Assembly: GCA_964525315.1 (NCBI GenBank)
Contig: CAZGGJ010000004.1
Coordinates: 5,675 to 69,674, forward strand
Origin: an uncultured Candidatus Saccharibacteria bacterium
GTDB lineage: Bacteria > Patescibacteriota > Saccharimonadia > Saccharimonadales > Saccharimonadaceae
Reading direction: 5' to 3'
Length of the DNA: 64,000 nt
The translations under genes and the position numbers were made by a program. The stretch's first letter is position 1, and each line of letters begins with the position of its first letter. This document shows, piece by piece, positions 1-64,000 of the stretch. The notes beneath the pieces are model-generated. The model was not told where the DNA came from and did not search any database. It was given only the letters and a program-made list of their open reading frames with translations.

Positions 1-1
1 A

Positions 2-655
2 GACAATGTGGTGATTCGCGATACGGAGATAGACGGACGTGACCTAAGCGGTGTCCGTCAATGCGCTAGTTCGTTTGGTTGGAACGGTTCCGGCACCTAT
101 CCAAATATTATGTTTGCACAAAATGCAAAAGTGCTTCGCACCTATTGCCACCATGGTCTCGCTGGGATGCCAACATTTTGGGAAACGCAAACTATCTATA
201 CCGAAGATTTATGGTCGTTTAGTACAGCCAGTGCGAGCGGTAATTTATCGGGACACTGTATTAATCATGAACAGTGCAAAGGGCCGGTCACTCATGTCCG
301 TCCGCGGATGTTTGTGTTTAATGCGCAATCGGCAAGTACGGCACCGCCCTCTCCGTTACCAGATGATACGCGTACCACCAATAGCGGGTTTCATTTCTCT
401 TTGTTTACGACAATCGACGATATCGGGGCAACTACCACCATCATTGAGCCGGTTTGGGATAAGGCATATACCGGCTCGGGCCTGCTTATTATGGCGGGGT
501 ATGATGGCTACAATGGCGGTGGCAGTGGTGGTACGAGCGCGCTTGTCACCGCCCCGACGATTGTCAAAAATGGCGTGACGCTACAGGTATACAATCACCC
601 AACAAGCGGGTGGAATACCGCCGACCCGGCGACGCGATTCGCGTGGTTGCACTAG
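2..655 (+). CDS. 3' part of a gene truncated by the window start; unknown surface-type protein
   Basis: Frame is open from nt 2 (DNVVIRDTEIDGRD...) to the TAG at 653-655. The track ORF 8..655 begins at an internal GTG. Same strand and tight spacing with the following island genes. Confidence 0.45.
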   Translation, partial: DNVVIRDTEIDGRDLSGVRQCASSFGWNGSGTYPNIMFAQNAKVLRTYCHHGLAGMPTFWETQTIYTEDLWSFSTASASGNLSGHCINHEQCKGPVTHVRPRMFVFNAQSASTAPPSPLPDDTRTTNSGFHFSLFTTIDDIGATTTIIEPVWDKAYTGSGLLIMAGYDGYNGGGSGGTSALVTAPTIVKNGVTLQVYNHPTSGWNTADPATRFAWLH

Positions 656-718
656 GGAGAAATGGTGTGAAATATAGCAAGAACGGGGTCTACGCTAGCA
701 ACCGACAGGAGAAAGAAC

Positions 719-1771
719 ATGTCTATTAGCGCAAGAAGGTTATCTCGAGCTACAGCGCCTGAAGTAGACGATTTCATTCTTGGCGTCACGATTCCGGTGC
801 CGGGTGTGAACGTCGGCGTATATAGTGGTGTTGCGCGTACAACCTATAGCGGCCCGACGACGATTACGACGAATGGCACGACTATCCAGAACCAAAACAT
901 TACGCAGTATATCGACGTCAATGCCAAAGATGTCACATTTATAAACTGCTCCTTCTCGGCCGGCGGAGACCTATCGACGGGAGGCATGGTAAACTGTAAG
1001 TCAGCTACCTGCGAAAATATTCGTTTCTATCGCTGTACATTCATGCCAGCTACGATGAGCGACCGCCGAGACGCGGTCTACGGACACGACTATACGGCAG
1101 AACGCTGCCATATCGAGCGCACGGTTGACGGCTTTGCGGTCGCAAATCAGTACGCCGCAGCCGCCAATGTACACCTGCTTGGTAACTGGATTGGTAATCT
1201 CGCATGGTACAACGATGACCGCCAGGGCCAAGGCAACGGCGGGCATAACGATGGTACGCATAACGATGGCGTTCAAATCCACAGCGGCACGAATATTCAT
1301 ATCCAGGGCAACGCCTTTTATGGCTACAAGTTCAACGCGCTTGGCACGCCAGCACTAGATAGTTCTGCCGATAATCGCCATCCACAAATTGGTCAGATAC
1401 TGATGGCCAGTACGGCAGCGTATTATCACGTGGGCGATGTGCACTTCAATAGCAATTTCATATGGGGTGGAGACAATGGCGTCAAGACGTCGTCCAAGTG
1501 TTCTATTCATAACTCCTCAGATGCTGCGTTCGACCTGGAGTGCCGCAACAATACGTGGATGGACGACAACCAGCGTGACTACGGCTATACCTGGAAATTC
1601 TATCTTATCCGCACCGATAACCTAATGACTATTAACGGGCGCGGCCCTTTCACAACGTCGCCCGGGTCAGCAACCTACGACCTGGATGGCAACAAATGGT
1701 CGGCTACTTCGCCCGATGTCAGCCCAGCGCGGCGCGGCGCGGCAGTGTTTGTCCGGGCTGACCCCGCTTAG
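719..1771 (+). CDS. right-handed beta-helix (pectate-lyase-superfamily-like) protein with N-terminal ARRL tag
   Basis: 350-aa ORF. N-terminus is MSISARRLSRA. Beta-helix-type repeats are present (NITQYIDVNAKDVTFINCSF, HNDGTHNDGVQIHSGTNIHIQGNAF). No hydrophobic signal segment. Confidence 0.6.
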   Translation: MSISARRLSRATAPEVDDFILGVTIPVPGVNVGVYSGVARTTYSGPTTITTNGTTIQNQNITQYIDVNAKDVTFINCSFSAGGDLSTGGMVNCKSATCENIRFYRCTFMPATMSDRRDAVYGHDYTAERCHIERTVDGFAVANQYAAAANVHLLGNWIGNLAWYNDDRQGQGNGGHNDGTHNDGVQIHSGTNIHIQGNAFYGYKFNALGTPALDSSADNRHPQIGQILMASTAAYYHVGDVHFNSNFIWGGDNGVKTSSKCSIHNSSDAAFDLECRNNTWMDDNQRDYGYTWKFYLIRTDNLMTINGRGPFTTSPGSATYDLDGNKWSATSPDVSPARRGAAVFVRADPA

Positions 1772-1835
1772 TTTGGCGATAAAATAACGGTTCTGTATAA
1801 TAAACCATAAGTATCTATAGGAGGAAAGTAATCTA

Positions 1836-3050
1836 ATGGGAAGTCCAGGAGTAGGCGGGTCGCTCAGTGCAGCAAGTGACGTAGCGTTTAGTAGTCCTAC
1901 GAACGGACAAGTGATTACGCGTAGTGGTGGGTATTGGGTGAATGCAGACTCAGCTGGCGGTACGGCCGCTGCGACGAGCATTTTACAGATTGATGATTTT
2001 CCTGGTGCCAACGACAATGCCAAGCATGTCGCTGCGTGGGATGCTGCCAGGAATGCGACCCGCAAGCCGATATTACAGTATCCGGCGCGGACCTTTGGGC
2101 CGCTGACGACGCCAATCGCGGCGTTTTCGGGCATGCGGGCAATCGGACCGGACGCCAATGGAAGTGACGGGCCGAAAAACCAAGAAATTGGCGGCGGCAA
2201 CCTCGTGCCGCATAGAGTTAATGTGAACTGCGGCACGGGTACGTCAGCCTTGTTTGTCCAGTCCAGTACTATCCAGGAAGTTATTTTCGCCAACATTTCA
2301 TTTTCTGGCTCGTCCGGCTCGCAGTGGTGGCACAATGTCAACGGTAGTTCGTACTCGATTTATCCGGGGCTGTTTCATTCGCTATCGTTTGATGGGTTCA
2401 ATTCGGTCCTCGGCAACGCCGCGCAGAAGTTTACCGCCACCCAGGTCGTGTTCTCTGGGCACTGGACGGTGCTGAACTACCAGCTGACGCCGCTGCATAT
2501 CGGCGGGTCGGACAACTCGCTGTGGATGTCGGGGTATCTTAATTCCAACTCACCCGCAGGCGTGAGCGGCAATGGTAATCCTATCATTCACTTTGACTAC
2601 CTCGAGAAGTCTAATATCGGCTATATGTTTATTACCGCCGAAAACGATTGGCTAGGGATGCGCGTATCAGGGCCTATCGCTCGCGCTATAAGCGTATACG
2701 GCGGTACGTTTGAGGGTAGGGCCACTGGCAACCCGGCGACTCGGCCAGTGATTGATATCGCTGGCGGGCATGTCACGATGTATAGCCCGGATATCGGCTA
2801 TGTGACGACGGCCAATGGCGCGATTACCCAGTCCGCTGGCGTCTTGGAATGCTATAGTCCACACTACCGCAAAGCATCGGCTGCAGCTGCAACCTTCCCG
2901 ATGCTCTATCAGACTGGCGGCATTGCTCATATTACGCGGCCACTCAGCGCGGATGGCAATGCAATTCGCATTCGCTGGAAGGATGCAGCACTTGGTACTC
3001 AGGATGAGGATATCCCCTATCCCACAGGCAATAGCCGGGAGACCTGGTAA
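1836..3050 (+). CDS. MGSPGVGGSLSAASDVAFS-family protein (tail-fibre/tailspike-like), paralog of 12318..13568
   Basis: 404-aa ORF with RBS AGGAGGA at 1819-1825. The N-terminal about 40 aa are nearly identical to the 12318 product. Shared blocks include FSGHWT..N, GGSDN/GGADC..LW..GY and G.LN.N. Confidence 0.6.
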   Translation: MGSPGVGGSLSAASDVAFSSPTNGQVITRSGGYWVNADSAGGTAAATSILQIDDFPGANDNAKHVAAWDAARNATRKPILQYPARTFGPLTTPIAAFSGMRAIGPDANGSDGPKNQEIGGGNLVPHRVNVNCGTGTSALFVQSSTIQEVIFANISFSGSSGSQWWHNVNGSSYSIYPGLFHSLSFDGFNSVLGNAAQKFTATQVVFSGHWTVLNYQLTPLHIGGSDNSLWMSGYLNSNSPAGVSGNGNPIIHFDYLEKSNIGYMFITAENDWLGMRVSGPIARAISVYGGTFEGRATGNPATRPVIDIAGGHVTMYSPDIGYVTTANGAITQSAGVLECYSPHYRKASAAAATFPMLYQTGGIAHITRPLSADGNAIRIRWKDAALGTQDEDIPYPTGNSRETW

Positions 3051-5642
3051 ATGTCGCGATTTGTTCAGCGCCTGATGCGTGTCGCACACCCACCTGTGAC
3101 GCCGCCTGGCGGAACGAGCCCGACAGCTGATGCCGGCTCAGTGCCGGTCGGTACCGCGAGCTACACGGTGCCGGGCGATGCGATATATGTCGCGACGACT
3201 GGAAACGACACAACCGGCACCGGTGCTGCCGGGTCGCCATACCGGACACTGGCCAAAGGCATTTCGTCGGCCACAGCTGGCAAGACGATTGTTATGCGCG
3301 CTGGTACGTACCACGAAGGCGGCAGCAACCATACATCGGCTATCGGCCTAACTGTTACAAAAAACAATCTCACGATTCAGAATTATCCTGGCGAGGCCGT
3401 ATGGTTCGACGGTTCAAGTACACAAACCGGCTGGACACAGTCCGGCAGCACCTGGTACATCCCATGGACCAAGCAGTTCGACCACAGCCCGACAGCCACG
3501 AGCGGAGCCAACGATGGGACCGATGCTGGCTGGAAATGGATTAACGATAACTACCCATGCGCGCCATTCCCTGAGCAAGTGTTTGTCGACGGCGTGCCGC
3601 TGACGCAGGTAGGCTCGCTCGGCGAGTGCGTGGCCGGTACGCTCTTTGTTGACGGCACGACAGCGGGCAACAAAATCTTTACGCCAACACGTCTCTACAT
3701 TGGCACGAATCCTGCTGGCAAGACGGTCAACGTCACCGACCTGCATGTCTTCCTGAACCTTGGCCAAGGCTACACTAACCTAACGATTCGCGGTATCGGT
3801 ATTCGCCGCTACGGCAATGCTTTGCCGCAGTATGCTGTGCTGCGCTTTGACGGCAATAACAACACGACCAACTCGCTACTCGAAAACGTCGTCATCGAAG
3901 ACACGGCCGGCATTAGCGCAACGTCGAACCAATGCCATGGCAATACCTTCCGTCATATCACAGTGCGCCGGGCTGGCTACCGGGCACTCGGCGGCTATCG
4001 CTCCGACAACCTGACGTTCGACAAAGTCCTTATCGAATACGCTAATACTGAGAATTTCAACTCTAGCCCTGATTCCGGCTGTATCAAGGTGACACAGTCG
4101 CAGCACGTGACGCTCAGTAATAGCATCCTCCGCGACAGCAAGTGCAAGGGTATGTGGTTTGATATGTCGGTGTATGACATGAACGTCTATAACAATGACT
4201 TTCTCCGTCTCAAAGATACCTGCGCGTTCTTCGAAATCAGCGGTACTGGCATCTGCGCCAACAACCTCTTTGTTGACTGTCCATCTGAAGCCATCAAGGT
4301 CAACAACACCGACAACATGCAGGTCTGGAACAATACCATCGTCAATTGCGGCGCGCTCAGTCAGCGATTGACGCCCGATACGTCCAATCTGGGCAATGGT
4401 GACCGCCGCCCATTGGCCGTCTACCAAGAAAGCCGCCGTCCGGCTAATACTTCGTACGGACTGGATGGCCGCTATCCGCTGGGTCACGCCATGTACACCA
4501 CGTACATGACTTGGCAAATCAACGACATCGACATTCACAACAACATCGTTACCGATACACCGGCCAATGCCTACGCGATATTCTGCATCGACGACCAGCA
4601 GGTGCAGTCAGGTGGCGCCAACCAGCTCCTAGCAAGCTATGGTGTTAATATGACAGCTAATGTCTTTCATTGGACAACCGCTCCGACCACTACTTTCCCG
4701 TATCCCTATATCTTCCCGCCAACTACTGTTGGCAGCTCGACACCGGTCGTGTACTCAACGCACGCAGCGATGCGTTCGGCCACGTCGCTTAATGCAAATG
4801 GTGTCGAAATCAACGCCAAGGGTTCGGGCACGTCTAACGCATCACCAATCGATGCCAACTATGCAGTCACGACAGCCCAAGCGGCGCTTCATACGAGTGC
4901 CACCGCACTCAGCGGCACTATCGCAGCGCTTATCGGACAGTCAGCCGGTGCCAAACATGCGGGTGCTTGGCGCGGTGAAACCGAGACACCACCCAGTGAA
5001 GTACGAGAGATAGGCTGGATTGGCGACTCGCTGACGTACCAAGATAGTGGCAACGGACAGACGGCTATCAAGAATCTTCTCGTTGCCGGAGGATGGCAGA
5101 ATACCAATAGCACTCGTGTCGATGGGCTGGTTGGCCGGTCGATTATCAATGGCGTCGCTCCGTATATTCCGAGTTCACAGACGGTGATAGACACCTGGCG
5201 GGCGGATGGATTCAATCCGCGAACCTGGTGTTTTGCGCTGGTGACGAATGACGAGTGGGACACCGATAGCGGCTGGACGAATAAAGTCAACACGCTACTC
5301 GCCAAAGTAAAGGAAGTGCCACATAGTAGTGGTTTGCCATATCGCATCTTCTGGGTCGGCGGACCTATCTATCGGCAAGATATCGCCGATGCTAATAGTC
5401 CGACGTATGCCAACCGCGCTACAAGGTTCGCGGCCGTCATGGCATCGATTCGTACTGCGCAACTGGCGGGCGGGCAGATTGGCGAAATGACCTATATCGA
5501 CTTCCCGGCGCTTTATCGCAATGGCAGGGACGAAACCGGACACTGGCAATCAGGCGACTCAACCGGCCGCCACATGACTGCCACCGGCTACGGGGTTCGC
5601 AATACACTCACCGTACCCTTGGTCACGCCGCCGGGCAATTAG
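3051..5642 (+). CDS. large beta-helix (DUF1565/pectate-lyase-like) protein fused to a C-terminal SGNH/GDSL hydrolase domain; ARRL-type tag variant
   Basis: 863-aa ORF abutting the stop of the previous gene. N-terminus is MSRFVQRLMRV. The signature GTASYTVPG.AIYVATTGNDT..G....PYRTL...., TIVMRAGTYHEG, LTIQNYPGEAVWFDGS and IRGIGIRRYG is shared with the 22686, 24688, 27584 and 39604 products. GDSL block I (IGWIGDSLTYQDSG) has GDS at nt 5022-5030. Confidence 0.7.
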   Translation: MSRFVQRLMRVAHPPVTPPGGTSPTADAGSVPVGTASYTVPGDAIYVATTGNDTTGTGAAGSPYRTLAKGISSATAGKTIVMRAGTYHEGGSNHTSAIGLTVTKNNLTIQNYPGEAVWFDGSSTQTGWTQSGSTWYIPWTKQFDHSPTATSGANDGTDAGWKWINDNYPCAPFPEQVFVDGVPLTQVGSLGECVAGTLFVDGTTAGNKIFTPTRLYIGTNPAGKTVNVTDLHVFLNLGQGYTNLTIRGIGIRRYGNALPQYAVLRFDGNNNTTNSLLENVVIEDTAGISATSNQCHGNTFRHITVRRAGYRALGGYRSDNLTFDKVLIEYANTENFNSSPDSGCIKVTQSQHVTLSNSILRDSKCKGMWFDMSVYDMNVYNNDFLRLKDTCAFFEISGTGICANNLFVDCPSEAIKVNNTDNMQVWNNTIVNCGALSQRLTPDTSNLGNGDRRPLAVYQESRRPANTSYGLDGRYPLGHAMYTTYMTWQINDIDIHNNIVTDTPANAYAIFCIDDQQVQSGGANQLLASYGVNMTANVFHWTTAPTTTFPYPYIFPPTTVGSSTPVVYSTHAAMRSATSLNANGVEINAKGSGTSNASPIDANYAVTTAQAALHTSATALSGTIAALIGQSAGAKHAGAWRGETETPPSEVREIGWIGDSLTYQDSGNGQTAIKNLLVAGGWQNTNSTRVDGLVGRSIINGVAPYIPSSQTVIDTWRADGFNPRTWCFALVTNDEWDTDSGWTNKVNTLLAKVKEVPHSSGLPYRIFWVGGPIYRQDIADANSPTYANRATRFAAVMASIRTAQLAGGQIGEMTYIDFPALYRNGRDETGHWQSGDSTGRHMTATGYGVRNTLTVPLVTPPGN

Positions 5643-5671
5643 GCAACCGTCGTTACAGCAGAAAGGACACT

Positions 5672-6454
5672 ATGCTTGCCAGAAGACTACAACGAGCGGC
5701 GACTGCATCTACGCCTGAAGAGCCGGGCGGATTCGTGCCGAACCTCATAAATAACCCGCACCTGGGCGGCTATCCTGATGCCACGAATACCGGTGTGCCG
5801 GCAGGCGTCACACTCACTAACAGCGGACCTATCACCGTTACTACCAACGGTGCCGTTATCCAAAACCTCAATATCGTCAACGGCAATATCACTGTCAATG
5901 CCAACAACGTAACGATTCGCAACTGCCGCATCACTACCTATGACTATTATCCGATTGACAATGGCGGTACGAACCTCTTGGTCGAAGACTGCGAAATTAC
6001 CGGCACTGACCCGAATGTGGCGGCAGCAATTAGTTTTTCTAATTACACCGCTCGGCGTGTCCATGCAAAGGGCAGTGCCGATGGCTTCAAGGCCAATGCC
6101 AACTGTGTAATTGAGGATTGCTACATCCATGACCTGGCTGTCACGCAAGATTCGCACAACGACGGCATCCAGTCAACCGGTGGCGATAACGTGACCGTAC
6201 GGCACAATACTATCGATACCAATACCGACGGCGTCGCTATCCAGTTCGGTTCAAGTAATACCGGCTGGCTGGTGACGAACAACCTGGTGCGTGCCACTGG
6301 CTGGGCATTCAACGGCGGCAGCGGCACATCGAACTGTACGTTTACGAACAACCGCTTCGCCCGCGTGTCTGGCTGGTACGGCCCTGCCTCCTTGGGCGGC
6401 TCCGGCAACACCTGGAGCGGCAATATCTATGATGATACGGGCAGCCCAGCCTAG
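5672..6454 (+). CDS. small right-handed beta-helix protein with shortened ARRL tag
   Basis: 260-aa ORF. N-terminus is MLARRLQRAA. Motifs: GAVIQNLNIVNGNITVNANNVTIRNCRIT, DCEITG, HNDGIQSTGGDNVTVRHNTI. Confidence 0.6.
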   Translation: MLARRLQRAATASTPEEPGGFVPNLINNPHLGGYPDATNTGVPAGVTLTNSGPITVTTNGAVIQNLNIVNGNITVNANNVTIRNCRITTYDYYPIDNGGTNLLVEDCEITGTDPNVAAAISFSNYTARRVHAKGSADGFKANANCVIEDCYIHDLAVTQDSHNDGIQSTGGDNVTVRHNTIDTNTDGVAIQFGSSNTGWLVTNNLVRATGWAFNGGSGTSNCTFTNNRFARVSGWYGPASLGGSGNTWSGNIYDDTGSPA

Positions 6455-6456
6455 CA

Positions 6457-6480
6457 GTGTAAACTTTATAAAGTTTACAC
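6457..6480 (+). terminator. perfect 24-nt palindrome (GTGTAAACTTTA/TAAAGTTTACAC), possible terminator or insulator before poly-G promoter P1
   Basis: Lies 3 nt after the stop of 5672..6454 and 28 nt before the -35 of P1. It can form a 10-bp stem with a TATA loop. There is no U-run, so intrinsic-terminator function is uncertain. Confidence 0.4.
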
Positions 6481-6507
6481 ACGCCGATACCTACAACTAG
6501 TTTCTCC

Positions 6508-6540
6508 TTGACAACCCCGCATGGGGGGGGGGGGTACCAT
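6508..6540 (+). promoter_or_regulatory. poly-G spacer promoter P1: TTGACA-9nt-G12-TACCAT (spacer 21)
   Basis: TTGACA is at 6508-6513, the G12 run at 6523-6534 and TACCAT at 6535-6540. The conserved leader AGAAGTAACATAACC follows. The start codon lies 38 nt downstream. Confidence 0.65.
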
Positions 6541-6578
6541 AGAAGTAACATAACCACAAGCATCTATGGAGTAGCCAC

Positions 6579-7415
6579 ATGCCACGATTACCACAACCAG
6601 GAGGAGACCAAGGTAACTGGGGCCGAATTCTCAACGACTACCTCTCCCAGGCTCACAAATCAGACGGAACCCTAAAGGACAATATTGTCTCGGCCCCTTC
6701 CATTACTAACAACACCATTACCGAAGACAAGCTTGATACGGCTGTCCGTTCCAAGCTCAATAGCGGTGGTGGTACACAAGGAGCAACTGGACCACAAGGT
6801 CCGCAGGGTGTGCAGGGGCCGGCAGGTATCGCGGGCCAAATGGGTGCGACGGGTCCGCAAGGCCCAGCTGGCGCACAAGGCCCTGCAGGCTCTGTTGGCG
6901 CAACCGGGGCGACCGGTGTTGGTACTCCTGGGGCGACGGGTGCGACAGGTCCACAGGGTAATCAAGGTTCCGCTGGGCCTCAGGGCGCCACTGGTCCTCA
7001 GGGGTCGGCAGGAGTAGTCGGTGCAACTGGGCCAACTGGGACTGCAGGTGCTTCTGGTGCAACTGGTCCTCAAGGGGCCACTGGTCCTGCTGGCGTCGAT
7101 GCCGATGCACTTATTCCTACGAATATACAAACCGGCTCATACACACTTGTTCTTGCCGATGCCGGTAAAGCGATTGACGTCAACTCGGCGTCAGCCACCA
7201 CTATGACTGTTCCGCCAAATGCCAGTGTGGCCTTCCCAGTCGGTACGGTTATAGAAGTGTGTCGTTATGGTACGGGCACTGTTGCCGTCGCCGCCGGGGC
7301 GGGTGTGACGATTCGGTCGCGTGGTTCGTTGATGTCTATCGCGGCTCAGTATAGTTCGGTATCGCTACGCAAGCGGGCGATTGATGAATGGATACTAGTC
7401 GGAGACCTTAGCTAA
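6579..7415 (+). CDS. collagen-like (Gly-X-Y) fibre protein, short form
   Basis: 278-aa ORF with RBS GGAG. N-terminus is [23 protein letters not shown]. Aa 65-172 are about 36 Gly-X-Y triplets. The globular C-terminal domain is shared with the 13722 product. Confidence 0.8.
6771..7094 (+). repeat. Gly-X-Y triplet-repeat coding region
   Basis: GGN-NNN-NNN periodicity ([16 protein letters not shown]...). It generates spurious long ORFs in the other five frames. Confidence 0.85.
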
Positions 7416-7771
7416 TGGCAGCAGTACATCATATTGCACGGCGTGGCCAGATGCAGTATCCTACCATCGCACAGGCTATGGTACAGGCTCATTACCGAGT
7501 GAATCTCGGTAATGTTGCGAGCTCACACCGCTTCCGTGCTCGCTCAACTGACCGCACTGAGCTAGTTATCGTCAACAATTCCGGTGGCGAGCTTCAGCTT
7601 GGCTCGCGTACTACCGATAACCCTGACTATAACTCGCCTTCAACATGGCCTTACACGGTACCAGATGGGAGTGAAGCCGTTATCACTGGCGATACACTGC
7701 AGTGGTACGCGCGCCGAACTGACGGCACCGGAGATATTTTTGTCGATGTGTATGTCAAGGAGATTGCGTAA
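7415..7771 (+). CDS. small conserved protein (118 aa), possible fibre accessory or chaperone
   Basis: The ATG overlaps the upstream stop (TAATG) and its own stop overlaps the next ATG (TAATG). Paralog of 14561..14917 (shared NSPSTWPY.VP.GSE.VIT.DT.QWYARR.DGT.D.FVDVYVKE.A). Confidence 0.6.
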   Translation: MAAVHHIARRGQMQYPTIAQAMVQAHYRVNLGNVASSHRFRARSTDRTELVIVNNSGGELQLGSRTTDNPDYNSPSTWPYTVPDGSEAVITGDTLQWYARRTDGTGDIFVDVYVKEIA

Positions 7772-8982
7772 TGGCCGTTACTGTTCGTTCTGCTCAGACA
7801 CGTAACCCCAGAGTATGGCTCGAAAACGTTACGACTGCAGCAAGTGATTATAAGCCGGTATATATGAGCCATGACCGCACCACCTTGTATGCGGTCAACG
7901 GTGGAGCGAATGACCGAACGCTTCACAAAAGCACCGACGACGGTGCTACCTGGACGGTTATCTTTACTGCTCCGCAGGCAAGCGAGAAGGTGACAGCATG
8001 TCTCGAGCTGTCAGATGGCAGGATGCTCGCGGCAACCTATCTTTTTGCCCAGCGACCACGACTTTATCGGTCAAGCCTTGCCGGCGGTGGCGGTACGTGG
8101 ACGCAAGTGTTTGAAAATAACGGTGTACTCAGTCAGCTCCATCCGTATTGGGGACTAACAGACCGGGGCTTCGATGGTAACGGCCACCTGTGGTTTAGCG
8201 AATATGGCGCACAGACCACTACTTCCGGTAGTCAGTCCGACAAAGCTCGGCGTATTTGGCGCAGTGTCGATGACGGCTCTTCGGCAACACCGATGTTCGA
8301 TATCATAACGTATGCTGAAACGGTGCGCGGTCTCACTGTCCCTGCTCAGACTGGCGGAGTGCATATGCACGCCGTTGCCTACGATAAGTGGGACGACCGA
8401 GTGTGGTTTACGATGGGAGATAACGTCGGTGCTGGTCCAGATATCGTTGTAGGCGGCCAGACAGGGACGAACGTTCAAATTGGTTATACTGATGATAGCT
8501 TTGCGACTGTGAACTGGTTGCCAGCTCCTACGTTCTGGGGAAATACGAAGGAGGCGCTGCAAGTGGTTGGCATCATGCCGCTTGAACATGCAGTTGTATT
8601 CAGCCCAGACGGAGTGGTGAATAGCCCGATTATTTTACCGCGCCGTGGCTACCGGACGTATGGCCCGCTCAAGGCTGGGTCGTATAACGGACTCCGTCAA
8701 GGCTATGGCTCGCTCGGCCAAGGCTTGTTCCAAGCCTGGAATCGTCCTGACCTTCCGGCATTAATGGCGATTGGCATGCCTGTGAGCAACTTCGGCCAGG
8801 CCGCAGCTGGATTATTCGCCGGCCTTGATGGCGGCTTGACGTGGGAGGAGTTGTACCGATTCACGACAGGAGCTCAAATTTCTGTTGGCGGCCTTGTCGG
8901 ACCGACAGTGAACGGCAAGGTTTTGACCAGCTTTAATGACGGTGCCGCCAAGCTGTTTATAGCAGACTTGGTTACGGCTTAG
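7771..8982 (+). CDS. BNR/Asp-box repeat beta-propeller (sialidase-like fold) protein
   Basis: 403-aa ORF. Asp-box motifs: KSTDDGATWT, RSVDDGSS, GLDGGLTWEE. Paralog of 14917..16113. The N-terminus MAVTVRSAQTR resembles a degenerate ARRL tag. Confidence 0.6.
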   Translation: MAVTVRSAQTRNPRVWLENVTTAASDYKPVYMSHDRTTLYAVNGGANDRTLHKSTDDGATWTVIFTAPQASEKVTACLELSDGRMLAATYLFAQRPRLYRSSLAGGGGTWTQVFENNGVLSQLHPYWGLTDRGFDGNGHLWFSEYGAQTTTSGSQSDKARRIWRSVDDGSSATPMFDIITYAETVRGLTVPAQTGGVHMHAVAYDKWDDRVWFTMGDNVGAGPDIVVGGQTGTNVQIGYTDDSFATVNWLPAPTFWGNTKEALQVVGIMPLEHAVVFSPDGVVNSPIILPRRGYRTYGPLKAGSYNGLRQGYGSLGQGLFQAWNRPDLPALMAIGMPVSNFGQAAAGLFAGLDGGLTWEELYRFTTGAQISVGGLVGPTVNGKVLTSFNDGAAKLFIADLVTA

Positions 8983-9001
8983 AAAACGGACAGAAGAACT
9001 A

Positions 9002-10225
9002 ATGGCAATTTCAGCACGACGATTACAGCGAGTACAGCAGAGACTGGCCTACCAAGGCACCAGTATTGGCCCCCTCGGCTATCGTATCGCCGAAATGTTC
9101 GGTGGTGACGGCAATGGTAGCTGGATTAATACGCCCATGCAGGCGAATACTGCGGTACATCCACTATCAAGTCAAGCCGTGGCTGATATTGTGCTGAATA
9201 TTCGTACACACAAGACGGGGCTACCGAGCCAGGTTGCGTGGCCAAGCTTTAGCTACAATAACTGGTCTGCCAGCCTGAACGTTGTCGACTCCGCCAGTAT
9301 GCCCCTTGTGCCAATTTTGGCGCGCGGTGGCAACGTCACGCAGTCATGGGCCTTTGCTACCCAGGCCATGATGTATGCAGGATTTCCGATACCAGATGGC
9401 CTAGAGCCGACAGATGATGGCGATGGTACTATCTACCTGTATGACCCTGACTGGAAGTGGGCCGGACGCCCAAACGACCCGCAATACCATGGAAGAATTT
9501 GGGAACTATGGGGTGCACGGTCACCAGCGCAGAATGCCGCTGATGGGTTGCCTGCGGTCTGGACGGCACTCCATGGCGGACGCATGACAGGTGTTAACAA
9601 TCGTCTTCACGCGCATATGATTCTACGGAATTCGGGGAGTGATGTGACGACACAAGCCATCCCAACTGCGTACGCACCCAAGGCACCCAACGACACCTCT
9701 AGTAATGCAGGGTACTGGGGGTACGGGCCGGATGGTGTGTACGAAAGCTCCACCTGGCTCGCGAGCGCATCACACCTTGCGATGTCTCATCACATTCTTC
9801 GTATTTCCGATATGGTCAACGGTGTTATTAAGCATCCGATGGGATTCTCGTTGTATCCTATGGTTCCTGGCTCCGAAGGTAGTAAGCCCCATGTTTGGCC
9901 AGCGACTGGTTACGACAGTGCGTCGCGCGAATGGCTTCGCCACGGCAACCGGCTGCGTCTGCCGGCTGGCTACACGGCCACCCCGCCACCGAGTATCCCA
10001 GCATCGTGGCATGCTCTATGGCATATGTTCGTAAACTGTTTCCGTGATTACGGCATCATCATGGTTGATACGACAGGCTCATCCTTTGGTATGCGTGGGG
10101 AGCCGGGGCTTGGTCCATACTTACCGTCTGGATGGGATAGTAAAATGTTTTTACAATCTCTCCCTTGGGAGGATATGCAAATGTTAGCCGTCGGTAATGA
10201 CAACGATTTTTATCCGCCTACGTAA
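9002..10225 (+). CDS. ARRL-tagged protein of unknown function, paralog of 45146..46360
   Basis: 407-aa ORF. N-terminus is MAISARRLQRVQQ. It shows long collinear similarity with the 45146 product (GPLGYRI.EMFGGDGNGSWINTPM, DGTI.LYDPDW.W.GRP.DPQY.GR..ELWGA.SP, VWPATGYD.ASR.W..HGNR.RLPA.YTAT). Confidence 0.55.
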   Translation: MAISARRLQRVQQRLAYQGTSIGPLGYRIAEMFGGDGNGSWINTPMQANTAVHPLSSQAVADIVLNIRTHKTGLPSQVAWPSFSYNNWSASLNVVDSASMPLVPILARGGNVTQSWAFATQAMMYAGFPIPDGLEPTDDGDGTIYLYDPDWKWAGRPNDPQYHGRIWELWGARSPAQNAADGLPAVWTALHGGRMTGVNNRLHAHMILRNSGSDVTTQAIPTAYAPKAPNDTSSNAGYWGYGPDGVYESSTWLASASHLAMSHHILRISDMVNGVIKHPMGFSLYPMVPGSEGSKPHVWPATGYDSASREWLRHGNRLRLPAGYTATPPPSIPASWHALWHMFVNCFRDYGIIMVDTTGSSFGMRGEPGLGPYLPSGWDSKMFLQSLPWEDMQMLAVGNDNDFYPPT

Positions 10226-10245
10226 TGAATAAGCCCCCGCCAGCG

Positions 10246-10277
10246 TTGACAAGTTCACATGGGGGGGGGGGTATCAT
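10246..10277 (+). promoter_or_regulatory. poly-G spacer promoter P2: TTGACA-9nt-G11-TATCAT (spacer 20)
   Basis: TTGACA is at 10246-10251, the G11 run at 10261-10271 and TATCAT at 10272-10277. The leader is nearly identical to that of P1 (AACATAACCACAAGCATCTATGGAGTA). Confidence 0.65.
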
Positions 10278-10320
10278 AAGGGAAACATAACCACAAGCAT
10301 CTATGGAGTAACTAACAATC

Positions 10321-12270
10321 ATGCCACGATTACCACACCCAGGCGGAGATAAAGGCAATTGGGGGACCATCCTCAACGACTATCTCTCCGTCGCTCACGA
10401 AGCTGACGGCAGCCTCAAGCCAGGTTCTGTAGCAGAATCCACGCTTGATGCTGCTGCTCGGGCAAAGCTTAATACTACGGGCGGTGCGATTGGCGCCACT
10501 GGGCCTCAAGGCTCCTCCGGTCCAGCTGGGCCCGCCGGCACTCCAGGCGTGGCAGGTCCGACGGGTCCAACTGGACCGGCAGGAGCAACGGGACTACAAG
10601 GCGCGATTGGCCCTGCCGGTACTCCGGGTACGAATGGGAGTGATGGCAATGCCGGCGCTACCGGTCCGCAGGGCACTCCAGGGACACAGGGTGCCACTGG
10701 CCCGCAAGGCTCCGTAGGCACAGCTGGGCCTCAAGGTGCTACCGGCCCCGCTGGTCAAGATGGCGCTGACGGTACGAGCGTTACCATCACTGGCAGTGTG
10801 GCTAATGCTGCCGCTCTTCCCACGGGCCTCACGCCAGGAGATGCTGGTACGGGGTATATCACTGAAGATAATGGGCATCTCCATGTCTGGAGTGGTACGG
10901 CCTGGACGGATGCCGGAGAGATACGAGGCCCTGCCGGTGCCACCGGCCCGCAAGGTGCACCGGGTGCTCCCGGAACGGCTGGTTCTGATGGCAACCAAGG
11001 AGCTACTGGGCCTCAGGGACCCACTGGACCAGCGGGTACGAGCGGCACCACTGGTGCGACTGGCCCCGCTGGGTCGCCGGGTGTGACAGGGGCAACAGGG
11101 CCAAGCGGTTCGGCAGGACTTGCTGGTGCAACAGGCCCGATAGGCCCGCAAGGTGCGACTGGCCCAACTACCGATGCCACGACTTCCTCAAAAGGAGTTG
11201 TTCGGCTTGCCGGCGACCTGGCTGGCACGGCAGACACGCCGACAGTGCCTGGCCTTGCCGCCAAGGCGAATGCCGTGGATACGATTCACAACCAGTCGGC
11301 CACTGCTCAAGCCGCCAATTACTGGGTGCAGAGTGCCGACCCGGCGAATGTCTCGGCGGTAGTGCAGGCTGCAACGAGCCAATCGGCCAATATATTTGAA
11401 GTTCGCGATGCTGGCGGCCAAGTGCCGTTTGCCGTACTGAATAACGGCGACGTCACCATCTCGCGCCGTACGCTCACCCTCGGTACGACCACGACGAATG
11501 CCTCGCGTTTCGTGCTCCAAGGTAATACGCAGACCAACGCTACCAACCAGTATGGGTTTCGCAGCGAGCCGATATTTCTGCCGACGGGTGCGGTGAGTAA
11601 TGTTTATAGCTTGGTGAACCGCGCAGCGCTTGCTAGTAGCTCCCAAAATGTGGGTCAGCTGTGGGGTGCTGTCGTTGGTGTGCAGACACTGCCTAGCTAC
11701 ACAGGCACGCTGGCAAATGCCACCGTACTGGGTGTTTCAGCGCCCGATATGCAGGGCAGCAAGGCTAGTGTGGTATACGGCATATCTATCAGCGGCATAG
11801 CCGCAAATGGTGGCAACACTTCAGGCGAGATTAGCAATACCCAGCTGTATATTGATTCGAGTACGGCTGTCGCAGGCGCTGGCGGCACTGTACGTAATAT
11901 CGGAATTCTTGCTATCATGCCAAGCGGAACTGGCGGTGGTACTACGGTTAATAACGGAGTTATCATCTCCGATACGGCCAATACGCCCAACGGCTCATGG
12001 TCGTTCTATAATAGCAGTGTTGCCAATAGCCACATCAGTGCCAATCTGCTGGTGGGAACCACCTCTAACCCTGCCGGACACAAAGTAAATGTCAACGGTA
12101 GCGTCAATGCCACCAATGTCCTCGCCGGCGGTGTCGACCTCGGCTGGGTATCACCGCCAGCCTCAGCTACTGCTGCTGGTACTGCCGGGCAGAAGGCGTA
12201 TGACGCCAACTATCTATACGTCTGTACGGCCACTAATACATGGCGTCGTGTAGCGCTGGCGGCATGGTGA
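10321..12270 (+). CDS. collagen-like fibre protein, long form with large C-terminal head region
   Basis: 649-aa ORF with the conserved [16 protein letters not shown]-terminus. Two Gly-X-Y blocks are split by the insert GTSVTITGSVANAAALPTGLTPGDAG.GYITEDNGHLHVWSG. The C-terminal motif GTAGQKAYDANYLYVCTATNTWRRVALAAW is of a kind I associate with phage fibre-like proteins. Confidence 0.8.
   Translation: MPRLPHPGGDKGNWGTILNDYLSVAHEADGSLKPGSVAESTLDAAARAKLNTTGGAIGATGPQGSSGPAGPAGTPGVAGPTGPTGPAGATGLQGAIGPAGTPGTNGSDGNAGATGPQGTPGTQGATGPQGSVGTAGPQGATGPAGQDGADGTSVTITGSVANAAALPTGLTPGDAGTGYITEDNGHLHVWSGTAWTDAGEIRGPAGATGPQGAPGAPGTAGSDGNQGATGPQGPTGPAGTSGTTGATGPAGSPGVTGATGPSGSAGLAGATGPIGPQGATGPTTDATTSSKGVVRLAGDLAGTADTPTVPGLAAKANAVDTIHNQSATAQAANYWVQSADPANVSAVVQAATSQSANIFEVRDAGGQVPFAVLNNGDVTISRRTLTLGTTTTNASRFVLQGNTQTNATNQYGFRSEPIFLPTGAVSNVYSLVNRAALASSSQNVGQLWGAVVGVQTLPSYTGTLANATVLGVSAPDMQGSKASVVYGISISGIAANGGNTSGEISNTQLYIDSSTAVAGAGGTVRNIGILAIMPSGTGGGTTVNNGVIISDTANTPNGSWSFYNSSVANSHISANLLVGTTSNPAGHKVNVNGSVNATNVLAGGVDLGWVSPPASATAAGTAGQKAYDANYLYVCTATNTWRRVALAAW
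10483..11166 (+). repeat. Gly-X-Y triplet-repeat coding region (two blocks, about 10483-10773 and 10927-11166)
   Basis: Triplet periodicity is visible in the translated sequence. Antisense and out-of-frame ORFs in this span are artefacts. Confidence 0.85.
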
Positions 12271-12317
12271 TTTAATATAATGAGAAAAAGCATGAGAGCT
12301 AAAGGAGGAAATCTAGT

Positions 12318-13568
12318 ATGGGTAGTCCAGGAGTAGGCGGGTCACTTAGCGCAGCCAGCGACGTCGCGTTTAGCAACCCTGCGACCGGGCAGGTGATTCA
12401 GCGCAGCGGTGCGTATTGGGTAAATGCAGCCCCGGCCGGGGAAGGTACTAATCCATCGAGTTGGATATACCTTGACCAGATGACCGGTGCGAATGATGAT
12501 GCCAAGCTAACGGCTGCGATAGATTTGCAGAAAAACACTGCCGGCATGCCACCAATTGTTCTCGGCGCGCGCAATCATTCGTTCAACCAAACACGTCAAC
12601 TCTATTCCGGCCTCAAGCTTATCGGTCAGTCGACTGGGCCAAAGAACCTCGAGCAAAGCCCCAATTTTGTGACGTCGCGTATTACCCTGGGGAGCAGCGT
12701 ATCGTCGGGCGCGTCCAGCTGGTGGGTGACACCGGGCGGCAACCTGTTTGACATCTATATGGGTGATTTTGCTGTGCAAGGCAATGCTGGGTCGAGTGTG
12801 CACCAGTTTATCGATGTGACGAGCGGCTCGCTCTACGCTTGTCAATTTCATAGTCTGGCCTTCAACTTCATGCGTAGTGTGTTTGGCCGCAAAGACCGCA
12901 AGTGCCTCATGACGCAAGTAGTATTTTCGGGACATTGGACGGCAAATAATCTGTGGGATACCCAGTTTTTCCTTGGCGGTGCAGATTGTCAACTGTGGGT
13001 AGGCGGCTACATCAATATCGGGCCATCATCCTCATCATTACAGACGGGTACGTATGCTGACAACGATTATCAGATAGTCTTCGATAATCTTACCAAGACA
13101 GATATTGGCTATATCTTCACTTCTTCGTTAAATGGATGGAGGGGTCTCAAAGTGACGGGAAACAGCGGGCATGGACTGCGATTTTTCGGTGGGACGTATG
13201 AGGGCTACAAATCTTCGAATGACAACTTAGCTGCCCCAGGGACAGTTATCCGTCTCGAGGGCGGCTCAGGGGCATTCTTCGGCCCAAGCGTGGGGCAAGC
13301 GATGCAGAGTCCTGACGGGGCCGAAGGTGGGCCAATACACATGACCGGTGGTGAATGGTCGTTTTATTCACCGAATTTTTATCGTTCTCCGATGGCAGAT
13401 AGTCAGCCGTGTATTTACCATACGGGCGGTAGGCTCCTCGTGATGGGCGCGACACGGCACGAGGGTGAAGCATGGACGACACGACCGCGCTACCAGACTA
13501 CTCGGAGTGGCCCGAACTCATCAGAAGACTCGTTTTATTGTCCTGATATGTCGATGGTGAGTGTATAA
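12318..13568 (+). CDS. MGSPGVGGSLSAASDVAFS-family protein, paralog of 1836..3050
   Basis: 416-aa ORF with RBS AAGGAGG at 12302-12308. The first about 60 nt are nearly identical at DNA level to the start of 1836. Confidence 0.6.
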   Translation: MGSPGVGGSLSAASDVAFSNPATGQVIQRSGAYWVNAAPAGEGTNPSSWIYLDQMTGANDDAKLTAAIDLQKNTAGMPPIVLGARNHSFNQTRQLYSGLKLIGQSTGPKNLEQSPNFVTSRITLGSSVSSGASSWWVTPGGNLFDIYMGDFAVQGNAGSSVHQFIDVTSGSLYACQFHSLAFNFMRSVFGRKDRKCLMTQVVFSGHWTANNLWDTQFFLGGADCQLWVGGYINIGPSSSSLQTGTYADNDYQIVFDNLTKTDIGYIFTSSLNGWRGLKVTGNSGHGLRFFGGTYEGYKSSNDNLAAPGTVIRLEGGSGAFFGPSVGQAMQSPDGAEGGPIHMTGGEWSFYSPNFYRSPMADSQPCIYHTGGRLLVMGATRHEGEAWTTRPRYQTTRSGPNSSEDSFYCPDMSMVSV

Positions 13569-13629
13569 TCCTGTCTCTTCAGCGAGCGACAAATAGGCAG
13601 CCTAGATTATAGGTAAATACGACTCTGCC

Positions 13630-13659
13630 TTGACCTTTCCGCTGGGGGGGGGGTATCAT
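13630..13659 (+). promoter_or_regulatory. poly-G spacer promoter P3: TTGACC-8nt-G10-TATCAT (spacer 18)
   Basis: TTGACC is at 13630-13635, the G10 run at 13644-13653 and TATCAT at 13654-13659. The leader AAAAGTAACCATTAGC resembles that of P6. Confidence 0.65.
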
Positions 13660-13721
13660 AAAAAGTAACCATTAGCTATACTAGTAGCAACGATTAATAG
13701 TAAAAGGAGATACACCGCTCT

Positions 13722-14561
13722 ATGCCGCGCCTACCCCACCCAGGAGGAGACAAAGGTAACTGGGGAGATATCCTCAACGACTACCTCTCCCAAGCTCATA
13801 ACCCAGACGGTACTCTCAAAGATAACGCCGTTTCTACGCCTGCCATTACCAACAACAGTATTAGTGAAGGCAAGCTCGATGCGGCCGTCCGTTCTAAGCT
13901 CAACTCTGGCGGTGGTGTCCAAGGTGCAACTGGCCCGCAGGGTCCTCAAGGGCCACAAGGTCAACAAGGCGCTGCTGGCACGCCTGGGCAAGCTGGTGCC
14001 ACAGGCCCACAAGGACCCTCCGGAGCACCTGGTAGTCAAGGACTTGCTGGTGCAACTGGTGCGCAAGGAGCTACCGGTCCCACAGGTAGTCAGGGTAATC
14101 CGGGTACAGCCGGTCCTACCGGGGCTACCGGCCCTCAGGGTACTGCTGGTCCCGCCGGTGCGACTGGCCCCAAGGGCGACCAAGGTGACGCGGGTGCTAC
14201 CGGGCCTGCCGGAGCAGCTGGCGCCACTGGGCCAGCCGGCACTGACGCCGAGCCGCTGATTCCTACCAACTTGCAGTCCGGCTCATATACCCTTGTGCTT
14301 GCCGACGCAGGCAAAGCTATCGATGTTGACTCGGCATCAGCCACCACAGTAACTGTCCCGCCAAACGCAAGCGTGGCCTTCCCAGTCGGTACGGTCATAG
14401 AGGTATGCCGCTACGGTACTGGTACGGTTGCTATTGCAGCCGGTGCAGGTGTGACGCTCCGCTCGCGCGATTCGCTTACTTCTATCGCTGTGCAGTACAG
14501 CTCCGTCTCTTTACGCAAGCGAGCAACTGATGAGTGGATAGTAGTCGGAGACCTGAGCTAA
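13722..14561 (+). CDS. collagen-like fibre protein, short form (paralog of 6579..7415)
   Basis: 279-aa ORF with RBS AAGGAG. Same N- and C-terminal domains as the 6579 product, with Gly-X-Y triplets at aa 65-173. Confidence 0.8.
13914..14240 (+). repeat. Gly-X-Y triplet-repeat coding region
   Basis: [22 protein letters not shown]... periodicity. Confidence 0.85.
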
Positions 14562-14917
14562 TGGCAGTACTGCATAGTATGCGGCGAGGCACTATGCAAT
14601 ACCCTGCCGCCACTCCGCAGCTTATGATGACGGCGCACTACAGGGTAAACCTTGGGTATGCAAATAACACGAATCGTGTACGTACACGTTCGGCCGACCG
14701 GCGCGAACTAATTATCGTTAATACGTCGGGTGGCGATATCGAACTGGGAACCCGTACGCAAGATAATCCAGATTTTAATTCGCCCTCTACCTGGCCTTAC
14801 CAGGTGCCAGCGGGTAGCGAAGTAGTAATTACAAGCGATACCACTCAGTGGTATGCCCGCCGCATTGATGGTACGACAGATGTTTTTGTTGATGTCTATG
14901 TCAAGGAGGTGGCGTAA
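14561..14917 (+). CDS. small conserved protein, paralog of 7415..7771
   Basis: The ATG at 14561 overlaps the collagen gene stop (TAATG), exactly as in the first module. The track ORF start at 14534 lies inside the upstream gene and is unlikely. Confidence 0.6.
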   Translation: MAVLHSMRRGTMQYPAATPQLMMTAHYRVNLGYANNTNRVRTRSADRRELIIVNTSGGDIELGTRTQDNPDFNSPSTWPYQVPAGSEVVITSDTTQWYARRIDGTTDVFVDVYVKEVA

Positions 14918-16113
14918 TGGCGCTTTCTGTCCGTGCAGCCCAGGTGCGTGCTCCGCGTGTACGACTAGACAATGTGAACATTGCCGCGAGCCCCTATAGG
15001 CCAATATATATGAGTCGCGACCGTACGACCGTGTATGCCGCTAACGATAAAATACTTGCCAAAAGCACTGATGACGGCGCCACATGGACAGATATCTTCA
15101 CGACGCCGCTGAGTAACGAACCCATCACGGCGTGTCTAGAGTTGCCCGACGGCCGACTGCTGGCGGCTGCTTGGCGGTTTAACCAAGCCCCCAGAATATA
15201 CCGCTCAAGCCTACCAGGCGGTGCTGGCACTTGGACCAATATATTTCAAAATACTGGTGTGCTTAGTCAATTTCAGCCATTTTGGAGCCTTACCGACTCA
15301 TGTTTTGACGGCAATGGCCATCTGTGGCTGAGTGAGTATGGCGCGCAGACGACTACTTCCGGCGACCAGAGTGACAAAGGAAGGCGCATCTGGCGTGGCA
15401 ACGACGATGGTTCGTCGTTTACACCAATGTTTGACTTACTCACTTATGCCGAAACAGTACAGGGCCTGACTGTTCCAACCCAGACTGCCGGTCTTCATAT
15501 GCACGCAGCTGCCTACGATAAATGGGATGACCGCGTGTGGTTTACGATGGGCGATGATGTTGGTGCAGGGCCGGACGTAGTAACGGGTGGTTCGAGCGGT
15601 TATAACGCTGAAATTGGCTATACCGATGATAATTTTGCGACGGTCAATTGGCTGCCACTGCCTGCATTCTGGGGAAATACTAGAGAGGCAGTGCAAGTCG
15701 TCAGTATTTTACCCCTAGAGAACGCCGTCATATTTGCTGCGGACGGTAAGCCAAATGGCATACTGGTCTTGCCGCGACGGGGCTATCGCACGTATGGGTC
15801 ACTGAAGGTGGGGCCGCATAATTCAGTCCGTCATCTGTATGCCTCATTAGGTCAAGGCTTGACGCGCGCCTGGAACCGGCCTGACTTGCCAGCACTTGCG
15901 GCAATTAGTTTGCCTGCTACAAGCAGCCAAGGCGCTGCCGCATTGTTCGCCGGTCTTGATGGTGGGTTAGCGTGGGAAGAGCTCTATCGCTTTCAAACTG
16001 GAGTCATCACTACCCTCGGCGGCTTTGTCGGGCCGACAGTAAACGGCAAAGTAGTGGCATCGGTCAACGACGGCGCGGCCAAAGTGTTGACGGCTGATTT
16101 GGTGATAGTTTAG
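14917..16113 (+). CDS. BNR/Asp-box beta-propeller protein, paralog of 7771..8982
   Basis: 398-aa ORF with a TAATG overlap to the upstream gene. Motifs: KSTDDGATWT, GNDDGSS, GLDGGLAWEE. Confidence 0.6.
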   Translation: MALSVRAAQVRAPRVRLDNVNIAASPYRPIYMSRDRTTVYAANDKILAKSTDDGATWTDIFTTPLSNEPITACLELPDGRLLAAAWRFNQAPRIYRSSLPGGAGTWTNIFQNTGVLSQFQPFWSLTDSCFDGNGHLWLSEYGAQTTTSGDQSDKGRRIWRGNDDGSSFTPMFDLLTYAETVQGLTVPTQTAGLHMHAAAYDKWDDRVWFTMGDDVGAGPDVVTGGSSGYNAEIGYTDDNFATVNWLPLPAFWGNTREAVQVVSILPLENAVIFAADGKPNGILVLPRRGYRTYGSLKVGPHNSVRHLYASLGQGLTRAWNRPDLPALAAISLPATSSQGAAALFAGLDGGLAWEELYRFQTGVITTLGGFVGPTVNGKVVASVNDGAAKVLTADLVIV

Positions 16114-16144
16114 GTATACTAGGGAGAGAGAAAGGAGGGATAGC

Positions 16145-17377
16145 ATGGCTATTTCAGCGCGGCGGCTGCAGCGTGCACAGCAAAATAGTCCAGACAGCGT
16201 GCCATTTGCGTGGCTTACTGGCTCTCCGGTGCCGCCAACTTCTATTCCTGCCATGACCACTGGCTACCGCGTATCTGGTACGCAGATTCTCGGACCAAAT
16301 GGGCAGCCGTTTGTAGCCCGCGGCGTAAATGTTGGGTCGGTCAAGGCCAATGGCGGCGGGTACCCCGACTTCTCAAAAAATCCGCAATATGCAGCCGATT
16401 TCATTGCGCGCGGCGGCAACACCGTTCGCCTCCCGCACTATGCATCGTCCCGCTACTCATGGTCGGCACACAATACTGGCTACAACGGCTACACCGGAGC
16501 TGATGCGACATTCCAGTATGCCAAGGATTTGATTGACTTCTGGCGCGGGCAAGGAGTTGTTGTGATTATCAATACGCACGACTTTATCGCAGAAGGCTGG
16601 ACCCAGGAGCATCTGCTGCAATGCGAGACCTTCTGGTCGCGAATTGCCAATCAGTACAAGACCGACATCGGCGTATGGTTCAACCTGTATAACGAGATAT
16701 CCGTCTATCTTCACAACGAAGACGGGGCATTCAGTGATGGAAATAGAGACAAGGTTCGTGAGCGCTGGACACTCGTGCACGCCAGGGCCTGCAAGATTAT
16801 CCGCGATGCGGGTGCGCCAAACATTATCATTACTGACGGTATGACGATGGCGCAGGATGCCGCAAATCACTGGGATGGCAAGCCTGCTCCCAAGAGCTAC
16901 GATGCAGATGCAGGGCCGCTGCTATCATCACTCTACAAGGGTATTGTCATTGGGTGGCACAACTACGGTGCCCTCGGTAATACTGCTACCAAAATTACGA
17001 ACTATATCAACACCGTGCATGGCGTCGGCCTACCCGTGATTATTGGCGAGTTTGGCTATCCTATCAAGCGCGGGTGGGATGAGATTAGCTATGAGTGGTG
17101 GCCTAATCTGCGCGACGCGTTCGATTACACGATGGCAACCGTGCCGTCTATGGGCGTGGGTATGATGTACTGGTCGAGCACGTTCAAGGATTCATTTAGT
17201 CTGTATAAGCCGTTCTGGAATTGGACGCCCAACGCGACGCTTATCAACGAGTTTGCCCAAACCCTACCGGAGGGCCGTTCGCTTTCTGGTCAGGGTGAGA
17301 AATTCTTTGCCTTTCTGGCAAACGGCCAGGCAGTACCGTACTCTCAGTCACACTCTGGCGGCACTGCCGAAGAGTAG
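16145..17377 (+). CDS. glycoside hydrolase family 5-like (cellulase/mannanase fold) with ARRL tag
   Basis: 410-aa ORF with a strong RBS (AAAGGAGGG). N-terminus is MAISARRLQRAQQ. GH5-like landmarks: GVNVG, NTVRLP, FNLYNEIS (NE acid/base), WHNYG, IIGEFGY (nucleophile Glu). Confidence 0.65.
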   Translation: MAISARRLQRAQQNSPDSVPFAWLTGSPVPPTSIPAMTTGYRVSGTQILGPNGQPFVARGVNVGSVKANGGGYPDFSKNPQYAADFIARGGNTVRLPHYASSRYSWSAHNTGYNGYTGADATFQYAKDLIDFWRGQGVVVIINTHDFIAEGWTQEHLLQCETFWSRIANQYKTDIGVWFNLYNEISVYLHNEDGAFSDGNRDKVRERWTLVHARACKIIRDAGAPNIIITDGMTMAQDAANHWDGKPAPKSYDADAGPLLSSLYKGIVIGWHNYGALGNTATKITNYINTVHGVGLPVIIGEFGYPIKRGWDEISYEWWPNLRDAFDYTMATVPSMGVGMMYWSSTFKDSFSLYKPFWNWTPNATLINEFAQTLPEGRSLSGQGEKFFAFLANGQAVPYSQSHSGGTAEE

Positions 17378-17384
17378 GCATTGC

Positions 17385-17420
17385 TTGACAATGCTCGTGC
17401 TTGTGACTACACTTTATAAT
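17385..17420 (+). promoter_or_regulatory. sigma70-type promoter without poly-G (TTGACA-17-TACACT; alternative TATAAT at 17415-17420)
   Basis: TTGACA is at 17385-17390 and TACACT at 17408-17413. A 6-bp inverted repeat (GCATTG/CAATGC, 17378-17394) overlaps the -35. Confidence 0.5.
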
Positions 17421-17484
17421 AAGCACAGCTGTATATAGCAACATAAATAAATAAACCAAACCAGTAGAGGAGCAAGGAATCGCG

Positions 17485-18471
17485 ATGCCACGCCTACCGC
17501 AACCAGGAGGAGACGCCGGTAACTGGGGTCAAATCCTCAATGAGTATCTGTTGACAGCCCACAAGGCCAACGGTACTCTCAAAGACAATAGCGTTACAGC
17601 AAATAGCCTTGCTCCGGGTGCTGTCACTGTTGCCGCAATAGCCAATGATACTATCGCCGAGGCTAATCTCTCGCCAGCAGTTCGCTCCAAGCTGAATGCT
17701 GGTGGTGGCGCTCAAGGAGCCACGGGTCCGCAGGGACCACAAGGCTCAGCTGGTACACAAGGAGCCACGGGCGCGGCTGGCTCTGCTGGTGCTACAGGCC
17801 CACAAGGTCTCCAAGGTCCCGCAGGAGCGATTGGAGCCACTGGTCCGCAAGGCATTCAGGGTACCCCTGGCACAGCTGGTACCCCAGGTGCAACCGGCCC
17901 TGCAGGCCAGGATGGTGCTGACTCTACCGTACCTGGTCCGCAAGGTGCCACAGGCCCTCAGGGCTCTATTGGTGCGACTGGACCGAGTGGAGCAGGAACG
18001 GCAGGCGCCACTGGTGCAACTGGACCCGCTGGTGCTGACTCTACTGTGCCCGGACCTACTGGAGCAACTGGACCGCAGGGTCAGCCTGGAACGGGTGGTG
18101 CGACTGGGCCCGCTGGCACGAACGGCGCTATAGGCGCTACGGGTGCACAGGGTGCCACAGGCCCAACAGGCACAAACGGTCAGACAGGAGCGACAGGTCC
18201 GCAAGGTCCTGCCGGTGCGACGGGTCCAAACAGCACGACCAATATTACCTTCTCTCGTACAGCGACTACCGTGACGGTCGAGTCGAGCACGGGTACGGAT
18301 GCCGTATTGCCGGCTGCAACGGCAGCGGATGCCGGTGTTATGTCTGCAGCTGACAAGACCAAGCTCGACAGCATCACTACAGGTGCGGCGAATGTGTATG
18401 TGTATCAAAATTATGCTGATGCACCGGCTCTACCTGTTGATACGATTGTAATTTCACGCACGGGGTCGTAA
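17485..18471 (+). CDS. collagen-like fibre protein with tail-fibre-like C-terminus
   Basis: 328-aa ORF. N-terminus is [22 protein letters not shown]. Gly-X-Y triplets span aa 75-248, interrupted twice by DSTVPGP. The C-terminal [21 protein letters not shown] motif is of the type seen in phage tail fibres. Confidence 0.8.
17707..18228 (+). repeat. Gly-X-Y triplet-repeat coding region
   Basis: Triplet periodicity. The large antisense ORF 17746..18408 is an artefact of this repeat. Confidence 0.85.
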
Positions 18472-18474
18472 TAT

Positions 18475-20847
18475 ATGGCAGTTGCTCTACGGGCAGCGGC
18501 TGCAGGAAGTCACCTTGGCTCTGGCGCCACAATTACCTTAGACAAACCTGTCGGCATCGAAGAGGGTGATTACTTGATAGCCTTTTTACACAGCCAGGTT
18601 TCTGCGGCGACGAGTGATTTTATCCCTCCGGCCGGTTGGACGAAGATTGGCCCTACTTTTACTGCTAATAATGCTGCCCAGCGTGTGACATCTATGTTTG
18701 CTAAATTTGCCGGTAGTTCAGAGCCCGGTACTTATACCTTCGATGTCCCCCAGGCTGGTGCTCGAACGCTTGGTGTGGTGCATGCGTATAGCGGCGTCAA
18801 TACGACAAACCCTGTCGCCGCGTCTTCGGGATTTTCTGTCATTGGTACTGCGAATAATACGCTCAATGTCGCGGCTTTTCCAGCTTCGGATTCGCTGTAT
18901 ACTATCGAGATAAGTGGGAGTCAATTTGCTGCGCCAGATTCTTACGCGCTGAGTAGCTATACGGGCGGGCTGACGCTACAGTCTGAGGTTTTTCGTGCTT
19001 CGGGTGCTACTCATAATCCGCCCTCCGAGGATACGACGGTATCCAGAAGTTATTTGCGTGTTTGGAATGGTATGGTTGGTGCTGGTGGGGTTCCGGCGCA
19101 CGTCATCACGACGACCGGGGTTGCTAGTCAACGTTGTGCAGCTTTGATCGCCTTGAATGCCGCATCGATTCCGACTGCCGATTTGCCAACGTTAGCAGGC
19201 TGGACGACTGATTATCGCCCGGCGAACGAGTCGTTGACGCCGACGAGTGGTGATACTGCACATCCTGTCACTCTGACCATGAGCGCTAGCTATAGTGGTT
19301 TGGCGCCAGTGGTGGGCGATTATTATGTACTGGTCCTTCAAATGGGTACGCCGCAAGCCAACGTGAAGCTGCCGAGTACGCCAGCGGGGTGGACGCAAAT
19401 CCGAGCTGCCGGGTCACCGAAGACGGCCGGCACGATGACGACAGGCGCCTGGGTCAAGCGACTCCAAGCCAGTGATATTGCCGGAGGTAACGTTACGGTG
19501 AACTTGACAGTCAACAATGATACCGGACGGGCATCGACGCCGACATTTCTCGGGTTTTGGGTACGCGGAGCAGAAAATGTAGTTATCGGTACGTCTCAGG
19601 ACCGTCAGGACCATACGTCTCTCGATACGTATGGAGCATATCCGCTTGCGCTGACGGTGCCGAATACTGCCCCAAGTACTAAAGTACTTGGCATTACGCT
19701 TGCTACAGAGCGCACCATCGCTGCTGAGACAGCCGGACAGATGTCGTATTTAGCGAGCGACGGTGTGAGCGCGCAGACACGCTGGGCAAATAGTATGTTC
19801 CAGAGTATGGCATTTGCCGACGCGACGTTTCTGACTGTGAGTGCCGACCTCACTGACCAAAAGGGCGGTCAAAGTACACCATTTTGCATTAAATGGCCAA
19901 ATACACACAACTATAATGCCTGGGCAGTGCAGCTGGCGTTTGAGAGCCCAGCCGCTACAACTTCTGGCTTGGTAATCCGCCGCAGTACCGGTACTGGGCT
20001 CCAGGCAGCCTACTTGAAGGTATCGAATGGCAATGGAACGCTCTCAACCCCTGGCGGACTCCGTGTCGTCAAGCCAGGATACACTACTGTCACTACGATG
20101 CTAGCCAGCACGCCGTTTTATGTGGCGCACCGTGGCGGCAGCCGGGATTTCCCCGAGATGAGCTTATACGCCTACGGCCAGTCAGCTCTGCGAGGCTATG
20201 GCGCGCTTGAGATTTCCCTAGCACGTACGAGCGATGGCGTATGGTTCGGTCTGCACGACCAAGATATCAATCGTACCTCTGGTACAACTGGCTTGGGTGC
20301 TGCCTCGACCATGACGTGGGCGCAAATCCAAGGTTACCAAATTCTCGGGAGTATGGCCGCAAATAATACTGGACAGGCTGCTCGGCCCTACATGCGGCTT
20401 GAAGAAATCATCAGCCTCTACTATCCGAGTCATGTTCTCTTCCTCGATATAAAGTATGCCAGCGCCTTCCAAGCGGAATTTATCAGCAAGATAAACGCGC
20501 TGCCGGGTACGCCGCAAGACCACATCGTCGGCAAGGCCTTTGGCGTCGGTGCCAGCTTTACCAATGCCATGCACGCCGCCGGCTACAAGACGTGGGGGTA
20601 TTTCTACGAAGCTGATTATACCGGAGGCACGCTCGCCAGTAATCAAGCGAACTGGGATATATTAGGGATGGATTATGGGGCATCATCGGCTGCCTGGACT
20701 GCTGTTACTGGTTATGGCAAGCCGGTTATCGGCCACATTTGTCCCACTACAGCCGCCAAAAATACTGCCATTGGCTACGGCGCAGCCGGCCTGATGTGCT
20801 CAGGCGCCGTCGCCATCGTTCCAAATACACCGTATAGCAATAATTAG
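18475..20847 (+). CDS. large multidomain protein with C-terminal glycerophosphodiester phosphodiesterase (GDPD) domain
   Basis: 790-aa ORF starting 3 nt after the collagen gene stop. The C-terminal about 245 aa carry GDPD landmarks (FYVAHRGGSRDFPEMS, ALEISLARTSDGVWFGLHDQDINRTSG), with His-Arg-Gly at about nt 20128. N-terminus is MAVALRAAAAG (degenerate tag). Confidence 0.65.
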   Translation: MAVALRAAAAGSHLGSGATITLDKPVGIEEGDYLIAFLHSQVSAATSDFIPPAGWTKIGPTFTANNAAQRVTSMFAKFAGSSEPGTYTFDVPQAGARTLGVVHAYSGVNTTNPVAASSGFSVIGTANNTLNVAAFPASDSLYTIEISGSQFAAPDSYALSSYTGGLTLQSEVFRASGATHNPPSEDTTVSRSYLRVWNGMVGAGGVPAHVITTTGVASQRCAALIALNAASIPTADLPTLAGWTTDYRPANESLTPTSGDTAHPVTLTMSASYSGLAPVVGDYYVLVLQMGTPQANVKLPSTPAGWTQIRAAGSPKTAGTMTTGAWVKRLQASDIAGGNVTVNLTVNNDTGRASTPTFLGFWVRGAENVVIGTSQDRQDHTSLDTYGAYPLALTVPNTAPSTKVLGITLATERTIAAETAGQMSYLASDGVSAQTRWANSMFQSMAFADATFLTVSADLTDQKGGQSTPFCIKWPNTHNYNAWAVQLAFESPAATTSGLVIRRSTGTGLQAAYLKVSNGNGTLSTPGGLRVVKPGYTTVTTMLASTPFYVAHRGGSRDFPEMSLYAYGQSALRGYGALEISLARTSDGVWFGLHDQDINRTSGTTGLGAASTMTWAQIQGYQILGSMAANNTGQAARPYMRLEEIISLYYPSHVLFLDIKYASAFQAEFISKINALPGTPQDHIVGKAFGVGASFTNAMHAAGYKTWGYFYEADYTGGTLASNQANWDILGMDYGASSAAWTAVTGYGKPVIGHICPTTAAKNTAIGYGAAGLMCSGAVAIVPNTPYSNN

Positions 20848-20862
20848 AGGAGTCTTTAGCAT

Positions 20863-21051
20863 ATGTATGACATCACGAAAGCAACGGCAGTCAAAAAAGA
20901 CGACGAGACAATCGGATACCTATTGCAACTAAACGAAGAGACCTGGCTGCCACTCAATATGCTTGGCGAGCCGCTCGGGCCACCGTCGTATGAAGCCGAT
21001 GCCAAGAAGACAGTTGAGCATCAGGACGCAGGCGGGAGCGCCACCTTATAA
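20863..21051 (+). CDS. small hypothetical protein (62 aa)
   Basis: RBS GAGGAG lies at 20847-20852, 10 nt upstream of the ATG. Acidic product with no recognisable motif. Confidence 0.4.
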   Translation: MYDITKATAVKKDDETIGYLLQLNEETWLPLNMLGEPLGPPSYEADAKKTVEHQDAGGSATL

Positions 21052-21076
21052 GACGATGCATGCATCTGAGGATATT

Positions 21077-21100
21077 CCCAAATAAACAGGTAAATTTGGG
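21077..21100 (+). terminator. weak hairpin CCCAAAT-N10-ATTTGGG
   Basis: 7-bp stem (21077-21083 / 21094-21100) after the small ORF and before P4. The downstream tail GATGCTTTGT is weak. Confidence 0.3.
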
Positions 21101-21154
21101 GATGCTTTGTAGCGCGAAATCATCGCTCTAGTTACTTGCCTACGAGGACCGCAC

Positions 21155-21185
21155 TTGACGATTCCTCTGGGGGGGGGGGTATCAT
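21155..21185 (+). promoter_or_regulatory. poly-G spacer promoter P4: TTGACG-8nt-G11-TATCAT (spacer 19)
   Basis: TTGACG is at 21155-21160, the G11 run at 21169-21179 and TATCAT at 21180-21185. The leader AGAAGTAACATAACC is identical to that of P1. Confidence 0.65.
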
Positions 21186-21238
21186 AGAAGTAACATAACC
21201 GCTATAGCAGAGACGATGGAGGGAGCGAGAACAACCGC

Positions 21239-22663
21239 ATGTCAGCGACGCTGAGCAACAACGCTGAAGGGGGAGTAGACGGCGCAAATGTGGCACCGCT
21301 TAACTCTGGCGGTATCTCAGGCGATATCATCACCCATACATATACTGGGTCGGGTGCGTCGCTGAAGTTTTCGAGTGCGGTAGCACGTGGGGCGCTTGCC
21401 TACGAATTCAAGACCGGCGCGACGGCTACCGAGTCGTTCATGACGTTTCTGACATTGCCGCCGGCTGATATCGTATATATGCGCTTTGCATTCTATATGC
21501 CGTCATCAATGGCGGGGGTATCGTTGCGATTCTTGGGAGTAGGGGACGCTGCTTTGACGACGGGCATCACCGCCGGTGTGCGCTCCAATGGGCAGATTAT
21601 CTTTCGTAATGGGGCAAATACCGTTATTGCTAACTCATCAACCACTGTGAAGTTTAATCAGTGGATGCGTATCGAACTGAAGTTTGTGTTGAGCGCGACG
21701 GTCGGGCAAGTAGAGATGAACTTATTTACCGAAGTAGATTCGCCGTATCCGGCTGAGCGACTTGTCTCGCCGGCAAGCTTCAACACACTACCAAATGACC
21801 CAAGTACAGTCCGTTACCAGTTGGGTTTGGTCGGGTTTGCTGTGGCGAACGGTGCACTCTATGTTGATGATATTACTCTCAGCACTGCCCCGATTACTGG
21901 TCCAGCTGACGCGACTCAGCCAGCCAATTTATTGCTGCGTCAAGGCGCTGAATCAGGAACGAATGGCACGGTAGTGACGCGGCTTGTATCGGGGAGTAGC
22001 GACGACCGGTTCCTCGATGACGTGTCGGGTGATTGTACCTATAGCGATGTCCAAACAGCGCACGGCAACCTTGCACTCTGCATGCAGACAACCGACAGTA
22101 CCGCCACAACACTATCGTGGCAGCAGTTCTCAACACCTTCGGTGGCCATGCGGTTCTACGCGTATTTCACGAGTTTGCCGCCTGCTGCGACAGAGTTTGC
22201 TCAGTTGGCAACAAGCCCCTACACCAGCTTTACGCTACTAGCGCGATTTTCGATGAGGGCGGATGGGTATATTCATGTCAACCAACACAGTGCTGCCGGT
22301 GCTTCACCAATTTGGACGTCTGCATCGCCACTTTCGCTCAATACGTGGTATCGATTTGAACTATTCGCGAGCCTCGGCGGCACGACAACGACCGGCACGA
22401 TACAGGCCGCATATTATGCGCTAGATTCGACAACTGCCATTGATAGTTTTTCTACTAATACCGCCTGGCTGGGCTTGGAAAACTTTGGTGCGATGCGCCT
22501 TGGCAAGATAAACGTAAATGCGTGGGCCACGACTATCTATATAGACGATATGGCACTCCAGCAGAACGCGACTGGGTTCGTCGGTCCGTACACGGCTCCG
22601 CCCACGCAGCCCGCACCATATCCGGGAATCATCCCACATCTTGGGTGGGGAAGGCGAATATAG
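21239..22663 (+). CDS. tandem lectin-like (concanavalin-A/LamG-type jelly-roll, tentative) protein
   Basis: 474-aa ORF. Its two halves are alike (..WMRIELKF.. / ..WYRFELFA..). Paralog of 38177..39595, with shared N-terminus M.A.LSNNA.GGV and C-terminus G(I/V)(I/V)PHLGWGR. The same domain type forms the N-termini of the 24688 and 27584 products. Confidence 0.5.
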   Translation: MSATLSNNAEGGVDGANVAPLNSGGISGDIITHTYTGSGASLKFSSAVARGALAYEFKTGATATESFMTFLTLPPADIVYMRFAFYMPSSMAGVSLRFLGVGDAALTTGITAGVRSNGQIIFRNGANTVIANSSTTVKFNQWMRIELKFVLSATVGQVEMNLFTEVDSPYPAERLVSPASFNTLPNDPSTVRYQLGLVGFAVANGALYVDDITLSTAPITGPADATQPANLLLRQGAESGTNGTVVTRLVSGSSDDRFLDDVSGDCTYSDVQTAHGNLALCMQTTDSTATTLSWQQFSTPSVAMRFYAYFTSLPPAATEFAQLATSPYTSFTLLARFSMRADGYIHVNQHSAAGASPIWTSASPLSLNTWYRFELFASLGGTTTTGTIQAAYYALDSTTAIDSFSTNTAWLGLENFGAMRLGKINVNAWATTIYIDDMALQQNATGFVGPYTAPPTQPAPYPGIIPHLGWGRRI

Positions 22664-22685
22664 CATGACGAGAGAACGGTAAATT

Positions 22686-24680
22686 ATGAGTATTGCGGCG
22701 CGGCGATTATCTAGGGCAAGCCAATCTACGGCGGTACCTTCTGGGGGAGATGTTATCGTTGGGACGGGCGCGCTTCCTATTGGTAGCGCCAGCTATGCTA
22801 TGCCATCTGATGGAACAGCACGTTACGTATCACCAACTGGTGCGAATGGCAATGCTGGTACGTCACCGGCTGCACCATGGCAAACATTTGAATATGCAGC
22901 AGCTAACACGCCGGCTGGCGGAACAATCGTATTGCGGGCTGGTGTGTATCATGAGGGTAAAGTATTTACAGGAACGGCCAACAATGCCACGCGTGGGTAC
23001 GTCGCCATTCCTCTCAATAATAGCAATATCACCATTCAGAATTACCCTGGAGAAACGGTCTGGTTCGACGGCTCGTCGGTCTATGCCGGCTGGGCAGCTG
23101 ACGGCGGCTATTGGTCACGGACATGGACGCCAATGCGTCGCGACCTGACCAGCTGGGCATCGTCCTACCCGCCCGCTACCGACACTCAGTCGGCGAGCAA
23201 CGGATGGCAATCGCTCGACAATCCGGCTGTCGGCTGGACCTATGTCGACTACGGCGACACGACGAATGCGTGTGCAGCCAGGCCAGAGCGAGTGTGGGTC
23301 GATGGTGTGCAGCTGACGCAAGTTGCCAGCTTGGCCGACCTTGGTCCGGGCAAGTTCTTCGCCTCCGCACACACCAACAAGATTCATATTGGCACTAACC
23401 CTACCGGCAAGGAAGTGCGGATTACTGACTTGCAGACACTGTTCAACGCGCTTGGTACGGGCTTCACGATGCGCGGTATCGGGATTCGCCGCTATGCTCC
23501 GTCCATGCCGCAGTTTGGCTGCGTCAAAATCCATCAGTCCAATGCCATAATCGAGAACTGCGTGTTCGAAGACATTGCAGCCAAGGCGCTCTCGCTGGTG
23601 GCCGGTGCGGGTACGGAAAAGAACTGGCGAGTGTCGCGCTGCAACTTTGTGCGTATCGGTAATCTCGGCATCAATTTCGGCGGCGAGGATGTCACTATCG
23701 AAGATTGTCGATTCGAGTATTGCAACGACAAGCGGTTCAATCCTGCGCCAGATGCTGGTGGCTGGAAGGGTGGTGGGTGTCGCAATGTGCGTATCCAGCG
23801 CAATTTACACTATCGCACACAGCGTGGCAAAGGTGGCTGGTTTGACGTCGATTGTATGGGACTTACGGTCGTCAACAATGACTACATTGAGGTCGAGCAG
23901 CGCGGTCAAATCTACGAGCTGGCACGCGATATCCTGGATATCGGTAACCGGCATATTGGCGGTGGTGCCGAAGGTATTGTACTGATGGACTGCGAAAACG
24001 CCGAGATTTGGAATGCCAGCTTCTATGACCTTGGCAGCAATCGTGGGCAGGTTATGGGTCAGGACACCGTCAACTGTACTGGTATTTCGGTGCTCACCGA
24101 TAGCCGTGTCGGGGCGAACGCGTCTGGTGATTCGCGCTTTTCGTATCACAATGCGCAGTCGCTGGCGATTTGGCCTACGCCGCAGACGAACCGGTATATT
24201 ATGCAGAACATCAAGGTACGTAACTGTGCGTTTGGTCCGTCGAATTACTGGGCATATTTCCAGTATATGTATTTGGGCACAGTGCCATCTGATGGCGGGT
24301 CCAATCCCTTGCGGCAGTACATGAGCCGGGCCGACCTGGACCGTAACTACTACAATGGACATGGTAGTAAGCAGGTGGCCGCTCGTACCTATCCATGGGT
24401 GCTGCAGATAGGCACGACGACACCGCAGAATCGAATAGGGTCCAGCATAGCTAACTTGCGCAGCCAATCGACCACTGATGGCGACGTGCAGGAACCTAAT
24501 GGTATAGAGTTTACTGATACCGACCGTATGACCGCAGAGGGGTACTTGTCTGCCAGCTATAAAACTGCCGCCGATGCTTTGGCTGAACCTATCCCCTCTA
24601 CTGTAGCCGCATTGCTTGGTGTAGCGAGCGGTACTCAGCTGATGGGTGCTCGTATTCACTCCACGGAAGGGTTGGTATAA
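22686..24680 (+). CDS. beta-helix (DUF1565/pectate-lyase-like) protein with ARRL tag
   Basis: 664-aa ORF. N-terminus is MSIAARRLSRASQ. Motifs: GSASYAMPSDGTARYVSPTGANGNAGTSPAAPWQTF, TIVLRAGVYHEG, ITIQNYPGETVWFDGS, MRGIGIRRYAP. Confidence 0.7.
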   Translation: MSIAARRLSRASQSTAVPSGGDVIVGTGALPIGSASYAMPSDGTARYVSPTGANGNAGTSPAAPWQTFEYAAANTPAGGTIVLRAGVYHEGKVFTGTANNATRGYVAIPLNNSNITIQNYPGETVWFDGSSVYAGWAADGGYWSRTWTPMRRDLTSWASSYPPATDTQSASNGWQSLDNPAVGWTYVDYGDTTNACAARPERVWVDGVQLTQVASLADLGPGKFFASAHTNKIHIGTNPTGKEVRITDLQTLFNALGTGFTMRGIGIRRYAPSMPQFGCVKIHQSNAIIENCVFEDIAAKALSLVAGAGTEKNWRVSRCNFVRIGNLGINFGGEDVTIEDCRFEYCNDKRFNPAPDAGGWKGGGCRNVRIQRNLHYRTQRGKGGWFDVDCMGLTVVNNDYIEVEQRGQIYELARDILDIGNRHIGGGAEGIVLMDCENAEIWNASFYDLGSNRGQVMGQDTVNCTGISVLTDSRVGANASGDSRFSYHNAQSLAIWPTPQTNRYIMQNIKVRNCAFGPSNYWAYFQYMYLGTVPSDGGSNPLRQYMSRADLDRNYYNGHGSKQVAARTYPWVLQIGTTTPQNRIGSSIANLRSQSTTDGDVQEPNGIEFTDTDRMTAEGYLSASYKTAADALAEPIPSTVAALLGVASGTQLMGARIHSTEGLV

Positions 24681-24681
24681 T
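24673..24681 (+). promoter_or_regulatory. extended -10 (TGGTATAAT) 6 nt upstream of ATG 24688; candidate leaderless promoter
   Basis: TGG is at 24673-24675 and TATAAT at 24676-24681, inside the last codons of the upstream gene. No Shine-Dalgarno sequence lies between the box and the ATG. Confidence 0.45.
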
Positions 24682-24687
24682 ACAGCC

Positions 24688-27540
24688 ATGAGCATTGCAG
24701 CCAGGCGTATGCAACGAGTAGTTCAGGTGGGGGCGAGCGCGCCTTCAGCGTATACTTTTGGGTTTGATGCCGGCACAGCTGGCACGGCCGTATCAACGAC
24801 TGTCACGGCAGCCGGCGATAAGCCTTGGGATGCAATTGGCATTGGGGCTGGTTCGGCCTTGAATTATGATGCAGCGCATGTTGCTCATGGTGCGATGGCA
24901 GCCAAACTGACTGCTGTGAGCAATATTCAGACGATTACGCGCTGGACAATTCCTGAGGCCAAGCGTGGTGCGTTTCGCTACTATGTGTGGTGGGATGCCA
25001 ATCCAACGGGCGATACGATTCCGCTGTGGTTTGGTTCGGACAATACCACTGGTTTTTGTAGTGTCATGCTCGGTTCAAACGGGAGCTTTCGCGCCTACAC
25101 GCCGGCGAGTAGCACTGCGCTGTATGGGTCGGCAGCATCAGTCCTCCCCTTAGGTGGTTGGGCGCGAATCGAAATGGTCTACCGCCTCGATGAAGCCACG
25201 CCCGGAAACAGTCAAATTCGTTTTGCTCTCTATGCTGCTGATTCAACTACTGCGCTAGCTGATTCTGGCTGGTTGACGGTGGACCTTGGCACTGGCGGGG
25301 TTACGTATATACGAGTTGGCAAATACGATAGCTCTGTCAATGCAACACCGCATTGGTTGGATTCGATTACGTTCAAGCCTGGTGCGACTGGCTTGCTTGG
25401 CCCAGTTGGAGGTACGCTGGTCAACCAAGCGCCTATTGCCAACGCAGGACAAAACCAGACAGTATCAACCAGCTCAGTAGTAACCTTGAATGGGTCTGGC
25501 TCGAGCGATTCGGATGGTTCGATTACCGGCTATAGCTGGACACAAGTATCGGGTACGGCAGTGACGTTGTCGAATGCAAGTGCTCCACAACCGACATTTA
25601 CCGCTCCCGCAACCGCCGGCTCGCTGGTATTCTCTCTTACAGTAACGGACAATCAGGGTGCCACAAGCACCGATACAGTGACTATTACCGTTACGGTTCC
25701 CCCAAGTGGCTCGCCGATTGATGATGCCGGCTCCCTGCCGGTTGGCAGTGCGAGCTATACGGTACCAGGCGGTGCGATATTTATGGCGACCAATGGTAAT
25801 GACAGCAATGCGGGCACCCAGGCTAGCCCGGTAGCCACATTGACGCGTGCGGTAGCGCTAGTGCCAGCGAATGGCACGATTGTGGTACGCGCCGGTGTCT
25901 ACAACGAAGGCGAAGACACGCAGGATGGCGCTTATCCCATGGGTACCGTTATCGGTAAAAAGCTCACCATACAGAATTATCCCGGTGAGACAGTCTGGTT
26001 TGACGGGTCGGTGCCGGTAACGAACGCTTGGACCCAAAACGGTTCGGTGTGGAGCTGCAATTATGACCAATTATTCGACCGCTCGCCGACATTCTCTTCG
26101 GGCCAAGAGGACGGAGCTGGCTATGCGACCGGGGCTGGCGGCTATTTCTTGTCGCAGTCGCGACCTCAGGCATCGTGGCCAGATATGGTACTATACGACG
26201 GTACTCAGCTGGAACAGGTGGCGACGCTCGGTGAAGTAACGACTGGCAAATTCTTTGTCGAAGGCGCGACCACCACTGGCAAATGGTTCCGGGCAACCAA
26301 GCTGCATATCGGCAGCAATCCTGCTGGCCACCAAGTCCGCTACGCCAATAAATGCAAGCTTATCACTGTCAACGGTGCAAGTTCGGGCATGACCTTCCGG
26401 GGCATCGGTATCCGGCGCTATGCTACATATACTGCCGGTTGGGGAGTGTTCTACCTGCAAGGGCCGACCACGCTCGAAAATGTCGTCATTGAAGATACTT
26501 CTGCCTCCGCGATGTTCATGGGTGGCAACTACTCAGGCTTTACGGTGCGCAAAGTGACCGCCCGCCGGATTGGCCTCAACTTCGTCACCACCAACCAAGC
26601 CGACAATTTGCTGTTCGACCGCATCGATGTGCAGTACTGCAATTACTCCGGCTACAACGTGTGGGGGCCGGCAACCAGGACTATCGCCGTCGCTAAAACA
26701 CAGTTCATTACGCTAAAGAATTCGATTATTTCTAATAACAACTCCAACGGTTTCTGGGTCGACCAAACCACCAATACGCCGATTTGTGTCAACTCACTAT
26801 TCGAGAACAACGTCAATCGCCCCATCGATTACGAAACGTCCTCGGATGGCATCATCGCCAACTGTAAGTTTATCCATAACGGCGCGGTGACGGTGTTTAT
26901 CAACGATGCCGATACCACCCGCATGTGGAACAACGCGCTGGCCGAAAATTCCTGGGGCGTCGCCGGCAACGGCGGACCATTCGGTGAAAGCACGACGACT
27001 AGCGTACCGCTCGTCCAAATCGGTCAATCATCGCGCCGCTACGACATCTCAACCTATTCTTACTGTATCGATAGTCGTTTGCCGAGCTCATACTACACTG
27101 CCACCCCCAAGCACCAGTGGACCATCAATGATGTGGAGATATGCAATAACGTGATGGCTAGGGCAGGGGTCAATACCTATTCGATGATTATCGCCGGTAA
27201 TTCCAGCGACGCCACACGGTCTCCAACGCGAACGTTCCTGGGCAATGTCAACTTGCGTATCGACAGTAACGTCTATCACTGGGGAGGCGATAAGCCGTCG
27301 TATCCATGGGCGTTTGGAAATGGTTATCAGGCAAATTCGACCATCTACCAAACGCTTGCAGCCATGCAGGCAGCAACGGACAAAGACGATAACGGTACGT
27401 TCTATACTAATGACCCGCTCGATAGTAATTACCAACTGACTGATGGCTCCGTTCATACTAAGGCACAAGGTTTGCCGGCAGATATCGCAGCGCTTATAGA
27501 GCAGCCTGCCGGTGCGAAACATATTGGAGCATTTTGGTAG
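24688..27540 (+). CDS. giant ARRL-tagged protein: lectin-like jelly-roll + PKD-like Ig domain + beta-helix
   Basis: Start chosen at MSIAARRMQRVVQ (nt 24688); the track start 24646 overlaps the upstream gene. The PKD-like segment is PIANAGQNQTV....LNGSGSSDSDGSITGYSWTQVSGTAVTL....TFTAP. The beta-helix signature is GSASYTVPGGAIFMATNGNDSNAG, TIVVRAGVYNEG, LTIQNYPGETVWFDGS, FRGIGIRRYA. Confidence 0.7.
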   Translation: MSIAARRMQRVVQVGASAPSAYTFGFDAGTAGTAVSTTVTAAGDKPWDAIGIGAGSALNYDAAHVAHGAMAAKLTAVSNIQTITRWTIPEAKRGAFRYYVWWDANPTGDTIPLWFGSDNTTGFCSVMLGSNGSFRAYTPASSTALYGSAASVLPLGGWARIEMVYRLDEATPGNSQIRFALYAADSTTALADSGWLTVDLGTGGVTYIRVGKYDSSVNATPHWLDSITFKPGATGLLGPVGGTLVNQAPIANAGQNQTVSTSSVVTLNGSGSSDSDGSITGYSWTQVSGTAVTLSNASAPQPTFTAPATAGSLVFSLTVTDNQGATSTDTVTITVTVPPSGSPIDDAGSLPVGSASYTVPGGAIFMATNGNDSNAGTQASPVATLTRAVALVPANGTIVVRAGVYNEGEDTQDGAYPMGTVIGKKLTIQNYPGETVWFDGSVPVTNAWTQNGSVWSCNYDQLFDRSPTFSSGQEDGAGYATGAGGYFLSQSRPQASWPDMVLYDGTQLEQVATLGEVTTGKFFVEGATTTGKWFRATKLHIGSNPAGHQVRYANKCKLITVNGASSGMTFRGIGIRRYATYTAGWGVFYLQGPTTLENVVIEDTSASAMFMGGNYSGFTVRKVTARRIGLNFVTTNQADNLLFDRIDVQYCNYSGYNVWGPATRTIAVAKTQFITLKNSIISNNNSNGFWVDQTTNTPICVNSLFENNVNRPIDYETSSDGIIANCKFIHNGAVTVFINDADTTRMWNNALAENSWGVAGNGGPFGESTTTSVPLVQIGQSSRRYDISTYSYCIDSRLPSSYYTATPKHQWTINDVEICNNVMARAGVNTYSMIIAGNSSDATRSPTRTFLGNVNLRIDSNVYHWGGDKPSYPWAFGNGYQANSTIYQTLAAMQAATDKDDNGTFYTNDPLDSNYQLTDGSVHTKAQGLPADIAALIEQPAGAKHIGAFW

Positions 27541-27571
27541 ATGTATGGTAAGAGTTTTTTTGTAGGTAAGG

Positions 27572-27577
27572 TATAGT
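27572..27577 (+). promoter_or_regulatory. -10-like box TATAGT 6 nt upstream of ATG 27584; candidate leaderless promoter
   Basis: Same box-to-ATG geometry as at 24688, 30698 and 45146. No Shine-Dalgarno sequence. Confidence 0.35.
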
Positions 27578-27583
27578 AGATAT

Positions 27584-30538
27584 ATGAGTATAGCGGCAAG
27601 GCGCATGCAACGAGTAGTTCAGGTGGGGGCGAACGCACCTTCACTATATACTTTTGGGTTTGAAGCTGGTGCGGTAGGCGCGACGGTTGCTGGAGGGCAG
27701 GCTGCTAGCGGTGACACGCCATGGACGGCAGTGGGTATTGGCGCTGGCGCAAGCATGACGTACGATGCGGTGCGTGCTGCACATGGGACAACGTCTGGCA
27801 AGCTGGTCCCAGCAGCCAGTTCAGTGACAGCTCGCTGGACGACCCCCAGCGCGATACAAGGGGCATTTCGCTACTATGTGTGGTGGCCAAGTAACCCAAC
27901 TGAGGATACGATTGTGGCATGGTTTGGTAGTGATGCGACGAACAAGTTGTTTCACGTCACACTAGGTAGTACTGGTGCCCTCCGCGGCTATATTTCGGGG
28001 CAAGTAAACTCGATATTCTCATCAGGCAATGATGATTTGCCACTGAATACTTGGGTACGCATCGAATGCGCGTTTAGCGTCAATGCCGACGACCCAGCCA
28101 ATGGTGCTGTGCGACTCGCGATGTATAGAGGTGAGTCGACGAATGCGGAAGTTGATTCTGGATGGCTGGGTGCAGACCTTGGCGCACTGCCGCTGACATT
28201 TGTGCGCGTCGGCAAGTATGATGCTGCTGGTAACACGACGACGCATTGGTTTGACTCGGTAGCCTACAAGCCGGGAGCGCTTGACCTACTGGGGCCGACA
28301 TCGTCTGGCGGCAATAGCGCGCCGGTAGCCAATGCCGGGCCAGACCAGTCAGTTGCTACTGGTGCGACGGTGGTGCTCAACGGTGCTGGGTCGTACGATA
28401 GCGACGGCACGATTAGCAGCTACAGTTGGGCGCAGACGGCCGGCACTGCCGTCACACTGACGAACGCCGCATCGGCGAATCCTTCATTTACGGCACCAGC
28501 GAGCGCCAGTACGCTAACGTTCTCGCTAACCGTCACTGATAATGACGGCGCCACCAGCACGGCCGATACCGTGTCGATTGCCGTGACGCCAGCAAGTAGT
28601 TTTGTGCGCCAATCTACCTTGGCCGGCTCCGCGGCGGTTGGGTCGCGCAGCTACACTATCCCCGGCGCCAATACTGTGTTTGTGGCCACAACTGGCAATG
28701 ACACGAGTGGTAATGGCACCGTCGGTAGTCCCTATCAGACGCTCAAAAAAGCCGCCAGTGTGGCCCCGGCCAATAGCACCATTATTATGCGCGCCGGCGA
28801 GTACCACGAAGGTGGTGTGTGGTGGCGAGCCGAAGATGCGACGGCACAGGGCAACACCACACTCGGTGGCATCATGTTTGCAAATAACGGTGTGACCGTC
28901 CAGAACTATCCAGGCGAAACTGTCTGGTTCGATGGCTCGGTAGTGGTGAGCGGCTGGACATTTGACGGCACTAACTGGCGCAAGCCGTTTGTGACTAAGT
29001 TTGACCACACGCAGACGCATACGCGTGGTCAAGATTCCTCAAGCTGGCCAGGCGGCGGGAGTTTTGTTCCAACCGCCTACCCGAATGCGGCCGACCCAGA
29101 GCAAGTCTTCTATGACGGCACACAGTTGACGCAGGTAAGCGGCGTGGGCAATCTTGGGCCGGGTAAGTTCTGTGTCGAAGGCGCGATGTATGGCGGCAGC
29201 AGCGTCGATAAAAATGTCTTCGTCACCACCAACTATGTCATGCGCGACAATCCGACCGGTCACCAGGTGCGAATTTCCAAACTTAGCCGGCTCGCGACTG
29301 TCACAAAGGCCAATATCACCATTCGCGGCATTGGCATCCGCCGCTATGCGCCGGCGCTCGTTGATTTTGGTGCGCTGTACGTGAGCGGTCCGACTGGTAC
29401 AAGCGGCTTCACGATGGAGCATTGTATCATCGAGGATATCTCCGTGCTGGGTGTCAACCAAGGAGCCGCCGCTGCCACCTATCGCTACCTGACCGTGCAG
29501 CGCTGCGGCCAAGAAGGACTAGCGCCCAAGCGGCAGTCTGACGGCTCACTTATCGAATATTGCTTGTTCGACAAAAACGTCTACACCCGTTTCAACTACG
29601 GTCCCGATGCTGGGGCTGTCAAGCTTGACCGCGTATGGAACTACACGATTCGTCACAACCGCTTCGTCGATACGTATGGCCATGCGCTCTGGTTTGACCA
29701 ATCGTGCTACCTAAATAACATCTATGGCAATGACTTTATCCGCAGCTATGGCCACGGTATCGCCTACGAAATTGGTGCCAAAGCCTATATCGTCGATAAT
29801 TACTTCGAAGATATCGGCCTTAACTCCGACATCCGAACCCCGCAAACCTGCAACCCTATTTGGTTAAGCGGCTCGAACAATTGCCAGGTATGGAACAACA
29901 CGGTTGTGAACTCAGAGATTCTGGTCAAAATAGCGCAGGACTACCGTACGCCGACCGCACCTAACGCGATTGACCGCTATGGCCGTGATGATGCTCGACC
30001 GGCAGCATTCTACGATGGCAGCAACCCATCGTACGAGCACAACGGACAGATGACCTGGACAGTGACGAATGTCGTCGTCAAAAACAACATTCTGTATAAT
30101 CCGACTGGCATGAATGATGTTTCATCCGTCTTTGTCAGCTTGCTGGATGATGCCAATGGCGTGCTGCGCACCAAGCGTAATACCATCGACTTCGGCATCC
30201 ACACGGGCGGCAACCTGTACAATCGCCTTAGTTCATCCGGGACGCCACGCTTTGCCAATGGGGTCACGGCTAGCGGTGGGGTAGAAATCTACAGCAATAT
30301 GACCGGCAATGCCACGCTCTATCCTGGTGGCGCAAGCGCCCCATCATGGAAGACTATCACTGGAGAAGCCGGTTCAGTCTTCGTCGACAACAGCGATGCC
30401 ACCACGACCAGCAGCTATCCATATACCGTCAAACCAGCCGTTCTGTCTACCATCACCCCGCAGCCGCTCGACAGCATCACTGCGGGCCGTACCGAACGCA
30501 CGCCGGGCCAGACTCATGTCGGTGCGTGGCTGGAATAA
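27584..30538 (+). CDS. giant ARRL-tagged protein, tandem paralog of 24688..27540 (lectin-like + PKD-like + beta-helix)
   Basis: 984-aa ORF. The first about 90 nt are nearly identical to those of 24688 (MSIAARRMQRVVQVGA.APS.YTFGF.AG). It has the same domain order, with the PKD-like segment PVANAGPDQSVATGATVVLNGAGSYDSDGTISSYSWAQTAGTAVTL. Confidence 0.7.
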   Translation: MSIAARRMQRVVQVGANAPSLYTFGFEAGAVGATVAGGQAASGDTPWTAVGIGAGASMTYDAVRAAHGTTSGKLVPAASSVTARWTTPSAIQGAFRYYVWWPSNPTEDTIVAWFGSDATNKLFHVTLGSTGALRGYISGQVNSIFSSGNDDLPLNTWVRIECAFSVNADDPANGAVRLAMYRGESTNAEVDSGWLGADLGALPLTFVRVGKYDAAGNTTTHWFDSVAYKPGALDLLGPTSSGGNSAPVANAGPDQSVATGATVVLNGAGSYDSDGTISSYSWAQTAGTAVTLTNAASANPSFTAPASASTLTFSLTVTDNDGATSTADTVSIAVTPASSFVRQSTLAGSAAVGSRSYTIPGANTVFVATTGNDTSGNGTVGSPYQTLKKAASVAPANSTIIMRAGEYHEGGVWWRAEDATAQGNTTLGGIMFANNGVTVQNYPGETVWFDGSVVVSGWTFDGTNWRKPFVTKFDHTQTHTRGQDSSSWPGGGSFVPTAYPNAADPEQVFYDGTQLTQVSGVGNLGPGKFCVEGAMYGGSSVDKNVFVTTNYVMRDNPTGHQVRISKLSRLATVTKANITIRGIGIRRYAPALVDFGALYVSGPTGTSGFTMEHCIIEDISVLGVNQGAAAATYRYLTVQRCGQEGLAPKRQSDGSLIEYCLFDKNVYTRFNYGPDAGAVKLDRVWNYTIRHNRFVDTYGHALWFDQSCYLNNIYGNDFIRSYGHGIAYEIGAKAYIVDNYFEDIGLNSDIRTPQTCNPIWLSGSNNCQVWNNTVVNSEILVKIAQDYRTPTAPNAIDRYGRDDARPAAFYDGSNPSYEHNGQMTWTVTNVVVKNNILYNPTGMNDVSSVFVSLLDDANGVLRTKRNTIDFGIHTGGNLYNRLSSSGTPRFANGVTASGGVEIYSNMTGNATLYPGGASAPSWKTITGEAGSVFVDNSDATTTSSYPYTVKPAVLSTITPQPLDSITAGRTERTPGQTHVGAWLE

Positions 30539-30682
30539 TTCACATATCAGTACGGTCTAGTGGTTGTTTTACGCTGTGAGCCGCGAAGATATAGAAGGCA
30601 AATAACTCCTCCAGACCATGTGAGAATGCCGTTAAGTGTAGGAAACAATTCCTGAAAATACATGTAAATTTGGGAATGGTTA

Positions 30683-30691
30683 TGGTATACT
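30683..30691 (+). promoter_or_regulatory. extended -10 (TGGTATACT) 6 nt upstream of ATG 30698; candidate leaderless promoter
   Basis: TGG is at 30683-30685 and TATACT at 30686-30691. Confidence 0.45.
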
Positions 30692-30697
30692 ACTAGC

Positions 30698-31846
30698 ATG
30701 GCAGAATACGAACGAACTATTGAAAAACGCATAAACAATACCTTGTTTGATAAAGGTATGATTACCGTGCTATACGGTGCGCGCCAGGTAGGCAAAACGA
30801 CTTTGGCTAAAAAGCTATTGCGTCGACACCATTCAATTGAGGGCTATTACAACTGCGAGCTGCAGGCGGTAGCAGATGTATTTGCGACACGCAACCCCGA
30901 GGCAATGCACGATGAGTTTGGTGGGCGTAAGCTGGTCGTATTTGACGAGGCACAGACCATACCGGATATCGGGCGCAAGCTAAAGCTACTCATCGATGCC
31001 TACCCTGATATGGCGATTATTGCGACTGGTTCGAGCTCGTTTGAGCTAGCCAATCATGTGAATGAGCCGTTGACCGGGCGGCATTACGAATACTTCCTGT
31101 CGCCGCTTGCTACTGAAGAAATGCTGGCACTGGGCACCAAGACCGACATCAAAAACGACCTGCCCACCCGCCTGATATATGGCAACTACCCGGCAATCTA
31201 TGCGGCCAAGAATAATGACGAGGCTCGCCAAAAACTGGAGCTGCTGGCGACGAGCTACTTGTACCGCGATGTTTTGCGGTTTGGGGCAGTGCTGAACTCT
31301 GAAGTGTTAATGAATGTACTGAAGGCGCTGGCGCACCAGGTGGGCGGCGAGGTGTCGTATAACGAAATCGCTAGCTTGGTGGGGATTGACCGCAAGACAG
31401 TCATGAGCTACGTAGGGCTTTTGGAGCAGGCGTTTATTATCTTCCGTTTAACGCCGTACACCACCCGCGCTCGTGATGAAATTAAGAAGCTACGCAAAGT
31501 ATATTTTTATGACAACGGCATATTGAACGCTCTGACAGGTAACTTTACCGGTGTGGAATCTGGCAGGGATATGGGCGGACTGTGGGAAAACTATATGGTG
31601 AGCGAGCGGGTGAAGTACCAGCGGAACCACTTGCTGTACCGCAAAAATTATTACTGGCGCAAGCGCTCTGGTGCCGAGGTAGACCTGGTAGAGGAATACG
31701 ATGGTAAACTGGTGCCATATGAGTTTAAATTTGCTAAAAGCGAGGCAAGCAGAGGGGCGTTTAGCTTTGTAGAGCAGTATGAACCCAAAGGCGGACAGGC
31801 GGTACAGGTGATAAATAAGGACAATTTTATACAGTTTTTGGCATGA
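30698..31846 (+). CDS. AAA-type ATPase of the DUF4143-containing family
   Basis: 382-aa ORF. Walker A is GARQVGKTTL and Walker B is LVVFDEAQ. The overall layout is typical of the ATP-binding protein plus DUF4143 family. Visibly lower GC than its neighbours. Confidence 0.7.
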   Translation: MAEYERTIEKRINNTLFDKGMITVLYGARQVGKTTLAKKLLRRHHSIEGYYNCELQAVADVFATRNPEAMHDEFGGRKLVVFDEAQTIPDIGRKLKLLIDAYPDMAIIATGSSSFELANHVNEPLTGRHYEYFLSPLATEEMLALGTKTDIKNDLPTRLIYGNYPAIYAAKNNDEARQKLELLATSYLYRDVLRFGAVLNSEVLMNVLKALAHQVGGEVSYNEIASLVGIDRKTVMSYVGLLEQAFIIFRLTPYTTRARDEIKKLRKVYFYDNGILNALTGNFTGVESGRDMGGLWENYMVSERVKYQRNHLLYRKNYYWRKRSGAEVDLVEEYDGKLVPYEFKFAKSEASRGAFSFVEQYEPKGGQAVQVINKDNFIQFLA

Positions 31847-31914
31847 TAATTTGGGATTTGAATCCTGAATTATCAGTCTACTGAATGTGCAGCCATGGAA
31901 GAATCTAGCCAGCC

Positions 31915-32772
31915 TTACAGCGCCGAAAGCGGCTTATACCATATCCAATCGACTGACATTTGCGCCGGGAAGTCGCTGGCTTGTGGAGCCGGTAGCCAGC
32001 TAGGTGCAACAGCAAAATTGGTAATGTAGTACATCGGCTGCTGGAAGTGCTGGTTCCAGATACCTGGCGCCATATCCGAGGGACCCCAGTCGCCAATCTG
32101 AATCTGGTCGACACCGACCCGGATACGGTCGGGCTCCCATAGCAACCAGTAGGTGCGATAACCCAGGTTTGAGTCGGTACTATTCACATCGTTATCGAGG
32201 TCGTTGCCATTATTGTTAGTGTACATATGGCTCGCGTAGTTCGACGAGTTGCCGAATTGCTCTATAATGTCGAACTCGGCGTAGTAGTCGCTAGTATTGT
32301 AGCCAACAAGCAGCATCCAAAACGCCGGAAACCAAGCACGGCCGACGCTGCCCTGCGACCGCGGCATCTTGATGCGTGCCGCACACCAGCCGTACTGCAT
32401 GGCAAAGCGCTGGCGCGAAGTGAAGCGGCCTGAGTAGATAGTGCTGCCGGGCCGCGTGGCCTCCATGACTGCATGACCGCTGCCGTCGAGATACATATTG
32501 GCGTCCTGATACACCTGCGTGCCGCCTTGGTTGATGGTATCGCGCTGCCACAAGCGGTTGTCGAGAGTGGTACCGTCGAAGTGGTCCCATACTTCGTTGG
32601 TTGCAAGGCGCGTATAGTCAAATTGACCGGAAGTGCCGACCATCGGGCCGTCAGGGGCAGGGGACGTGCCGGTGGGTGGGCTGGCCAGCATCAGCGCCGG
32701 GAGCGGGTCGCCGGAAGAACCGCCATTTGGCGGCCGCGAACCTTGCTGAAGCCGTCTCGCAAACCTGCTCAT
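31915..32772 (-). CDS. glycoside hydrolase family 16-like (beta-glucanase fold) with ARRL tag
   Basis: 285-aa ORF and the only island gene on the minus strand. N-terminus is MSRFARRLQQG. The GH16 catalytic motif E-x-D-x-x-E is present as AEFDIIEQ, and a WPAFWML block is also present. Confidence 0.65.
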   Translation of the reverse strand: MSRFARRLQQGSRPPNGGSSGDPLPALMLASPPTGTSPAPDGPMVGTSGQFDYTRLATNEVWDHFDGTTLDNRLWQRDTINQGGTQVYQDANMYLDGSGHAVMEATRPGSTIYSGRFTSRQRFAMQYGWCAARIKMPRSQGSVGRAWFPAFWMLLVGYNTSDYYAEFDIIEQFGNSSNYASHMYTNNNGNDLDNDVNSTDSNLGYRTYWLLWEPDRIRVGVDQIQIGDWGPSDMAPGIWNQHFQQPMYYITNFAVAPSWLPAPQASDFPAQMSVDWIWYKPLSAL

Positions 32773-32807
32773 CGCCTTACCCTATTTCCCTCAGTAGTAT
32801 TAGTTCA

Positions 32808-32836
32808 AGTATAGTCAGCGCACAGTGAAAACACAA
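32808..32836 (-). promoter_or_regulatory. candidate promoter for the GH16 gene (TTGTGT-17-TATACT on the minus strand)
   Basis: Plus-strand ACACAA is at 32831-32836 and AGTATA at 32808-32813. The box lies about 35 nt upstream of the ATG at 32772. Confidence 0.35.
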
Positions 32837-32940
32837 GGTGCGATTCCGGGGTCTACAGATTCCCTCCATTTCCTTATGTGAGCGGGCACCATTTACGAGA
32901 GCCATCGAAACACGTCTTGATTGTCGCTACTATTTGTTGC

Positions 32941-32971
32941 TTGACAACCCCGCTAGGGGGGGGGGTACCAT
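32941..32971 (+). promoter_or_regulatory. poly-G spacer promoter P5: TTGACA-9nt-G10-TACCAT (spacer 19)
   Basis: TTGACA is at 32941-32946, the G10 run at 32956-32965 and TACCAT at 32966-32971. The spacer prefix ACCCCGC is the same as in P1. Confidence 0.65.
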
Positions 32972-33020
32972 AGGAGTAAACAAGCACTAGCAACATATAT
33001 CCATGGAGTAACCAACTATC

Positions 33021-34031
33021 ATGCCAAGACTACCCCACCCAGGCGGAGACAAAGGTAACTGGGGAGCCATCCTCAACGACTACCTCTCCGTCACTCACAA
33101 CCCAGACGGCACCCTCAAGCCACACTCAGTATCCGAGTCCGCCCTTGACCCATCCACCCAAGCCAAACTTAACTCAGGTGGCGGTACCCAAGGCGCCACT
33201 GGTCCAGCTGGCCCTCAAGGTCCTCAGGGTCCTCAAGGCCTAGCTGGTGCTCCGGGAACCAGCGGTACCAATGGTCAACCCGGTGCTACCGGAGCCGTCG
33301 GTGCCACAGGACCGCAAGGTCCTGCTGGCACCCAAGGCCCCAGCGGAGCCAGTGGTACTCCCGGTCAACCAGGAGCCACCGGCCCACAAGGTCCCCAAGG
33401 CTCCACTGGCCCCAAAGGTGACAATGGTCAAGACGGTGCAGACGGCACCAGTGTCACCATCACTGGCAGCGTGGCCAATGCTGCAGCCCTTCCCACTGGC
33501 CTGACACCTGCTGATGCCGGCAAAGGCTGGATTACCAACGACGATGGTCATCTCCATGTCTGGAGTGGTACTGCCTTCACAGACGTTGGTACGGTACGTG
33601 GTCCGCAAGGACCAACAGGACCGCAAGGCACCCAAGGAACACCAGGGACAGCTGGCAATACAGGTGCAACAGGCCCTGCCGGAAATGATGGCAGTACTGG
33701 AGCTACCGGCGCTCAAGGTGCCACTGGCCCTCAAGGCACCGCCGGCACCAACGGCCAACCTGGTGCCACAGGCCCTCAAGGTCCGGCTGGTGCCACCGGC
33801 CCCACAGGGACAAGTGGTACGAATGGCCAATCTGGTGCTACTGGGCCGCAAGGAGCGACGGGACCTGCCGGTTCGACGACCATCGGAGGAATTACTGGTC
33901 TCCAGGACGAACTGGATAGCAAGATTACCGGCCTCAATGGTGCGCTTGCGCTGTGGATGGGCACACAGGGCGATTACGACAACCTTGGGTCGTACGATAG
34001 CACGACACTCTATGTTATAAGTGGTACATAG
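33021..34031 (+). CDS. collagen-like fibre protein (medium form)
   Basis: 336-aa ORF. N-terminus is [23 protein letters not shown]. Two Gly-X-Y blocks are separated by the same insert as in the 10321 product (GTSVTITGSVANAAALPTGLTPADAGKGWITNDDGHLHVWSG). Confidence 0.8.
   Translation: MPRLPHPGGDKGNWGAILNDYLSVTHNPDGTLKPHSVSESALDPSTQAKLNSGGGTQGATGPAGPQGPQGPQGLAGAPGTSGTNGQPGATGAVGATGPQGPAGTQGPSGASGTPGQPGATGPQGPQGSTGPKGDNGQDGADGTSVTITGSVANAAALPTGLTPADAGKGWITNDDGHLHVWSGTAFTDVGTVRGPQGPTGPQGTQGTPGTAGNTGATGPAGNDGSTGATGAQGATGPQGTAGTNGQPGATGPQGPAGATGPTGTSGTNGQSGATGPQGATGPAGSTTIGGITGLQDELDSKITGLNGALALWMGTQGDYDNLGSYDSTTLYVISGT
33183..33872 (+). repeat. Gly-X-Y triplet-repeat coding region (two blocks)
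   Basis: Triplet periodicity. ORFs 33240..33851(-), 33514..34020(+) and similar are artefacts of this repeat. Confidence 0.85.
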
Positions 34032-34051
34032 GACAGGAAGGAACGTATTTC

Positions 34052-34495
34052 ATGAGTCAATTTGCCCGCCGCGCCCAGCGCGCTTCACCGCCACAAGGCG
34101 CACGCCTCTATATCACTCCGGCATCCGGGTCGTATAGCAATGGCAGTACTGTCACTGTCACAATCATGGAAAACAGCTACGCGGATGCAGTCAACGCCGT
34201 CCAAGCAAACTTGACCTACCCAACCAACCGCTTGACCTTCCAGTCGATTAGCACCACGAATAGTAATTTCACAACCACTATCCAAAGCGAAGGTGGCAGC
34301 GGTACGGTGCAGGTCGGCGTCGGCTTGCTTGGCAATACGCTTACTGGAGCGCAAGAAGTTGCTCGTGTTACCTTCACGGCAAACGGCACTGGCTCGGCAG
34401 CCATCAGTTTCGCGGCGGGTTCCGGTATTGCGCGCGCGAGCGACTCGACTGATATCTGCCAGCAACAAAGCGGAGCTACCTATACCATTACGTAG
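34052..34495 (+). CDS. single cohesin-like domain protein with ARRL-type tag
   Basis: 147-aa ORF. N-terminus is MSQFARRAQRA. The pattern LYITPASGSYSNGSTVTVTI....VNAVQANLTYPTNRLTFQSI....GTVQVGVG.....EVARVTFTANGTGSAAISF fits a cohesin-type beta-sandwich. Confidence 0.45.
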   Translation: MSQFARRAQRASPPQGARLYITPASGSYSNGSTVTVTIMENSYADAVNAVQANLTYPTNRLTFQSISTTNSNFTTTIQSEGGSGTVQVGVGLLGNTLTGAQEVARVTFTANGTGSAAISFAAGSGIARASDSTDICQQQSGATYTIT

Positions 34496-34518
34496 GTCGC
34501 TTCAGACTGATATTCATT

Positions 34519-35319
34519 ATGAAAAATCATCGATTTATCCCTACACTCGCTCCGCACCATATTCCGCTATTTGTCATTTTGCTGGCGGCTGTTTGCTTGT
34601 CGATAGGGCTCGTACTGACACTCATGCAAAAGGACGCACCAGCCTCATCAGGCAACATTTACTTATCGAAGGCGAGCGTGGCAGCACAAAAGGACCAAGA
34701 AGCGCGCTTCGACGTACGTATTACCCCAGGGGCGCATATCGATACCGTGACCGCTACTGCCAAGTACGATAAGAGCAAGCTCGCCTTCAAGTCGGCTGTA
34801 TATACTGATTCGCCGTTTACGTCTCAGATTCCCGCTACCGACCAGGACGGCCAGGTAACAGTACAGACTGCCAAACTAGGCGGCCAGACTGTCGACAGTG
34901 ATGCGTTTGTCGCGACACTTGTCTTTACGTCGCTGACTGCCGGCACCCAAACGCTTGAGCTTACTGATGGCAACGCTGCCAAAGCGGGAACAGCCACCAA
35001 TCCGACTATCAGCGGCAAAACAATCGCTCGCTCAACCAGCCAATCGACGAGCGGTGCGAGTCAGTCGAGCGCAAATGCTGGTGAGGCTGCTGATGAACCC
35101 AAGGATACTTCTATCATTGACGCAGCTTCGCAGCCGATAGTCGCAGTCTTGAAGGCAGTGGGTGTTGCACCGCAGACTGCGCAGCGCGCAGCGCCATGGG
35201 TGGGCGGACTGTTCCTGTGTGCGCTATTGGTAGCAGTAGTGATAGGTATACGGATACTTCGCAGTAAAAAAGGAAACAAGAAAAAGGAGATTTCTCATGG
35301 CCCTACGCCTCTTTCGTAA
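34519..35319 (+). CDS. membrane-anchored cohesin-like domain protein
   Basis: 266-aa ORF. It has an N-terminal TM (IPLFVILLAAVCLSIGLVLTL), a cohesin-like core (ARFDVRITPGAHIDTVTATAKYDKSKLAFKS...FVATLVFTSLTAGTQTLEL), a Ser/Ala-rich linker, and a C-terminal TM plus KKGNKKK tail. Confidence 0.45.
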   Translation: MKNHRFIPTLAPHHIPLFVILLAAVCLSIGLVLTLMQKDAPASSGNIYLSKASVAAQKDQEARFDVRITPGAHIDTVTATAKYDKSKLAFKSAVYTDSPFTSQIPATDQDGQVTVQTAKLGGQTVDSDAFVATLVFTSLTAGTQTLELTDGNAAKAGTATNPTISGKTIARSTSQSTSGASQSSANAGEAADEPKDTSIIDAASQPIVAVLKAVGVAPQTAQRAAPWVGGLFLCALLVAVVIGIRILRSKKGNKKKEISHGPTPLS

Positions 35320-35962
35320 TACACGTACTATCTTTGTGGCGGCACTTTTCGCGGTGGCAAGCATTGTCGCTGTCAGCCCGGCACCGACGGCTAGCGCTGC
35401 TGCCTGTACGCCGCCCGGAACCGACTACGGCACCGTCACCTATACGGCGTCTATCGGCACTACTGGTACATACCGCATGTGGGTACGTATGTCAGCGCCG
35501 AGCTCATCGGTCAATACCGTGATGCTAGATGTCGATAGCAACACTTGCTACACTGTCGGCGGCTCGACCGTGCCTGTCTATGCGAATGGTGCATCGACCT
35601 ACTTTTTGAGCAACACCACCAATTGGCTCAACCGCACCTCTGGCGGCGCAACGATTAGCCAGAACCTCACTGCCGGCTCGCATACCTTCAAGCTTATCGG
35701 CACCGGCGAGGGAGTGGTGGTTGACCGTGTCATTATTACTGCTGACGATACCTGCGTTCCGACGGGTACTGGCAACAACTGTGCTATGATTTACTTCGCG
35801 CCCGATATCGACATGAACGGCAAGGTCGACTTCCTCGACTTCAGCCGGCTCGCCAGCAAGTACAACCAAACCGGCAGCTCACTAGGCCGCGCCGACGTCA
35901 ACAATGACGGTACCGTCAACTTCCTCGACTATAGCGCGCTTGCTAGTAAGTACGGCCAGTAA
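35297..35962 (+). CDS. secreted carbohydrate-binding-module-like protein with C-terminal type I dockerin
   Basis: 221-aa ORF with RBS AAGGAG at 35283-35288. The signal peptide ends ..APTASAAA. The dockerin duplicated Ca-binding repeats are DIDMNGKVDFLDFSRLASKY and DVNNDGTVNFLDYSALASKY. Confidence 0.65.
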   Translation: MALRLFRNTRTIFVAALFAVASIVAVSPAPTASAAACTPPGTDYGTVTYTASIGTTGTYRMWVRMSAPSSSVNTVMLDVDSNTCYTVGGSTVPVYANGASTYFLSNTTNWLNRTSGGATISQNLTAGSHTFKLIGTGEGVVVDRVIITADDTCVPTGTGNNCAMIYFAPDIDMNGKVDFLDFSRLASKYNQTGSSLGRADVNNDGTVNFLDYSALASKYGQ

Positions 35963-35985
35963 CGCTATTTATTCAGTGCTACAGA

Positions 35986-36014
35986 ACCCGCCCCAGTCTT
36001 ACGGGGCGGGTTTG
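35986..36014 (+). terminator. rho-independent terminator
   Basis: Perfect 9-bp GC-rich stem (ACCCGCCCC 35986-35994 / GGGGCGGGT 36003-36011) with an 8-nt loop, followed by TTT. It lies 24 nt after the stop of the dockerin gene. Confidence 0.7.
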
Positions 36015-36052
36015 CTATGTTGATACGAGAGTGATTACGAGCATCGGCGGCC

Positions 36053-36084
36053 TTGACAACTCCCCTTGGGGGGGGGGGTACCAT
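36053..36084 (+). promoter_or_regulatory. poly-G spacer promoter P6: TTGACA-9nt-G11-TACCAT (spacer 20)
   Basis: TTGACA is at 36053-36058, the G11 run at 36068-36078 and TACCAT at 36079-36084. The leader is AGGGAGTAACCATTAGC. Confidence 0.65.
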
Positions 36085-36108
36085 AGGGAGTAACCATTAG
36101 CAAGTAAA

Positions 36109-36858
36109 GTGACGTCTATCATCCCTATGCCTATCCGTTTATTCCAAACCCCCATCGCCAATCTCTACTTGGGCACTACTCCAGTAGACAAAGTATATAT
36201 GGGTGGCACGCAGGTATGGCCGGAGATGACAGGGTTGTGGCATAGCCGCAGCGTACTTGCCGGCAGCTCGGTTGATGCTAACGGCACTGCCAGCCATACC
36301 TGCACGTTTGCGCCGGCCACGAGCGGACACAGGCTTGTCGCGATTGTGGCCGGAGCAGTGGCGTCATCGACGCCAGCTGGCTGGAGCTTGGTAGTGTCGG
36401 CAGTGCAGTTGACCGGCCTGTATGTATTTACCAAAATAGCAACTGGGGGCGAGAGTTCGTTCACGACGACACATAATAGTGCGAATTACGCTATACGCGG
36501 GGTAGTCTACGAGCTGCCGGCGAGCGCAACGGTACTAGGAAGCAACTCTCAACTCCTCGCTGGTGGCGGAGCTGTTTCTGGCCCTGCCATGACCGGCCTC
36601 ACGGGCACCTATGCGGTGTTTGCGGCGCGCAGTCATGGCCTGACACTGCCTAGCGGCTCTATCGAGGCCAGTTGGACGGCTCCGACCATCGAAGATTACG
36701 AAGAGTTTGTGGGGAGCAACGGCAACGATGGTATTGGGCTATCTGTGGCCGTCCAGAGCGGTGTGAGTGGCGACTCGTTCTCCTGTGTTTACAACATGAT
36801 GTGGGACAATACAGCCATTGATGTCGGTGAAAGCGCCGTGGTGGCAATAAGCGTATAA
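36109..36858 (+). CDS. hypothetical protein (249 aa), start uncertain
   Basis: ORF from GTG 36109, with an alternative ATG at 36127. It is the first gene after P6. No tag, signal peptide or recognisable motif. Confidence 0.45.
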   Translation: MTSIIPMPIRLFQTPIANLYLGTTPVDKVYMGGTQVWPEMTGLWHSRSVLAGSSVDANGTASHTCTFAPATSGHRLVAIVAGAVASSTPAGWSLVVSAVQLTGLYVFTKIATGGESSFTTTHNSANYAIRGVVYELPASATVLGSNSQLLAGGGAVSGPAMTGLTGTYAVFAARSHGLTLPSGSIEASWTAPTIEDYEEFVGSNGNDGIGLSVAVQSGVSGDSFSCVYNMMWDNTAIDVGESAVVAISV

Positions 36859-36871
36859 TGAAAGGTGAAGC

Positions 36872-38059
36872 ATGCATAAGCGTATTGGCAAGTATCTATC
36901 AAACTGGCGGACAGTAGCGCTCGCGGCTACGAGCCTTGTGGCCTGCATCGCTATCGCGACCGTGGTGTATGCTGCCGCGAATACGTACAATTCCCAAGAA
37001 GCCGAAGCTGGCACGCGCGCTGGCAATGTCGCACTCGTGTCCGACTCGTCCGCCTCTAGCTCCAGTGCCGTGAAGTTTGGCACGAGCACTACGGGCGGCT
37101 GTGTCGGCGCAACTAACGAGCCGGGCGGCCCTGACCCATGGGGCGGCTGCTGGCCTGGTCCGCAGAACACTGGGTACCCGCAGGGCCTCCCAGGTGATAC
37201 CCGCACACCAGTGACGTTGACGAACTACACGGGTCCAGCGGAAATCAATTCGTGCGGCACAGTCATTGAAAACAAGCTTGTCAATACCTGGCTCCTGCTG
37301 AAGGTCGGCAACGGCACTCATAGCAAAGACACGCCGTGTCTGACCATCCGCAACAGCAAGATAATTGGTACGATTAACACTATGGATGCGGTCAAAGGCC
37401 CAATCCTAATAGAGGATTCCGAGATTACGACTGTCGATGAGGCTATATCGTATGGCATTCCGTTTGTTGAGAACCTGGGCCGTTACAATATTTTTGCTTA
37501 CCGTGTGAAGAGTCTTGGCGGCGACCCGACCATCAAATGCGCTGCCTATTGCGAGACCAAGGATTCGATGGTGTACGCGCCGACGCTCGGCGGCAACGAC
37601 CGGCACTATAATGCCATCGGCGGCAACGGCATGGAGGCTGGGTCATGGAATATCGAGCACAACTATGCCTCTTGCGGAGACTGGTCGGGAACTTCGACCG
37701 GGTCGCCTCCGACGGGCGATACGGGCTGCTCGGCCGCTATCGGGTTTTACGGCGACTTTTCTCCGGTACGCAATATCACGATTCATCGTAACCTCATCAG
37801 GTCGTCGTATGTCGTCAGCGGCGGGCAAGAATTCCGTCAGGCCGCCTATTGCCTGAACCCTGGCTACTATGTCGGCAAACCATATCCGAATCCAACAAAT
37901 ATGACTATTACGGATAATATTTTCCATCGTAGTCTGTCTGGGAAATGCGGTATCTTCGGCCCGACCAACAGCCTGAATAAGGTCGGCCAAGGCAGCACAA
38001 ATGTCTGGAGCGGCAACCGCTACACTGATGGTACAGCGATTAACCGCGTCGAAGAATAG
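36872..38059 (+). CDS. signal-anchored beta-helix-like protein
   Basis: 395-aa ORF. The N-terminal hydrophobic segment is WRTVALAATSLVACIAIATVVYAAA. Beta-helix-like repeats include TIRNSKIIGTIN and ILIEDSEITT. The similar NITIHRNLIRS block recalls 719 and 5672. Confidence 0.5.
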   Translation: MHKRIGKYLSNWRTVALAATSLVACIAIATVVYAAANTYNSQEAEAGTRAGNVALVSDSSASSSSAVKFGTSTTGGCVGATNEPGGPDPWGGCWPGPQNTGYPQGLPGDTRTPVTLTNYTGPAEINSCGTVIENKLVNTWLLLKVGNGTHSKDTPCLTIRNSKIIGTINTMDAVKGPILIEDSEITTVDEAISYGIPFVENLGRYNIFAYRVKSLGGDPTIKCAAYCETKDSMVYAPTLGGNDRHYNAIGGNGMEAGSWNIEHNYASCGDWSGTSTGSPPTGDTGCSAAIGFYGDFSPVRNITIHRNLIRSSYVVSGGQEFRQAAYCLNPGYYVGKPYPNPTNMTITDNIFHRSLSGKCGIFGPTNSLNKVGQGSTNVWSGNRYTDGTAINRVEE

Positions 38060-38075
38060 TCTTGACGCTCTTCGC

Positions 38076-38106
38076 TTGACAATCCCGCACGGGGGGGGGG
38101 TACCAT
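38076..38106 (+). promoter_or_regulatory. poly-G spacer promoter P7: TTGACA-9nt-G10-TACCAT (spacer 19)
   Basis: TTGACA is at 38076-38081, the G10 run at 38091-38100 and TACCAT at 38101-38106. A second TTGACG lies 15 nt upstream (38062-38067). Confidence 0.65.
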
Positions 38107-38176
38107 AGAGGTAGTCTAGCCACAAGCGATATATTGGCAATACGGTTGTGCTATTCTAGGTAAAGAAGGGGCGTGA

Positions 38177-39595
38177 ATGACCGCGATTTTGAGTAACAAT
38201 GCACGAGGCGGCGTCGCTGGGCAATCGGTGACGCAGTATAACTCTGGCGAAGTGTCGGGCGATTCTTGGCGGTACATGTTTTTAAGCGCTACTGCCACAA
38301 TTACCTATGCCCAGGCACCGGTGCGAAGCGATATTGTTCATAAGTTTAGTAGCGGCTCAACCGCGGGGCAGGCTTATCTGACGTGGGGTATTCTACCAGA
38401 TGCCCCAGTGTATTATGTCCGGTTTTATGTATATCCAGAAGGTCTACCTAGCGTGTCGGTGCGTTTTTGTGAATTGTGGGTAGATGAGTCAACGTTCGGA
38501 TTTACGCTGGGCATGCGGGCCAGTGGGCAGCTTGCGCTGAAGGACAGTCAAGGTGCCACCGTCGGAGATTCGACGATTCGTCTTCGGCCGAGCCAATGGG
38601 CGCGGATAGAGCTAAAAATCGTGGCAAGTCCGACCAATGGACAGGTAGAAACGCGTATATATACCGAGGCAGATTCGCCGTACTATGCCGAACGTATGGT
38701 ATCGGCTGCGACATTCAATACACTTCCACTTGCCAATTCGTCTAGTTTTCGATTTGGCCTACCAACACTCCCTAGCGCGAACTACACGGCGTATCTCAAC
38801 TGTATGAGCATCAGTGACACTGATTGGCTCGGGCCAGCTGACTGGGGCGTCGATGCCCCACTGGTGATTCGTAACGATGCCGAGACTGGCACGCCGGGAG
38901 CTACCGTTGCGCCAAATAATAGTGGTGATGCTCAAAATCGTTTTATCGACGGTGTCGCAAACGCCGTAGGGGCCAGTACCTATAGCACCGCGCAAGCCGC
39001 GCATGGCAGTCAGTCATTTTATTTTCAGCCCGTGGATGGTGACGCACACTTCTATGTCTACAGGCTTTTAGGGACGAATCGAGCGGCAGCGCGGATGTAC
39101 CTCTACCTCACGGCATTACCGGCAGTGGGCGCCGAAGTGATGCAGTTTACAACCCCTGACCTAGGTGGCTTTGCGGCGCTCTCACGCGTCATAATCTCTT
39201 CTACGGCGCAAATTTCACTATGGGATTCGGCTGGTACGGTGCTGTGGACCTCTGCTGCGCCAATGCCACTCAATACTTGGATACGATTTGAAATGTTCGC
39301 GCAGATTGGTGCAACGGCCGGCACGGGTGAAGTTCGGTTCGCATACTACAATCACGATAGTACCACGCCCGTCCAGTCGTTCTCGACATCAACCGCCAAT
39401 CTAGGAACGCTTACTATTGGTGGCGCACGCTTCGGTAAGGTCAATAACAACTCCTGGACCGCACCATTCTATCTCGATGGTCTATCTATACAGCAGGCGG
39501 CGAGTGGCTTTATCGGCCCGTGGGCGACTCCACCAACTCCACCAGCATCCTTTGCTGGCATTGTGCCACACTTAGGGTGGGGAAGGCAGGTGTAA
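38177..39595 (+). CDS. tandem lectin-like jelly-roll protein, paralog of 21239..22663
   Basis: 472-aa ORF. Same N-terminal (MTAILSNNARGGV) and C-terminal (GIVPHLGWGRQV) motifs and the same two-domain layout as the 21239 product. Confidence 0.5.
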   Translation: MTAILSNNARGGVAGQSVTQYNSGEVSGDSWRYMFLSATATITYAQAPVRSDIVHKFSSGSTAGQAYLTWGILPDAPVYYVRFYVYPEGLPSVSVRFCELWVDESTFGFTLGMRASGQLALKDSQGATVGDSTIRLRPSQWARIELKIVASPTNGQVETRIYTEADSPYYAERMVSAATFNTLPLANSSSFRFGLPTLPSANYTAYLNCMSISDTDWLGPADWGVDAPLVIRNDAETGTPGATVAPNNSGDAQNRFIDGVANAVGASTYSTAQAAHGSQSFYFQPVDGDAHFYVYRLLGTNRAAARMYLYLTALPAVGAEVMQFTTPDLGGFAALSRVIISSTAQISLWDSAGTVLWTSAAPMPLNTWIRFEMFAQIGATAGTGEVRFAYYNHDSTTPVQSFSTSTANLGTLTIGGARFGKVNNNSWTAPFYLDGLSIQQAASGFIGPWATPPTPPASFAGIVPHLGWGRQV

Positions 39596-39603
39596 AATAC
39601 CCC

Positions 39604-41283
39604 ATGAGTATAACAGCACGGCGTTTGAGTAGAGCGACACAGGAAGTTACGAGTGGTTGGCCGCAGCTTTCAGCGCAGCGGGGTGCATTGACGATTGGTA
39701 CGGCGAGTTACACAATTCCTGGCAGTGCTGTGTATGTCGACTCGGCAAGTGGCTCGAACAGCAATAGCGGCACACTCAATTCACCATACCAAACAGTCGC
39801 CTATGCCACGTCACAAGTTGCCGCGAACGGTACGGTTGTCTGCCGTGCTGGCGTGTATCATGAACAGTTCGAGCATACGCCTAGCGACAATGCCTGTACG
39901 GTGATGAATTATCCTGGCGAGGAAGTCTGGTTCGACGGCTCGGTCGTTGTTACGAGTTGGACGCAAAATGGCTCGACATGGGTGCATAACGGCATTCCAA
40001 CGAAATTCAATCATACCACTAGTGCCGGCTGGGCAGATTATCCGAATTTTCTGCAGGGCGATATGTACGCCGGCCTGTCCGACCAGGTATTTTATGATGG
40101 GGCTCGTTTGACGCAAATCGCCGATGGTGCAACACCCAGTGCTGGACAATTCTCGGTAAATTACACCGCAAATACTATCACCATAGGCTCTAACCCGAAT
40201 GGTCATGAGGTGCGCGTCTCTGACCTGCGCTACCTAGTGATTGCTTCGCAGCGCATCTCATGGAAGGGAATTGGTGTGCGCCGCTACGCTCCCGACAAGA
40301 CCAGTGATGTCGGCGCCCCATTTTACTACGGTGGCAGTTCAGCTGGCTCCAGCTTTGAAAATGTCGTCGTCAAGCAGTCATCAATTGCCGGCTGGGCACT
40401 GAACAAGCCAAATATGACGCTGCGTTACTGCACTGCCGAAGACAATATGCATACTGGCATCGGCGGTTCGTACTGCGATGGCCTTGTGGTGGATTCGTGT
40501 GCCATGCAGAACAACAACGTCGGCAAGTTCAAAGCACAACCAACCACAGCAGGCATAAAAATCACCGACTGCCTTGGCGTGACAGTCAGTAATTGTTACG
40601 TCGTGGACAATACGGGCGGTATGGGCATATGGTTTGACGTGTCGTGTGTCAAAGTAAATGTGCTGCACAATTACATTAAAGGCGCACACTACGACGGTAT
40701 CACGATGGAGCTAAGTGCGGGCGGCTATATCAGCGGGGTGCAGTACCGAAGCATTGTAGCCGGCAACTACATAGATGGTGCGCAGTTCGGTATCGGTTGT
40801 CTGGATAGCAGCTACACCGATATCTACAACAATACGTTTATCAACTGCACCTCGGCTGATATTATGATGCAGCGTGATGACCGTCCGCTCAATACCGGCA
40901 ACAAAACACGCACGCTTGCCGAATGTTCCTGGGATACGACCTATAACACGAATGTTAACAATATTTTAGGGCCGTGTACCATTCCGATTCGTGTCTTTGA
41001 TAGCAACAATAACCGCAGCGCCGATGTCATGTACAACGAAGTTCGCAACAATACCATCACGAAACTATCGGGTGGGATTATCCAATGGGGCAATGCCAGC
41101 AATAGCTACACGACCTACAATACGCCAGCAGCATTTCAGGCTGCCGTGCCAAGTTTGTCGAGTGGTAATATTCAATCGGCCACTATTGACCACACCCAGG
41201 CGTTTGGCGTGCCAGCTCACGTAGCAAATGCGCTCGGGGTTGCATCTAATACGAAGCGTATGGGGGCGTGGGTTAATTCGTAA
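39604..41283 (+). CDS. beta-helix (DUF1565/pectate-lyase-like) protein with ARRL tag
   Basis: Start chosen at MSITARRLSRA (ATG 39604); the track start 39520 overlaps the upstream gene. Motifs: GTASYTIPGSAVYVDSASGSNSNSGTLNSPYQTV, TVVCRAGVYHEQ, NYPGEEVWFDGS, WKGIGVRRYAP. Confidence 0.7.
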   Translation: MSITARRLSRATQEVTSGWPQLSAQRGALTIGTASYTIPGSAVYVDSASGSNSNSGTLNSPYQTVAYATSQVAANGTVVCRAGVYHEQFEHTPSDNACTVMNYPGEEVWFDGSVVVTSWTQNGSTWVHNGIPTKFNHTTSAGWADYPNFLQGDMYAGLSDQVFYDGARLTQIADGATPSAGQFSVNYTANTITIGSNPNGHEVRVSDLRYLVIASQRISWKGIGVRRYAPDKTSDVGAPFYYGGSSAGSSFENVVVKQSSIAGWALNKPNMTLRYCTAEDNMHTGIGGSYCDGLVVDSCAMQNNNVGKFKAQPTTAGIKITDCLGVTVSNCYVVDNTGGMGIWFDVSCVKVNVLHNYIKGAHYDGITMELSAGGYISGVQYRSIVAGNYIDGAQFGIGCLDSSYTDIYNNTFINCTSADIMMQRDDRPLNTGNKTRTLAECSWDTTYNTNVNNILGPCTIPIRVFDSNNNRSADVMYNEVRNNTITKLSGGIIQWGNASNSYTTYNTPAAFQAAVPSLSSGNIQSATIDHTQAFGVPAHVANALGVASNTKRMGAWVNS

Positions 41284-41314
41284 TGCATGACGAGGCAAGA
41301 GGGACTGAAGCAAT

Positions 41315-42616
41315 ATGAGTAGATTTGCACGCCGACTACAGTATGCAGCCTCTTCCGTGCGGCGCTATCCGGGCTATTTGCCGCCGTTTTTGACACGTCC
41401 AACCGGAACTGATTATGTACGCTATGAAGACTTGGTCCAGGGAGGTGATGCGGTCACAGTGACGACAGTGGGCACGCAACCTGTCTATCAATTCGGCGCT
41501 GGCGTATTCCAGACTATCATTGAACGGTGTCCGGCAAACAAATGGATGACATTTCCGGCGGGCGTCTTTGAAATTAATTCTCCAGGCTGGACGATTGGCG
41601 ACAACGCCGCCTGTCAGTGGCCCAAGACGTCCTACGGCGCTATCGGTAATTGTCCACCCGGAACTGGGTGGGATGACCTCGCGCCCGACAACCAGCGGAC
41701 GGTATTCCGGGTGAAGGCAAATACTGCCCCGAGCAAAAACGTGGCCGGCGCATGGTTCAGGATAGGATATAGTGGCTCGGTAAAGCAGTCGTGGGCCAAT
41801 ATTCATTTTGAAGGCACCGACCAAGGCATGCAAGTATCGGGCGATACGGGCAACAATAGTGGTCCCGGCAATGACGGCACCTCACGGCGTTTGTTTACAA
41901 ATGCCTTTTTCTGGAATGTGGCTGATAATTCCAATGCTCGCGATATCTTGTCAACAGGGAATTTCGGCAATAACGGAGCTCCTCCCGGTGAAACATTCGG
42001 TTTTCAGTGGTATCACTCTACTAATCCCGTACTATGTCGCATTTATGTGGATGGCCGCCGCATGGCGGGCGGGCCTATTTATTCGGCGGCTGGTATTACC
42101 TTTGGCAACACGCTCGGCGGCATCCTGACCGATAGCTGGACACATCACAATGGGCAGGCAGGTGTGGTTTTCTTCCAAACGGCAAATTGCGTCAGTTATG
42201 GCTGCCGGCTAGGTGACCCAAGCGACCACACGACGAATCATGTCAATGGCAAGGCGAATGGCGATTGGCTCAATCATGAGCGGAGTACTGGCAATGTCCA
42301 TACTGACATGAACCTCCATGTCTACAGCGTCGGCAAAGCACAGGGCGAGCATGTTTCGCATTCCAATGATAGCTGGACGCTGTCTCGCTCCGGACAGGAT
42401 ATCCCAGTTGATAATGGTACGGTGAAGTTTATCAACCAGACACACTCGCAGATATTATTTGGCGGTTCTGGGTATCCACTGACTATCGCGACATGGGTGC
42501 CGTATTGGACAGGCAATACCATGCAATCCAGTAATAGGCCTATTATCGTTGCCGCTGACGGCATAACGCCAGTGGCCGCAAAGTGGAACTTCGGAGGGAC
42601 ATGGCTAGATGTGTAA
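41315..42616 (+). CDS. ARRL-tagged protein of unknown function, paralog of 42638..43813
   Basis: 433-aa ORF. N-terminus is MSRFARRLQYA. Shared blocks: YVRYEDL.Q.GD, FP.GVF, G.NGAPPGETFG, VDGRR....YSAAGIT.G, HHNG.A..VF. Confidence 0.55.
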   Translation: MSRFARRLQYAASSVRRYPGYLPPFLTRPTGTDYVRYEDLVQGGDAVTVTTVGTQPVYQFGAGVFQTIIERCPANKWMTFPAGVFEINSPGWTIGDNAACQWPKTSYGAIGNCPPGTGWDDLAPDNQRTVFRVKANTAPSKNVAGAWFRIGYSGSVKQSWANIHFEGTDQGMQVSGDTGNNSGPGNDGTSRRLFTNAFFWNVADNSNARDILSTGNFGNNGAPPGETFGFQWYHSTNPVLCRIYVDGRRMAGGPIYSAAGITFGNTLGGILTDSWTHHNGQAGVVFFQTANCVSYGCRLGDPSDHTTNHVNGKANGDWLNHERSTGNVHTDMNLHVYSVGKAQGEHVSHSNDSWTLSRSGQDIPVDNGTVKFINQTHSQILFGGSGYPLTIATWVPYWTGNTMQSSNRPIIVAADGITPVAAKWNFGGTWLDV

Positions 42617-42637
42617 AGACGTAAGGAGCAGTAATAT

Positions 42638-43813
42638 ATGAGTATCGCCGCACGACGACTAATGAGGGCGCCAGCCGTTACGAGCGACCGTCCGACAGGT
42701 CCGGGGTATGTCCGCTATGAAGATTTGTACCAGCCTGGCGATTCAGTAGGCGCGGCCCTCAATCGCCTCGCGACACCAGCCATTGTGACCTTCCCAGAAG
42801 GGGTGTTCCTGCTCAATGGGTTTCAGTATTATGGCGGTGCCATTGACTGCAAAAAAACAATGGTGCGCGGTATCATTGGCTCTGGCTCGGGAACATTGTT
42901 CGACGAAAGCCGTGGTACGATTTTCAAGATGGTGCCAAATAGCTCGTCGTTCGTCAAAGGTACGTCACCAGAAACACCTACCCAGGCGCAGGGCGGCACG
43001 ACCCAGGTATGGGTAATTCGCTGCGTCGGTGCCGAGGGGGATGTACGGTTCGAAAACTTCCAAATAGTTGGCACCGAACAAGGGCACAACTACAACGGCC
43101 TCTATGCCTACCATGTTCAGGGAAGTACGACGATAAAAAATGTCAAAGTATCGGGAGTGGCTGGCGATAACGGCGCTCCTCCGGGTGAAACATTTGGCAT
43201 CTCGGCGTATCAGGGCAATATGGGCACCACAGTTATTGAAAACTGCGAAGTCGACGGCAGGCGTAGCGGTGCAGCTGGTTCCTCGTGGTATAGCGCAGCA
43301 GGGATTACCAGTGGGCAATCTATTGGTGCGACCATTCGTGGGTGCCATTCTCACCATAACGGTGCTGCGGCGTTTGTGTTCTATCGCGCGTTTGACGGAG
43401 TATTCGAAAATAACATTTGCGGCACGACCGACCCGGCAGCCCACGCCACGACCAATTTGAGGGGCTGGGGCGTTAATCAGGAAGAAACGGCCGGGATTGT
43501 GCACAAAAACTGCACCTATCGCCACGGTGCGGTCAACCAAGGCGTGCATATTTCACACTCTAACACCAATCGGTCGTTCCAGTATACCGGCTGGCCATCG
43601 CGTTCGGTGGTTGATGGGAGCCTTAAGGTCGTCAACCCGACATTCACAGATATATGGGGTAATAATTATTTTTACATTCAGTCATGGCTCACTGGTGTAG
43701 ATGGCACGAGCAATAACGATTCGATGGTGACGCCGCCGCTCGTCACACTGACTGACGGTGTGACTCACCTGCCATACAAATGGGCGCATGGCCCGACGCA
43801 GACTGTAACGTAA
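42638..43813 (+). CDS. ARRL-tagged protein of unknown function, paralog of 41315..42616
   Basis: 391-aa ORF with RBS AAGGAG. N-terminus is MSIAARRLMRA. Confidence 0.55.
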   Translation: MSIAARRLMRAPAVTSDRPTGPGYVRYEDLYQPGDSVGAALNRLATPAIVTFPEGVFLLNGFQYYGGAIDCKKTMVRGIIGSGSGTLFDESRGTIFKMVPNSSSFVKGTSPETPTQAQGGTTQVWVIRCVGAEGDVRFENFQIVGTEQGHNYNGLYAYHVQGSTTIKNVKVSGVAGDNGAPPGETFGISAYQGNMGTTVIENCEVDGRRSGAAGSSWYSAAGITSGQSIGATIRGCHSHHNGAAAFVFYRAFDGVFENNICGTTDPAAHATTNLRGWGVNQEETAGIVHKNCTYRHGAVNQGVHISHSNTNRSFQYTGWPSRSVVDGSLKVVNPTFTDIWGNNYFYIQSWLTGVDGTSNNDSMVTPPLVTLTDGVTHLPYKWAHGPTQTVT

Positions 43814-43829
43814 TAAAGAGGAAGAATAT

Positions 43830-45122
43830 ATGAGCATAGCAGCACGACGATTCCAGCGAGGTATCTCGAATAATACCGAAAACAACGTTCCCGAACGTGG
43901 GCCGGTCAGTTTCGCCAACTTGGCCGCAGCCAGGGCGGCGCTGAATACACCTTCGGATGCCAATTACGTCATGTGGAATTCCTCTTGGCCGGTCAATCGC
44001 GACCTAGAAGACGTCTTTGCGACCGAACTAGCCGACAACGATATTCTGGTGCTGCCGGAGCGTCCGCAGCCCTACGTTGTTGATTCGAGTGAAGGTTTTC
44101 GGGCTGCTGGCGTAGGTTGGGTACAGGGTCGTAACGGCTTGCTGCCTATCGTCAATCGCTACAAGAACATTCGCAATGCCCGCACCTGGTTCGCTATGGC
44201 CAGGGCACGGCGCGGTATCTTGGGGCTAGGTCCAAACGCCGTGATAGAAATGAGTCAATCATCGTGGACGATGGAGCCGCAAATCGAAGACCAAGGCAGT
44301 GTGCAAGAGTCCGACGGCTGGACGTCGATAGGACGATATTACTACGATACGGCTGGTGTCAAGAGGTCCGAGCTGGTCGGCTGTCAAGAGAAAATTATCG
44401 AATCAGCACATGCGACCCCGTATTTTGGTAACTTTACAATGCGTGCGCACGCGCTTGGTGGCATTGCGTTTTCAGGGCTAACAACCAACGGCAATCCAAC
44501 GATGACAACCTTTGAGCGGCTGGACCTATCGGGCTCGTGGTATGGATTCCAAGGGATTCCGAATGGTGAGGCCGGTGGGATTGGCGTAGGCCGCGGGCAA
44601 TACTTGGTGAGCCGTTGTGTTTTGGGTACGCGCGATAGCAATGGCAATCGTTTTGGAACGTCACCGGTTATGATTAACAGCTCGACTGGCGGCCTCATCG
44701 AGCATACTGATGCGTGTGAAACGAATCATGGCATGCTGACGATTTGGAACTCCAGCGGTACGCACACGCTCAATAACGTCAACTTGCGCTTTAATTCGGG
44801 TCCAGGCATGAATCTGGAGAAAAACCAAGCTGGCATGGTGCTCAATATGAACGGCGGCTCAATCTGGTCGGACTATTATGGCAACGGCGGTAAATCGCCT
44901 AAGCCAGCTGACCAAGGTACTAAAGGCAGGCTGCATATAGGGATATTTTCTGAAGTTGGGTCGGCCAAAATTACCCTGCGCGGCGTCGACCTCGATACAG
45001 GCCCAACGGCGGGCGCACTGAACTGTCAATCGTACGGAGCGACACAGCAACTAGCCAGTGACATCAAGTGTTATGACGCGAATAATAATCCCATACCAGT
45101 GAAGGCGTACGGACTCAATTAG
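43830..45122 (+). CDS. ARRL-tagged protein of unknown function, distantly related to the two preceding genes
   Basis: 430-aa ORF with RBS GAGGAAG. N-terminus is MSIAARRFQRG. Contains GIPNGEAGGIGVGRG and NHGMLTIWNS blocks. Confidence 0.5.
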   Translation: MSIAARRFQRGISNNTENNVPERGPVSFANLAAARAALNTPSDANYVMWNSSWPVNRDLEDVFATELADNDILVLPERPQPYVVDSSEGFRAAGVGWVQGRNGLLPIVNRYKNIRNARTWFAMARARRGILGLGPNAVIEMSQSSWTMEPQIEDQGSVQESDGWTSIGRYYYDTAGVKRSELVGCQEKIIESAHATPYFGNFTMRAHALGGIAFSGLTTNGNPTMTTFERLDLSGSWYGFQGIPNGEAGGIGVGRGQYLVSRCVLGTRDSNGNRFGTSPVMINSSTGGLIEHTDACETNHGMLTIWNSSGTHTLNNVNLRFNSGPGMNLEKNQAGMVLNMNGGSIWSDYYGNGGKSPKPADQGTKGRLHIGIFSEVGSAKITLRGVDLDTGPTAGALNCQSYGATQQLASDIKCYDANNNPIPVKAYGLN

Positions 45123-45129
45123 GTAGCCA

Positions 45130-45138
45130 TGATACAAT
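45130..45138 (+). promoter_or_regulatory. extended -10 (TGATACAAT) 7 nt upstream of ATG 45146; candidate leaderless promoter
   Basis: TG is at 45130-45131 and TACAAT at 45133-45138. No Shine-Dalgarno sequence. Confidence 0.4.
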
Positions 45139-45145
45139 CATAAGC

Positions 45146-46360
45146 ATGAGCATCGCAGCACGACGGCTACAGCGAGCACGGCTGGCATCGCAGTCGTACC
45201 AAGGTACGAGCAACGGCCCCTTGGGCTATCGCATCAGTGAAATGTTCGGCGGTGATGGCAATGGTTCGTGGATTAATACCCCGATGCCAGCCAACACAAG
45301 CGTCCACGCGGATTCAGCCACGGCAGTTGCTGACCTCTGTTATAACATCTACGAAAAGGCCACAGGTACGAATGTCGCTGCTTGGCCGATTATCAATGCT
45401 GGCAACTATTGTGCCACTATCAATGTTATCCCGCACGGCACGCCGTTGGTAAAAGTATGGTCAAGCGAACTTCCGCAGCACTGGAATGACCCCAGTAAGT
45501 GGTCGGGCCATGCCATGCAGTATGACGGCTTTCCGATACCGGAGGGCCTAGAGCCAACCAACGACTCGGACGGCACCATCTTCCTCTATGACCCCGACTG
45601 GGAGTGGCCTGGCCGTCCAGGCGACCCGCAGTACAAGGGGCGGGTATATGAGCTATGGGGCGCACAGTCACCAGAACAAAACGTAGCCAATGGACTTCCG
45701 GCACGCTGGACGGCGAAGTATCCGGGGCGACTATCCGGCGTGAACAATCGTCTCACTGGGCATCCTGTCAACCGGACTACCGGTGATGCGCTGAGTACCG
45801 CCATGCCAACCTTTACGGCGCCCAAAGCACCCAATGACACCTCGGCCAATACTGGCTATGTAGGATATGGCCGGGATGGTGTCGCCGAACACTCTGGTAT
45901 GATGGCGAGTGCGTCGCACATCCCGATGAGCCACACGCAGATTCGAATATCTGATGTAGTGAAGGGTGTCATTAATCACCCGCTGGGGTTTGCGCTTTTC
46001 GGCTATGATGGGTCGCCAAAAGGCTACGTGTGGCCGGCAACCGGGTATGATGGCGCCAGTCGACCGTGGATGAAGCATGGCAATCGGTTCCGGCTCCCAG
46101 CCAGCTATACTGCGACCTATCCGGCAAATATGCCTGTCGCGTGGCGTCCTTGGTTCGATATGTTTATCCAGTGTTTCAAGGACTACGGCGTGATGCTAGT
46201 AGATACCACAGGCAACTCATTTGCGCTTCGTGGTGAGCCAGGAGTACAGAATTATTATCCTGCCGGTTTCAATAGCAATACGTTCATCAAGTACTTACCG
46301 TGGGCCGATATGGAAATGCTCGTTGTAGGGAATGATAATGAGTTCTACCCTTCCGCATAG
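45146..46360 (+). CDS. ARRL-tagged protein, paralog of 9002..10225
   Basis: 404-aa ORF. N-terminus is MSIAARRLQRARLA. Collinear similarity with the 9002 product over the full length. Confidence 0.55.
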   Translation: MSIAARRLQRARLASQSYQGTSNGPLGYRISEMFGGDGNGSWINTPMPANTSVHADSATAVADLCYNIYEKATGTNVAAWPIINAGNYCATINVIPHGTPLVKVWSSELPQHWNDPSKWSGHAMQYDGFPIPEGLEPTNDSDGTIFLYDPDWEWPGRPGDPQYKGRVYELWGAQSPEQNVANGLPARWTAKYPGRLSGVNNRLTGHPVNRTTGDALSTAMPTFTAPKAPNDTSANTGYVGYGRDGVAEHSGMMASASHIPMSHTQIRISDVVKGVINHPLGFALFGYDGSPKGYVWPATGYDGASRPWMKHGNRFRLPASYTATYPANMPVAWRPWFDMFIQCFKDYGVMLVDTTGNSFALRGEPGVQNYYPAGFNSNTFIKYLPWADMEMLVVGNDNEFYPSA

Positions 46361-46380
46361 ACAGGGGCCGCTACCCATAG

Positions 46381-46410
46381 TTGACGTATAAGTATATATT
46401 ATGGTATAAT
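46381..46410 (+). promoter_or_regulatory. canonical sigma70-type promoter TTGACG-18-TGgTATAAT
   Basis: TTGACG is at 46381-46386, TG at 46402-46403 and TATAAT at 46405-46410. RBS GGGAGA lies before the ATG at 46460. Confidence 0.65.
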
Positions 46411-46459
46411 ACGCTAAAGCTATAAAATATAGCCGTCTAAGTGTCTATGGGAGAACGCT

Positions 46460-48529
46460 ATGTCGTCATTTCGCCGTCGTTTACAACAATACTCATTGGT
46501 AATCGCTGCGGTGGGATTGGCGCTGCTCACCACTGTGAGTAGCCTCCCAGCCAAGGCCGACACAGCGCCGACATCAAAATCGACGCCACTGACTGTTTCG
46601 GCTGACCCGCTGCCGACTGTCCAGGTAGACGGCATGGTGTGGGACCAAGTGCTGGTAGGTAATACCGTGTATGCGGTCGGTACCTTCCAAGCGGCGCGGC
46701 CGGCTGGCGTGCCGCTTGGTGGTGCGGGCACGGTGCAGCGCTTGAACATTCTGGCGTACGATATCCGGACTGGCGTGCTCGATACGCGATTTGTCCATAG
46801 CCTTACCGGCGCTCCGGCAAGTACGAAGAAGGCAGCCGATGCTATCGCAGCGTCTCCCGATGGCAAACGGTTGTATGTAGGCGGGTCTTTCAGCACTGTC
46901 GATGGCCAGCCGCGGGCCCACTTTGCGGCTTTTGACCTGACGACCAACAAGCTGCTGCCAGGATTTGCTGGCACGAGCGGCCCGGTGTATGCCCTGGCGG
47001 CAACCAACGAGCGCGTCTACGTGGGCGGCGGGTTTACGACTGCCGGCGGCCAAGCGCGGCACAATCTTGCAGCATACCACGCAAATGGCGCGCTCGACAC
47101 CTCATGGAAAGCAGATGTTGACGGTCCGAACGGCTCGCGTGTAGCGGCGCTCGCCATTGCTACCAAGCAGAATAACCTCATCGTGGCGGGTGCCTTCAAC
47201 AAGCTAGCTGGCAGCACCTACCTTTCGTCGGGTGCGGTCAAGCTCGATACGGCCGCCAAGGTAAAGTGGGCCAGCCAAAGCTCGTCGTATCCAATCCGTA
47301 TGCAAATCAGCAAACCAGCGCCGGGTAAGTCGCTCAGCTATAGCGCCATGGGCTTTTCCAGCGCGAGCTACGACGGTTCGCAGGTATATTTGACCGGCTG
47401 GGGCTTCCTAGAGGGCGCAAAAGGCTCAGGCGTGTTTGAAGGCCGGGCAGCGGTGAGCCCGAAAGACGGCTCGATTATTTGGATTAATGCCACGCGCGGC
47501 GATACCTACGACGCCGTGCCTATCGACGGACTGCTGTATTCGGTAGGGCATCCGCACAAGGCGACGGAAGTCGGCGCCTTCCCCGACCAATACACACAGA
47601 TACAGCCGCTGCAGCACGTGGCAGTCGAAACGACAACTCGCACCAGTAAAAAGAACGGCAAATACTACTATAGCCAGCTGCTCCACTGGTACCCCAAATT
47701 CACAGTTGGCGACAAGAGCGGCTCCGGGCAGGCCGGCTGGACAATTACTGGCAACAAGGACTACATTGCAATTGGCGGCGAGTTCCCGAAGGTAGAAGGC
47801 ATGGCGCAGCAAGGACTGGTGCGCTTTACGACCAAAGCCAAGGCCGCCAACAAGATTGGTCCCAACGCGTACCGCTTTGCTGGCTACGGCGTGTCGGCTG
47901 CACCAGCCAACAGCAAGAAAGAGTCGAAAGTCACTGTCTACACCACCAGCGATAACGACAACGTCAATCTCACCTATGAGCTCTACCGCGCCGATGGTAC
48001 CAAGCTTGCTACCAAGACAGTTGCCGCCAATTGGTGGCAGTCCAAGTCGTGGACCTATACCGACAAAAACGTCCCCAAGGGCACGTCATTGCAGTACAAG
48101 CTAGTCGTCAAAGACCCCTTCGGCAACAGCCGCACCTACACCGACACGACGCTCATCGACGATACCGACAGCCGTATCAAATACAGTGGCTCCGGCTGGA
48201 AGTCGTACACCAAGCGCGCCGATACTTCGCCAGACTTTGGCCGCACGATTCACCGTTTGTCCAAGAATGGCAGCTCGATGAGTATGAGCTTTACCGGCAC
48301 CTCCATCACGATGTTTACTGAGATGAATAATTATTCGGGAGTTGTCGACGTCAGTGTCGACGGCGGCCCGGCGACGCGCGTGAATCTAGACCTCAATCAT
48401 CCAAAGGACTACAAAAAGTACCAGCAAGCCACCTTTACACGCAGCGGCCTCGCTCCTGGCAAACACACCATCACGGTCAAGAAAGTCAGCGGCAAGTACA
48501 TCTATATCGACGCCTTCAAGGTGCGATAA
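46460..48529 (+). CDS. secreted beta-propeller repeat protein with C-terminal carbohydrate-binding-module-like domain
   Basis: 689-aa ORF. The Sec-type signal is MSSFRRRLQQYSLVIAAVGLALLTTVSSLPAKA. Repeated LYVGG.F..V.G / VYVGGGFTTAGG blades are present. The C-terminal pattern is IKYSGSGW....MSFTGTSITMF....VDVSVDGG....GKHTITVKK...YIYIDAFKV. Confidence 0.6.
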   Translation: MSSFRRRLQQYSLVIAAVGLALLTTVSSLPAKADTAPTSKSTPLTVSADPLPTVQVDGMVWDQVLVGNTVYAVGTFQAARPAGVPLGGAGTVQRLNILAYDIRTGVLDTRFVHSLTGAPASTKKAADAIAASPDGKRLYVGGSFSTVDGQPRAHFAAFDLTTNKLLPGFAGTSGPVYALAATNERVYVGGGFTTAGGQARHNLAAYHANGALDTSWKADVDGPNGSRVAALAIATKQNNLIVAGAFNKLAGSTYLSSGAVKLDTAAKVKWASQSSSYPIRMQISKPAPGKSLSYSAMGFSSASYDGSQVYLTGWGFLEGAKGSGVFEGRAAVSPKDGSIIWINATRGDTYDAVPIDGLLYSVGHPHKATEVGAFPDQYTQIQPLQHVAVETTTRTSKKNGKYYYSQLLHWYPKFTVGDKSGSGQAGWTITGNKDYIAIGGEFPKVEGMAQQGLVRFTTKAKAANKIGPNAYRFAGYGVSAAPANSKKESKVTVYTTSDNDNVNLTYELYRADGTKLATKTVAANWWQSKSWTYTDKNVPKGTSLQYKLVVKDPFGNSRTYTDTTLIDDTDSRIKYSGSGWKSYTKRADTSPDFGRTIHRLSKNGSSMSMSFTGTSITMFTEMNNYSGVVDVSVDGGPATRVNLDLNHPKDYKKYQQATFTRSGLAPGKHTITVKKVSGKYIYIDAFKVR

Positions 48530-48531
48530 GG

Positions 48532-49545
48532 CTAATTCGTCACGAAATAATCGAACGCAAACGTGCGGTTGGCACCAGCTGCAGTGTTGGTGCAGATGCT
48601 AAAGCCAGTCTTGTCGCGGTCGACATAGTAGGCCAGCGAACCGGCGGCTGAGCCGATGGGGGTGACGAGTACGTGCGGCGCGCTGGTGAAGGCTTGGCGG
48701 AAGTTCAGCCTGATGAAGCAGCCGCTTGACGGACTGCTACCGGTATTGAGGTTGATGGTACCAGTAGTGTCCGAGCCGTCAATCGACGCTGTGCCGCCGC
48801 CGCCGAGGACGCTGGAATTGATGGTGCGCGTTGGCGACGGACCAGTGAAGCTAATGTGGTTGGGCACCTGCAGGACGGCATTGCCGCTCATGATCAGCCG
48901 AGTTACAGTCAGCTGCGATGCCGTAACGGGCCCGCTCAGCGACGTGGTGCCGCTGACGCTGAGATTACGTAGCGTTGTGTCGCCCTGGATGGCAGTATTG
49001 GCCGCGACCTGCAGGCTGTTGATCTGCGTGGTGCCAAGGTTGGACGTGCCCGAAACAGTCAAGCCCGCTGCCTGGATAGACCCGCTCGTCTGGATATTGC
49101 CAGCGACATTGAGCGCACCGCGCATAAGCGTCTGGCCGGCGATGATGGCATTGCCCTGGATAGTCAGCGTCTGCTGCGTGTCGCCCACGCTGGCATCGGT
49201 ATTGGAGAGCTGCTTCAGGGCCTCTTGAGTGAGCGGCTGATTGGCAATGGTTGGCTCGACGGGCGGTTTTTGGCTGTTGAGGTAGCTGACGACGGTGAAG
49301 GCAATGGCGATGATGAGAATCAGTACGAACAGCAGGAAGTAAATATTTGCCCTGCGCAAGAACCGCTTCAGTGCCGAAGGCTTTTTCTCGCCTGGCGCAG
49401 CGGTAGCCGGCGCAGGATTCGCCGCTGCTTGTGCTGACTGCTCCTGCTCGAGGTCATCGGGCGTACGGCTCAGCGCATCGGCTGGCGCTTCAGCCTCAGC
49501 TGGTGCAGTCGATTTAGGCTCATCGGGTTTGGTAGTCGGGTCCAT
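48532..49545 (-). CDS. single-pass membrane protein with bactofilin-like beta-helical repeats and a possible H-type-lectin-like C-terminus
   Basis: 337-aa ORF. It has a Pro/Ala/Glu-rich N-terminus and a TM (IYFLLFVLILIIAIAFTVVSYL). Repeats include LTIQGNAIIAGQTLMRGALNVAGNIQTSGSIQAAGLTVSGTSNLG. The C-terminus is RLNFRQAFTSAPHVLVTPIG....YYVDRDKTGFSICTN. Confidence 0.45.
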   Translation of the reverse strand: MDPTTKPDEPKSTAPAEAEAPADALSRTPDDLEQEQSAQAAANPAPATAAPGEKKPSALKRFLRRANIYFLLFVLILIIAIAFTVVSYLNSQKPPVEPTIANQPLTQEALKQLSNTDASVGDTQQTLTIQGNAIIAGQTLMRGALNVAGNIQTSGSIQAAGLTVSGTSNLGTTQINSLQVAANTAIQGDTTLRNLSVSGTTSLSGPVTASQLTVTRLIMSGNAVLQVPNHISFTGPSPTRTINSSVLGGGGTASIDGSDTTGTINLNTGSSPSSGCFIRLNFRQAFTSAPHVLVTPIGSAAGSLAYYVDRDKTGFSICTNTAAGANRTFAFDYFVTN

Positions 49546-49591
49546 GGATGTTCGTTTTTACGTTTATGCTTACACCTATAGTAGTACACGA

Positions 49592-49600
49592 TGGTACAAT
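49592..49600 (+). promoter_or_regulatory. extended -10 (TGGTACAAT) 9 nt upstream of ATG 49610
   Basis: TGG is at 49592-49594 and TACAAT at 49595-49600. Similar TGTTACAAT boxes occur at about 50407-50415 and 53523-53531. Confidence 0.4.
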
Positions 49601-49609
49601 AGTAAACAT

Positions 49610-50356
49610 ATGGGGTATAGGAGATATGCACAATACGGCGTATTGTTGGCAGCTGGGCTGGTGCTATATGCTTGCAGCAGCACGGTGGCGGCTCTGACTT
49701 CCAGCTCGCCCAACTACCAGATAGTCGAGACCGAGTTCAATGCCGGCACAAACGTCAATAGCTGCTCGGGCGGCGGGCAATACTGCGCTCGTACGACAAT
49801 GGGCAGCCTGATGGTGGGCGATAGCGAAGCGGGCAGCAGGCGCGTCGAGTTTGGGCCTATCACCGAGGACCAGCCAGCGCTTGAAGTGATTGTCGAGCCG
49901 GGCGAGTCCGACCTAGGCGTTCTGACGACTGAGCATACGGCCACCTCTAGCGTCGTGGTCAAGGTGCGCAACTACCTCAGCAACGGCTACGTTTTGCAGT
50001 TCACGGGGAGCCCGCCCAAGTACAGCACGCACGCGCTTGCTACGCCGTCGACGCCAACTGCCTCGGCTGCTGGCACCGAGCAGTTTGCGCTCAATGCAGT
50101 TGCCAATACCGAGCCCAAGACACTGGGCGCGAACCCCGTGCAGGTCCCCTCGGGCCAGTTCAGCTTCGGTGAAATCATGCCTGGCTATGCCACGCCCAAT
50201 GTCTACAAATACACTAGTGGCGATACCATCGCGCGGAGCCTGAGCGAGTCGGGGCAGACCGACTACACCATCAGTATGATAGTCAACATCGCAAACAACA
50301 CGCCCGCCGGCCATTATTCGGGCGAGTTTTCGGCGGTCGTCATCCCTACCTACTAG
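49610..50356 (+). CDS. small secreted WxL-like surface protein
   Basis: Start chosen at MGYRRYAQYGVLLAAGLVLYA (signal peptide); the track start 49529 overlaps the divergent gene. The C-terminus PAGHYSGEFSAVVIPTY is shared in pattern with the 50476, 52443 and 55763 products. Confidence 0.5.
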   Translation: MGYRRYAQYGVLLAAGLVLYACSSTVAALTSSSPNYQIVETEFNAGTNVNSCSGGGQYCARTTMGSLMVGDSEAGSRRVEFGPITEDQPALEVIVEPGESDLGVLTTEHTATSSVVVKVRNYLSNGYVLQFTGSPPKYSTHALATPSTPTASAAGTEQFALNAVANTEPKTLGANPVQVPSGQFSFGEIMPGYATPNVYKYTSGDTIARSLSESGQTDYTISMIVNIANNTPAGHYSGEFSAVVIPTY

Positions 50357-50475
50357 CTGCCAGCCTGACTGTGGAAAACTTCCTCTTGCATACGGCATAT
50401 CGCTAATGTTACAATGCGCAGTGAAACCCTAGTCTGTAGGGCCACCAAAACAAACATAACTAGGAGATATACACT

Positions 50476-52338
50476 ATGTATACACTCAAATCAATCGCCA
50501 GACGCGGTACGATGCTGGGAGTAGCAGCAGCCTTTTTGGCGGCGACTATTGTGCCAGCGGCGCAGGTGTTCGCCGACGCGCTGAACCCGCTGACGAATCG
50601 TAGCTTGACGCTGTCGAGCTCGTCACCGGGCTGGAGCAATACCGACGGCTCTGGCAATACCAAGTATGCACCACCAAACAGCGGTGCCAACGGTAAGCAA
50701 ACCGGCAATACATTCGAGTTCAACGTCAGTACCGACAGCTCAGCCGTAGGTGCCGACCCCGTCAAGACCATGACCTTCCAGTACTGTACCACCTCAGCGG
50801 GACTCTGCCGCGCGCCTGGTGACAACACCACGGCAGGCACCGACACCACGACTACTTCCGACCTCAAGGTCGTGACGAGTAGCCCAGCGGAAGTTGGTAG
50901 CGGTAACTTTTCGACAGTTGTCGACACAGCGACCACAGGTCTTGCTGGTGGTCGCGTCAAAGCCGTCCCAGGCTTTACCAACCCCGACAATCCAAGCGAC
51001 ACTACTGGTGTCTACGCTGCCAAGAACGTCACTGGCAACTTCGTTGTCTACTACCTCGACTCCACTGACAGCACTTGGAAGCAAAGTAGCGGCTGGAGCA
51101 TGTATGCCGTCAACCGCGAGAACGCGACAGCTACTCTATCCGGCTTGCCAACAGTGACTGGCCAAAACAACTACATCATCCTGAAGAAAGCTACCGGCGA
51201 AACCTTCAAGCCAACCAACAAGGTGCGCGTCGTCTTCTTCGGTACGACGGCCAACTACATTCAGAACCCTGGTTCTGGTGCATTCTTCGTCAAGATCAAT
51301 ACCTACAACAAAGAATACGTTCCTTCAGGCCCATCGACCGGCCAGGTTGCTCTATCAGGCCTTGCTCCGACAGGTTTGGATGAGGACATCATCGACGGCG
51401 GTGTTACCGTAGCCAACGTCATGAACCAGTCCATCCAGATTACCACCAAGGTGCTGGAAACCATGCAGTTCTCTGTGGGCACGGTAGATCCGAACACGCT
51501 CAACAGTGCTCGCGTAGGTGAAACTGATTCAAGCGGTGCAGATGCTACCGCCGTAAGCGAGCTCGATGCTGCACATGGCAACACTAACTTGGTTAACCCT
51601 AAAATCCGGCACCAGGTATGCGACACCATCCTCAAGGCAATGACGCCAAACGACCCGGCCAACGTACTGCGGCTTGGTAACCAAAGCGCTGAGAGCTCAC
51701 TCGAGACCGACCACACCTACAGCACACACAGCTACTGGCGCCTCAGCTCCAACTCTAGCGCTGGTGCGACGGTATACTACTCTGGGCACACACTATCTAA
51801 TACTGTCGGCGACCAAATCGACCCTATCGGTAAAAACAAGCAGGGTCCATCACGCGGTGCAGAGCAGTTCGGTCTAGCACTTGCGAATACGGGGCACCAG
51901 GCAAGTGACATCACTGCCAATGGTGTGACGCCGGAGTATGCGGCCGACACTAGCGGTTCAAACCAGAACTACAGCGTCAACTATGCTCAGGAAGCAACCT
52001 ACGAGAACGGTAACGACAACGGCAAGACGTCTATCCATACGGCCAGCCTGACAGCCGACGGTGTGATTGGCAACCCCAGTTGGCATGCACCACGCCTGTA
52101 CCCGCTTCTTGCAGATGCTAACTACAATAACGGAACGGGTGCGATTGATGGCACGCCAACAACTGAATTCGCCTTTGACGATACCTCTGACACTATCCCT
52201 GTGGCACTTGCTACCGAGAGTGACCAAGTCGTCGACTGCGTCACTGGCAAGATGCGCTACATCGCCAACATCGCAGCGACCACCCCAGCTGGTATCTACA
52301 CTACCAAAATCAACTACATTGCAGCTCCTCAGTATTAG
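50476..52338 (+). CDS. large secreted WxL-like surface protein
   Basis: 620-aa ORF with RBS AGGAG. The signal peptide ends AAQVFA. An internal YWRLSS (W-x-L) motif is present. The C-terminus is TPAGIYTTKINYIAAPQY. Confidence 0.5.
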   Translation: MYTLKSIARRGTMLGVAAAFLAATIVPAAQVFADALNPLTNRSLTLSSSSPGWSNTDGSGNTKYAPPNSGANGKQTGNTFEFNVSTDSSAVGADPVKTMTFQYCTTSAGLCRAPGDNTTAGTDTTTTSDLKVVTSSPAEVGSGNFSTVVDTATTGLAGGRVKAVPGFTNPDNPSDTTGVYAAKNVTGNFVVYYLDSTDSTWKQSSGWSMYAVNRENATATLSGLPTVTGQNNYIILKKATGETFKPTNKVRVVFFGTTANYIQNPGSGAFFVKINTYNKEYVPSGPSTGQVALSGLAPTGLDEDIIDGGVTVANVMNQSIQITTKVLETMQFSVGTVDPNTLNSARVGETDSSGADATAVSELDAAHGNTNLVNPKIRHQVCDTILKAMTPNDPANVLRLGNQSAESSLETDHTYSTHSYWRLSSNSSAGATVYYSGHTLSNTVGDQIDPIGKNKQGPSRGAEQFGLALANTGHQASDITANGVTPEYAADTSGSNQNYSVNYAQEATYENGNDNGKTSIHTASLTADGVIGNPSWHAPRLYPLLADANYNNGTGAIDGTPTTEFAFDDTSDTIPVALATESDQVVDCVTGKMRYIANIAATTPAGIYTTKINYIAAPQY

Positions 52339-52362
52339 ACTGAACGAGCCACTCTATGCAGC

Positions 52363-52395
52363 ATACCGACCCTCCTCTGGGGGTCGGTATTGCCT
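52363..52395 (+). terminator. rho-independent terminator
   Basis: 10-12 bp stem (ATACCGACCC 52363-52372 / GGGTCGGTAT 52381-90) with a short loop, followed by a T-containing tail. It lies 25 nt after the stop of 50476..52338. Confidence 0.6.
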
Positions 52396-52442
52396 TATGT
52401 ATGCTACTACGCATACCGCCTATTCTTTAGTACAATGATACT

Positions 52443-53522
52443 ATGCTGCGCCATAGGTTTTTCAAGCTGCACCCGGCATTACACAAGTGGCGCCTGCTTT
52501 TTTCCGAGGAAATGCTGGCGCTGTTTCTGGTGCTTGTGGTGTTCGTGGTGCCGGCCGATGCATCGACGCGTTTGCAGCAGCGCGGCTTGTTTATGCGCAA
52601 CAACGATCCAGGCGCGACGACCGACTACACGGTGTCGTTTCGCTATGTGACGCCGGCGGCGATCGGCTCGGTTGATATGCTGTTCTGCGAAAATCCTATC
52701 CCGTACGAGCCTTGTGTGACACCTGCTGGGCTATCGGTAGCAGGCGCGACGCTCAGCAGCCAGACGGGCGAGACAGGGTATACTATCGGTGCCAAGTCGA
52801 CCAACCACATTGTGCTGACGCGCGCGCCCAGCATGACGGTGAGCGGCGGCCTGTCGTCGTACACGCTCAGCGGCGTGGTCAACCCGACCGATACGGCTCA
52901 GGCGTTTTCGATTCGGTTGCGTACGCATACGTCTACTGATGCCAGCGGCACCCAGGTCGACTTCGGCTCGGTGCGCGGCCAGGTGACCACTGGCATACGA
53001 CTTGAAACCCAGGTGCCGCCTATGCTGATATTTTGCCTGGCCGAGCAGGTCGAAGAGAACTGTACCGGCACTAACAGTGTCTACTACACCGACATGGGCG
53101 ATTTGACGCCCACGACGACACTCACGGCTCGTTCGCAAATGGCAGTGGGTACCAATGCCACTGGCGGCTTCGCTATTACGGCCTATGGTACGCCGCCCAG
53201 CGCTGGTACGAGCGTGATAGATGCCTCGACCACGCCCACCGAAAGCCGTAAGGGTACCAACCAGTTCGGCATCAACCTCGTTGCCAATACCAGCCCTGGG
53301 ATAGGCAGCGACCCCGAGGGCACTTGGGCCAACGCGCTCGCCTCGCCGGGCTACGACACGCCGAACAAGTACAAGTATGTGTCTGGCGACGTCATCGCCT
53401 ACTCGGCGGATGTTAGCCTGATGAAGAAGTTTACGGTCAGCTATATCATTAACTCCAAGCCGGATTTGCGTGCTGGTGTATATACTACAACGATATCGTA
53501 CATAGCCAGCGGACGCTTTTAA
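52443..53522 (+). CDS. secreted or anchored WxL-like surface protein
   Basis: 359-aa ORF. The N-terminal hydrophobic segment is MLALFLVLVVFVVPADA. The C-terminus is LRAGVYTTTISYIASGRF. Confidence 0.5.
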   Translation: MLRHRFFKLHPALHKWRLLFSEEMLALFLVLVVFVVPADASTRLQQRGLFMRNNDPGATTDYTVSFRYVTPAAIGSVDMLFCENPIPYEPCVTPAGLSVAGATLSSQTGETGYTIGAKSTNHIVLTRAPSMTVSGGLSSYTLSGVVNPTDTAQAFSIRLRTHTSTDASGTQVDFGSVRGQVTTGIRLETQVPPMLIFCLAEQVEENCTGTNSVYYTDMGDLTPTTTLTARSQMAVGTNATGGFAITAYGTPPSAGTSVIDASTTPTESRKGTNQFGINLVANTSPGIGSDPEGTWANALASPGYDTPNKYKYVSGDVIAYSADVSLMKKFTVSYIINSKPDLRAGVYTTTISYIASGRF

Positions 53523-53578
53523 TGTTACAATACGGCTTATACTTATAGTCAATGTAACAGTGTAGGGGAACAATAAAC

Positions 53579-54646
53579 ATGAAACATATCAAGCTTCTTG
53601 TCGTGGCTGCTGTGGTAGCACTTTCTGCATGCGTCGCTAATTTGCCCGGGGCATCGGCTTCGGCGGTTTCGTCGTCGTCGCTTAGCCTCGTCCCGAAGAA
53701 GAATTACGTTATCGACCCAGGCAAATCAGTCAAAGACAAGCTGGTCATTCGCAACCTCGATAAGACAGCCGAGCTTGACCTGACGCTGCGTGTCGTCGAC
53801 TTTACCTACACCGACGATAGCGGCACGCCCAAACTGATGCTCGACCCGAAGGCCGAGCCGACGCCATGGTCGCTCCGCTCCTATATGACCGTGCCAGAGT
53901 CGGTGACTATCCCTGCCGGCGAGTCCAAGTCGCTGGATATGAAGGTAGAAATCCCGGCAAATCGCGGTGGCGGTACGCTCTATAGCGCCATCATCTACTC
54001 ATCGGGGTCGGGCGGCGCGAACAATATGAGCAACGTCGGCCTGAGCGCTTCGGGCGTCACTCTGGTATTTACCAACATCCCGGGCAAAGTGCACGAAGAC
54101 CTCCAGCTCGAAAAGTTCGGCCCCTACAGCAAGGACAGCCGCGACTATATGCCATACTTTATGGCTGCCGAGCCGCAAGCCGCTGCATATACGCTGAAAA
54201 ACAACGGTAATGTCGCTGAGGCTCCGGTTGGCAGCATCACTATCAAGTATATGTTCGGCCAAGAGTACAAGATTACTGAAGTGAATCCCTCCAAGTCTCT
54301 CGCACTCATCGGCCAAACACGTACCTTCGTCGCGTGTATCAAGGCCAAGGAAAACGAAGCCGAACGTCGCGAGTCGAATGTTTCGCCAGTCACCTGTGTC
54401 TCGCCAGGACTCTGGCCAGGCTACTACACAGCAACTGCCGACCTCTACTACGGCCAAAACGGCAACAACACGCAGGAAATCATCAAGACCGTCGGCTTCT
54501 GGTACCTGCCATGGTGGTTCGTCGCGGTGTGCCTGGTCGTCCTGGGAGTCGCTGCCTTCTACATCTGGAAGCTCGTCCGCAAGATTCGCCATGCCATGTA
54601 CGGTCCGCAGGGCAAGTCGCGTCCGGCCAAGCGAGGCCGCCGCTAA
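53579..54646 (+). CDS. DUF916/DUF3324-like cell-surface protein with C-terminal membrane anchor
   Basis: 355-aa ORF with signal peptide MKHIKLLVVAAVVALSACVA. The Ig-like N-terminal pattern is SLVPKKNYVIDPGKSVKDKLVIRNLDKTAELDLTLRVVDF. The C-terminal TM is WWFVAVCLVVLGVAAFYIW, followed by a basic tail. Confidence 0.5.
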   Translation: MKHIKLLVVAAVVALSACVANLPGASASAVSSSSLSLVPKKNYVIDPGKSVKDKLVIRNLDKTAELDLTLRVVDFTYTDDSGTPKLMLDPKAEPTPWSLRSYMTVPESVTIPAGESKSLDMKVEIPANRGGGTLYSAIIYSSGSGGANNMSNVGLSASGVTLVFTNIPGKVHEDLQLEKFGPYSKDSRDYMPYFMAAEPQAAAYTLKNNGNVAEAPVGSITIKYMFGQEYKITEVNPSKSLALIGQTRTFVACIKAKENEAERRESNVSPVTCVSPGLWPGYYTATADLYYGQNGNNTQEIIKTVGFWYLPWWFVAVCLVVLGVAAFYIWKLVRKIRHAMYGPQGKSRPAKRGRR

Positions 54647-54691
54647 GCCGGCCTCGAAAGCCCTTTGGCAATCCCGTAGCAACACGCTACA

Positions 54692-55627
54692 ATGAGCATA
54701 AGTATGATACGACCAACACGAGTTATAGCGCAGTGGGCACGCCTGATGAGCATCGGGGCGTGCTTGCTGGCTGTCGGCTTGTCGCAGTCCGCCGCGGCTA
54801 TTACGCCGTTGCCAACGCCTGAGCCCAAGCCCGGCGCGTACGGTATCGAGGCTACCAAGAAGAAAGCGCCGCCCACCCAAGCCGCGTCGATCACGACGCC
54901 GGGCAATGGCTCGTCGTTTTCGCGCTCGCCGATTACTGTCAATGGTATTTGTCCCAAGGACACGCTGGTGCAGGTGTACAACAACGGCGTTATGGTAGGC
55001 GCTGTGCCCTGCAAGTCCGGCAGCTTTAGTTTGCAGGTGAGTCTATTTGCCGGCACCAACGAGCTCACCGCCATTGTCTACGATGAGCTAGACCAAGCCG
55101 GACCAGTGTCAAATAAAGTCACCGTCCAGTACAAAGATACCAACCTCGCCAGCTTCGGTCAGGCTATTACGCTGACCAGCACCTATGGCCGCCGCTCAGC
55201 GCCTGCTGGGCAGCAACTGAGCTGGCCGCTGCAACTGTCGGGCGGCACCGGGCCGTATGCCTTCAGCATCGACTGGGGCGATGGCAGCAAGGCCGAGCTG
55301 AAGAGCCAGGCGATGGCCGGCCTCGTGACGATTACCCACGTGTATGAAAAGGCCGGCATCTACCAGGTGAATATTACTGTCACCGACAAGAACGGCGTCA
55401 GCGCCTTTCTGCAGCTGGTAGCGGTGTCGAGCGGCAAGGTCGACGAAGCTGCTACGGCGGCAACCGGCACAGGAAGCGCCACGGCATCACCGCCGCAAAT
55501 CCTCTGGATTCCGACGGCCATCGCACTGATACTCCTCGTACCAACCTATTGGCTGGGCAAGCGCAGTCAGCTGGTCATCATCCGCAACAAGATGCTCAAA
55601 GAGCGCGACAGCTATAGCGCTAAATGA
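54692..55627 (+). CDS. surface protein with bacterial Ig-like and PKD domains and a C-terminal membrane anchor
   Basis: 311-aa ORF, with a possible alternative ATG at 54704. The PKD motif is GGTGPYAFSIDWGDGS....HVYEKAGIYQVNITVTDKNG. The C-terminal TM is ILWIPTAIALILLVPTYWL. Confidence 0.55.
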   Translation: MSISMIRPTRVIAQWARLMSIGACLLAVGLSQSAAAITPLPTPEPKPGAYGIEATKKKAPPTQAASITTPGNGSSFSRSPITVNGICPKDTLVQVYNNGVMVGAVPCKSGSFSLQVSLFAGTNELTAIVYDELDQAGPVSNKVTVQYKDTNLASFGQAITLTSTYGRRSAPAGQQLSWPLQLSGGTGPYAFSIDWGDGSKAELKSQAMAGLVTITHVYEKAGIYQVNITVTDKNGVSAFLQLVAVSSGKVDEAATAATGTGSATASPPQILWIPTAIALILLVPTYWLGKRSQLVIIRNKMLKERDSYSAK

Positions 55628-55676
55628 CGCTTGCCCTCGTCATGCTGAACTTGTGGAAAACTCGCACAAAAAGTCC

Positions 55677-55707
55677 TTGACAACCATAGGCATAACCGTG
55701 ATACACT
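55677..55707 (+). promoter_or_regulatory. promoter TTGACA-19-TGaTACACT
   Basis: TTGACA is at 55677-55682, TG at 55699-55700 and TACACT at 55702-55707. Confidence 0.45.
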
Positions 55708-55762
55708 GATAGCGTTACTAAACAAAACAAATATATCTTAAAAAGATGTGAGGAGAAGTGGT

Positions 55763-56923
55763 ATGGGTTCCGTAGGAGCAATAAACCGCCAAACACGCCG
55801 TATGGTCGTGGCGTTCGCCCTTGTGGCAGCTATGATCGTGGCGAGCTTTTTGCCGACGCTTGCGTGGGCGGCACAGTTGAGTGATCGATCGGTTGCGGTC
55901 GATAGCTCAAAGATTGGCAAAACAGGGGTAACCTACAATATTAAATTTGATCAGGCGACCAACGCTGACGCGGTGGTGATACAATTTTGTACCAACACGC
56001 CACTGATTGGTGAGTTCTGTGATGCGCCAGGCGGTATGGTAGTCACGGGTGCGACAGCTGGTACGGGCGTCACGGCTATTACCTCGGCGACAGGCAGCAC
56101 TATCAAGCTGACAAAGGCGGGTGCTACCGAGGATTTGACAATCACTGGTATCACCAACCCAGCTGCCAGAGGTACGGTATACGCGCGTATCTTGACGTAT
56201 GTCGATTCGACGGCCGCAGGTGCGTATACTGTAGATGAGGATACCAATAAGGCTATCGGTACGCCAGTCGACCAGGGTAGCGTGGCAATCGCCTTTACTG
56301 ATGACATCGAAGTATCGGGTGCTGTCCTAGAGACCTTGACCTTCTGTGTGTCCAGGACAGATCTCACTAGTACTAACTGTACTATCGGCTACAATGCACC
56401 AGTATTGACACTTGGTGAAGACGATGGTAACGGGGTGGTTGCCCTGAGCTCATCCAAGGTATCGACCGGGGATATCTACACCAAGATTTCGACTAATGCT
56501 GTCAAGGGCGCGGTCGTCAGCCTCAAGAGCACGGCCGGTGTCAATCAGCCAGGCAACGTGCCTTGTGCCGGACTGGCACTCGCTGGCACGGGCGCATGCA
56601 ACATTGCTGCTGCTGGTACTACTGGCACATTCGGCGATGCCTCGCCTGATGCGAAGTTTGGCGTCAAGCTTAAACTGCCAGATACTAACGACAACTCTGA
56701 CGGCAATGGTATTATCGCTCTCGACTCAAACTACGACACCTCCGACTACAGGCTTGATGGTGCTGCAGCTATCGGTACATACGGCGACGCGATATATACC
56801 ACAAACGGTGGCTATGCCAACAACCGTAATGTGATGCTAACATTTGGCGCCAAGTCGGCTGCCAATACGCCAGCCGGTAAGTATTCTGCTGCTATCAGCT
56901 TGATCGCAACAGGCACATTCTAG
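55763..56923 (+). CDS. secreted WxL-like surface protein
   Basis: Start chosen at ATG 55763, with RBS AGGAGA at 55751-55756; the track start is GTG 55748. The signal peptide ends LAWA. The C-terminus is TPAGKYSAAISLIATGTF. Confidence 0.5.
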   Translation: MGSVGAINRQTRRMVVAFALVAAMIVASFLPTLAWAAQLSDRSVAVDSSKIGKTGVTYNIKFDQATNADAVVIQFCTNTPLIGEFCDAPGGMVVTGATAGTGVTAITSATGSTIKLTKAGATEDLTITGITNPAARGTVYARILTYVDSTAAGAYTVDEDTNKAIGTPVDQGSVAIAFTDDIEVSGAVLETLTFCVSRTDLTSTNCTIGYNAPVLTLGEDDGNGVVALSSSKVSTGDIYTKISTNAVKGAVVSLKSTAGVNQPGNVPCAGLALAGTGACNIAAAGTTGTFGDASPDAKFGVKLKLPDTNDNSDGNGIIALDSNYDTSDYRLDGAAAIGTYGDAIYTTNGGYANNRNVMLTFGAKSAANTPAGKYSAAISLIATGTF

Positions 56924-56945
56924 TACGAATACGTTGCAATAGTAA

Positions 56946-56978
56946 CAACACCTCCTGCGATGGGAGGTGTTGTGCTGT
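56946..56978 (+). terminator. rho-independent terminator
   Basis: Perfect 10-bp stem (CAACACCTCC 56946-56955 / GGAGGTGTTG 56963-56972) with a 7-nt loop and a T/G-rich tail. Confidence 0.6.
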
Positions 56979-56979
56979 G

Positions 56980-56988
56980 TGGTATAAT
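56980..56988 (+). promoter_or_regulatory. extended -10 promoter TGGTATAAT
   Basis: TGG is at 56980-56982 and TATAAT at 56983-56988, about 30 nt upstream of GTG 57019. Confidence 0.5.
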
Positions 56989-57018
56989 CAGTAGCAGTTA
57001 CAAGTAAAGGGGAAAAGT

Positions 57019-58035
57019 GTGTTGGTAAAACAACGAGTGCAGATGAGTCTTCGTGTAGTTATGGCGTTTGCGATTATTGCGAGTGCTACTGTGTTTGGCG
57101 CGCAGCATGCATCCGCCGACGAGCAGACCAACGCGGCTAATACGCTTAAGATATCGCCAGTTCGTAGTGATATCGAAGTGAAGGCGGGTGAGACCAAGAC
57201 TGTCGAGGTGATCGTTACCAACGTGAGCGGCGCACCAATCAAGGTACGGCCGGTCACCAATGACTTTATCGCTGGCGATGAGCGCGGTACGCCGGCGCTA
57301 ATACTTGATGCCAAGCAATTCGCACCAACCCATAGCCTGAAGCGCTATATCCAGCCGCTAGAAGATGTTGTCATTGAGCCGGGCAAAGGCAAGAAGGTCG
57401 ATGTCGTCATCAAGGTGCCCAAGGATGCCAAGTCAGGCGGGTACTTTGGCGCTGTCCGCTTTGCACCGTCGAGCCCAGATGATGGCGGTGAGGTTAATTT
57501 GAGTGCCAGCGTGGCTTCGCTTATCCTTATGACCGTCCCTGGTCCTGTGACTGAAAAGCTTGCTCTTACCAACTTTGACATCCAGCAGGGCGGCAAGAAC
57601 GGCACGCTCTTCCAGAGTGCCAACGACCTACAGTTGGCGCTACGCCTCGAGAGCAAGAGCAATATCCAGGTGGCACCATTTGGCAAAATATCCGTCAAGC
57701 AGGGCGACAAGGTAGTCTATGACTACGACTTCAATAGCAGCACCGATACCCCGCGCGACATGATCCTCCCCGACAGCGCCCGCCGCTGGGATATCCCGCT
57801 CAAAAACATCGATAGCTTTGGCAACTACACCGTCTATGCCACGCTAACCTATGGCAAGTCCAACCAAACCATCGAGGTCAATCAGTCGTTCTGGGTGATT
57901 CCATGGATTGTCATCATTATTGCAGCCGGCGGGGTATTGCTCCTGGTAGTTGCTATCCTCTTCGTCATCTTCGCCGTTCGCCGCCGTCGTCGCAACGTGC
58001 AGCTAAGGCGTCATGGCGGTCTACGACGCTACTAA
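57019..58035 (+). CDS. DUF916/DUF3324-like cell-surface protein with C-terminal membrane anchor (second copy)
   Basis: 338-aa ORF from a GTG start, with an alternative ATG at 57043. A signal peptide is present. The Ig-like pattern is LKISPVRSDIEVKAGETKTVEVIVTNVSGAPIKVRPVTNDF. The C-terminal TM is WIVIIIAAGGVLLLVVAILFVIFA, followed by RRRRR. Confidence 0.5.
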   Translation: MLVKQRVQMSLRVVMAFAIIASATVFGAQHASADEQTNAANTLKISPVRSDIEVKAGETKTVEVIVTNVSGAPIKVRPVTNDFIAGDERGTPALILDAKQFAPTHSLKRYIQPLEDVVIEPGKGKKVDVVIKVPKDAKSGGYFGAVRFAPSSPDDGGEVNLSASVASLILMTVPGPVTEKLALTNFDIQQGGKNGTLFQSANDLQLALRLESKSNIQVAPFGKISVKQGDKVVYDYDFNSSTDTPRDMILPDSARRWDIPLKNIDSFGNYTVYATLTYGKSNQTIEVNQSFWVIPWIVIIIAAGGVLLLVVAILFVIFAVRRRRRNVQLRRHGGLRRY

Positions 58036-58055
58036 TTGAGGAGCGGTGGGAGTTT

Positions 58056-58841
58056 ATGAATATGCAGCGACCAGACAAGCAAGGCTTTACCATTGTCGAG
58101 CTGCTCGTTGTCATTGCTGTGATAGGCATATTGACGGCAATTGGTATCGTTTCGTATAGCGGCGTGCAGCGCCACAGCGTAGAGGCTGTCGTGCAGACGG
58201 GCTTGAAAGAAGGCCACGACCAGATGGAAATACTACAGCTTCGCACAGGAGCCTATCCTACTGCACTGCCAGAGGATATCAAGCCTTCGCCCGACGTCAC
58301 TTTTCAGTTGGTGACGAGTAGTTTGCCGCACTATAGCGGCTTGGGTACGGTTCAAAACGGCGTGTTATTTCAGAAGGTATGCGCCGACCTCATAGGCGAA
58401 GGCTACGGTACAGGCACTAACAACGGCAACCAAAGCGAGCAATACGTCACGGCGTGTAATGTCTATGGCCGTGCCGCTATGCAAATAAATGGCTGGAACG
58501 CGCATGACTTCAATGTCCCTATCGACAGTGCAACGGTGCGCGACTGGTACGAGGCCAACATCTCGTACGACTCGTATCGGCCTCATCACAAAACTGATGT
58601 TGTGACGTTTGCAAGCGCGCTATCGAGCCGCTTTACGGCTATGGGTGGCAGCTTTCCGGTGACGTCGTTTTGGGATCCGTGGGCAAGCCCTGGCAATGGT
58701 GTTGCCAAAGTAGACTTGCCGGAGCCCGATGCTTCAGGCGGCGGAGAGACCTACTGCCTGCAGGCCACAAGTACGCGTTTTAGCGATGTCGTATGGCATG
58801 TGTCGCCGAGCGGCAGAGTTATGAACGGTGCTTGCTCGTAG
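58056..58841 (+). CDS. type IV pilin-like protein (prepilin-type N-terminal cleavage/methylation domain)
   Basis: ATG 58056 is preceded by GAGGAG at 58038-58043. The class III signal is MNMQRPDKQG/FTIVELLVVIAVIGILTAIGIVSY. The track start 57903 overlaps the upstream gene. Confidence 0.8.
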   Translation: MNMQRPDKQGFTIVELLVVIAVIGILTAIGIVSYSGVQRHSVEAVVQTGLKEGHDQMEILQLRTGAYPTALPEDIKPSPDVTFQLVTSSLPHYSGLGTVQNGVLFQKVCADLIGEGYGTGTNNGNQSEQYVTACNVYGRAAMQINGWNAHDFNVPIDSATVRDWYEANISYDSYRPHHKTDVVTFASALSSRFTAMGGSFPVTSFWDPWASPGNGVAKVDLPEPDASGGGETYCLQATSTRFSDVVWHVSPSGRVMNGACS

Positions 58842-58843
58842 CT

Positions 58844-60055
58844 CTAGCGGTTAATACCCAGTACTTCACGAATCGACAGCTTGCGGCTGTATTCCAGTGC
58901 GCCGTAGCGGAAGACACGTACGGCCAGCACCAGGATGATAGCACCGGTGATGATGATAATTGGTACAGCTAGCAACACTTCCCAGCCGGCGAGATTGCCG
59001 ACGGCGTTGCGCAGGAGCAGCGGAATAGGCGACGTCAGCGGGAAGAGCGACAAGAAGGTGATGATAGGGCTGTCGGGCGCCGAGACAAAGAGCGGCGCGG
59101 CATAGAGCGGTCCGAAAATCAGTATCATAATGATGCCGAAGAACTGTCCGGCTTCCTTAGCGCTTGGCACTGATGCACCAATAAGGACGAGCAGGCCGGT
59201 AAACATCATGAAGCTTGACGCAAAGATGACGGCTCCGATACCGATGCGGCCCCAGTCTACCGGCAAGGCACTTAGGTCGATGAGCGGTAGCTGCAACTGC
59301 TCGTGCAGCAGGAAGTAGCCGACAAGCGCTGGTGCAACGATAAGCACGGCTTGGAACAGTGCGAGTATGACAAGGGAAATGATTTTACCGATAATCAATG
59401 TCCGCGCTTCGATGGTGGTGAGAATCATCTCGATGACGCGGTTTTCTTTTTCCTCGGTAGTGCTGGTGAGCATTTGGTTGCCAAAGAAGGCGATGAGCAG
59501 GTAAAAGAGCAGCAGGAATACGCCCGGCAAAATCATTTCCTTGAACGGGTCATACTCGCGGCCATCGCGGTAGGTTGTCATGGAGGTGGTGATTTTGCCG
59601 TTGATGACTGCACGCTTGGCGGAGTCGACGGTTTGTTCGACTGACTGCGAAAGCAGGTTGGTGGCGACGCCGCTGTAGCGGCCGTTGTTGAAGACGCCGA
59701 CGTCTTTGCCGTATACCTCGAGCTGGTCAGTCGTGAGGTTGCGGGGGATGTAGATGTAGCCGTCGACTTTGCCTGACTGGACATTGGCAATGCCTTGCTG
59801 CTTGTCGGTGATGGTCTGGGCACCGATGGCCTTGGTGAGCGCCGGGTCAACTAGCTTGGAATCGTCGGTGATTTCGAGTGAGAAGCGTTCTTTGCTGAGT
59901 TTTTCGGCAGCGTCGCTGGTGGATTGATTGGAGGCGATGATGATGCCGAAAATAGCCGCCATCATGAGCGGGAAGCTCAGCGCCATTATCCAGAAGGACT
60001 TCTTCTTGAGCGTTCGGATAATTTCGAAGCGGATGACTGTCGATAAGTTGTGCAT
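58844..60055 (-). CDS. ABC-2 type transporter permease
   Basis: 403-aa ORF. It has an N-terminal TM, a large extracytoplasmic loop and then about 5 TM segments. Its ATG overlaps the stop of the upstream ATPase gene (TAATG on the minus strand). Confidence 0.7.
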   Translation of the reverse strand: MHNLSTVIRFEIIRTLKKKSFWIMALSFPLMMAAIFGIIIASNQSTSDAAEKLSKERFSLEITDDSKLVDPALTKAIGAQTITDKQQGIANVQSGKVDGYIYIPRNLTTDQLEVYGKDVGVFNNGRYSGVATNLLSQSVEQTVDSAKRAVINGKITTSMTTYRDGREYDPFKEMILPGVFLLLFYLLIAFFGNQMLTSTTEEKENRVIEMILTTIEARTLIIGKIISLVILALFQAVLIVAPALVGYFLLHEQLQLPLIDLSALPVDWGRIGIGAVIFASSFMMFTGLLVLIGASVPSAKEAGQFFGIIMILIFGPLYAAPLFVSAPDSPIITFLSLFPLTSPIPLLLRNAVGNLAGWEVLLAVPIIIITGAIILVLAVRVFRYGALEYSRKLSIREVLGINR

Positions 60056-60795
60056 TATTCGTTACCTCCGTGAGTGCCGTAGACCGACAGGAATATATCG
60101 TTGAGTGATTTGCCGCCGAACTTCTTGCGGACGCTCGGGATGGTGCCGTAGGCTGCAGCCGCGCCGTCCTTGAGGAGAATCACGCGGTCGCAGAGGCGTT
60201 CAACCTCTTCCATTTGGTGCGTCACCATGATGACGGTCGTGCCCTTGGCTTGGTGCTCCTCGATGATGTCCATCAGTAGCTTGCGATTGACCGGGTCGAA
60301 ACCTTTGGTCGGTTCGTCCAGGATGAGTAGCTCCGGGTCTGCCATAATGGTGATGCCGAGCTGTACCTTCTGCTGCTGGCCGCCAGAGAGTTTGTCGAGG
60401 CGAATCTTGGCCTTGTCAGCGAGGTTGACGCGCTCGAGGTAGTCGAGCGAGGTTTGGCGTGCGTCGTCGCGCGACAGGCCCTTTAGCTGGCCAAAGTAGA
60501 CCATGGTGTCGATAACCGACTCTTTCTTATAGAGGCCACGCTCCTCTGGTAGATAGCCTAGCTTGACGCCGCCCGACACGCTGTAGGGTTTGCCGTCGAG
60601 GAGCAGCTCGCCGCTGGTGGGCGGATAAATACCGAGCAGGGCGCGGATAGTCGTGGTCTTGCCCGAGCCGTTGGAACCAAGCAGCCCGAAGGTTTCGCCG
60701 CGCTTCACCTCAAACGACAAACCGTCGATAACCGTTTGAGCGCCGAACCGCATAGTGAAATCCTTGATAGTGATGATAGCGTCGCGAGTAGTCAT
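60055..60795 (-). CDS. ABC transporter ATP-binding protein
   Basis: Walker A is GSNGSGKTTT, the ABC signature is LSGGQQQKV and Walker B is LLILDEPT. ATG 60795 lies 6 nt downstream of a TATACT box (60802-60807, minus strand). The alternative GTG start at 60810 is the one in the track. Confidence 0.85.
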   Translation of the reverse strand: MTTRDAIITIKDFTMRFGAQTVIDGLSFEVKRGETFGLLGSNGSGKTTTIRALLGIYPPTSGELLLDGKPYSVSGGVKLGYLPEERGLYKKESVIDTMVYFGQLKGLSRDDARQTSLDYLERVNLADKAKIRLDKLSGGQQQKVQLGITIMADPELLILDEPTKGFDPVNRKLLMDIIEEHQAKGTTVIMVTHQMEEVERLCDRVILLKDGAAAAYGTIPSVRKKFGGKSLNDIFLSVYGTHGGNE

Positions 60796-60918
60796 ATATC
60801 CAGTATACACTATCTGTATCGCTGGTTAAGATATCAGTATAGATTATTGACAATAATACCACTATGGTGTAATGTATAACACATTATTACTGCAAGTAAT
60901 GCGTGGGCGAGGTTTGAA

Positions 60919-61554
60919 ATGGGATATGATGTATATCAGCCGGCTGCCGGACTTGGCGGCAATTCACTAGTCATTGATACACCAGGTGTGATTGAAGCTA
61001 CGCAGCGAGGCGAATGGTTCGACATGCGCTCTCACGACAATACACCGTATTCGCTCGATAGAGTACTTCAGGTACTACAGCACGATGCACCGACCTTGGC
61101 TGACTTTGCGGACACCAACAGGGTGTTTTTCGTAGGCACAGTCCATGCAGCTGGAGAAGGATCAGACTGGAGTATAATGCCAGGCTCCAAAGACCCCGAA
61201 ATAGCCAGGATGGCACGTGAACTCTACCGTACTAAGCTGATGGGAGCCAGAGCTCACTTTATCGTGGGGCCGAGCGGTGATTATTTCACTGACTCAGAAC
61301 ATATCGGAGTCATGGACGAGGACACCGCTGGTTGCGAGGTGGCGATTGATGTTACGAGGGAGGATGGCTTGGCTGTCGATCATTTCAAACGGGGCCTCGG
61401 CAAGCTTGTTTTCCAGCCCGGGCCGTGGCGTACATGGAACGGTGGTCATGCACTCGATGGACATGATGATTTGACCCCCGGCATGGTAGAGGTTGAACTG
61501 TCGCGAGCCAAGCAGTCGCTCCTCGAAAGTATGCGCGCATCACTAGGAAGGTAG
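60919..61554 (+). CDS. hypothetical protein (211 aa)
   Basis: Clean ORF with no recognisable motif. Its stop lies 5 nt before the next long ORF. Confidence 0.45.
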   Translation: MGYDVYQPAAGLGGNSLVIDTPGVIEATQRGEWFDMRSHDNTPYSLDRVLQVLQHDAPTLADFADTNRVFFVGTVHAAGEGSDWSIMPGSKDPEIARMARELYRTKLMGARAHFIVGPSGDYFTDSEHIGVMDEDTAGCEVAIDVTREDGLAVDHFKRGLGKLVFQPGPWRTWNGGHALDGHDDLTPGMVEVELSRAKQSLLESMRASLGR

Positions 61555-61559
61555 CCCCT

Positions 61560-64000
61560 ATGCCGCATGTGGAGAGTTTGAAGCCATCGCAGCCTGCCGA
61601 GCGGCCTTCGCTTGAGGCTATACAGGCGATGATAGAGTCGCCAAGTGAGCTTGCCTTGCAGCGTATCGAGTGGTTGGGGGTAGACCATACGGTGTATGTG
61701 GGCGATACGAAGCGGCTAGGGCTTTCACCCATGCAGTATTTTCTGAATGGGTACTCATTGGACCATGATTCTCTAGGGTTTTATGATGAAGTCGTCGAGG
61801 CTTTGCATGGGAACGAGGAGCAGTTCAATGCACTACTTAGAGGTGCCGTGGACCGAACGCCTTCGCTCTTGGTAAGGCACCCGAGGATTTTTGAGCCTCT
61901 CTACAACCAAGAGGAGATACGCCACCTCCATAGAGTAGTCGGAAATAAGCAGGGTGTCTTGTACGAGCACTTCAACAACTTGATTGCTTGCTGTAGCGAT
62001 GAGGAGAGGTTGAGTGTTGCGAATAAGCACGCTTTGCAGGCTGGCAACATACCCTTCAATCCTGCTGTTACTATCCTGGCTTATACGACTGAACTCAGTG
62101 TCTCTGAGAAGCGGCGGGCACTCAAGAGGGCAATAACTGGAAAGCATGCATTTAATCAATCACCTCTTAGCTATTACGGTGCTGGTTATGACGGTAAGGT
62201 TGCTCAAGTGGATGTAGCAGTGGCGATTGATAGCGCCAAAAAGTTAATTACACAAGGAATTGTCGATCCTACGGAGCTGTGCGATACGCTTAACTTGCTA
62301 TTAGGAGAGCTACGGCCCAAAAACCTACGTGCATTGGAAGCTAAGCTGGTACTGACTGCAGCTGAGGTGCTGCCGAGCGATTCTGAGGGCCCTTCCTGTG
62401 TAGTCAGTATGGGGCGAACCTTTATACAGAAGTCATTGGAATATGAATCTAATAGTTTCGATGCATTTCGTCTGGTTGTTTCAGGGTTATTTCCACATGA
62501 TGAGGCGAGTGCCATCATCAAGGCCCATGACGAAGCAAAAGGAACATCTATCCAGCAAGAGTTTGAGACGAGGGTACGGTGTTTCCAGGATAAGGAGCCT
62601 TTCAACCATGAACTCTACAAAAGGAGCGAGCACAAAGACACCGACCTGGTCAAAAGGTGGCACCAAGCGTATGTCGTAGAACGGCAAAGTTGGGAGGGGC
62701 TCGATACCGGTGATATGCTACGACGCTTGCTTCCCTACACAGGGTCTGAGAAGGCTCTGGTTCGTGATATTATAGAGTGCTGGCATGCATCACATCCCTT
62801 GTCAATGTGGCAAGACGATGTTTTTGATAAATACGAAAAACTCTTCGATGATGAGCCGAATCGCCTGCGAGCGATTATTGAGAAGAATATCGATACCGAA
62901 AAACAGCTTAAGTTTGCGTTGCAGTGCTGGCGACCGGTGGCGGATTTTATGGACTTCTCCAAGGACAAGATGCGAGAGCTTGCCCTTGCTCGAGTGACCG
63001 AGGATAGTATGTACAATGCGCGTATCTGGCTTGGCCAGATACTTGACGCGGATGAGCCGCTCCTTACAAAGTATGAGTGTCTAGATGTGCTGCTGGAAAA
63101 GATGCAAAAAGATGAGATCGATAGCACTACCGCCTTTGGTGTGAAGCACTTTGCTGAACAGCACCTGGGGCGGGACCTCACCGAGCAATACTTATTTCCG
63201 CTTTTTGGAGAATTGCCCGAGCTTGAAGCTGCATTTGGGTATACGCCGCATATCGCACGCCAAAGACTTAATCAGGATGACATGTATGAAATCTACAGAA
63301 ATAGCTTTTCGCTGAACGCACTGGCTGAATATCTCACCGACACAGAGACGGAGCAGTTTGTCGCAAAAATACTTGAGCTGCCTCCGGAGTTGGTTGCCGA
63401 TGCTATATACACCATATGGGATGACCTTTCTGGCGCACAGAAAGAGCAGGCCGTCGGTAGTATCCTGCGCAACCCTGCGCTCGCTGACCTTACATTTTCG
63501 GGTGTGGACATGAAGCTTGTTCACGAGGCTATGAGCCTAGATTTAGAAGACGGACAGAGGCTGGCCATACTTGAGCAAGGACCGTCTATAGATTTGCTGG
63601 AACGCTATGCGCCAAAGGCCTTTGCGACCTATCGCCGTAGACTGGCGTCTAAGGATGCTCGTGTCGCTACCGCACGGGACATTTATGCGAGTCCAGATGC
63701 TAGTCCTGAGATAAGGGCAGCTGCACATCGTTTGATAGACGCTCACTATGCTCGCTTGGAGCAAGGTGGGACTGATGGCGAGGGCAGACGGCGTGATATC
63801 CTGACGCATTATGCATACTACTACGACCTATGTATTCGGCTCGAAGCCTTTATGGGTGCAGCGACCATTCCCGCGCACATTAGAGGGAAAAACGAACCCA
63901 AAAACGAACTCCGCTCACTTGAGCTCTTCACGCTGCTGCACGAAGCAGGAGGCGTGGCCAACCTGTCGGATATCGACGGTATGAGTAAGGCAGAGCTGGA
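61560..64000 (+). CDS. large hypothetical protein, 3' truncated by the window end; absent from the supplied ORF track
   Basis: I translated this frame codon by codon from ATG 61560 (MPHVESLKPSQPAERPSLEAIQAM...) to nt 64000 and found no stop in 813 codons. GGAAGG lies 8 nt upstream. The listed minus-strand ORFs in this span (61833..62159, 62204..62605, 62735..63181, 63192..63524) are short and low in complexity by comparison. Confidence 0.7.
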   Translation, partial: MPHVESLKPSQPAERPSLEAIQAMIESPSELALQRIEWLGVDHTVYVGDTKRLGLSPMQYFLNGYSLDHDSLGFYDEVVEALHGNEEQFNALLRGAVDRTPSLLVRHPRIFEPLYNQEEIRHLHRVVGNKQGVLYEHFNNLIACCSDEERLSVANKHALQAGNIPFNPAVTILAYTTELSVSEKRRALKRAITGKHAFNQSPLSYYGAGYDGKVAQVDVAVAIDSAKKLITQGIVDPTELCDTLNLLLGELRPKNLRALEAKLVLTAAEVLPSDSEGPSCVVSMGRTFIQKSLEYESNSFDAFRLVVSGLFPHDEASAIIKAHDEAKGTSIQQEFETRVRCFQDKEPFNHELYKRSEHKDTDLVKRWHQAYVVERQSWEGLDTGDMLRRLLPYTGSEKALVRDIIECWHASHPLSMWQDDVFDKYEKLFDDEPNRLRAIIEKNIDTEKQLKFALQCWRPVADFMDFSKDKMRELALARVTEDSMYNARIWLGQILDADEPLLTKYECLDVLLEKMQKDEIDSTTAFGVKHFAEQHLGRDLTEQYLFPLFGELPELEAAFGYTPHIARQRLNQDDMYEIYRNSFSLNALAEYLTDTETEQFVAKILELPPELVADAIYTIWDDLSGAQKEQAVGSILRNPALADLTFSGVDMKLVHEAMSLDLEDGQRLAILEQGPSIDLLERYAPKAFATYRRRLASKDARVATARDIYASPDASPEIRAAAHRLIDAHYARLEQGGTDGEGRRRDILTHYAYYYDLCIRLEAFMGAATIPAHIRGKNEPKNELRSLELFTLLHEAGGVANLSDIDGMSKAEL

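Follow-up and report, generated by a model that had tools for sequence, protein, structure and literature searches.

A candidate phase-variable island of host-recognition and wall-degrading genes in Candidatus Saccharibacteria

Described systems and the saccharibacterial island

The MAT fibres of Bdellovibrio bacteriovorus, a bacterium that exploits other bacteria, form a multi-gene repertoire of phage-tail-fibre-like trimers in which the N-terminal module is conserved and the C-terminal tips can be exchanged, and recognition of prey surface glycans by these fibres has been proposed or shown (PMC10769870). A comparable repertoire is described here for an island of Candidatus Saccharibacteria, found in a 64-kb stretch of DNA (the window). 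MATs differ in possessing signal peptides, a beta-rich N-domain and beta-helical or S74-type architectures, and in being dispersed over the genome (PMC10769870). In the island, by contrast, the shafts are collagen-like and the modules of actinophage type, and the genes lie together with those for enzymes, encode no Sec signals and are preceded by poly-G promoters.

Contingency promoters, such as those of Neisseria porA and opc, Bordetella fim and Haemophilus hif, carry a homopolymer between the -35 and -10 elements of surface-structure genes. Simple-sequence-repeat contingency has been reviewed (PMC1891110, PMC5320596). The island promoters likewise possess a homopolymer tract between these elements, the length of which varies among close genomes; they differ in that seven occur in one island, one per operon, with unusually long spacers (18-21 nt) and with switching that is predicted. 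No description of such contingency promoters in Patescibacteria was found in the literature searched.

Among actinophage minor tail proteins, gp38 of Gordonia phage Jabberwocky (NC_055818) shares the tip domain with the island fibres at 60-66% identity, whereas the fibres are encoded on a cellular chromosome without virion genes, have their own promoters and possess a collagen shaft that gp38 lacks. In the branched receptor-binding systems of Klebsiella phages, secondary proteins attach to a primary anchor through a short N-terminal peptide (PMC6872550, PMC13352976). Diverse depolymerase-type enzymes with a common short N-terminal peptide and linker are found both there and in the island, where the first gene of each operon encodes a fibre or g18-type protein without the tag and the next genes usually encode tagged enzymes that could dock onto it; the island tag has no sequence relation to the Klebsiella phage peptides. 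Finally, Southlakia epibionticum possesses essential envelope glycan-binding and dockerin proteins, for which targeting of host glycans was proposed (PMC10633639). These, too, are surface proteins of a saccharibacterium with domains that bind or degrade polysaccharides, a dockerin among them, but they are not phage-fibre-like, and neither phase variation nor an island layout was reported for them (PMC10633639).

Gene content and phage relatives

The island comprises 35 genes at positions 1-46360 of the window (34 of 35 on the plus strand), including five collagen-like fibres, about ten beta-helix proteins and GH5, GH16, GDPD and SGNH enzymes (Table 1). It extends leftwards past the window start, with its left border outside view and a length of at least 46 kb, and the GC content (0.51-0.59) is uniform over island and flank. 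The array is interrupted by g22, which is probably not a member of it. The fibre, tailspike, beta-helix and SGNH features all lie where the initial annotation had noted them. As it had also stated, the products scanned with Pfam and PHROGs gave no match to a family of capsid, portal, terminase, tape-measure, baseplate, integrase or lysis proteins. Searches of the window for tRNA and Rfam families were negative, and megablast against 50,697 phage records gave no match. The flank genes are cellular, as claimed: they include g45, with a motif of type IV prepilins, as well as genes for an ABC transporter ATPase and permease, and the WxL-like cluster corresponds to weak WxLIP matches.

All five fibres (g06, g10, g12, g16 and g24) contain collagen repeats (Pfam Collagen, E 1e-14 to 1e-26) with G-X-Y runs of 7-37 triplets and share the N-terminus MPRLPxPGGDxGNWGxILNDYL. 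The N-domain is also present in high-GC viral contigs, in one of which, prophage-like, it lies directly 3' of a tape-measure gene. The knob of g10 shows 59-63% identity to Gordonia phages and that of g24 shows 51-61% identity to Gordonia, Corynebacterium and Mycobacterium phages, while the tips of g06 and g12 match minor tail proteins of about 223 Gordonia phages (57-61%) and the C-terminus of Jabberwocky gp38 (66%), respectively. By sequence, the fibres are actinophage-type over their whole length, with N-domain, knob and tip all common to Actinobacteria-phage tail proteins. With 574 relatives, the tip domain is found widely, and receptor binding is its presumed role in phages. The small proteins noted at the position of fibre chaperones, g07 and g13 (about 118 aa), are translationally coupled behind fibres and kept in relatives (g07 in L004 and L015-L018).

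The SGNH esterase fusion initially proposed was confirmed, in g04, although Pfam gave no match for the domain: its AF2 model (pLDDT 82) had SGNH hydrolases as top Foldseek matches (E 3e-4), a GDSLT motif is present, and a relative at 49% identity carries PF13472. This domain and aa 49-118 of g03 show 80% and 64% identity, respectively, to two genes that lie side by side on a high-GC phage contig (L082, GC 0.68), which also encodes a tape-measure protein, endolysin and holin. Furthermore, g17 is 35-50% identical to enzymes or minor tails of Microbacterium, Clavibacter, Streptomyces and Actinomyces phages, and g08 resembles a tail protein of an Alcaligenes phage (27% identity, E 5e-16). Phage relatives are confined to the fibres, the GDPD and SGNH domains, g03 and, weakly, g08, about one third of the genes; none was found for the beta-helix, GH5, GH16 and g09-type proteins, and relatives of g09 and g08 were absent from IMG/VR. 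The earlier view that the island consists of phage receptor-binding types therefore holds for the former group and was overstated for the beta-helix and remaining proteins.

Pfam Beta_helix, NosD or DUF1565 matches were obtained for g02, g04, g05, g19, g20, g21, g31 and g33. Paralogues in the island have conserved N-termini and divergent C-termini, as in g03 and g11 (82% identity over the first 40 aa, about 30% over the remainder) and in g20 and g21 (50-68% in the N-terminal half, 12-30% in the C-terminal half). An N-terminal tag, MSIAARRLQRA (tag A), newly identified here, is carried by 15 enzymes, all without a Sec signal, and may act as a docking or export signal; viral contigs yielded a single chance-level match to it and nothing beyond. 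All 20 relatives of g09 bear the tag, and the AF2 model of g09 (pTM 0.74) had no PDB match. Homologues of g05 in another Saccharibacterium possess signal anchors in place of the tag. A hydrophobic signal sequence is absent from 32 of the 35 island products and present in most of the 10 downstream flank products; g26, g27 and g29 are clearly Sec-type, surface-anchored proteins. Homologues of g29 occur in L022 and L064, and a g18 homologue comes after a fibre gene in L006.

Table 1. Genes and promoters of the island, by position in the window (values beside family names are E-values)
Feature	Position	Strand	Description	Evidence
g01	1..655	+	3' part of ORF cut by window start	reading frame open from base 2; no match in Pfam or PHROGs
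g02	719..1771	+	beta-helix, tag A (MSISARRLSRA)	Pfam Beta_helix 1.5e-4; no PHROG
g03 promoter	1773-1801		sigma70-like	
g03	1836..3050	+	tailspike-like, class-C N-terminus (MGSPGVGGSLSAASDVAFS), g11 paralogue	aa 7-57 match phrog_9729 tail fibre
g04	3051..5642	+	tag-A variant, DUF1565/beta-helix, C-terminal SGNH esterase domain (4941-5642)	Pfam; GDSLT at nt 5022-5036
g05	5672..6454	+	tag-A beta-helix protein	Beta_helix 4.9e-13
P1	6508..6540	+	TTGACA-N9-G12-TACCAT, spacer 21	G10 in strains L015/L016
g06	6579..7415	+	collagen-like fibre, actinophage tip domain aa 174-278	Collagen 1e-14; C-terminus phrog_8780 (minor tail C-terminus) 3.6e-29
g07	7415..7771	+	118-aa protein, fibre-coupled, chaperone position	overlaps each adjacent gene by ATGA; no match in Pfam or PHROGs
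g08	7771..8982	+	BNR/Asp-box (STDDGATW) protein, g14 paralogue	BNR_2 weak, 0.024
g09	9002..10225	+	tag-A protein, no assigned fold, g35 paralogue	
P2	10246..10277	+	TTGACA-N9-G11-TATCAT, spacer 20	
g10	10321..12270	+	649-aa collagen fibre, inter-collagen knob; ends YDANYLYVC..TNTWRRV (nt 12199-12252)	Collagen 1.5e-25, DUF5907; C-terminus phrog_819 6e-55, phrog_17312
g11	12318..13568	+	class-C N-terminus, pectate-lyase-like	Pect-lyase_RHGA_epim weak
P3	13630..13659	+	TTGACC-N8-G10-TATCAT, spacer 18	
g12	13722..14561	+	collagen fibre, g06 paralogue (77.5% identity), same tip domain	
g13	14534..14917	+	small coupled protein, g07 paralogue	probable start 14561; no PHROG match
g14	14917..16113	+	BNR-like, Asp-box motif, g08 paralogue (69.5% identity)	
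g15	16145..17377	+	tag-A GH5 glycoside hydrolase	Pfam Cellulase 3.6e-23
g16 promoter	17385-17413		ordinary, TTGACA-17-TACACT	
g16	17485..18471	+	collagen fibre with 12-residue motif (nt 18334-18369)	Collagen 2.9e-19, phrog_5073/6320
g17	18475..20847	+	790 aa, C-terminal glycerophosphodiester phosphodiesterase	GDPD 1.1e-10, phrog_17803 3.7e-76
P4	21155..21185	+	TTGACG-N8-G11-TATCAT, spacer 19	
g18	21239..22663	+	474 aa, untagged, operon's first gene, g30 paralogue (41% identity)	no Pfam or PHROG family
g19	22686..24680	+	tag-A beta-helix protein	Beta_helix; no phage match
g20	24688..27540	+	tag A, g18-like domain, PKD, DUF1565/beta-helix; start placed at tag	Pfam K319L-like_PKD 1e-24, Beta_helix 1.9e-9
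g21	27584..30538	+	architecture as g20	
g22	30698..31846	+	AAA_14/DUF4143 ATPase	Pfam 2e-39
g23	31915..32772	-	tag-A GH16 hydrolase (MSRFARRLQQ), sole minus-strand gene	Glyco_hydro_16 1e-12
P5	32941..32971	+	TTGACA-N9-G10-TACCAT, spacer 19	
g24	33021..34031	+	collagen fibre, knob and Phage_tail_C tip	Collagen 1e-26, PF24243 6e-8
g25	34052..34495	+	147-aa tag-A protein	no family
g26	34519..35319	+	membrane-anchored, hydrophobic segments at both ends	sequence
g27	35297..35962	+	signal peptide and dockerin	Dockerin_1 8.7e-8
hairpin	~35990-36015		terminator-like, 3' of g27	
P6	36053..36084	+	TTGACA-N9-G11-TACCAT, spacer 20	
g28	36109..36858	+	249 aa	no family
g29	36872..38059	+	signal-anchored, related to g05 beta-helix family	hydrophobic N-terminus
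P7	38076..38106	+	TTGACA-N9-G10-TACCAT, spacer 19	
g30	38177..39595	+	g18-like, untagged, operon's first gene	
g31	39604..41283	+	tag-A beta-helix protein	Beta_helix 1.1e-13, NosD; no phage match
g32	41315..42616	+	tag-A protein	no family
g33	42638..43813	+	tag-A beta-helix protein	Beta_helix 1.6e-6
g34	43830..45122	+	tag-A protein	no family
g35	45146..46360	+	tag-A g09 paralogue (58% identity), array's last gene	

Poly-G promoters and variation among relatives

Seven conserved promoters of the form TTGACA-N8-9-poly(G)10-12-TAYCAT, also newly identified here, head operons of the island. All seven are intergenic and on the plus strand, and no other long homopolymer is present in the 64 kb, in which about 0.3 G/C runs of at least 10 would be expected by chance (estimated from base composition). 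Their spacers are 18-21 nt long, compared with 17-18 nt in ordinary promoters of the same window. In four assemblies with identical flanks, the P2 tract reads G10, G11, G11 and G12 and is the sole indel. Phase variation, previously only suggested, gains a concrete basis because of these promoters and their tract-length polymorphism, and ON/OFF switching by tract length is the behaviour that we infer. The same design is found 5' of island-type genes in two other Saccharibacteria genomes and, with tracts of differing length, 5' of lipoprotein genes in unrelated bacteria. Errors in sequencing or assembling homopolymers are a possible source of tract-length differences among assemblies.

In related genomes, the same families form small clusters between the housekeeping genes dnaK/grpE, gatCAB, pnp and truB. 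A protein encoded on a 71.7-kb NCBI contig matches g09 at 100% identity, and relatives of g09 in Saccharibacteria MAGs adjoin dnaK/grpE/hrcA, tatAC or gatCAB/dnaE or lie in the truB-pnp interval. Between strains, g04 and g09 retain 96-97% DNA identity, the fibre module only 78%, and g05 is present or absent (absent from sister strains L015/L016). The synteny comparison advised in the initial annotation thus places the families between core genes in relatives and identifies g05 and the fibre module as cassettes that vary among strains.

Proposed role and alternative explanations

The locus is probably a native chromosomal, phase-variable host-recognition and wall-degrading island of Candidatus Saccharibacteria and not a prophage. 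As an obligate epibiont of Actinobacteria, the bacterium would use it as a kit to recognize and open the host envelope. Five putatively trimeric collagen-like fibres, the N-domain, knob and tip of which also occur in tail fibres of Actinobacteria phages, may act with about 20 enzymes or glycan-binding proteins (beta-helix, GH5, GH16, GDPD and SGNH, and BNR-, PKD- and dockerin-bearing proteins). These appear to be organized in at least seven operons, in which the first gene encodes a fibre or other untagged protein and tag-A enzymes usually follow, each under a predicted sigma70-type promoter with a G10-12 tract inside the -35/-10 spacer. Slipped-strand changes of the tract could modify the spacer, with each operon switching on its own, and the population would then display differing fibre/enzyme combinations, hedging across host surface types. 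The cellular, phase-variable repertoire of adhesins and enzymes first envisaged is backed by the housekeeping context and the poly-G polymorphism and is better supported than a prophage; adhesion and surface display are still matters to infer because 32 of 35 products lack a Sec signal, and host binding and enzyme substrates are likewise predicted. If this is correct, a minute parasitic bacterium would hold a switchable host-recognition kit that shares fibre genes with the viruses of its likely hosts.

It is unlikely that the island instead serves the cell's own envelope or nutrition, with structural collagen filaments comparable to BclA of the Bacillus exosporium and enzymes that degrade environmental polysaccharides, without host recognition. 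BclA is among the PDB sequence matches of g06, there are weak matches to NCBIfam collagen adhesin models, and the beta-helix, GH5, GH16 and g09-type proteins without phage relatives would suit such a role. However, actinophage tail proteins have counterparts of all three fibre parts (N-domain, knob and tip), the SGNH, g03 and GDPD modules are likewise shared with actinophages, and strain-level cassette turnover with variable C-termini fits a recognition arms race.

Rather improbable is assembly in the cytoplasm onto a domesticated tail-like particle (tailocin- or GTA-like) or other non-Sec scaffold encoded elsewhere, for which the island would provide an exchangeable receptor-binding set. The short N-terminal peptide and linker recall the peptide through which branched receptor-binding proteins of phages dock (PMC6872550, PMC13352976), and the scarcity of Sec signals and the fibre N-domain directly after a tape-measure gene would also be accounted for. 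On the other hand, neither the 64 kb nor about 20 related loci yielded a sheath, tube, baseplate or lysis gene, and g26, g27 and g29 are Sec-type. The genome size of Saccharibacteria, about 1 Mb, also counts against a particle of this kind.

The second reading of the initial annotation, the fibre module of a very large prophage, is unsupported because in relatives these families occur one at a time or a few together, flanked by core genes and with no virion genes. A large prophage or Saccharibacteria phage with virion genes past the window start, to which the truncated g01, the numerous PHROG tail-fibre matches and the near-uniform gene direction could point, is very unlikely; the contig leaves at most 7.7 kb outside the window, and there is no composition step, integrase, tRNA or megablast match to phage records. 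Highly improbable, too, is a role in competition, in which released fibres and enzymes would mask or destroy host-surface receptors and thereby exclude actinophages or rival epibionts. The shared domains belong to phages that use the same hosts, and Saccharibacteria are reported to alter host phage susceptibility, but that effect is reported to work through host gene expression (PMC11032452), and this role, too, would require export of products that mostly lack Sec signals. A chimeric assembly of actinophage and Saccharibacteria DNA, conceivable for a metagenome in which phage-like domains adjoin cellular genes, is extremely improbable, given a uniform GC of about 0.55 against 0.68-0.70 in related phage contigs, g04/g06-g10 junctions repeated in four independent assemblies and the same mixing in other Saccharibacteria MAGs.

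Gene content and phage-related modules

The data are best read as a native, switchable island for host recognition and envelope opening in Saccharibacteria, in which actinophage-derived fibres would be combined with wall-active enzymes in operons switched independently of one another, and whose products would mediate the recognition of actinobacterial hosts and the opening of their envelopes. The island comprises 35 genes (g01, truncated by the window start, to g35), 34 of them on the plus strand. Five genes (g06, g10, g12, g16 and g24) encode collagen-like fibres (Pfam Collagen, E 1e-14 to 1e-26) with G-X-Y runs of up to 37 triplets, and all five share the N-terminus MPRLPxPGGDxGNWGxILNDYL. 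Matches to Pfam Beta_helix, NosD or DUF1565 were obtained for eight products (g02, g04, g05, g19–g21, g31 and g33). The C-terminus of g04 is predicted to adopt an SGNH/GDSL esterase fold with a GDS block: its AlphaFold model (pLDDT 82) has SGNH hydrolases as top Foldseek matches (E 3e-4, TM about 0.5), a GDSLT block is present, and the relative P0035 is annotated PF13472, the g04 domain itself being without a Pfam match when scanned. These results bear out the SGNH fusion proposed in the initial annotation; its collagen-like fibres correspond to the five found by Pfam, the motifs that it quoted occur in the stated genes, and its observation as a whole was confirmed, with the left border of the island lying outside the window.

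Features of the island and its right flank (window positions, except for the last row)
Feature	Position	Strand	Description	Source
Island	1-46360		g01-g35	
Leader of g06, past -10	6535-6573			
Leader of g10, past -10	10272-10310			
g15			GH5 hydrolase	Pfam
g17			C-terminal GDPD phosphodiesterase	Pfam
Gap between g17 and poly-G promoter P4	20848-21238		390 nt; holds 62-codon ORF (MYDITKATAVKKDDE...)	
g20, g21			PKD domains	Pfam
ATPase gene	30698-31846		AAA_14/DUF4143	
g23	31915-32772	minus	GH16 hydrolase; only minus-strand gene	Pfam
g27			Dockerin_1, E 8.7e-8	Pfam
g36	46460-48529			
g38-g44	49529-58035		cluster of secreted proteins	
Long ORF	61497-64000			
G9 tract in L006, a related Saccharibacterial MAG	1601-1609 (of L006)			

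The ATPase gene breaks up the array and adjoins the GH16 gene. Within one operon, the fibre gene g24 is followed (34052-35962) by g25 (147 aa, with the N-terminal tag treated below), g26, which has hydrophobic segments at both ends, and g27, which has a signal peptide and the dockerin; this order is kept in the comparison locus L022. Together, g25–g27 may form a small cohesin-dockerin-like display unit; Pfam cohesin models had no match in g25 or g26. The g09 family gave no PDB sequence match, and its AF2 model (pTM 0.74) had a best Foldseek E of 1.2, which is no match; PDB sequence searches with g03, g08, g18 and the g04 C-terminus returned nothing useful, and NCBIfam lacks models for the tag and for the majority of the island proteins.

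Judged by sequence comparison, the fibres are of phage type over their whole length, and they show the features of actinophage-type collagen-like tail fibres, namely a G-X-Y shaft and N- and C-terminal domains homologous to phage tail proteins. In g06 and g12, the final ~100 residues share 57–66% identity with the C-terminal ends of minor tail proteins from about 223 Gordonia phages, and in phage Jabberwocky the matching gene lies in the tail cluster directly before the endolysin gene. Both g10 and g24 have a knob between their collagen runs that shares 51–63% identity with proteins of Gordonia, Corynebacterium and Mycobacterium phages, and g24 carries Phage_tail_C (Pfam). The N-terminal domain is 46–49% identical to proteins of high-GC viral contigs, and in one prophage-like element with terminase, portal and integrase its gene directly follows the tape-measure gene. 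Relatives of the tip domain are common: 574 were found, many of them short proteins, the named sources being Microbacterium, Frankiales and Saccharimonadales.

Among the enzymes, g17 has a GDPD domain that hits phrog_17803 (E 4e-76); similar proteins, either enzymes or minor tail proteins, are encoded by phages of Microbacterium, Clavibacter, Streptomyces and Actinomyces. For the SGNH domain of g04, 80% identity was found with the product of a gene on L082 (Logan SRR30230065_1913; 38 kb, GC 0.68), a phage contig with tape-measure and minor tail genes, endolysin and holin, and part of g03 is 64% identical to the product of the gene that comes next on L082. In this uncultured, siphophage-like contig the SGNH esterase and g03-like tailspike genes directly follow the endolysin-holin cassette, and its endolysin is merely 27–30% identical to Streptomyces phage endolysins. 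The phages with shared modules infect Actinobacteria, or seem to by GC content, and the known hosts of cultivated Saccharibacteria are Actinobacteria (PMC10633639).

On the other hand, the beta-helix proteins, GH5, g09/g35, g18/g30 and g32–g34 were without phage relatives by tblastn or PHROGs. The idea that the beta-helix proteins are tailspike homologues was dropped because neither method gave a match: tblastn against phages was negative for g02, g04, g05, g19 and g31, and PHROGs for every beta-helix protein scanned. IMG/VR scans for relatives of g09, g08 and g03 were also empty.

Variability is unevenly distributed. Between the window and the sister strain, DNA identity is 95.6% in the g04 C-terminal region and about 97.5% in the g09 region, and 78% across the g06–g08 module, where protein identity falls to 88% (g06), 75% (g07) and 69% (g08); g05 is absent from the sister strain. 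Within the island, the pairs g03/g11, g10/g24 and g20/g21 keep their N-terminal parts and have diverged or swapped C-terminal parts. At the sequence level, conserved N-termini with variable C-termini form the pattern expected of recognition proteins.

Poly-G promoters

A search for repeats revealed a conserved intergenic element, TTGAC(A)-N8-9-G10-12-TAYCAT, in seven copies (P1–P7), all on the plus strand and upstream of g06, g10, g12, g18, g24, g28 and g30. Its hexamers fit the sigma70 -35 and -10 boxes, and the tract lies within a spacer of 18–21 nt; ordinary promoters in the window (upstream of g03, g16 and g36) have spacers of 17–18 nt. No other G/C run of at least 7 nt or A/T run of at least 9 nt occurs in the 64 kb, and about 0.3 G/C runs of at least 10 nt would be expected there by chance, as estimated from base composition. 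Contingency loci were defined as homopolymer tracts of at least 9 nt in a promoter spacer or ORF, and all seven G10–12 tracts are of this kind. The architecture is that of slipped-strand phase variation, as in the Neisseria porA and opc genes, and switching itself is predicted from it. DNA inversion or shufflon-type switching was ruled out, as no inverted repeats of at least 40 nt and no recombinase were found.

The same promoters occur in relatives. In L006, they precede a g03-like gene, a tagged CBM protein gene, a g09-like gene and a fibre gene, and one JGI metagenome holds 10 of them on 5 contigs, with a fibre gene directly downstream wherever that sequence was recovered. At P2, before g10, the tract is G11 in the window and G10, G11, G11 and G12 in four sister-strain assemblies, two of which come from consecutively numbered runs, and homopolymer sequencing error could contribute to these lengths; the flanks are identical across the four assemblies, and the tract is the sole indel. 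Such a switch could explain a variable host range inside one population.

Several further features were noted. L006 has a G9 tract inside a 176-codon ORF upstream of holA, a candidate frameshift-type switch. Past the -10 box, the leaders of g06 and g10 are nearly identical (..ATAACCACAAGCATCTATGGAGTA). The inverted repeat CCATAG..CTATGG in these leaders, which overlaps the -10 box and the ribosome-binding site, could serve as a site for a regulator or have arisen by chance. A metagenome scan showed that unrelated bacteria, too, have the same promoter design in front of genes for lipoproteins and secreted proteins: six near-identical contigs (L028, L056, L059, L069, L073 and L075) carry TTGACA-N8-poly(G)-TATCAT upstream of a lipoprotein gene (MTMRWMKRL..), with tracts of G11, G12, G11, G11, G13 and G11, respectively, and similar near-identical contig sets with varying tracts were found for other secreted proteins.

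N-terminal tag and export

Fifteen products, all within the island, start with M-[SA]-[IRQ]-[ASF]-[AV]-[RQ]-R-[LMFA]-[QSM]-[RQY]-[AVG] (consensus MSIAARRLQRA; two residues shorter in g05), followed by a polar, P/S/T/G-rich linker. The codons of this tag differ synonymously and the DNA upstream is unrelated, and its conservation is therefore at the protein level; recombination as its cause was rejected on the same grounds. The tag is kept by orthologues in other genomes, and a search of viral contigs with the back-translated tag gave one chance-level match only. All but one of the 15 tags contain RR; by the criterion used for Tat signals (twin-arginine n-region, hydrophobic h-region and AxA site), the tag is not a canonical Tat signal, nor a Sec signal, because it lacks the h-region, the polar linker standing in its place. 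Hydrophobic signals were found in only three of the 35 island products (g26, g27 and g29), in contrast to most of the 10 downstream flank products; the tagged proteins, the fibres and the proteins of g03 and g18 type all lack one. The flank protein g36 has a complete signal peptide whose n-region, MSSFRRRLQQ, is close to the tag and especially to its g23 form, MSRFARRLQQ; the domains of g36 are a DUF5122/Rax2-like beta-propeller and CE2_N. In another Saccharibacterium, homologues of the g05 beta-helix have a signal anchor in place of the tag, which suggests from sequence that this family works outside the cytoplasm. One GH5 paralogue in the comparison locus L004 has neither tag nor signal.

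Export is the main gap of the best-supported reading. In the poly-G operons, the first gene is untagged (a fibre, g18-type or g28 gene) and is mostly followed by tagged enzymes, an order analogous to that of branched receptor-binding systems in phages, with their logic of an anchor plus docking peptides (PMC6872550, PMC13352976). It is conceivable, though rather unlikely, that the 11-residue tag and its polar linker form an undescribed docking/export signal, by which folded enzymes lacking Sec signals would be mounted, operon by operon, on phage-derived fibres or g18-type anchors and would reach the surface of the epibiont, or else the host, along a path independent of Sec, for example the Saccharibacterial T4SS. 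If so, the cell would possess the equivalent of a phage tail tip, a branched receptor-binding apparatus subject to phase variation. In a phylum with very few characterised secretion signals, the tag, present on 15 enzymes, may point to a route of export or docking that has gone unrecognised.

Genomic setting, rival readings and significance

Among the main rivals, the receptor-binding set could be borne on a particle or scaffold with structural genes elsewhere. The fibres are phage-type; within the window, Pfam and PHROGs detected no sheath, tube or baseplate genes, the criterion for a tailocin or eCIS, and the genomic context argues against incorporation of the fibres into a virion. Alternatively, the island could serve the envelope or nutrition of the epibiont itself, a second main rival.

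A third main rival is a prophage lying past the left end. The initial annotation had considered a prophage fibre module and had proposed profile searches and synteny as checks. Pfam and PHROGs scans gave fibre and enzyme families and no virion family; capsid, portal, terminase, tape-measure, baseplate, integrase and lysis families were absent from the products scanned in the 64 kb, in agreement with its statement that no virion, integrase or lysis gene occurs there. The tRNA and Rfam scans of the window were empty, GC ranges from 0.51 to 0.59 with no step at the island border, and megablast of window positions 1–25000 against phage records gave no match. The lack of virion genes, integrase, tRNA junction and GC step within the 64 kb counts against the prophage module, as does synteny, since the loci of relatives sit among housekeeping genes and not in phage genomes. 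The g09 protein is 100% identical to one encoded on a 71.7-kb NCBI contig, most of which the window therefore covers, with roughly 7.7 kb lying outside. In a scan of one genome per species, g09 relatives were found only in MAGs titled uncultured Candidatus Saccharibacteria, and in Saccharibacterial MAGs and metagenome contigs the g09 orthologue adjoins dnaK, grpE and hrcA, with fibre, GDPD and PKD genes a few genes off and tatAC adjacent in one lineage. In another MAG, a module of fibre, small protein, BNR-like, g09-like and GH5 genes adjoins gatCAB and dnaE, and in L006 mutM, holA, rpsT, truB, pnp, htrA and udg are interspersed with island-type genes, one to three at a time. From these gene neighbourhoods, the best-supported reading is that the island genes are native to the Saccharibacterial lineage and not a prophage. 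P0019, a tag-bearing g09 relative (45% identical), is labelled at NCBI as from a MAG of the actinomycete Sphaerimonospora mesophila, which may be a taxonomic misassignment. A competitive role in receptor masking is the last main rival, and the reading as a native island for host recognition and envelope opening is preferred to it.

This native island resembles two known kinds of system, namely contingency loci and those adhesins of bacterial predators that are like phage fibres. In function, the MAT fibre repertoire of Bdellovibrio (PMC10769870) comes closest; signal peptides are present on its proteins, for which no repeat-based switch is known, whereas the island fibres have no hydrophobic signal and are associated with poly-G promoters. 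No description of such an island in Patescibacteria was found in the searchable literature, and literature searches on Saccharibacteria gave nothing relevant on tail fibres, collagen-like proteins, tailspikes or phase variation. In the finding and choice of hosts by Patescibacterial epibionts, the sole factors implicated so far are type IV pili and a small number of proteins that bind glycans (PMC9894109, PMC10633639), and the island gives concrete candidates. Among these are the fibre tips and wall-active enzymes common with actinophages, which point to Gordonia, Microbacterium and their relatives as host groups. It would be a case of a cellular parasite recruiting the receptor-binding modules of phages that use the same hosts.

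In the right flank, g38–g44 form a cluster of six or seven secreted proteins. Two of them, g41 and g44, are WxLIP-like with a C-terminal membrane anchor, and four share a similar aromatic C-terminal motif (..YIAAPQY, ..YIASGRF, ..LIATGTF and ..VVIPTY). In its arrangement, the cluster is reminiscent of the surface clusters of WxL type in Firmicutes, with a Pfam match below threshold (E 5.5e-5). Further downstream, an ORF of at least 834 aa without a Pfam or PHROG family continues past the right end, and the minus-strand ORFs in the same interval are probably shadows of it.

Follow-up and report, generated by a model that had tools for sequence, protein, structure and literature searches.

In multi-spike phages (anchor-branch receptor-binding systems, as in Klebsiella phages), short conserved N-terminal peptides attach secondary depolymerases to an anchor protein, and the encapsulation peptides of bacterial microcompartments and the loading signals of extracellular contractile injection systems are also N-terminal. 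The tags of the PEP-CTERM/exosortase, LPXTG/sortase and T9SS C-terminal domain systems are C-terminal and usually come with a transmembrane segment; the proteins bearing them also have a Sec signal at the N-terminus, and the partner enzyme is known. Here we describe an N-terminal peptide, the tag, found in a 64,000-nt stretch of DNA from an uncultured Candidatus Saccharibacteria bacterium (the window). Saccharibacteria are tiny, parasitic bacteria. The same peptide on dozens of their unrelated glycan-cutting and fibre-like proteins, none with an ordinary export signal, suggests an undescribed address label, either for export or for a common scaffold.

The tag resembles the docking peptides of multi-spike phages in combining a conserved N-terminus, a linker and interchangeable glycan-degrading domains, with many paralogues beside fibre genes. 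The tagged proteins also have the layout of phage receptor-binding anchors, with one conserved N-terminus in front of exchangeable enzymatic domains at the C-terminus. The tag differs in its chromosomal location, with housekeeping genes as neighbors, and was not seen in viral contigs; among its cargo are small glycoside hydrolases that are probably monomeric. Encapsulation and loading peptides share with it a short N-terminal peptide with helical propensity, a flexible linker and unrelated cargo, but the window showed no genes for a shell or a contractile sheath, and the tag's cargo consists of polysaccharide hydrolases, not metabolic enzymes or toxins. As in the PEP-CTERM, LPXTG and T9SS systems, a short lineage-restricted motif is shared by many unrelated proteins of one genome, here of predicted surface or secreted type; the Saccharibacteria tag, however, is N-terminal and soluble and stands in place of a Sec signal. 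Like a Tat signal, it lies at the extreme N-terminus of enzymes predicted to act outside the cell, with a basic n-region and an RR pair after small or polar residues, but it lacks an h-region and an A-x-A c-region, carries [LFM]-Q-R after the RR pair and is conserved over 11 residues. The tag is short, positive and Met-proximal like the n-region of a Sec signal, and the n-region of the protein encoded at 46460 looks like it, but it is far better conserved and was never followed by an h-region.

A conserved N-terminal peptide on fifteen ORFs

Fifteen ORFs of the window begin with an 11-residue basic peptide, M-[SA]-I-[SA]-A-R-R-[LFM]-Q-R-[AVG] (MSIAARRLQRA, for example). All 15 N-termini reported in the first-pass annotation were recovered at these positions:

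719..1771, plus strand: tag MSISARRLSRA; weak beta-helix match
3051..5642, plus strand: divergent tag MSRFVQRLMRV; Beta_helix/DUF1565/NosD
5672..6454, plus strand: shortened tag MLARRLQRA; Beta_helix
9002..10225, plus strand: tag MAISARRLQRV; Saccharibacteria-only family with no assigned fold
16145..17377, plus strand: tag MAISARRLQRA; GH5 cellulase-family domain
22686..24680, plus strand: tag MSIAARRLSRA; beta-helix, weak PelN-like match
24688..27540, plus strand: tag MSIAARRMQRV; PKD, DUF1565 and beta-helix
27584..30538, plus strand: tag MSIAARRMQRV; PKD and beta-helix, paralogue of 24688
31915..32772, minus strand: tag MSRFARRLQQG; GH16
34052..34495, plus strand: tag MSQFARRAQRA; 147 aa, all-beta
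39604..41283, plus strand: tag MSITARRLSRA; Beta_helix/NosD, weak Gp53-like tail-fibre C-terminus
41315..42616, plus strand: tag MSRFARRLQYA; no family match
42638..43813, plus strand: tag MSIAARRLMRA; Beta_helix
43830..45122, plus strand: tag MSIAARRFQRG; no family match
45146..46360, plus strand: tag MSIAARRLQRA; paralogue of 9002

A six-frame scan of the window for the core [AR]RR[LMFA][QSM][RQY] returned 15 ORF starts, each with the core 4-5 residues past the Met; the remaining matches were the 46460 signal peptide and two unrelated ones on the minus strand. The 31-nt degenerate DNA pattern of the strict consensus was present at 4 sites in the window compared to 0 in 100 shuffles. In-frame stops lie 0-20 codons 5′ of most tags, and translation of these ORFs therefore does not start farther upstream. 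For 24688 and 39604, the longest ORF reaches back to a GTG within the gene before it, and the tag ATG is the sensible start.

Across 53 unique tags conservation ends at residue 11. The RR pair, preceded by Ala and followed by [LFM]-Q-R, is near-invariant (R6 in 52/53 and R7 in 51/53); the net charge is +3 in 48/53, and the tag contains no acidic residues. Initiator Met removal is predicted from the small residue at position 2, which would leave a defined new N-terminus. Orthologues retain drifted versions of the tag (MAISSRRLQRA, MSLSARRFQRG, MGIAARRTQRT, MSLSGRKMTRT and MTISVRRLQRA). The first-pass annotation had argued that conservation is at the peptide level and does not reflect a DNA repeat, and our comparisons agree: mean pairwise identity was 66% for the peptide, 58% for its 33 coding nt and 27%, the random level, for the 40 nt upstream, and different codons were used in 405/573 (71%) of the same-residue codon pairs. 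Thus, the tag exists and is selected at the peptide level.

The domains behind the tag had been described as unrelated to each other. Pfam matches confirmed GH5, GH16, beta-helix and PKD domains, with Beta_helix/NosD/DUF1565 matches in 719, 3051, 5672, 22686, 24688, 27584, 39604 and 42638; five tagged proteins of the window had no Pfam match. The "cohesin-like" assignment of 34052 was not confirmed: this protein gave no Pfam match, a single weak match in a PDB sequence search (E=0.036) and a single-sequence AlphaFold model with a pLDDT of 44. The orthologues of the GH5 protein (16145) in other Saccharibacteria are tagged too, and the first 50 residues of 43830 are identical to those of a tagged ORF in L027 (Ca. 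Saccharibacteria MAG JAPUET01).

Hydrophobicity, linker and known leader types

To score h-regions we required a 12-residue Kyte-Doolittle mean ≥2.0 inside the first 60 residues. As the first-pass annotation had remarked, no hydrophobic h-region follows the tag: the criterion was reached by 0/40 unique tagged proteins from the window and its relatives versus 48/172 untagged ORFs. Genuine signal peptides of the same loci scored 2.1-3.7, and ordinary signal peptides are found on other surface proteins of the tag-bearing genomes. In 719, 22686 and 42638 the tag is followed by an Ala/Gly/Val/Thr-rich stretch with a maximum of 1.6-2.0, and in many tagged proteins, such as the 9002 family and 43830, the sequence past the tag is clearly polar. 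No conserved position for a small-x-small or A-x-A cleavage site was found past residue 11 in the 53 tags, which, together with the h-region count, rules against a Sec (type I) signal peptide. Prepilin (class III) and double-glycine leaders were also rejected, since no hydrophobic helix of the FTLIE type follows the tag and GG occurs within residues 8-35 in 16/53 tagged proteins at no fixed position. For comparison, true FTIVE pilins are encoded nearby in L017.

In the linker (residues 12-35), Pro is 1.8-fold enriched, and Gly and Ser are 1.3-fold enriched. In the AlphaFold2 model of 9002, residues 1-16 have pLDDT values <50 and are unpacked against the domain; the model shows a tag predicted to be flexible and structurally detached from what lies downstream.

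One neighboring gene combines a tag-like n-region with a true signal peptide, an arrangement previously taken to hint at an evolutionary link between the tag and a signal n-region:

46460..48529, plus strand: beta-propeller/CE2_N protein with the n-region MSSFRRRLQQ, then a genuine Sec signal peptide

The description of this gene was accurate, and a Sec-type signal peptide was present in 120/120 of its homologues among the matches listed. The proposed link is weakened, as the family has varied ordinary Sec signal peptides, with the tag-like n-region in the closest relatives only; among the matches listed there were no tag-only members. The gene at 50476 also encodes an ordinary signal peptide with a similar n-region (...SIARRGTMLGVAAAF...).

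Distribution, cargo and gene neighborhood

We scanned a degenerate DNA pattern of the tag against one genome per species (185,579 species). Long ORFs opening with the pattern were nearly confined to Candidatus Saccharibacteria, where 10 MAGs or genomes carry them; the matches outside this group were short or out-of-frame chance matches. The tag is restricted to this lineage and, extending beyond the window, is a lineage-wide trait of environmental, Saccharimonas-like Candidatus Saccharibacteria. There were 0 matches to the pattern in a viral collection of 2.9 million contigs, and the tag was likewise missing from 76 viral loci with related collagen fibres, which span 1.07 Mb of contigs. On these grounds, and given its housekeeping neighbors, a phage-encoded docking peptide was rejected.

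The 25 tagged proteins from other genomes comprise GH12, GH71, GH5, DUF4082, GDSL esterase, PKD and beta-helix proteins, with no cytoplasmic family among them. The beta-helices are pectate-lyase-like, and some of the tagged proteins have no assigned function. Tagged genes adjoin dnaK/dnaJ/grpE, truB, rpsT and murB in those genomes, and these housekeeping proteins are untagged. The tag is thus carried by unrelated proteins of extracellular type, as had been proposed, its absence from cytoplasmic proteins being based on ~65 tagged proteins and ~170 untagged neighbors. The scan of related genomes that the first-pass annotation had suggested extended this association to 10 Saccharibacteria, but the co-occurring transporter that it envisaged did not emerge: no transporter or receptor gene lies consistently beside the tagged genes in the ~20 loci inspected. 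No Pfam, NCBIfam or PHROG model covers residues 1-15 of any tagged protein and we found no description in the literature, in keeping with an undescribed family.

Several untagged genes of the window accompany the tagged ones:

6579..7415, plus strand: collagen-like fibre, without signal peptide; opens a module of fibre, 118-aa protein, BNR protein and tagged enzyme
7415..7771, plus strand: 118-aa protein after the fibre gene, no family match; paralogue at 14561-14917
7771..8982, plus strand: BNR-like protein with the second-class N-terminus MAVTVRSAQTR, a degenerate tag
14917..16113, plus strand: BNR-like paralogue, N-terminus MALSVRAAQVR
18475..20847, plus strand: GDPD protein, N-terminus MAVALRAAAAG, a degenerate tag

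Two copies of the module lie in the window and a further one in the related genome L053. The fibre has paralogues at 10321, 13722, 17485 and 33021, and its C-terminal domain matches phage minor-tail and tail-fibre PHROG families (phrog_8780, 3.6e-29); the protein at 1836 also matches a tail-fibre PHROG. The 118-aa protein may be a fibre chaperone or adaptor. The degenerate N-termini noted earlier on the BNR and GDPD proteins are present and recur in the relatives L027, L053 and P0018. Other fibre-like proteins of the island have no signal peptide and begin with MPRLPxPGGDxGNWG, MGSPGVGG... or MSATLSNN.... Weak BNR_2/sialidase-like matches were also observed among the island proteins.

Targeting, docking and other readings

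We tentatively read the tag as a targeting peptide specific to this lineage, by which enzymes that degrade host glycans would be exported without Sec or displayed on the surface, and put the chance of this at somewhat below even. Enzymes acting on glycans, along with beta-helix or adhesin-like proteins, would be marked by the tag and sent from the cytoplasm to the surface of the cell or the zone of host contact, and their route would need no hydrophobic core of the Sec or Tat kind. The delivered proteins may then bind and cut envelope polysaccharides of the bacterial host or the surroundings, much as phage depolymerases do. That tagged proteins leave the cell is predicted because of their domain types only, and the tag itself would be the recognized element. 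Since the other fibre-like proteins of the island have different N-termini and no signal peptide, the tag would not be the sole ticket out, if those proteins are exported at all. To our knowledge, T4SS signals are C-terminal or internal and none is N-terminal, which counts against the targeting reading, as does the lack of a transporter or receptor gene regularly found beside tagged genes. In its favor, the patescibacterial T4SS is essential, and the studies cited here name no substrate for it (PMC12857230, PMC12102498).

In the main rival reading, the tag serves for docking or assembly and plugs the enzymes into a scaffold that they share, with export, if any, occurring otherwise. Candidates for this scaffold are the phage-like collagen fibres, the 118-aa proteins and the BNR propellers, as well as a pilus or the cell wall. 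We regard this reading as possible, if on the unlikely side; it does not conflict with targeting, as one peptide could do both. The conserved four-gene module that opens with the fibre, with its two copies in the window and one in L053, fits docking at least as well as export. The window forms an island of genes resembling those of phage tail fibres (the phrog_8780 fibre, 1836 and, weakly, the Gp53-like 39604). Several N-terminal classes are found on C-terminal domains that can be swapped, an arrangement also known from modular receptor-binding proteins of phages; P0018 and P0024 bear other N-termini on the same catalytic domains as tagged proteins. The tag is also a short, flexible peptide that leads into a linker. 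However, tagged genes of L008, L037, L011 and L048 stand alone or follow one another, and the 4-10 kb around them hold no fibre gene; even the viral contigs with related collagen fibres lack the tag. Monomeric GH5, GH12 and GH16 enzymes would also be atypical as fibre-borne spikes, and docked proteins would still require a way out of the cell. The collagen-like tail-fibre homologues, together with the depolymerase-like beta-helices, GDPD and weak BNR_2/sialidase-like matches, recall receptor-binding arsenals, as would be expected if the island were a prophage, or a locus for a phage-derived particle, with the tagged proteins as its tailspikes. We consider this highly improbable: Pfam and PHROG searches, which covered most of the ORFs complete within the window, detected no gene for a capsid, terminase, portal, tape measure, baseplate or lysis protein, composition is uniform across the window, and elsewhere housekeeping genes surround the dispersed tagged genes, with no match in the viral collection.

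It is unlikely, in our judgment, that the tag has an intracellular role, as a chaperone, inhibitor or protease handle or as a translation or stability element, with the enzymes meeting their substrates at lysis. Conservation of nine successive residues over unrelated cargo and genomes exceeds what stability or translation would need, nucleotide-level conservation is absent and only 4/172 untagged ORFs begin with MSI. Lysis release of ~15 or more enzymes would be costly for a ~1 Mb genome, and no lysis or phage structural genes were found among the scanned window proteins. In favor of such a role are the lack of a consistent neighboring transporter, the defined N-terminus expected after Met removal and the fibre-like island proteins that all lack signal peptides, like phage structural proteins released by lysis. 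A degenerate Tat- or Sec-type signal, in which TatC or SecA reads the RR pair or basic n-region and a weak stretch or a partner fills the gap, is quite unlikely. RR after small residues does loosely resemble S/T-R-R-x-F-L-K, similar n-regions occur on ordinary signal peptides of the same genomes (46460 and 50476), and the Ala/Gly/Val/Thr-rich stretches of 719, 22686 and 42638 could pass for weak cores. Yet none of the 40 tagged proteins reaches the hydrophobicity of a genuine signal and many are polar past the tag, RR is followed by [LFM]-Q-R, not x-F-L-K, no A-x-A or other conserved position lies past residue 11, and no tag-only member occurs among the listed homologues of 46460. Moreover, Tat components are reported absent from all analyzed Saccharibacteria genomes but one (PMC6031116).

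Conservation and anatomy of the tag

Translation of the main ORFs reproduced all of the N-termini listed in the first-pass annotation. In a six-frame scan of the window, the core [AR]RR[LMFA][QSM][RQY] of the N-terminal tag M-[SA]-I-[SA]-A-R-R-[LFM]-Q-R-[AVG] was found at 15 ORF starts, each time 4-5 residues after the initiator Met, and elsewhere only in the signal peptide of the untagged neighbor 46460 (ORFs are named by their start in the window) and at two unrelated minus-strand sites. Written as a 31-nt degenerate DNA pattern, the strict consensus matched 4 sites in the window versus 0 in 100 shuffles. Most tags are preceded by an in-frame stop at a distance of 0-20 codons, making a translation start further upstream impossible. 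We rejected a general lineage taste for MSI... starts, since just 4/172 untagged ORFs begin in this way. The window gave no matches to Rfam families or in a tRNA search.

The argument from codons, that conservation lies in the peptide and does not reflect a DNA repeat, was borne out. Mean pairwise identity is 27% over the 40 nt upstream of the tags, which is the random level, 58% over the tag coding DNA (33 nt) and 66% over the peptide, and different codons are used in 405/573 (71%) of the same-residue codon pairs within tags. Because the upstream DNA is unrelated, the codons differ and identity is higher in the peptide, selection acts on the tag peptide and not on a DNA repeat. A DNA repeat or recombination cassette was accordingly rejected, given the unrelated upstream DNA and a coding identity of only 58%.

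Residue counts at each tag position (53 unique tag examples)
Position 1: M 53/53
Position 2: S 38, A 12
Position 3: I 45
Position 4: S 24, A 20
Position 5: A 44
Position 6: R 52
Position 7: R 51
Position 8: L 33, F 9, M 4, H 4
Position 9: Q 43
Position 10: R 48
Position 11: A 29, V 13, G 7

Among the 53 examples, conservation drops abruptly beyond residue 11. The first 12 residues have a net charge of +3 in 48/53 and contain acidic residues in 0/53. Over residues 12-35, Pro is over-represented 1.8-fold and Gly and Ser 1.3-fold, with Lys, Cys, Trp and Asp under-represented, a composition that suggests a flexible linker. The AlphaFold2 model of the tagged 9002 protein, built from 16 aligned sequences, has a mean pLDDT of 79 overall and values <50 at residues 1-16; this N-terminal segment, with a short predicted helix at residues 5-10, makes no packing contact with the domain.

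Orthologs retain a drifting tag, both in the family of 9002 (MAISSRRLQRA, MSLSARRFQRG, MGIAARRTQRT, MSLSGRKMTRT, MAGRRSQRT) and in the GH5 family (MTISVRRLQRA, MAISTRRFQRA, MALSARRLQQA). A few have other N-termini: the database homolog P0018 (MTVRVTSLRATS) bears the second-class N-terminus, a degenerate tag otherwise seen on BNR-like proteins, and P0024 a long repeat extension. The deposited gene calls of six homologs (P0001, P0005, P0011, P0013, P0022, P0025) place the start at an internal Met, so that the tag is lost, which may be one reason that the motif went unnoticed. For P0005 and P0013 the locus DNA holds an in-frame tag upstream of the called start (the sites listed alongside are L051 9932 and L053 7322, in loci of other genomes), so that annotation needs correcting in at least these two checked homologs.

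Restriction to Saccharibacteria

We ran the DNA tag pattern against 185,579 bacterial and archaeal species, each represented by one genome, and obtained 29 matching loci. In 14 of these the tag starts an ORF of at least 100 aa; 13 of the 14 are labeled Candidatus Saccharibacteria or Saccharimonas, and the fourteenth (L015) is labeled 'uncultured bacterium'. A 76-aa ORF carries the tag in the Saccharimonas locus L018. The real tagged loci come from 10 MAGs or genomes, and the remaining matches are short or out-of-frame chance matches, roughly as numerous as expected from a rough information-content estimate. The same scan of metagenome contigs yielded six further real loci. The window 43830 protein shares its first 50 residues, without a mismatch, with the tagged ORF of a Ca. 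Saccharibacteria MAG from a lab-scale reactor (JAPUET01, L027).

We also searched a tag profile against 1.84 billion representative proteins, recording only matches at E ≤0.001; at that database size independent tags score E 0.04 to >10. Of the three matches obtained, two were fragments of proteins like those of the window and the third was a repeat artifact. A 12-column profile from a fragment-style alignment was a worse model in a local test. In agreement with the earlier statement that no described family with this tag was known, the tag lies outside all Pfam, NCBIfam and PHROG models, and full-text literature searches found no description of the motif. The tag is real, statistically solid and lineage-restricted.

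In other genomes, tagged genes adjoin dnaK/dnaJ/grpE/hrcA, truB, rpsT/holA and murB, while these adjacent housekeeping proteins themselves lack the tag. Tagged genes are ordinary chromosomal genes scattered round the genome.

Cargo domains and comparison with known signals

Pfam assignments support the first-pass view that the domains behind the tag are mutually unrelated.

Pfam domains of tagged proteins in the window
31915-32772, minus strand: GH16
16145: GH5
719, 3051, 5672, 22686, 24688, 27584, 39604, 42638: right-handed beta-helix/NosD/DUF1565
24688, 27584: PKD

Five tagged window proteins have no Pfam match. The 25 tagged proteins of other genomes contain GH12, GH71, GH5, DUF4082, GDSL esterase, PKD, beta-helix/NosD and Sortilin/BNR-like propeller domains, and the Pfam census found no cytoplasmic families among them.

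The paralogous tagged proteins 9002 (9002-10225) and 45146 (45146-46360) show 100% local identity to two database proteins, P0001 and P0012. Members of the family of 9002 and 45146 have been seen only on Saccharibacteria-like contigs, in 18 clusters, and their gene order next to dnaK/dnaJ/grpE is conserved. A Foldseek search of the PDB with the 9002 model returned no significant neighbor; the highest-ranking matches, all at E >0.3, were weak ones to the double-psi beta-barrel wall-active proteins MltA, expansin and cerato-platanin. For the tagged, all-beta 34052 protein (147 aa), labeled cohesin-like in the first pass, there was no Pfam match, one weak PDB sequence match and a single-sequence structure model with a pLDDT of only 44. 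A type I dockerin protein bearing a Sec signal (35297-35962) is encoded two genes downstream of 34052-34495, with a membrane protein (34519-35319) in between. Were 34052 a cohesin, the dockerin/cohesin pair would argue that tagged proteins are extracellular.

We defined a hydrophobic segment as a 12-mer with a Kyte-Doolittle mean of at least 2.0 in the first 60 residues. Such a segment was present in 0/40 unique tagged proteins (window and relatives) versus 48/172 untagged ORFs, as expected from the claim that no h-region follows the tag. Tag and Sec signal are strictly mutually exclusive, in genomes that otherwise use ordinary signal peptides. The tag fails the defining h-region and c-region tests of both Sec and Tat signals, and the twin arginine is present but its surrounding consensus differs from that of Tat; the tag is therefore probably neither, in line with the first-pass view. 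A complete Tat system was found in only one Saccharibacteria genome in a 2018 comparative study (PMC6031116). A prepilin leader was rejected because no hydrophobic helix follows the tag (true FTIVE pilins were seen for comparison in L017), and a double-glycine leader because GG occurs in 16/53 tagged proteins at no fixed position. In general terms the tag is a short sorting or docking peptide, but it fails the tests of each specific class examined.

Possible functions and genomic setting

Saccharibacteria and other Patescibacteria attach to other bacteria and draw resources from them. To our knowledge, the means by which they breach or remodel the host envelope are largely unknown. An invariant N-terminal peptide followed by a flexible linker would, if read by a dedicated partner, constitute a targeting tag, and this reading is suggested by the short invariant N-terminus, the linker, the unrelated polysaccharide-active or adhesin cargo, the exclusion of Sec signals and the single lineage. 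We tentatively favor a peptide that targets host-glycan-degrading proteins for surface display or for export by a non-Sec route; both export of the tagged proteins and recognition of the tag are inferred here from sequence-level facts. T4SS signals known to us are not N-terminal. The Patescibacterial T4SS is essential and related to monoderm conjugation systems, and two papers on it (PMC12857230, PMC12102498) name no substrates, which makes it an attractive, if speculative, candidate machine. That the tag is the signal of an unrecognized Saccharibacteria export route, possibly marking T4SS substrates, is less likely than not but has a substantial chance; on that reading the tagged hydrolases and beta-helix proteins would serve these epibionts as effectors for opening the envelope of the host cell and feeding on it. 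If the tag is a secretion signal, it would represent a new class without a hydrophobic core. The 11-residue rule yields a list of candidate effectors and adhesins (probable host-glycan-degrading proteins) in any Saccharimonas-like genome, and the tag could be used in reporter fusions and pull-downs that identify the reading machine or scaffold.

The main rival, which could hold together with export, is a docking peptide, possible if somewhat unlikely. The island, the stretch of fiber and enzyme genes upstream of 46460, resembles a phage receptor-binding arsenal. Its five collagen-like fibers (6579, 10321, 13722, 17485, 33021) are untagged, lack signal peptides and share the invariant N-terminus MPRLPxPGGDxGNWG; the two 118-aa proteins (7415-7771, 14561-14917) and the dockerin protein with its normal signal peptide are also untagged, and the two BNR-like proteins and the GDPD protein have a related but degenerate N-terminus. 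A module of collagen-like fiber, 118-aa protein, BNR-like protein (MAxxVRxAQxR) and tagged enzyme, in that order, looks like a functional unit and favors docking: it occurs twice in the window (6579-10225, 13722-17377) and again in a related Saccharimonas genome (L053 4926-8539) with an island of just ~9 kb. So does the occurrence of the same catalytic domains with different N-terminal classes. Against docking, many tagged genes elsewhere have no fiber gene nearby, and a partner for the tag was not found.

Other readings are less likely. An intracellular handle on enzymes released by lysis is improbable, and a degenerate Tat or Sec signal, of which the twin arginine is reminiscent, quite improbable. 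Prophage origin of the island is very improbable. The C-terminal domain of fiber 6579-7415 (residues 173-277; also in 13722-14561) does match the C-termini of phage minor tail, tail-fiber and virion structural PHROGs (phrog_8780 at 3.6e-29; also 21510 and 18179). However, a phage-encoded tag was rejected: the DNA tag pattern had no match in 2.9 million viral contigs, no tag was present in 1.07 Mb of viral loci carrying related collagen fibers, and no phage structural or lysis genes were found among the window proteins scanned (Pfam, PHROGs).

The island spans ~46 kb in the window and ~9 kb in the L053 relative, whose 46460 ortholog is 85% identical, indicating that it is hypervariable and strongly expanded in the window's genome. 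The N-terminus of 46460 (MSSFRRRLQQ, followed by an h-region) had been taken as a hint of a link between the tag and signal n-regions, and this link proved weak. The 120 best homologs, many from Actinomycetota, have ordinary, varied Sec signals ending in A-x-A|DT(A/Q)P; a tag-like n-region is confined to the three closest relatives among them, and no swap between tag and signal peptide was seen among the 120 matches listed. Some homologs are named Candidatus Saccharimonas, which together with the L027 identity places the window in a Saccharimonas-like genome. The secreted beta-propeller/CE2_N protein itself (46460-48529) has 40-45% identical homologs in Actinomycetota (Actinomadura, Nakamurella, Jatrophihabitans), the phylum that contains the known hosts of Saccharibacteria, and gene transfer between host and epibiont is possible.

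The island directly adjoins 50476-58035, which encodes six or seven Sec-signal proteins; weak WxLIP peptidoglycan-binding-like domains are present in two of them and PKD in one. This region may correspond to the operon for Pam pili, described in a 2026 preprint (doi 10.64898/2026.03.03.709456) as Sec-dependent and chaperone-usher-like structures of Saccharimonadia. According to the preprint, three neighbors consistently co-localize with the pam operon: a 'tail fibre-like protein', a gene of CorB-like type and an MFS transporter. Queried with 50476 and 55763, the PDB yielded no sequence matches to Pam pilins. Tagged members of the 9002 family lie beside an MFS gene in L048 and a CNNM/CorB-type gene in L051. 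Together these arrangements hint at a common host-contact neighborhood.

Some further genes of the window deserve mention. The paralogs 21239-22663 and 38177-39595 begin MSATLSNN/MTAILSNN and end ...(I/V)PHLGWGR(R/Q)x. The tagged beta-helix proteins 24688, 27584 and 39604 end in a similar ...[HR]-[IMV]-G-A-[WF]..., and 22686 in a looser ...LMGAR...; such ends may form a shared C-terminal docking or processing motif. An AAA_14/DUF4143 ATPase gene in mid-island (30698-31846), without tag or signal peptide, is the sole clearly cytoplasmic-type gene there. Finally, an ORF of at least 832 codons (~61500-64000, plus strand, frame 3) continues to the window's end, and the short minus-strand ORFs in the same interval are probably spurious.

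Follow-up and report, generated by a model that had tools for sequence, protein, structure and literature searches.

Seven runs of at least nine guanines lie in a 64-kb stretch of Saccharibacteria (TM7) chromosome (the window, meaning the whole stretch of DNA analysed), each at the head of a set of genes for fibre-like, lectin-like or enzyme-like proteins. The question raised by this locus is whether these runs act as genetic switches and, if so, what they switch. The genes and their promoters form a block (the island) of about 40 kb, which has ABC transporter, pilin and Pam-like pilus genes in its flanks and adjoins genes with features of a Pam pilus operon. A 2026 preprint reported a 'tail fibre-like protein' co-localised with this operon across CPR genomes. 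The features of the locus are collected in Table 1.

Table 1. Promoters, signals and genes of the island (positions in the window)
Feature	Position	Strand	Description
Upstream island part	719..6454	+	Tagged beta-helix 719-1771, 3051-5642, 5672-6454; MGSPGVGG protein 1836-3050
24-nt perfect palindrome	6457..6480	+	GTGTAAACTTTATAAAGTTTACAC; read from sequence
P1 switch promoter (putative)	6508..6540	+	TTGACA, 9 nt, G12 (6523-6534), TACCAT; spacer 21
U1 genes	6579..10225	+	Collagen fibre 6579-7415, small protein 7415-7771, one-Asp-box propeller-like 7771-8982, tagged unknown-fold protein 9002-10225
P2 switch promoter (putative)	10246..10277	+	TTGACA, 9 nt, G11 (10261-10271), TATCAT; spacer 20
U2 genes	10321..13568	+	Long collagen fibre 10321-12270 (with DUF5907), MGSPGVGG-family protein 12318-13568
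P3 switch promoter (putative)	13630..13659	+	TTGACC, 8 nt, G10 (13644-13653), TATCAT; spacer 18
U3a genes	13722..17377	+	Collagen fibre 13722-14561, small protein ~14561-14917, propeller-like 14917-16113, tagged GH5 16145-17377
Conventional G-less internal promoter	17385..17420	+	TTGACA-17-TACACT (17385-17413), plus TATAAT at 17415-17420
U3b cassette	17485..20847	+	Collagen fibre 17485-18471, 790-aa GDPD protein 18475-20847 (Pfam)
P4 switch promoter (putative)	21155..21185	+	TTGACG, 8 nt, G11 (21169-21179), TATCAT; spacer 19
U4 genes	21239..30538	+	Tandem ConA/LamG-fold 21239-22663; tagged beta-helix 22686-24680, 24688-27540, 27584-30538
Interruption	30698..32772		DUF4143/AAA_14 ATPase 30698-31846 (+), tagged GH16 31915-32772 (-) (Pfam)
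P5 switch promoter (putative)	32941..32971	+	TTGACA, 9 nt, G10 (32956-32965), TACCAT; spacer 19
U5 genes	33021..35962	+	Collagen fibre 33021-34031, tagged 147-aa protein 34052-34495, double-TM protein 34519-35319, dockerin protein 35297-35962
Terminator-like hairpin	35984..36014	+	11-bp GC-rich stem; sole strong intrinsic-terminator-like hairpin in island
P6 switch promoter (putative)	36053..36084	+	TTGACA, 9 nt, G11 (36068-36078), TACCAT; spacer 20
U6 genes	36109..38059	+	36109/36127-36858; N-terminally anchored beta-helix-like protein 36872-38059
P7 switch promoter (putative)	38076..38106	+	TTGACA, 9 nt, G10 (38091-38100), TACCAT; spacer 19
U7 genes	38177..46360	+	ConA/LamG-fold 38177-39595, tagged beta-helix 39604-41283, tagged 41315-42616, 42638-43813 (beta-helix), 43830-45122, 45146-46360

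Architecture of the poly-G promoters

The preliminary description had placed a poly-G promoter at the head of each of seven units, and the window indeed holds seven G runs of at least nine, against 0.67 expected from shuffles. All are intergenic, lie on the plus strand and belong to one promoter type, TTGAC(A)-N8/9-Gn-TAYCATA. The 19 overlapping poly-G matches were reached in none of 100 shuffles, and besides the seven tracts no G or C run of seven or more was found on either strand of the window. When the seven promoters are aligned, the TTGAC, G10 and TA-CATA columns are invariant, and the tract is an uninterrupted G10-12 occupying the 3' half of the -35/-10 spacer. Spacers measure 18-21 nt, compared with mostly 17 nt in the G-less promoter-like sites of related Saccharibacteria loci; a TGn extension is common in those G-less promoters and absent from the poly-G type. 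A generic sigma-70 scan accepted P3 alone among the seven. This promoter type gave 98 matches in cellular genomes, several per Saccharibacteria MAG. These findings support the poly-G sites as promoters of the right architecture.

Tract-length variation between assemblies

The tract varies in length among sequences that are otherwise identical. The window and contig L126 are 99.91% identical over 4426 bp, and the sole gap is the U4 tract, G11 in the window and G10 in L126. The other P4 orthologues carry G10 (L127, L128, L020) or G11 (L135), and the P7 orthologue in MAG32 carries G9. In sister strains, a U7-type promoter from six assemblies of different runs has G9, G9, G10, G10, G11 and G13, where the tract is the sole indel and 0-4 mismatches occur in the 3.3-4.4 kb compared for each. 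At the P0002 locus, sequences of 5.7-8.7 kb that differ by 0-1 mismatch have G10, G10 and G11. The resulting -35/-10 spacers in relatives range from 17 to 21. As a control, seven contigs of a tract-less homologous locus at 99.2-99.5% identity showed 0-1 gaps in 4-10 kb, with none in the displayed 165-nt upstream region.

These differences could be sequencing or assembly noise, with the G tracts being an invariable structural part of a promoter or operator, such as a rigid spacer or regulator site, and regulation being conventional rather than stochastic. Homopolymer length is error-prone in short-read assemblies, so part of the variation could be technical, and runs of G10-13 are poorly handled by Illumina chemistry and assemblers. 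Many contigs end at the tract: 9 of the 23 public contigs reaching the U4, sister U7-type or P0002 promoters stop in or beside it, and a tenth contig at these promoters (L142) begins 7 nt upstream of it. Such breaks also count in favour of a hypermutable tract. The strong conservation of tract and -10 box across species would also suit a fixed element, as would an operator role for the unique palindrome upstream of U1. We nevertheless regard a fixed element as distinctly unlikely, because one locus spans G9-13 in independent samples whose 3-4 kb flanks contain no second indel, and because two runs of one study differ (G9 in SRR14800548, G13 in SRR14800549; sister-strain U7-type promoter). Moreover, orthologues differ freely in the rest of the spacer, yet their G run stays unbroken, which is a signature of selection for mutability. 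To our knowledge, G runs of at least nine are hypermutable in every bacterium tested.

Boundaries and internal signals of the units

The layout is operon-like: gaps within units range from -23 to +47 nt, apart from one of 107 nt that contains an internal promoter, and gaps between units range from 95 to 391 nt. The 24-nt perfect palindrome reported ahead of U1 is real and is unique in the window even at up to 3 mismatches. The stop codon of 5672-6454 is 2 nt upstream of it, and the U1 -35 box follows 27 nt downstream. As an RNA hairpin the palindrome reaches -11.5 kcal/mol (z = -3.7) without a U tail; its two readings are a weak AU-rich hairpin and an operator. The strong terminator described between U5 and U6 was likewise recovered (-27 kcal/mol, z = -3.7). 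No hairpin was found at the U1/U2 and U6/U7 boundaries, where the stop codon is 20 and 16 nt, respectively, from the next -35 box. With a single unit-separating terminator, read-through is likely, so that a switch probably affects downstream units too.

The internal promoter proposed for U3 is plausible and lacks a G tract. U3 had been treated as a single unit; P3 heads it, but its last collagen gene and the GDPD gene behave as their own cassette (U3b) behind this G-less promoter. The DUF4143 ATPase and tagged GH16 genes between U4 and U5 are members of no unit. Seven is a lower bound for the island, since the same families with the same N-terminal tag continue at 719-6454 up to the window edge; the promoter of these upstream genes either lies beyond the window or escaped identification. 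Two gene starts were corrected (24688 instead of 24646; 39604 instead of 39520), and 14561 and 36127 are probably true starts.

Encoded proteins and their relationship to phages

Pfam verified the five collagen proteins (1.3e-14 for Collagen in 6579), GH5, GDPD and dockerin, together with five beta-helix proteins in U4 and U7. The anchored beta-helix protein of U6 has the expected N-terminal transmembrane segment and shares 31% identity with beta-helix protein 5672. The lectin-like assignment in U4 and U7 is backed at fold level by AlphaFold prediction (pLDDT 87.8), with two predicted ConA/LamG-type jelly rolls; a ConA-like fold may be catalytic as well as binding. The BNR propellers kept one Asp-box each but had no Pfam match, so the assignment is weak; the U1 member (7771) has 27% identity to a tail protein of an Alcaligenes phage. 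The first three genes of U3a duplicate the U1 trio at 66-80% amino-acid identity. PKD domains occur in the U4 beta-helix proteins 24688-27540 and 27584-30538. The MGSPGVGG protein 12318 has a weak pectate-lyase-like match and is a paralogue of 1836-3050 (36% identity). Protein 9002, whose paralogue is 45146-46360 in U7, was modelled at pLDDT 80.6, and no PDB structural neighbour of the model was found. The first protein of U6 shares 55% identity with the C-terminal extension seen in long lectin-like homologues.

The phage relationship is strong in the fibre tips and the GDPD protein. Gordonia phage minor tail proteins share 53-66% identity with the tips of 6579 and 13722 (53-60% with the 6579 C-terminus), and 223 of the 245 phage records matched by the tips are Gordonia phages. 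The PHROG minor-tail family phrog_8780 matched the non-collagen fibre C-terminus at 3.6e-29. Low-complexity collagen repeats account for much of the fibres' PHROG signal. Matches of the GDPD region are all actinophage phosphodiesterases (56 of 70 from Microbacterium phages), except for one 'Bacteriophage sp.' record from a faecal sample. The predicted ConA/LamG fold has phage LamG and minor-tail proteins among its structural neighbours, and Pfam Phage_tail_C (at the tip of the U5 fibre) and Gp53-like_C were matched in the island. Phage matches of the beta-helix proteins, GH5 and the MGSPGVGG family were weak or absent. Actinobacteria are the known host phylum of Saccharibacteria. Together, the island proteins look like phage receptor-binding proteins in their construction.

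The island might therefore be a tail-fibre and tailspike module belonging to a prophage, to a phage remnant or to a tailocin-like particle; its proteins would then equip the particle instead of the cell, and the switches would vary particle host range. Besides these homologies, 30 of the 33 island proteins lack a signal peptide or transmembrane segment, as in cytoplasmically assembled virion parts, and the short peptides conserved at the N-termini look like adaptor or docking sequences. We consider this unlikely, given that no capsid, portal, terminase, tail tube, tape measure, baseplate, integrase or lysis gene was matched by Pfam or PHROG in the window. The flanks are chromosomal, similar units occur at other chromosomal sites beside alaS or grpE, and the poly-G promoter type had no match in 2.9 million viral contigs (IMG/VR).

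Pfam domains in the region (GH5, GH16, dockerin, beta-helix, NosD, DUF1565 and, in a neighbouring gene, CE2_N) also fit a polysaccharide-utilisation or cellulosome-like enzyme set for feeding on extracellular glycans, in which the beta-helices would be pectate-lyase-like enzymes and the collagen and lectin proteins scaffolds. However, Pfam and PDB sequence searches gave no support for the cohesin-like label once given to two U5 proteins (34052, 34519), and secretion signals are almost entirely missing, the dockerin protein being one that has a signal peptide. The fibre tips and GDPD protein are specifically akin to actinophage tail proteins, and phase-variable promoters are typical of surface-interaction genes rather than catabolic regulons. 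Saccharibacteria are obligate epibionts with minimal metabolism, and such a feeding role appears highly improbable.

Cassette exchange and the binder-plus-enzyme claim

Sequence comparison supports the units as separable cassettes, because the -35 hexamer is the exact point from which strains are homologous, with a different neighbour upstream: homology to MAG32 begins at TTGAC, and the DNA upstream of it is unrelated. Strains with 92-99% identity in their shared segments differ in which units and genes they carry, and U7 gene content varies. The MAG32 contig L020 lacks the U3b cassette, which in L085 directly abuts the U7 promoter, and in sister strains the U7-type promoter directly follows the DUF4143 ATPase gene. 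The conserved promoter and leader, together with the conserved N-terminal tag codons, also serve as junctions for swapping cassettes and single genes between strains. More distant Saccharibacteria carry the same gene pair under an ordinary TATAAT promoter, which indicates that switching is not essential to protein function.

The preliminary description further proposed that each switch controls one binder-plus-enzyme set. A putative binder does come first in six of the seven units (collagen fibre in U1, U2, U3 and U5; tandem ConA/LamG fold in U4 and U7). This order is not a rule: in relatives the lectin-like gene comes after a collagen gene, and elsewhere the first gene behind poly-G is a tagged enzyme-like or MGSPGVGG-family gene (L091 and L053). 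Thus, the promoters and separable cassettes of that proposal stand, but the lone terminator, the internal G-less promoter and the variable order leave one switch per set only partly supported. An upstream promoter in the ON state probably drives downstream cassettes as well, giving nested control.

Proposed mechanism and biological role

The island is probably a contingency locus, a phage-derived host-interaction arsenal of an epibiont that is diversified by promoter-spacer slippage at seven poly-G promoters of sigma-70 type. Slipped-strand mispairing during replication would add or remove G's and change the length of the -35/-10 spacer, and each promoter would move stochastically and reversibly among strong, weak and silent states. 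This mechanism is known from Neisseria and Mycoplasma and is here proposed for Saccharibacteria; we found no earlier description of such a system. Since the -10 box (TAYCAT) is suboptimal and there is no TGn extension, activity should depend heavily on correct -35 spacing. The putative ON and OFF tract lengths follow solely from the sigma-70 spacing rule, by which spacers of 18-21 would leave most switches weak or off; alternatively, the geometry of the G tract may shift the optimum.

The switched cargo would comprise collagen-like fibres with exchangeable tips, ConA/LamG modules, beta-helix depolymerase-like proteins, GH5, GH16 and a GDPD phosphodiesterase. A role in host recognition is suggested by these folds and homologies; surface display is tentative, given the general lack of signal peptides and transmembrane segments. 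Genomes that are otherwise identical differ in tract length, so the cell probably turns its equipment for host recognition on and off at random. Combinatorial expression of this kind would give a clonal epibiont population mixed repertoires for binding and degrading host surfaces, and may act as bet-hedging over host strains or envelope types.

Poly-G tracts and the switch promoter

The best-supported reading of the island, a block of seven units (U1-U7), is an array of promoter-slippage switches that would diversify how an epibiotic Saccharibacterium expresses a phage-derived arsenal for host binding and envelope degradation. Exactly seven runs of at least nine G occur in the window, where 0.67 are expected from dinucleotide shuffles, and no further G or C run of seven or more is present on either strand of the whole 64 kb. 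All seven tracts are intergenic, in gaps of 95-391 nt, and genes within a unit overlap or stand at most 47 nt apart, the gap holding the internal promoter of U3 excepted. Alignment of the seven tract regions gives one conserved element, TTGAC(A)-N8/9-Gn-TAYCATA, in which TTGAC, ten G's, and TA-CATA are invariant columns. The element is a predicted sigma-70-type promoter in which the homopolymer fills half of the spacer. The seven same-strand units headed by poly-G in the preliminary description are thus borne out, since all seven tracts lie on the plus strand within this single element. Its 24-nt palindrome at 6457-6480 is also real and unique in the window, and its internal U3 promoter corresponds to a G-less promoter-like site at 17385-17420.

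A partly conserved leader (CATAACCACAAGCATCTATGGAGTA) lies 3' of the element in the seven-region alignment. The leader belongs to no known type of RNA element, as Rfam matched no family in the window.

A contingency locus is expected to carry an uninterrupted homopolymer of at least about 8-9 nt, placed between recognizable -35 and -10 hexamers so that it sets the spacer length, and polymorphic among near-identical genomes with constant flanks. The homopolymer is G10-G12 at 7/7 sites, and it lies between the two hexamers, with spacers of 18-21 nt. The activity of sigma-70 promoters drops steeply outside a spacer of 16-18 nt. By this spacing rule, slippage by one or two steps would bring each switch promoter to an optimal or a silent state, and in the genome of the window U3 (18 nt) would be the most active unit, with U1, U2, and U6 (20-21 nt) inferred to be silent.

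A promoter-pattern scan of 185,579 species genomes returned 98 loci, several Saccharibacteria MAGs having two to five poly-G promoters each. In related Saccharibacteria loci, the spacer of promoter-like sites without a G tract is mostly 17 nt, and several of these sites have a TGn extended -10. In the switch promoters, the -35 is perfect or nearly so, the -10 (TAYCAT) is weaker and without TGn, and the spacer is 17-21 nt according to the number of G. Compensation between G number and the non-G part of the spacer was not evident by eye in the 98 loci. One Saccharibacteria promoter (locus L044, 7765-7801) has a G17 tract and a spacer of 25, far beyond any functional spacing.

Features of the window: poly-G tracts, tagged genes (by start coordinate), and the pilus-like neighbourhood
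Feature	Coordinates	Strand	Details
G tract U1	6523-6534	+	G12, spacer 21 nt
G tract U2	10261-10271	+	G11, spacer 20 nt
G tract U3	13644-13653	+	G10, spacer 18 nt
G tract U4	21169-21179	+	G11, spacer 19 nt
G tract U5	32956-32965	+	G10, spacer 19 nt
G tract U6	36068-36078	+	G11, spacer 20 nt
G tract U7	38091-38100	+	G10, spacer 19 nt
Tagged genes	719, 3051, 5672, 9002, 16145, 22686, 24688, 27584, 32772(-), 34052, 39604, 41315, 42638, 43830, 45146		
WxLIP_PGBD-like proteins	53579-54646, 57019-58035	+	C-terminal TM helix
PKD/Ig protein	54692-55627	+	C-terminal TM helix
ABC transporter beyond pilus-like cluster	58844-60810	-	

Tract length among related assemblies

Hypermutability of the tracts is testable because identical proteins occur on many public contigs. 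The samples compared were public contigs encoding cluster-member proteins; exact look-ups of window proteins (the ABC ATPase, P0001, and 38177) matched no record. At the U4 promoter, with flanks identical to the window, three assemblies have G10, and one other has G11, as does the window. Over 4426 bp, the window and contig L126 differ by 3 mismatches and 1 gap, the latter being the U4 tract. The U7-type promoter of a sister strain reads G9, G9, G10, G10, G11, and G13 in six assemblies from different runs, each with 0-4 mismatches over 3.3-4.4 kb and the tract as the only indel; with its 8-nt non-G part, the spacers are 17, 18, 19, and 21 nt. A third locus, the P0002 locus, has G10, G10, and G11 in MAG32 (Candidatus Saccharibacteria bacterium labscale reactor_MAG32) and Logan assemblies, with 0-1 mismatch over 5.7-8.7 kb. 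Between the window and its MAG32 orthologues, U7 is G10 against G9 and U4 is G11 against G10. The repeat is therefore polymorphic among near-identical genomes in three sets, in which the tract is the sole indel in 1.9-8.7 kb of assembled consensus sequence, as distinct from reads.

The rival explanation is a fixed promoter element whose apparent variation is sequencing noise, and homopolymer error is possible in consensus assemblies. A homologous tract-less locus served as a control: seven contigs of 99.2-99.5% identity have 0-1 gaps in 4-10 kb, and none of these gaps lies upstream of the gene. A range of 9-13 at one site without any other indel looks like a contingency locus. Among contigs reaching the three promoters, 9/23 stop in or beside the tract, a break that hints at heterogeneity within samples. 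Public Logan/ENA contigs (L129-L134, L143, L144, and L109) repeatedly end in or next to a G tract. A single metagenome scan with a clade-specific pattern gave nine loci and added one genome with at least six such promoters; it held no same-locus duplicates among the nine and hence no information on polymorphism.

Cassette structure and read-through

The closest relatives of the window among the 98 loci are the MAG32 contigs, at 86-94% nucleotide identity. In both comparisons with MAG32, homology starts at the TTGAC hexamer, and the upstream DNA is unrelated because a different unit precedes it there. The non-G spacer has diverged, and the sequence from the tract onwards is conserved. In MAG32, the U4 promoter follows immediately on the GH5 gene, and the U7 promoter on the GDPD gene. 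In sister strains, a DUF4143 gene stands directly before a U7-type unit, and the beta-helix gene 39604 is missing. One junction falls at the tag codons (window 39626 to 43829). These junctions indicate that the units are cassettes. The DUF4143 ATPase gene of the sister strains is 98.9% identical to that of the window, and its position directly before a U7-type unit suggests a rearrangement hotspot. In the window, the DUF4143/AAA_14 ATPase gene (30698-31846) and an inverted, tagged GH16 gene (31915-32772) interrupt the same-strand array.

The strong terminator of the preliminary description is a real hairpin (35984-36014, first placed at 35986-36014) and the only terminator-like hairpin in the island. 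U1 and U2 are separated by 20 nt and U6 and U7 by 16 nt, with no structure in either, so read-through is expected. Control is accordingly expected to be nested, and not strictly per unit. The proposal that one switch governs one binder-plus-enzyme set thus stands in part: the cassette junctions at the -35 favour it, and the single terminator with its expected read-through does not.

A similar amendment applies to the order of genes, in which a binding-type protein was said to open each unit. In more distant Saccharibacteria, a collagen and lectin-like pair stands behind an ordinary TATAAT promoter, and in other genomes a tagged gene or a gene of the MGSPGVGG protein family comes first behind the poly-G promoter. 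Binder-first order is therefore a tendency and no rule.

Gene content and folds

Pfam matches in the island comprise five collagen-repeat proteins, a GH5, a GDPD domain in a 790-aa protein, a dockerin, and beta-helix proteins (two with PKD domains), in agreement with the gene content first assigned. Pfam also identifies the DUF4143 ATPase and the opposite-strand GH16 gene between U4 and U5, both missing from that assignment. Each Gly-X-Y run of the collagen fibres counts 17-37 triplets. Paralogous families make up the island, and they go on upstream as far as the window edge. The U1 trio is duplicated in U3 at 66-80% identity, 9002 pairs with 45146 and 12318 with 1836, and a single beta-helix family comprises the genes 3051, 22686, 24688, 27584, and 39604.

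U4 and U7 open with paralogous genes (41% identity). One of their products was modelled by AlphaFold (pLDDT 87.8, pTM 0.81) as an all-beta protein of two jelly-roll domains. Its Foldseek neighbours, with E down to 5e-14, are the trypanosomal sialidase lectin domain, laminin LG, galectins, TtX122, CBM domains, phage LamG proteins, and phage minor tail proteins. The lectin-like label of these genes is thus upheld at the fold level on one modelled paralogue, which is predicted to have a ConA-like lectin/glucanase (LamG) fold and may be binding or catalytic. The U6 first gene (36109-36858) is 55% identical to the C-terminal extension of long lectin-like proteins (P0009), which reach 683-687 aa in other genomes; this match suggests that it is a detached module of the lectin-like family.

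Among the rival readings of this content is a cellulosome-like feeding system. A dockerin type I domain (PF00404, 8.7e-8) is found in 35297-35962, and no cohesin was matched in 34052 or 34519 in Pfam, NCBIfam, and PDB sequence searches, which leaves the cohesin-like proteins of the first annotation unsupported. A BNR/Asp-box propeller is recognized by several S-x-D-x-G-x-T-W repeats together with a Pfam BNR match. The two proteins named as BNR propellers, 7771 and 14917, have one Asp-box each, no Pfam match, and a weak NCBIfam glycosylhydrolase match (0.0018).

The 9002 family (9002-10225 and 45146-46360) gave a confident AlphaFold model with pLDDT 80.6 and pTM 0.80, and a Foldseek search of the PDB with this model returned nothing structurally similar (best E = 2). 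The family is narrow: a set of 5.8 billion proteins contains about 20 clusters of it, nearly all of which seem to be Saccharibacteria-like. The modelled fold may be new. PDB sequence searches were empty or insignificant for 9002, 21239, 7771, 41315, 34052, and 34519, and matched only the collagen repeats of fibre 6579. The NCBIfam search added nothing useful.

N-terminal tags

Two N-terminal sequences recur in the island. The fibre head MPRLPxPGGDxGNWGxILNDYL begins 5/5 fibres. The 11-residue tag MS(I/R)(A/F)ARRLQRA begins 15 other genes, which encode proteins of unrelated folds, and it is also found in the related loci L030, L085, and L091. The tag is conserved as protein and not as DNA, its codons varying synonymously. 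In the AlphaFold model of the 9002 family, it is an N-terminal segment of low confidence (pLDDT <50), in which residues 6-13 are predicted as a short helix. A signal peptide or membrane anchor is present in only 3/33 island proteins.

A Tat signal was considered for the ARR-containing tag and ruled out, as no hydrophobic h-region follows it. A function of the tag as a DNA-level recombination box only is ruled out by the synonymous codon variation; the tag still coincides with a recombination junction.

Phage-like proteins in a cellular island

Saccharibacteria live on Actinobacteria. Over their C-terminal ~95-125 residues, fibres 6579 and 13722 share 53-66% identity with the C-terminal ends of minor tail proteins from Gordonia phages, and Gordonia phages make up 223/245 of the phage records that match the fibre tips. 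In the two phages inspected (e.g., Jabberwocky gp38), the gene that matches is part of the minor-tail block and stands two genes upstream of the lysin gene. The PHROG minor-tail family phrog_8780 matches the non-collagen part of the fibre (3.6e-29). Unlike the Gordonia phage proteins, which have an unrelated N-terminal part and shaft, the window fibres begin with the conserved head and continue with collagen repeats. The GDPD protein matches almost only actinophage phosphodiesterases, from phages of Microbacterium (56), Clavibacter (5), Streptomyces (4), Gordonia (3), and Actinomyces (1), and one unnamed phage record.

Weaker likenesses are a match of the fibre head to Streptomyces phage collagen proteins and 27% identity of the propeller-like protein to an Alcaligenes phage tail protein. 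The long fibre C-terminus, searched by tblastn against phages, matched only in a 26-residue tip motif common to diverse phages, and matches of the fibre protein to viral contigs are mostly collagen-repeat and uninformative. PHROGs gave no match for the beta-helix proteins, 7415, 7771, 9002, 21239, 36109, 41315, or 43830, and beta-helix 39604, MGSPGVGG 12318, and GH5 16145 had no tblastn match in phages.

These likenesses raise the rival reading of a prophage or tailocin module. A collagen-like Gly-X-Y shaft with a distal C-terminal domain homologous to phage tail proteins, as in phage receptor-binding proteins (RBPs) with their trimeric fibre shaft, is present, and a virion structural module around the genes is not. 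No capsid, portal, terminase, tail-tube, or baseplate family was matched by Pfam or PHROG in the window proteins tested, and the promoter pattern has no match in the 2.9 million viral contigs of IMG/VR. The lack of virion genes and the absence of the pattern from viral contigs argue that the island is cellular, though it would be made of phage receptor-binding parts.

Pilus neighbourhood

The leaderless, tagged gene set is limited on its 3' side by a canonical strong promoter (46381-46410, TTGACG-18-TATAAT, with TGG just upstream), which would drive a protein (46460-48529) that has a signal peptide together with DUF5122 beta-propeller and CE2_N domains. Beyond it, a plus-strand cluster at 49529-58035 encodes signal-peptide proteins that end in motifs such as ...YTTKINYIAAPQY. 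Adjoining this cluster is a type IV pilin-like protein with an N_methyl motif (57903-58841).

In Ca. Mycosynbacter amalyticus, a parasite of Gordonia, the Pam pilus operon consists of pilins, the membrane-anchored chaperones PamC/D, and PamR, and a protein termed 'tail fibre-like' co-localizes with it across CPR genomes (bioRxiv 10.64898/2026.03.03.709456). A relative attacks Gordonia with surface filaments (PMC11880426; bioRxiv preprint). The 49529-58035 cluster matches the published description of this operon, which would place the poly-G island directly beside a Pam-like operon.

A further reading goes beyond the slippage array and is offered tentatively, as possible but somewhat doubtful. 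The island would be a chromosomal 'host-range organ' of an obligate epibiotic CPR bacterium, derived partly from tail genes of phages of its actinobacterial hosts, with Sec-less modules whose display is randomized by poly-G switches. Dozens of fibre and depolymerase modules would be made without Sec signals and guided by the MSIAARRLQRA tag or the MPRLPxPGGDxGNWG head into a route of export or docking that may be tied to the neighbouring Pam pilus. The source phages would infect the bacterium's own hosts (Gordonia and other Actinobacteria), and at least seven poly-G switches in series would randomize the modules in each cell, giving phage-like bet-hedging of host range. If true, the tip shared with phages would predict the host of an uncultured organism.

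Comparison with known systems

Classic examples of homopolymer promoter switches are Neisseria porA/opc, Mycoplasma vlp, and Treponema tpr. In porA/opc/fetA of Neisseria meningitidis, poly-G or poly-C tracts of ~9-14 nt lie in the -35/-10 spacer and vary by +/-1 between isolates. The island resembles this system in that a homopolymer occupies the promoter spacer, where in Neisseria its length sets the -35/-10 distance and gives graded on/off transcription of surface proteins. Neisseria switches single dispersed genes in a Gram-negative pathogen, whereas seven tandem same-strand switches here head multi-gene cassettes in a CPR epibiont, and their cargo is phage-RBP-like proteins without signal peptides.

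The vlp system of Mycoplasma hyorhinis provides combinatorial expression of surface proteins, with a gene number that varies between strains. It is likewise a paralogous cluster in a small-genome, host-dependent bacterium, with a homopolymer between the -35 and -10 of each gene or unit. The vlp tracts are poly-A before single lipoprotein genes with signal peptides, whereas the island has poly-G before operons of 2-6 genes for fibres and glycan-active enzymes. In Treponema pallidum, likewise an uncultivable bacterium with a reduced genome, the subfamily II tpr genes are a paralogous family with poly-G upstream of the transcription start, the length of which modulates promoter activity; however, the tract position relative to the -35/-10 boxes differs, and the cargo is outer-membrane proteins.

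The capsule loci of Bacteroides fragilis are similar in having seven or eight multi-gene surface operons with independent stochastic promoter switches and mixed populations, but switching there is site-specific DNA inversion by a recombinase and not repeat slippage. Multi-RBP phages (tailspikes of Klebsiella PhiK64-1 and Escherichia CBA120) also have alternative fibres or depolymerase spikes with conserved N-terminal adaptors and exchangeable C-terminal specificity domains, and the invertible fibre genes of Mu/P1 and the Bordetella phage DGR are stochastic genetic switches of host range in some such phages. In contrast to these, the island is on a cellular chromosome with no virion genes nearby, and its switch acts at promoters. 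We rate the mechanism as known and, as new, its use in a tandem array of multiple operons, the phage-like cargo, and the setting in a CPR bacterium.

Wider occurrence and significance

The TTGACA-N-G8-14-TATCATA design also occurs in many uncultured Clostridia, Christensenellales, Erysipelotrichales, Mollicutes, and other CPR genomes (the scan loci L001-L098), with spacers that peak at 18-19 nt; in the cases checked, these promoters mostly lie upstream of large proteins with signal-peptide-like N-termini. At four loci (L022, L035, L039, and L070) in MAGs of Gammaproteobacteria, Uhrbacteria, and other Patescibacteria, the poly-G promoter stands 7-23 nt upstream of homologous ~340-aa genes. Their proteins begin with ...LENLCxAWxEFxxGKRxKxDV, which resembles a reverse transcriptase N-terminus, and could be products of a phase-variable RT or defence gene. 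The design may represent a widespread, undescribed form of phase variation in Gram-positive-type bacteria, and its presence elsewhere suggests wider, overlooked use of the switch.

Full-text literature searches found no description of phase variation or poly-G switches in Saccharibacteria or Patescibacteria, and nothing on their collagen-like or tail-fibre-like genes other than a single sentence of the Pam preprint. Judged by the literature covered, the island would be the first case of phase variation described in the Candidate Phyla Radiation. The tracts fragment metagenome assemblies of the organism and are usable as markers, and promoter poly-G slippage is a testable mechanism for rapid heritable variation in expression. 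For the recognition, attachment, and breaching of bacterial hosts by Saccharibacteria and other CPR epibionts, and for the variation of host range between close strains, the island offers putative candidates: fibre tips of Gordonia-phage type, a phosphodiesterase of teichoic-acid type, and depolymerase-like beta-helices. The tips shared with phages could aid host prediction for uncultured TM7, and the island would exemplify a cell that uses phage receptor-binding modules for its own parasitic lifestyle.
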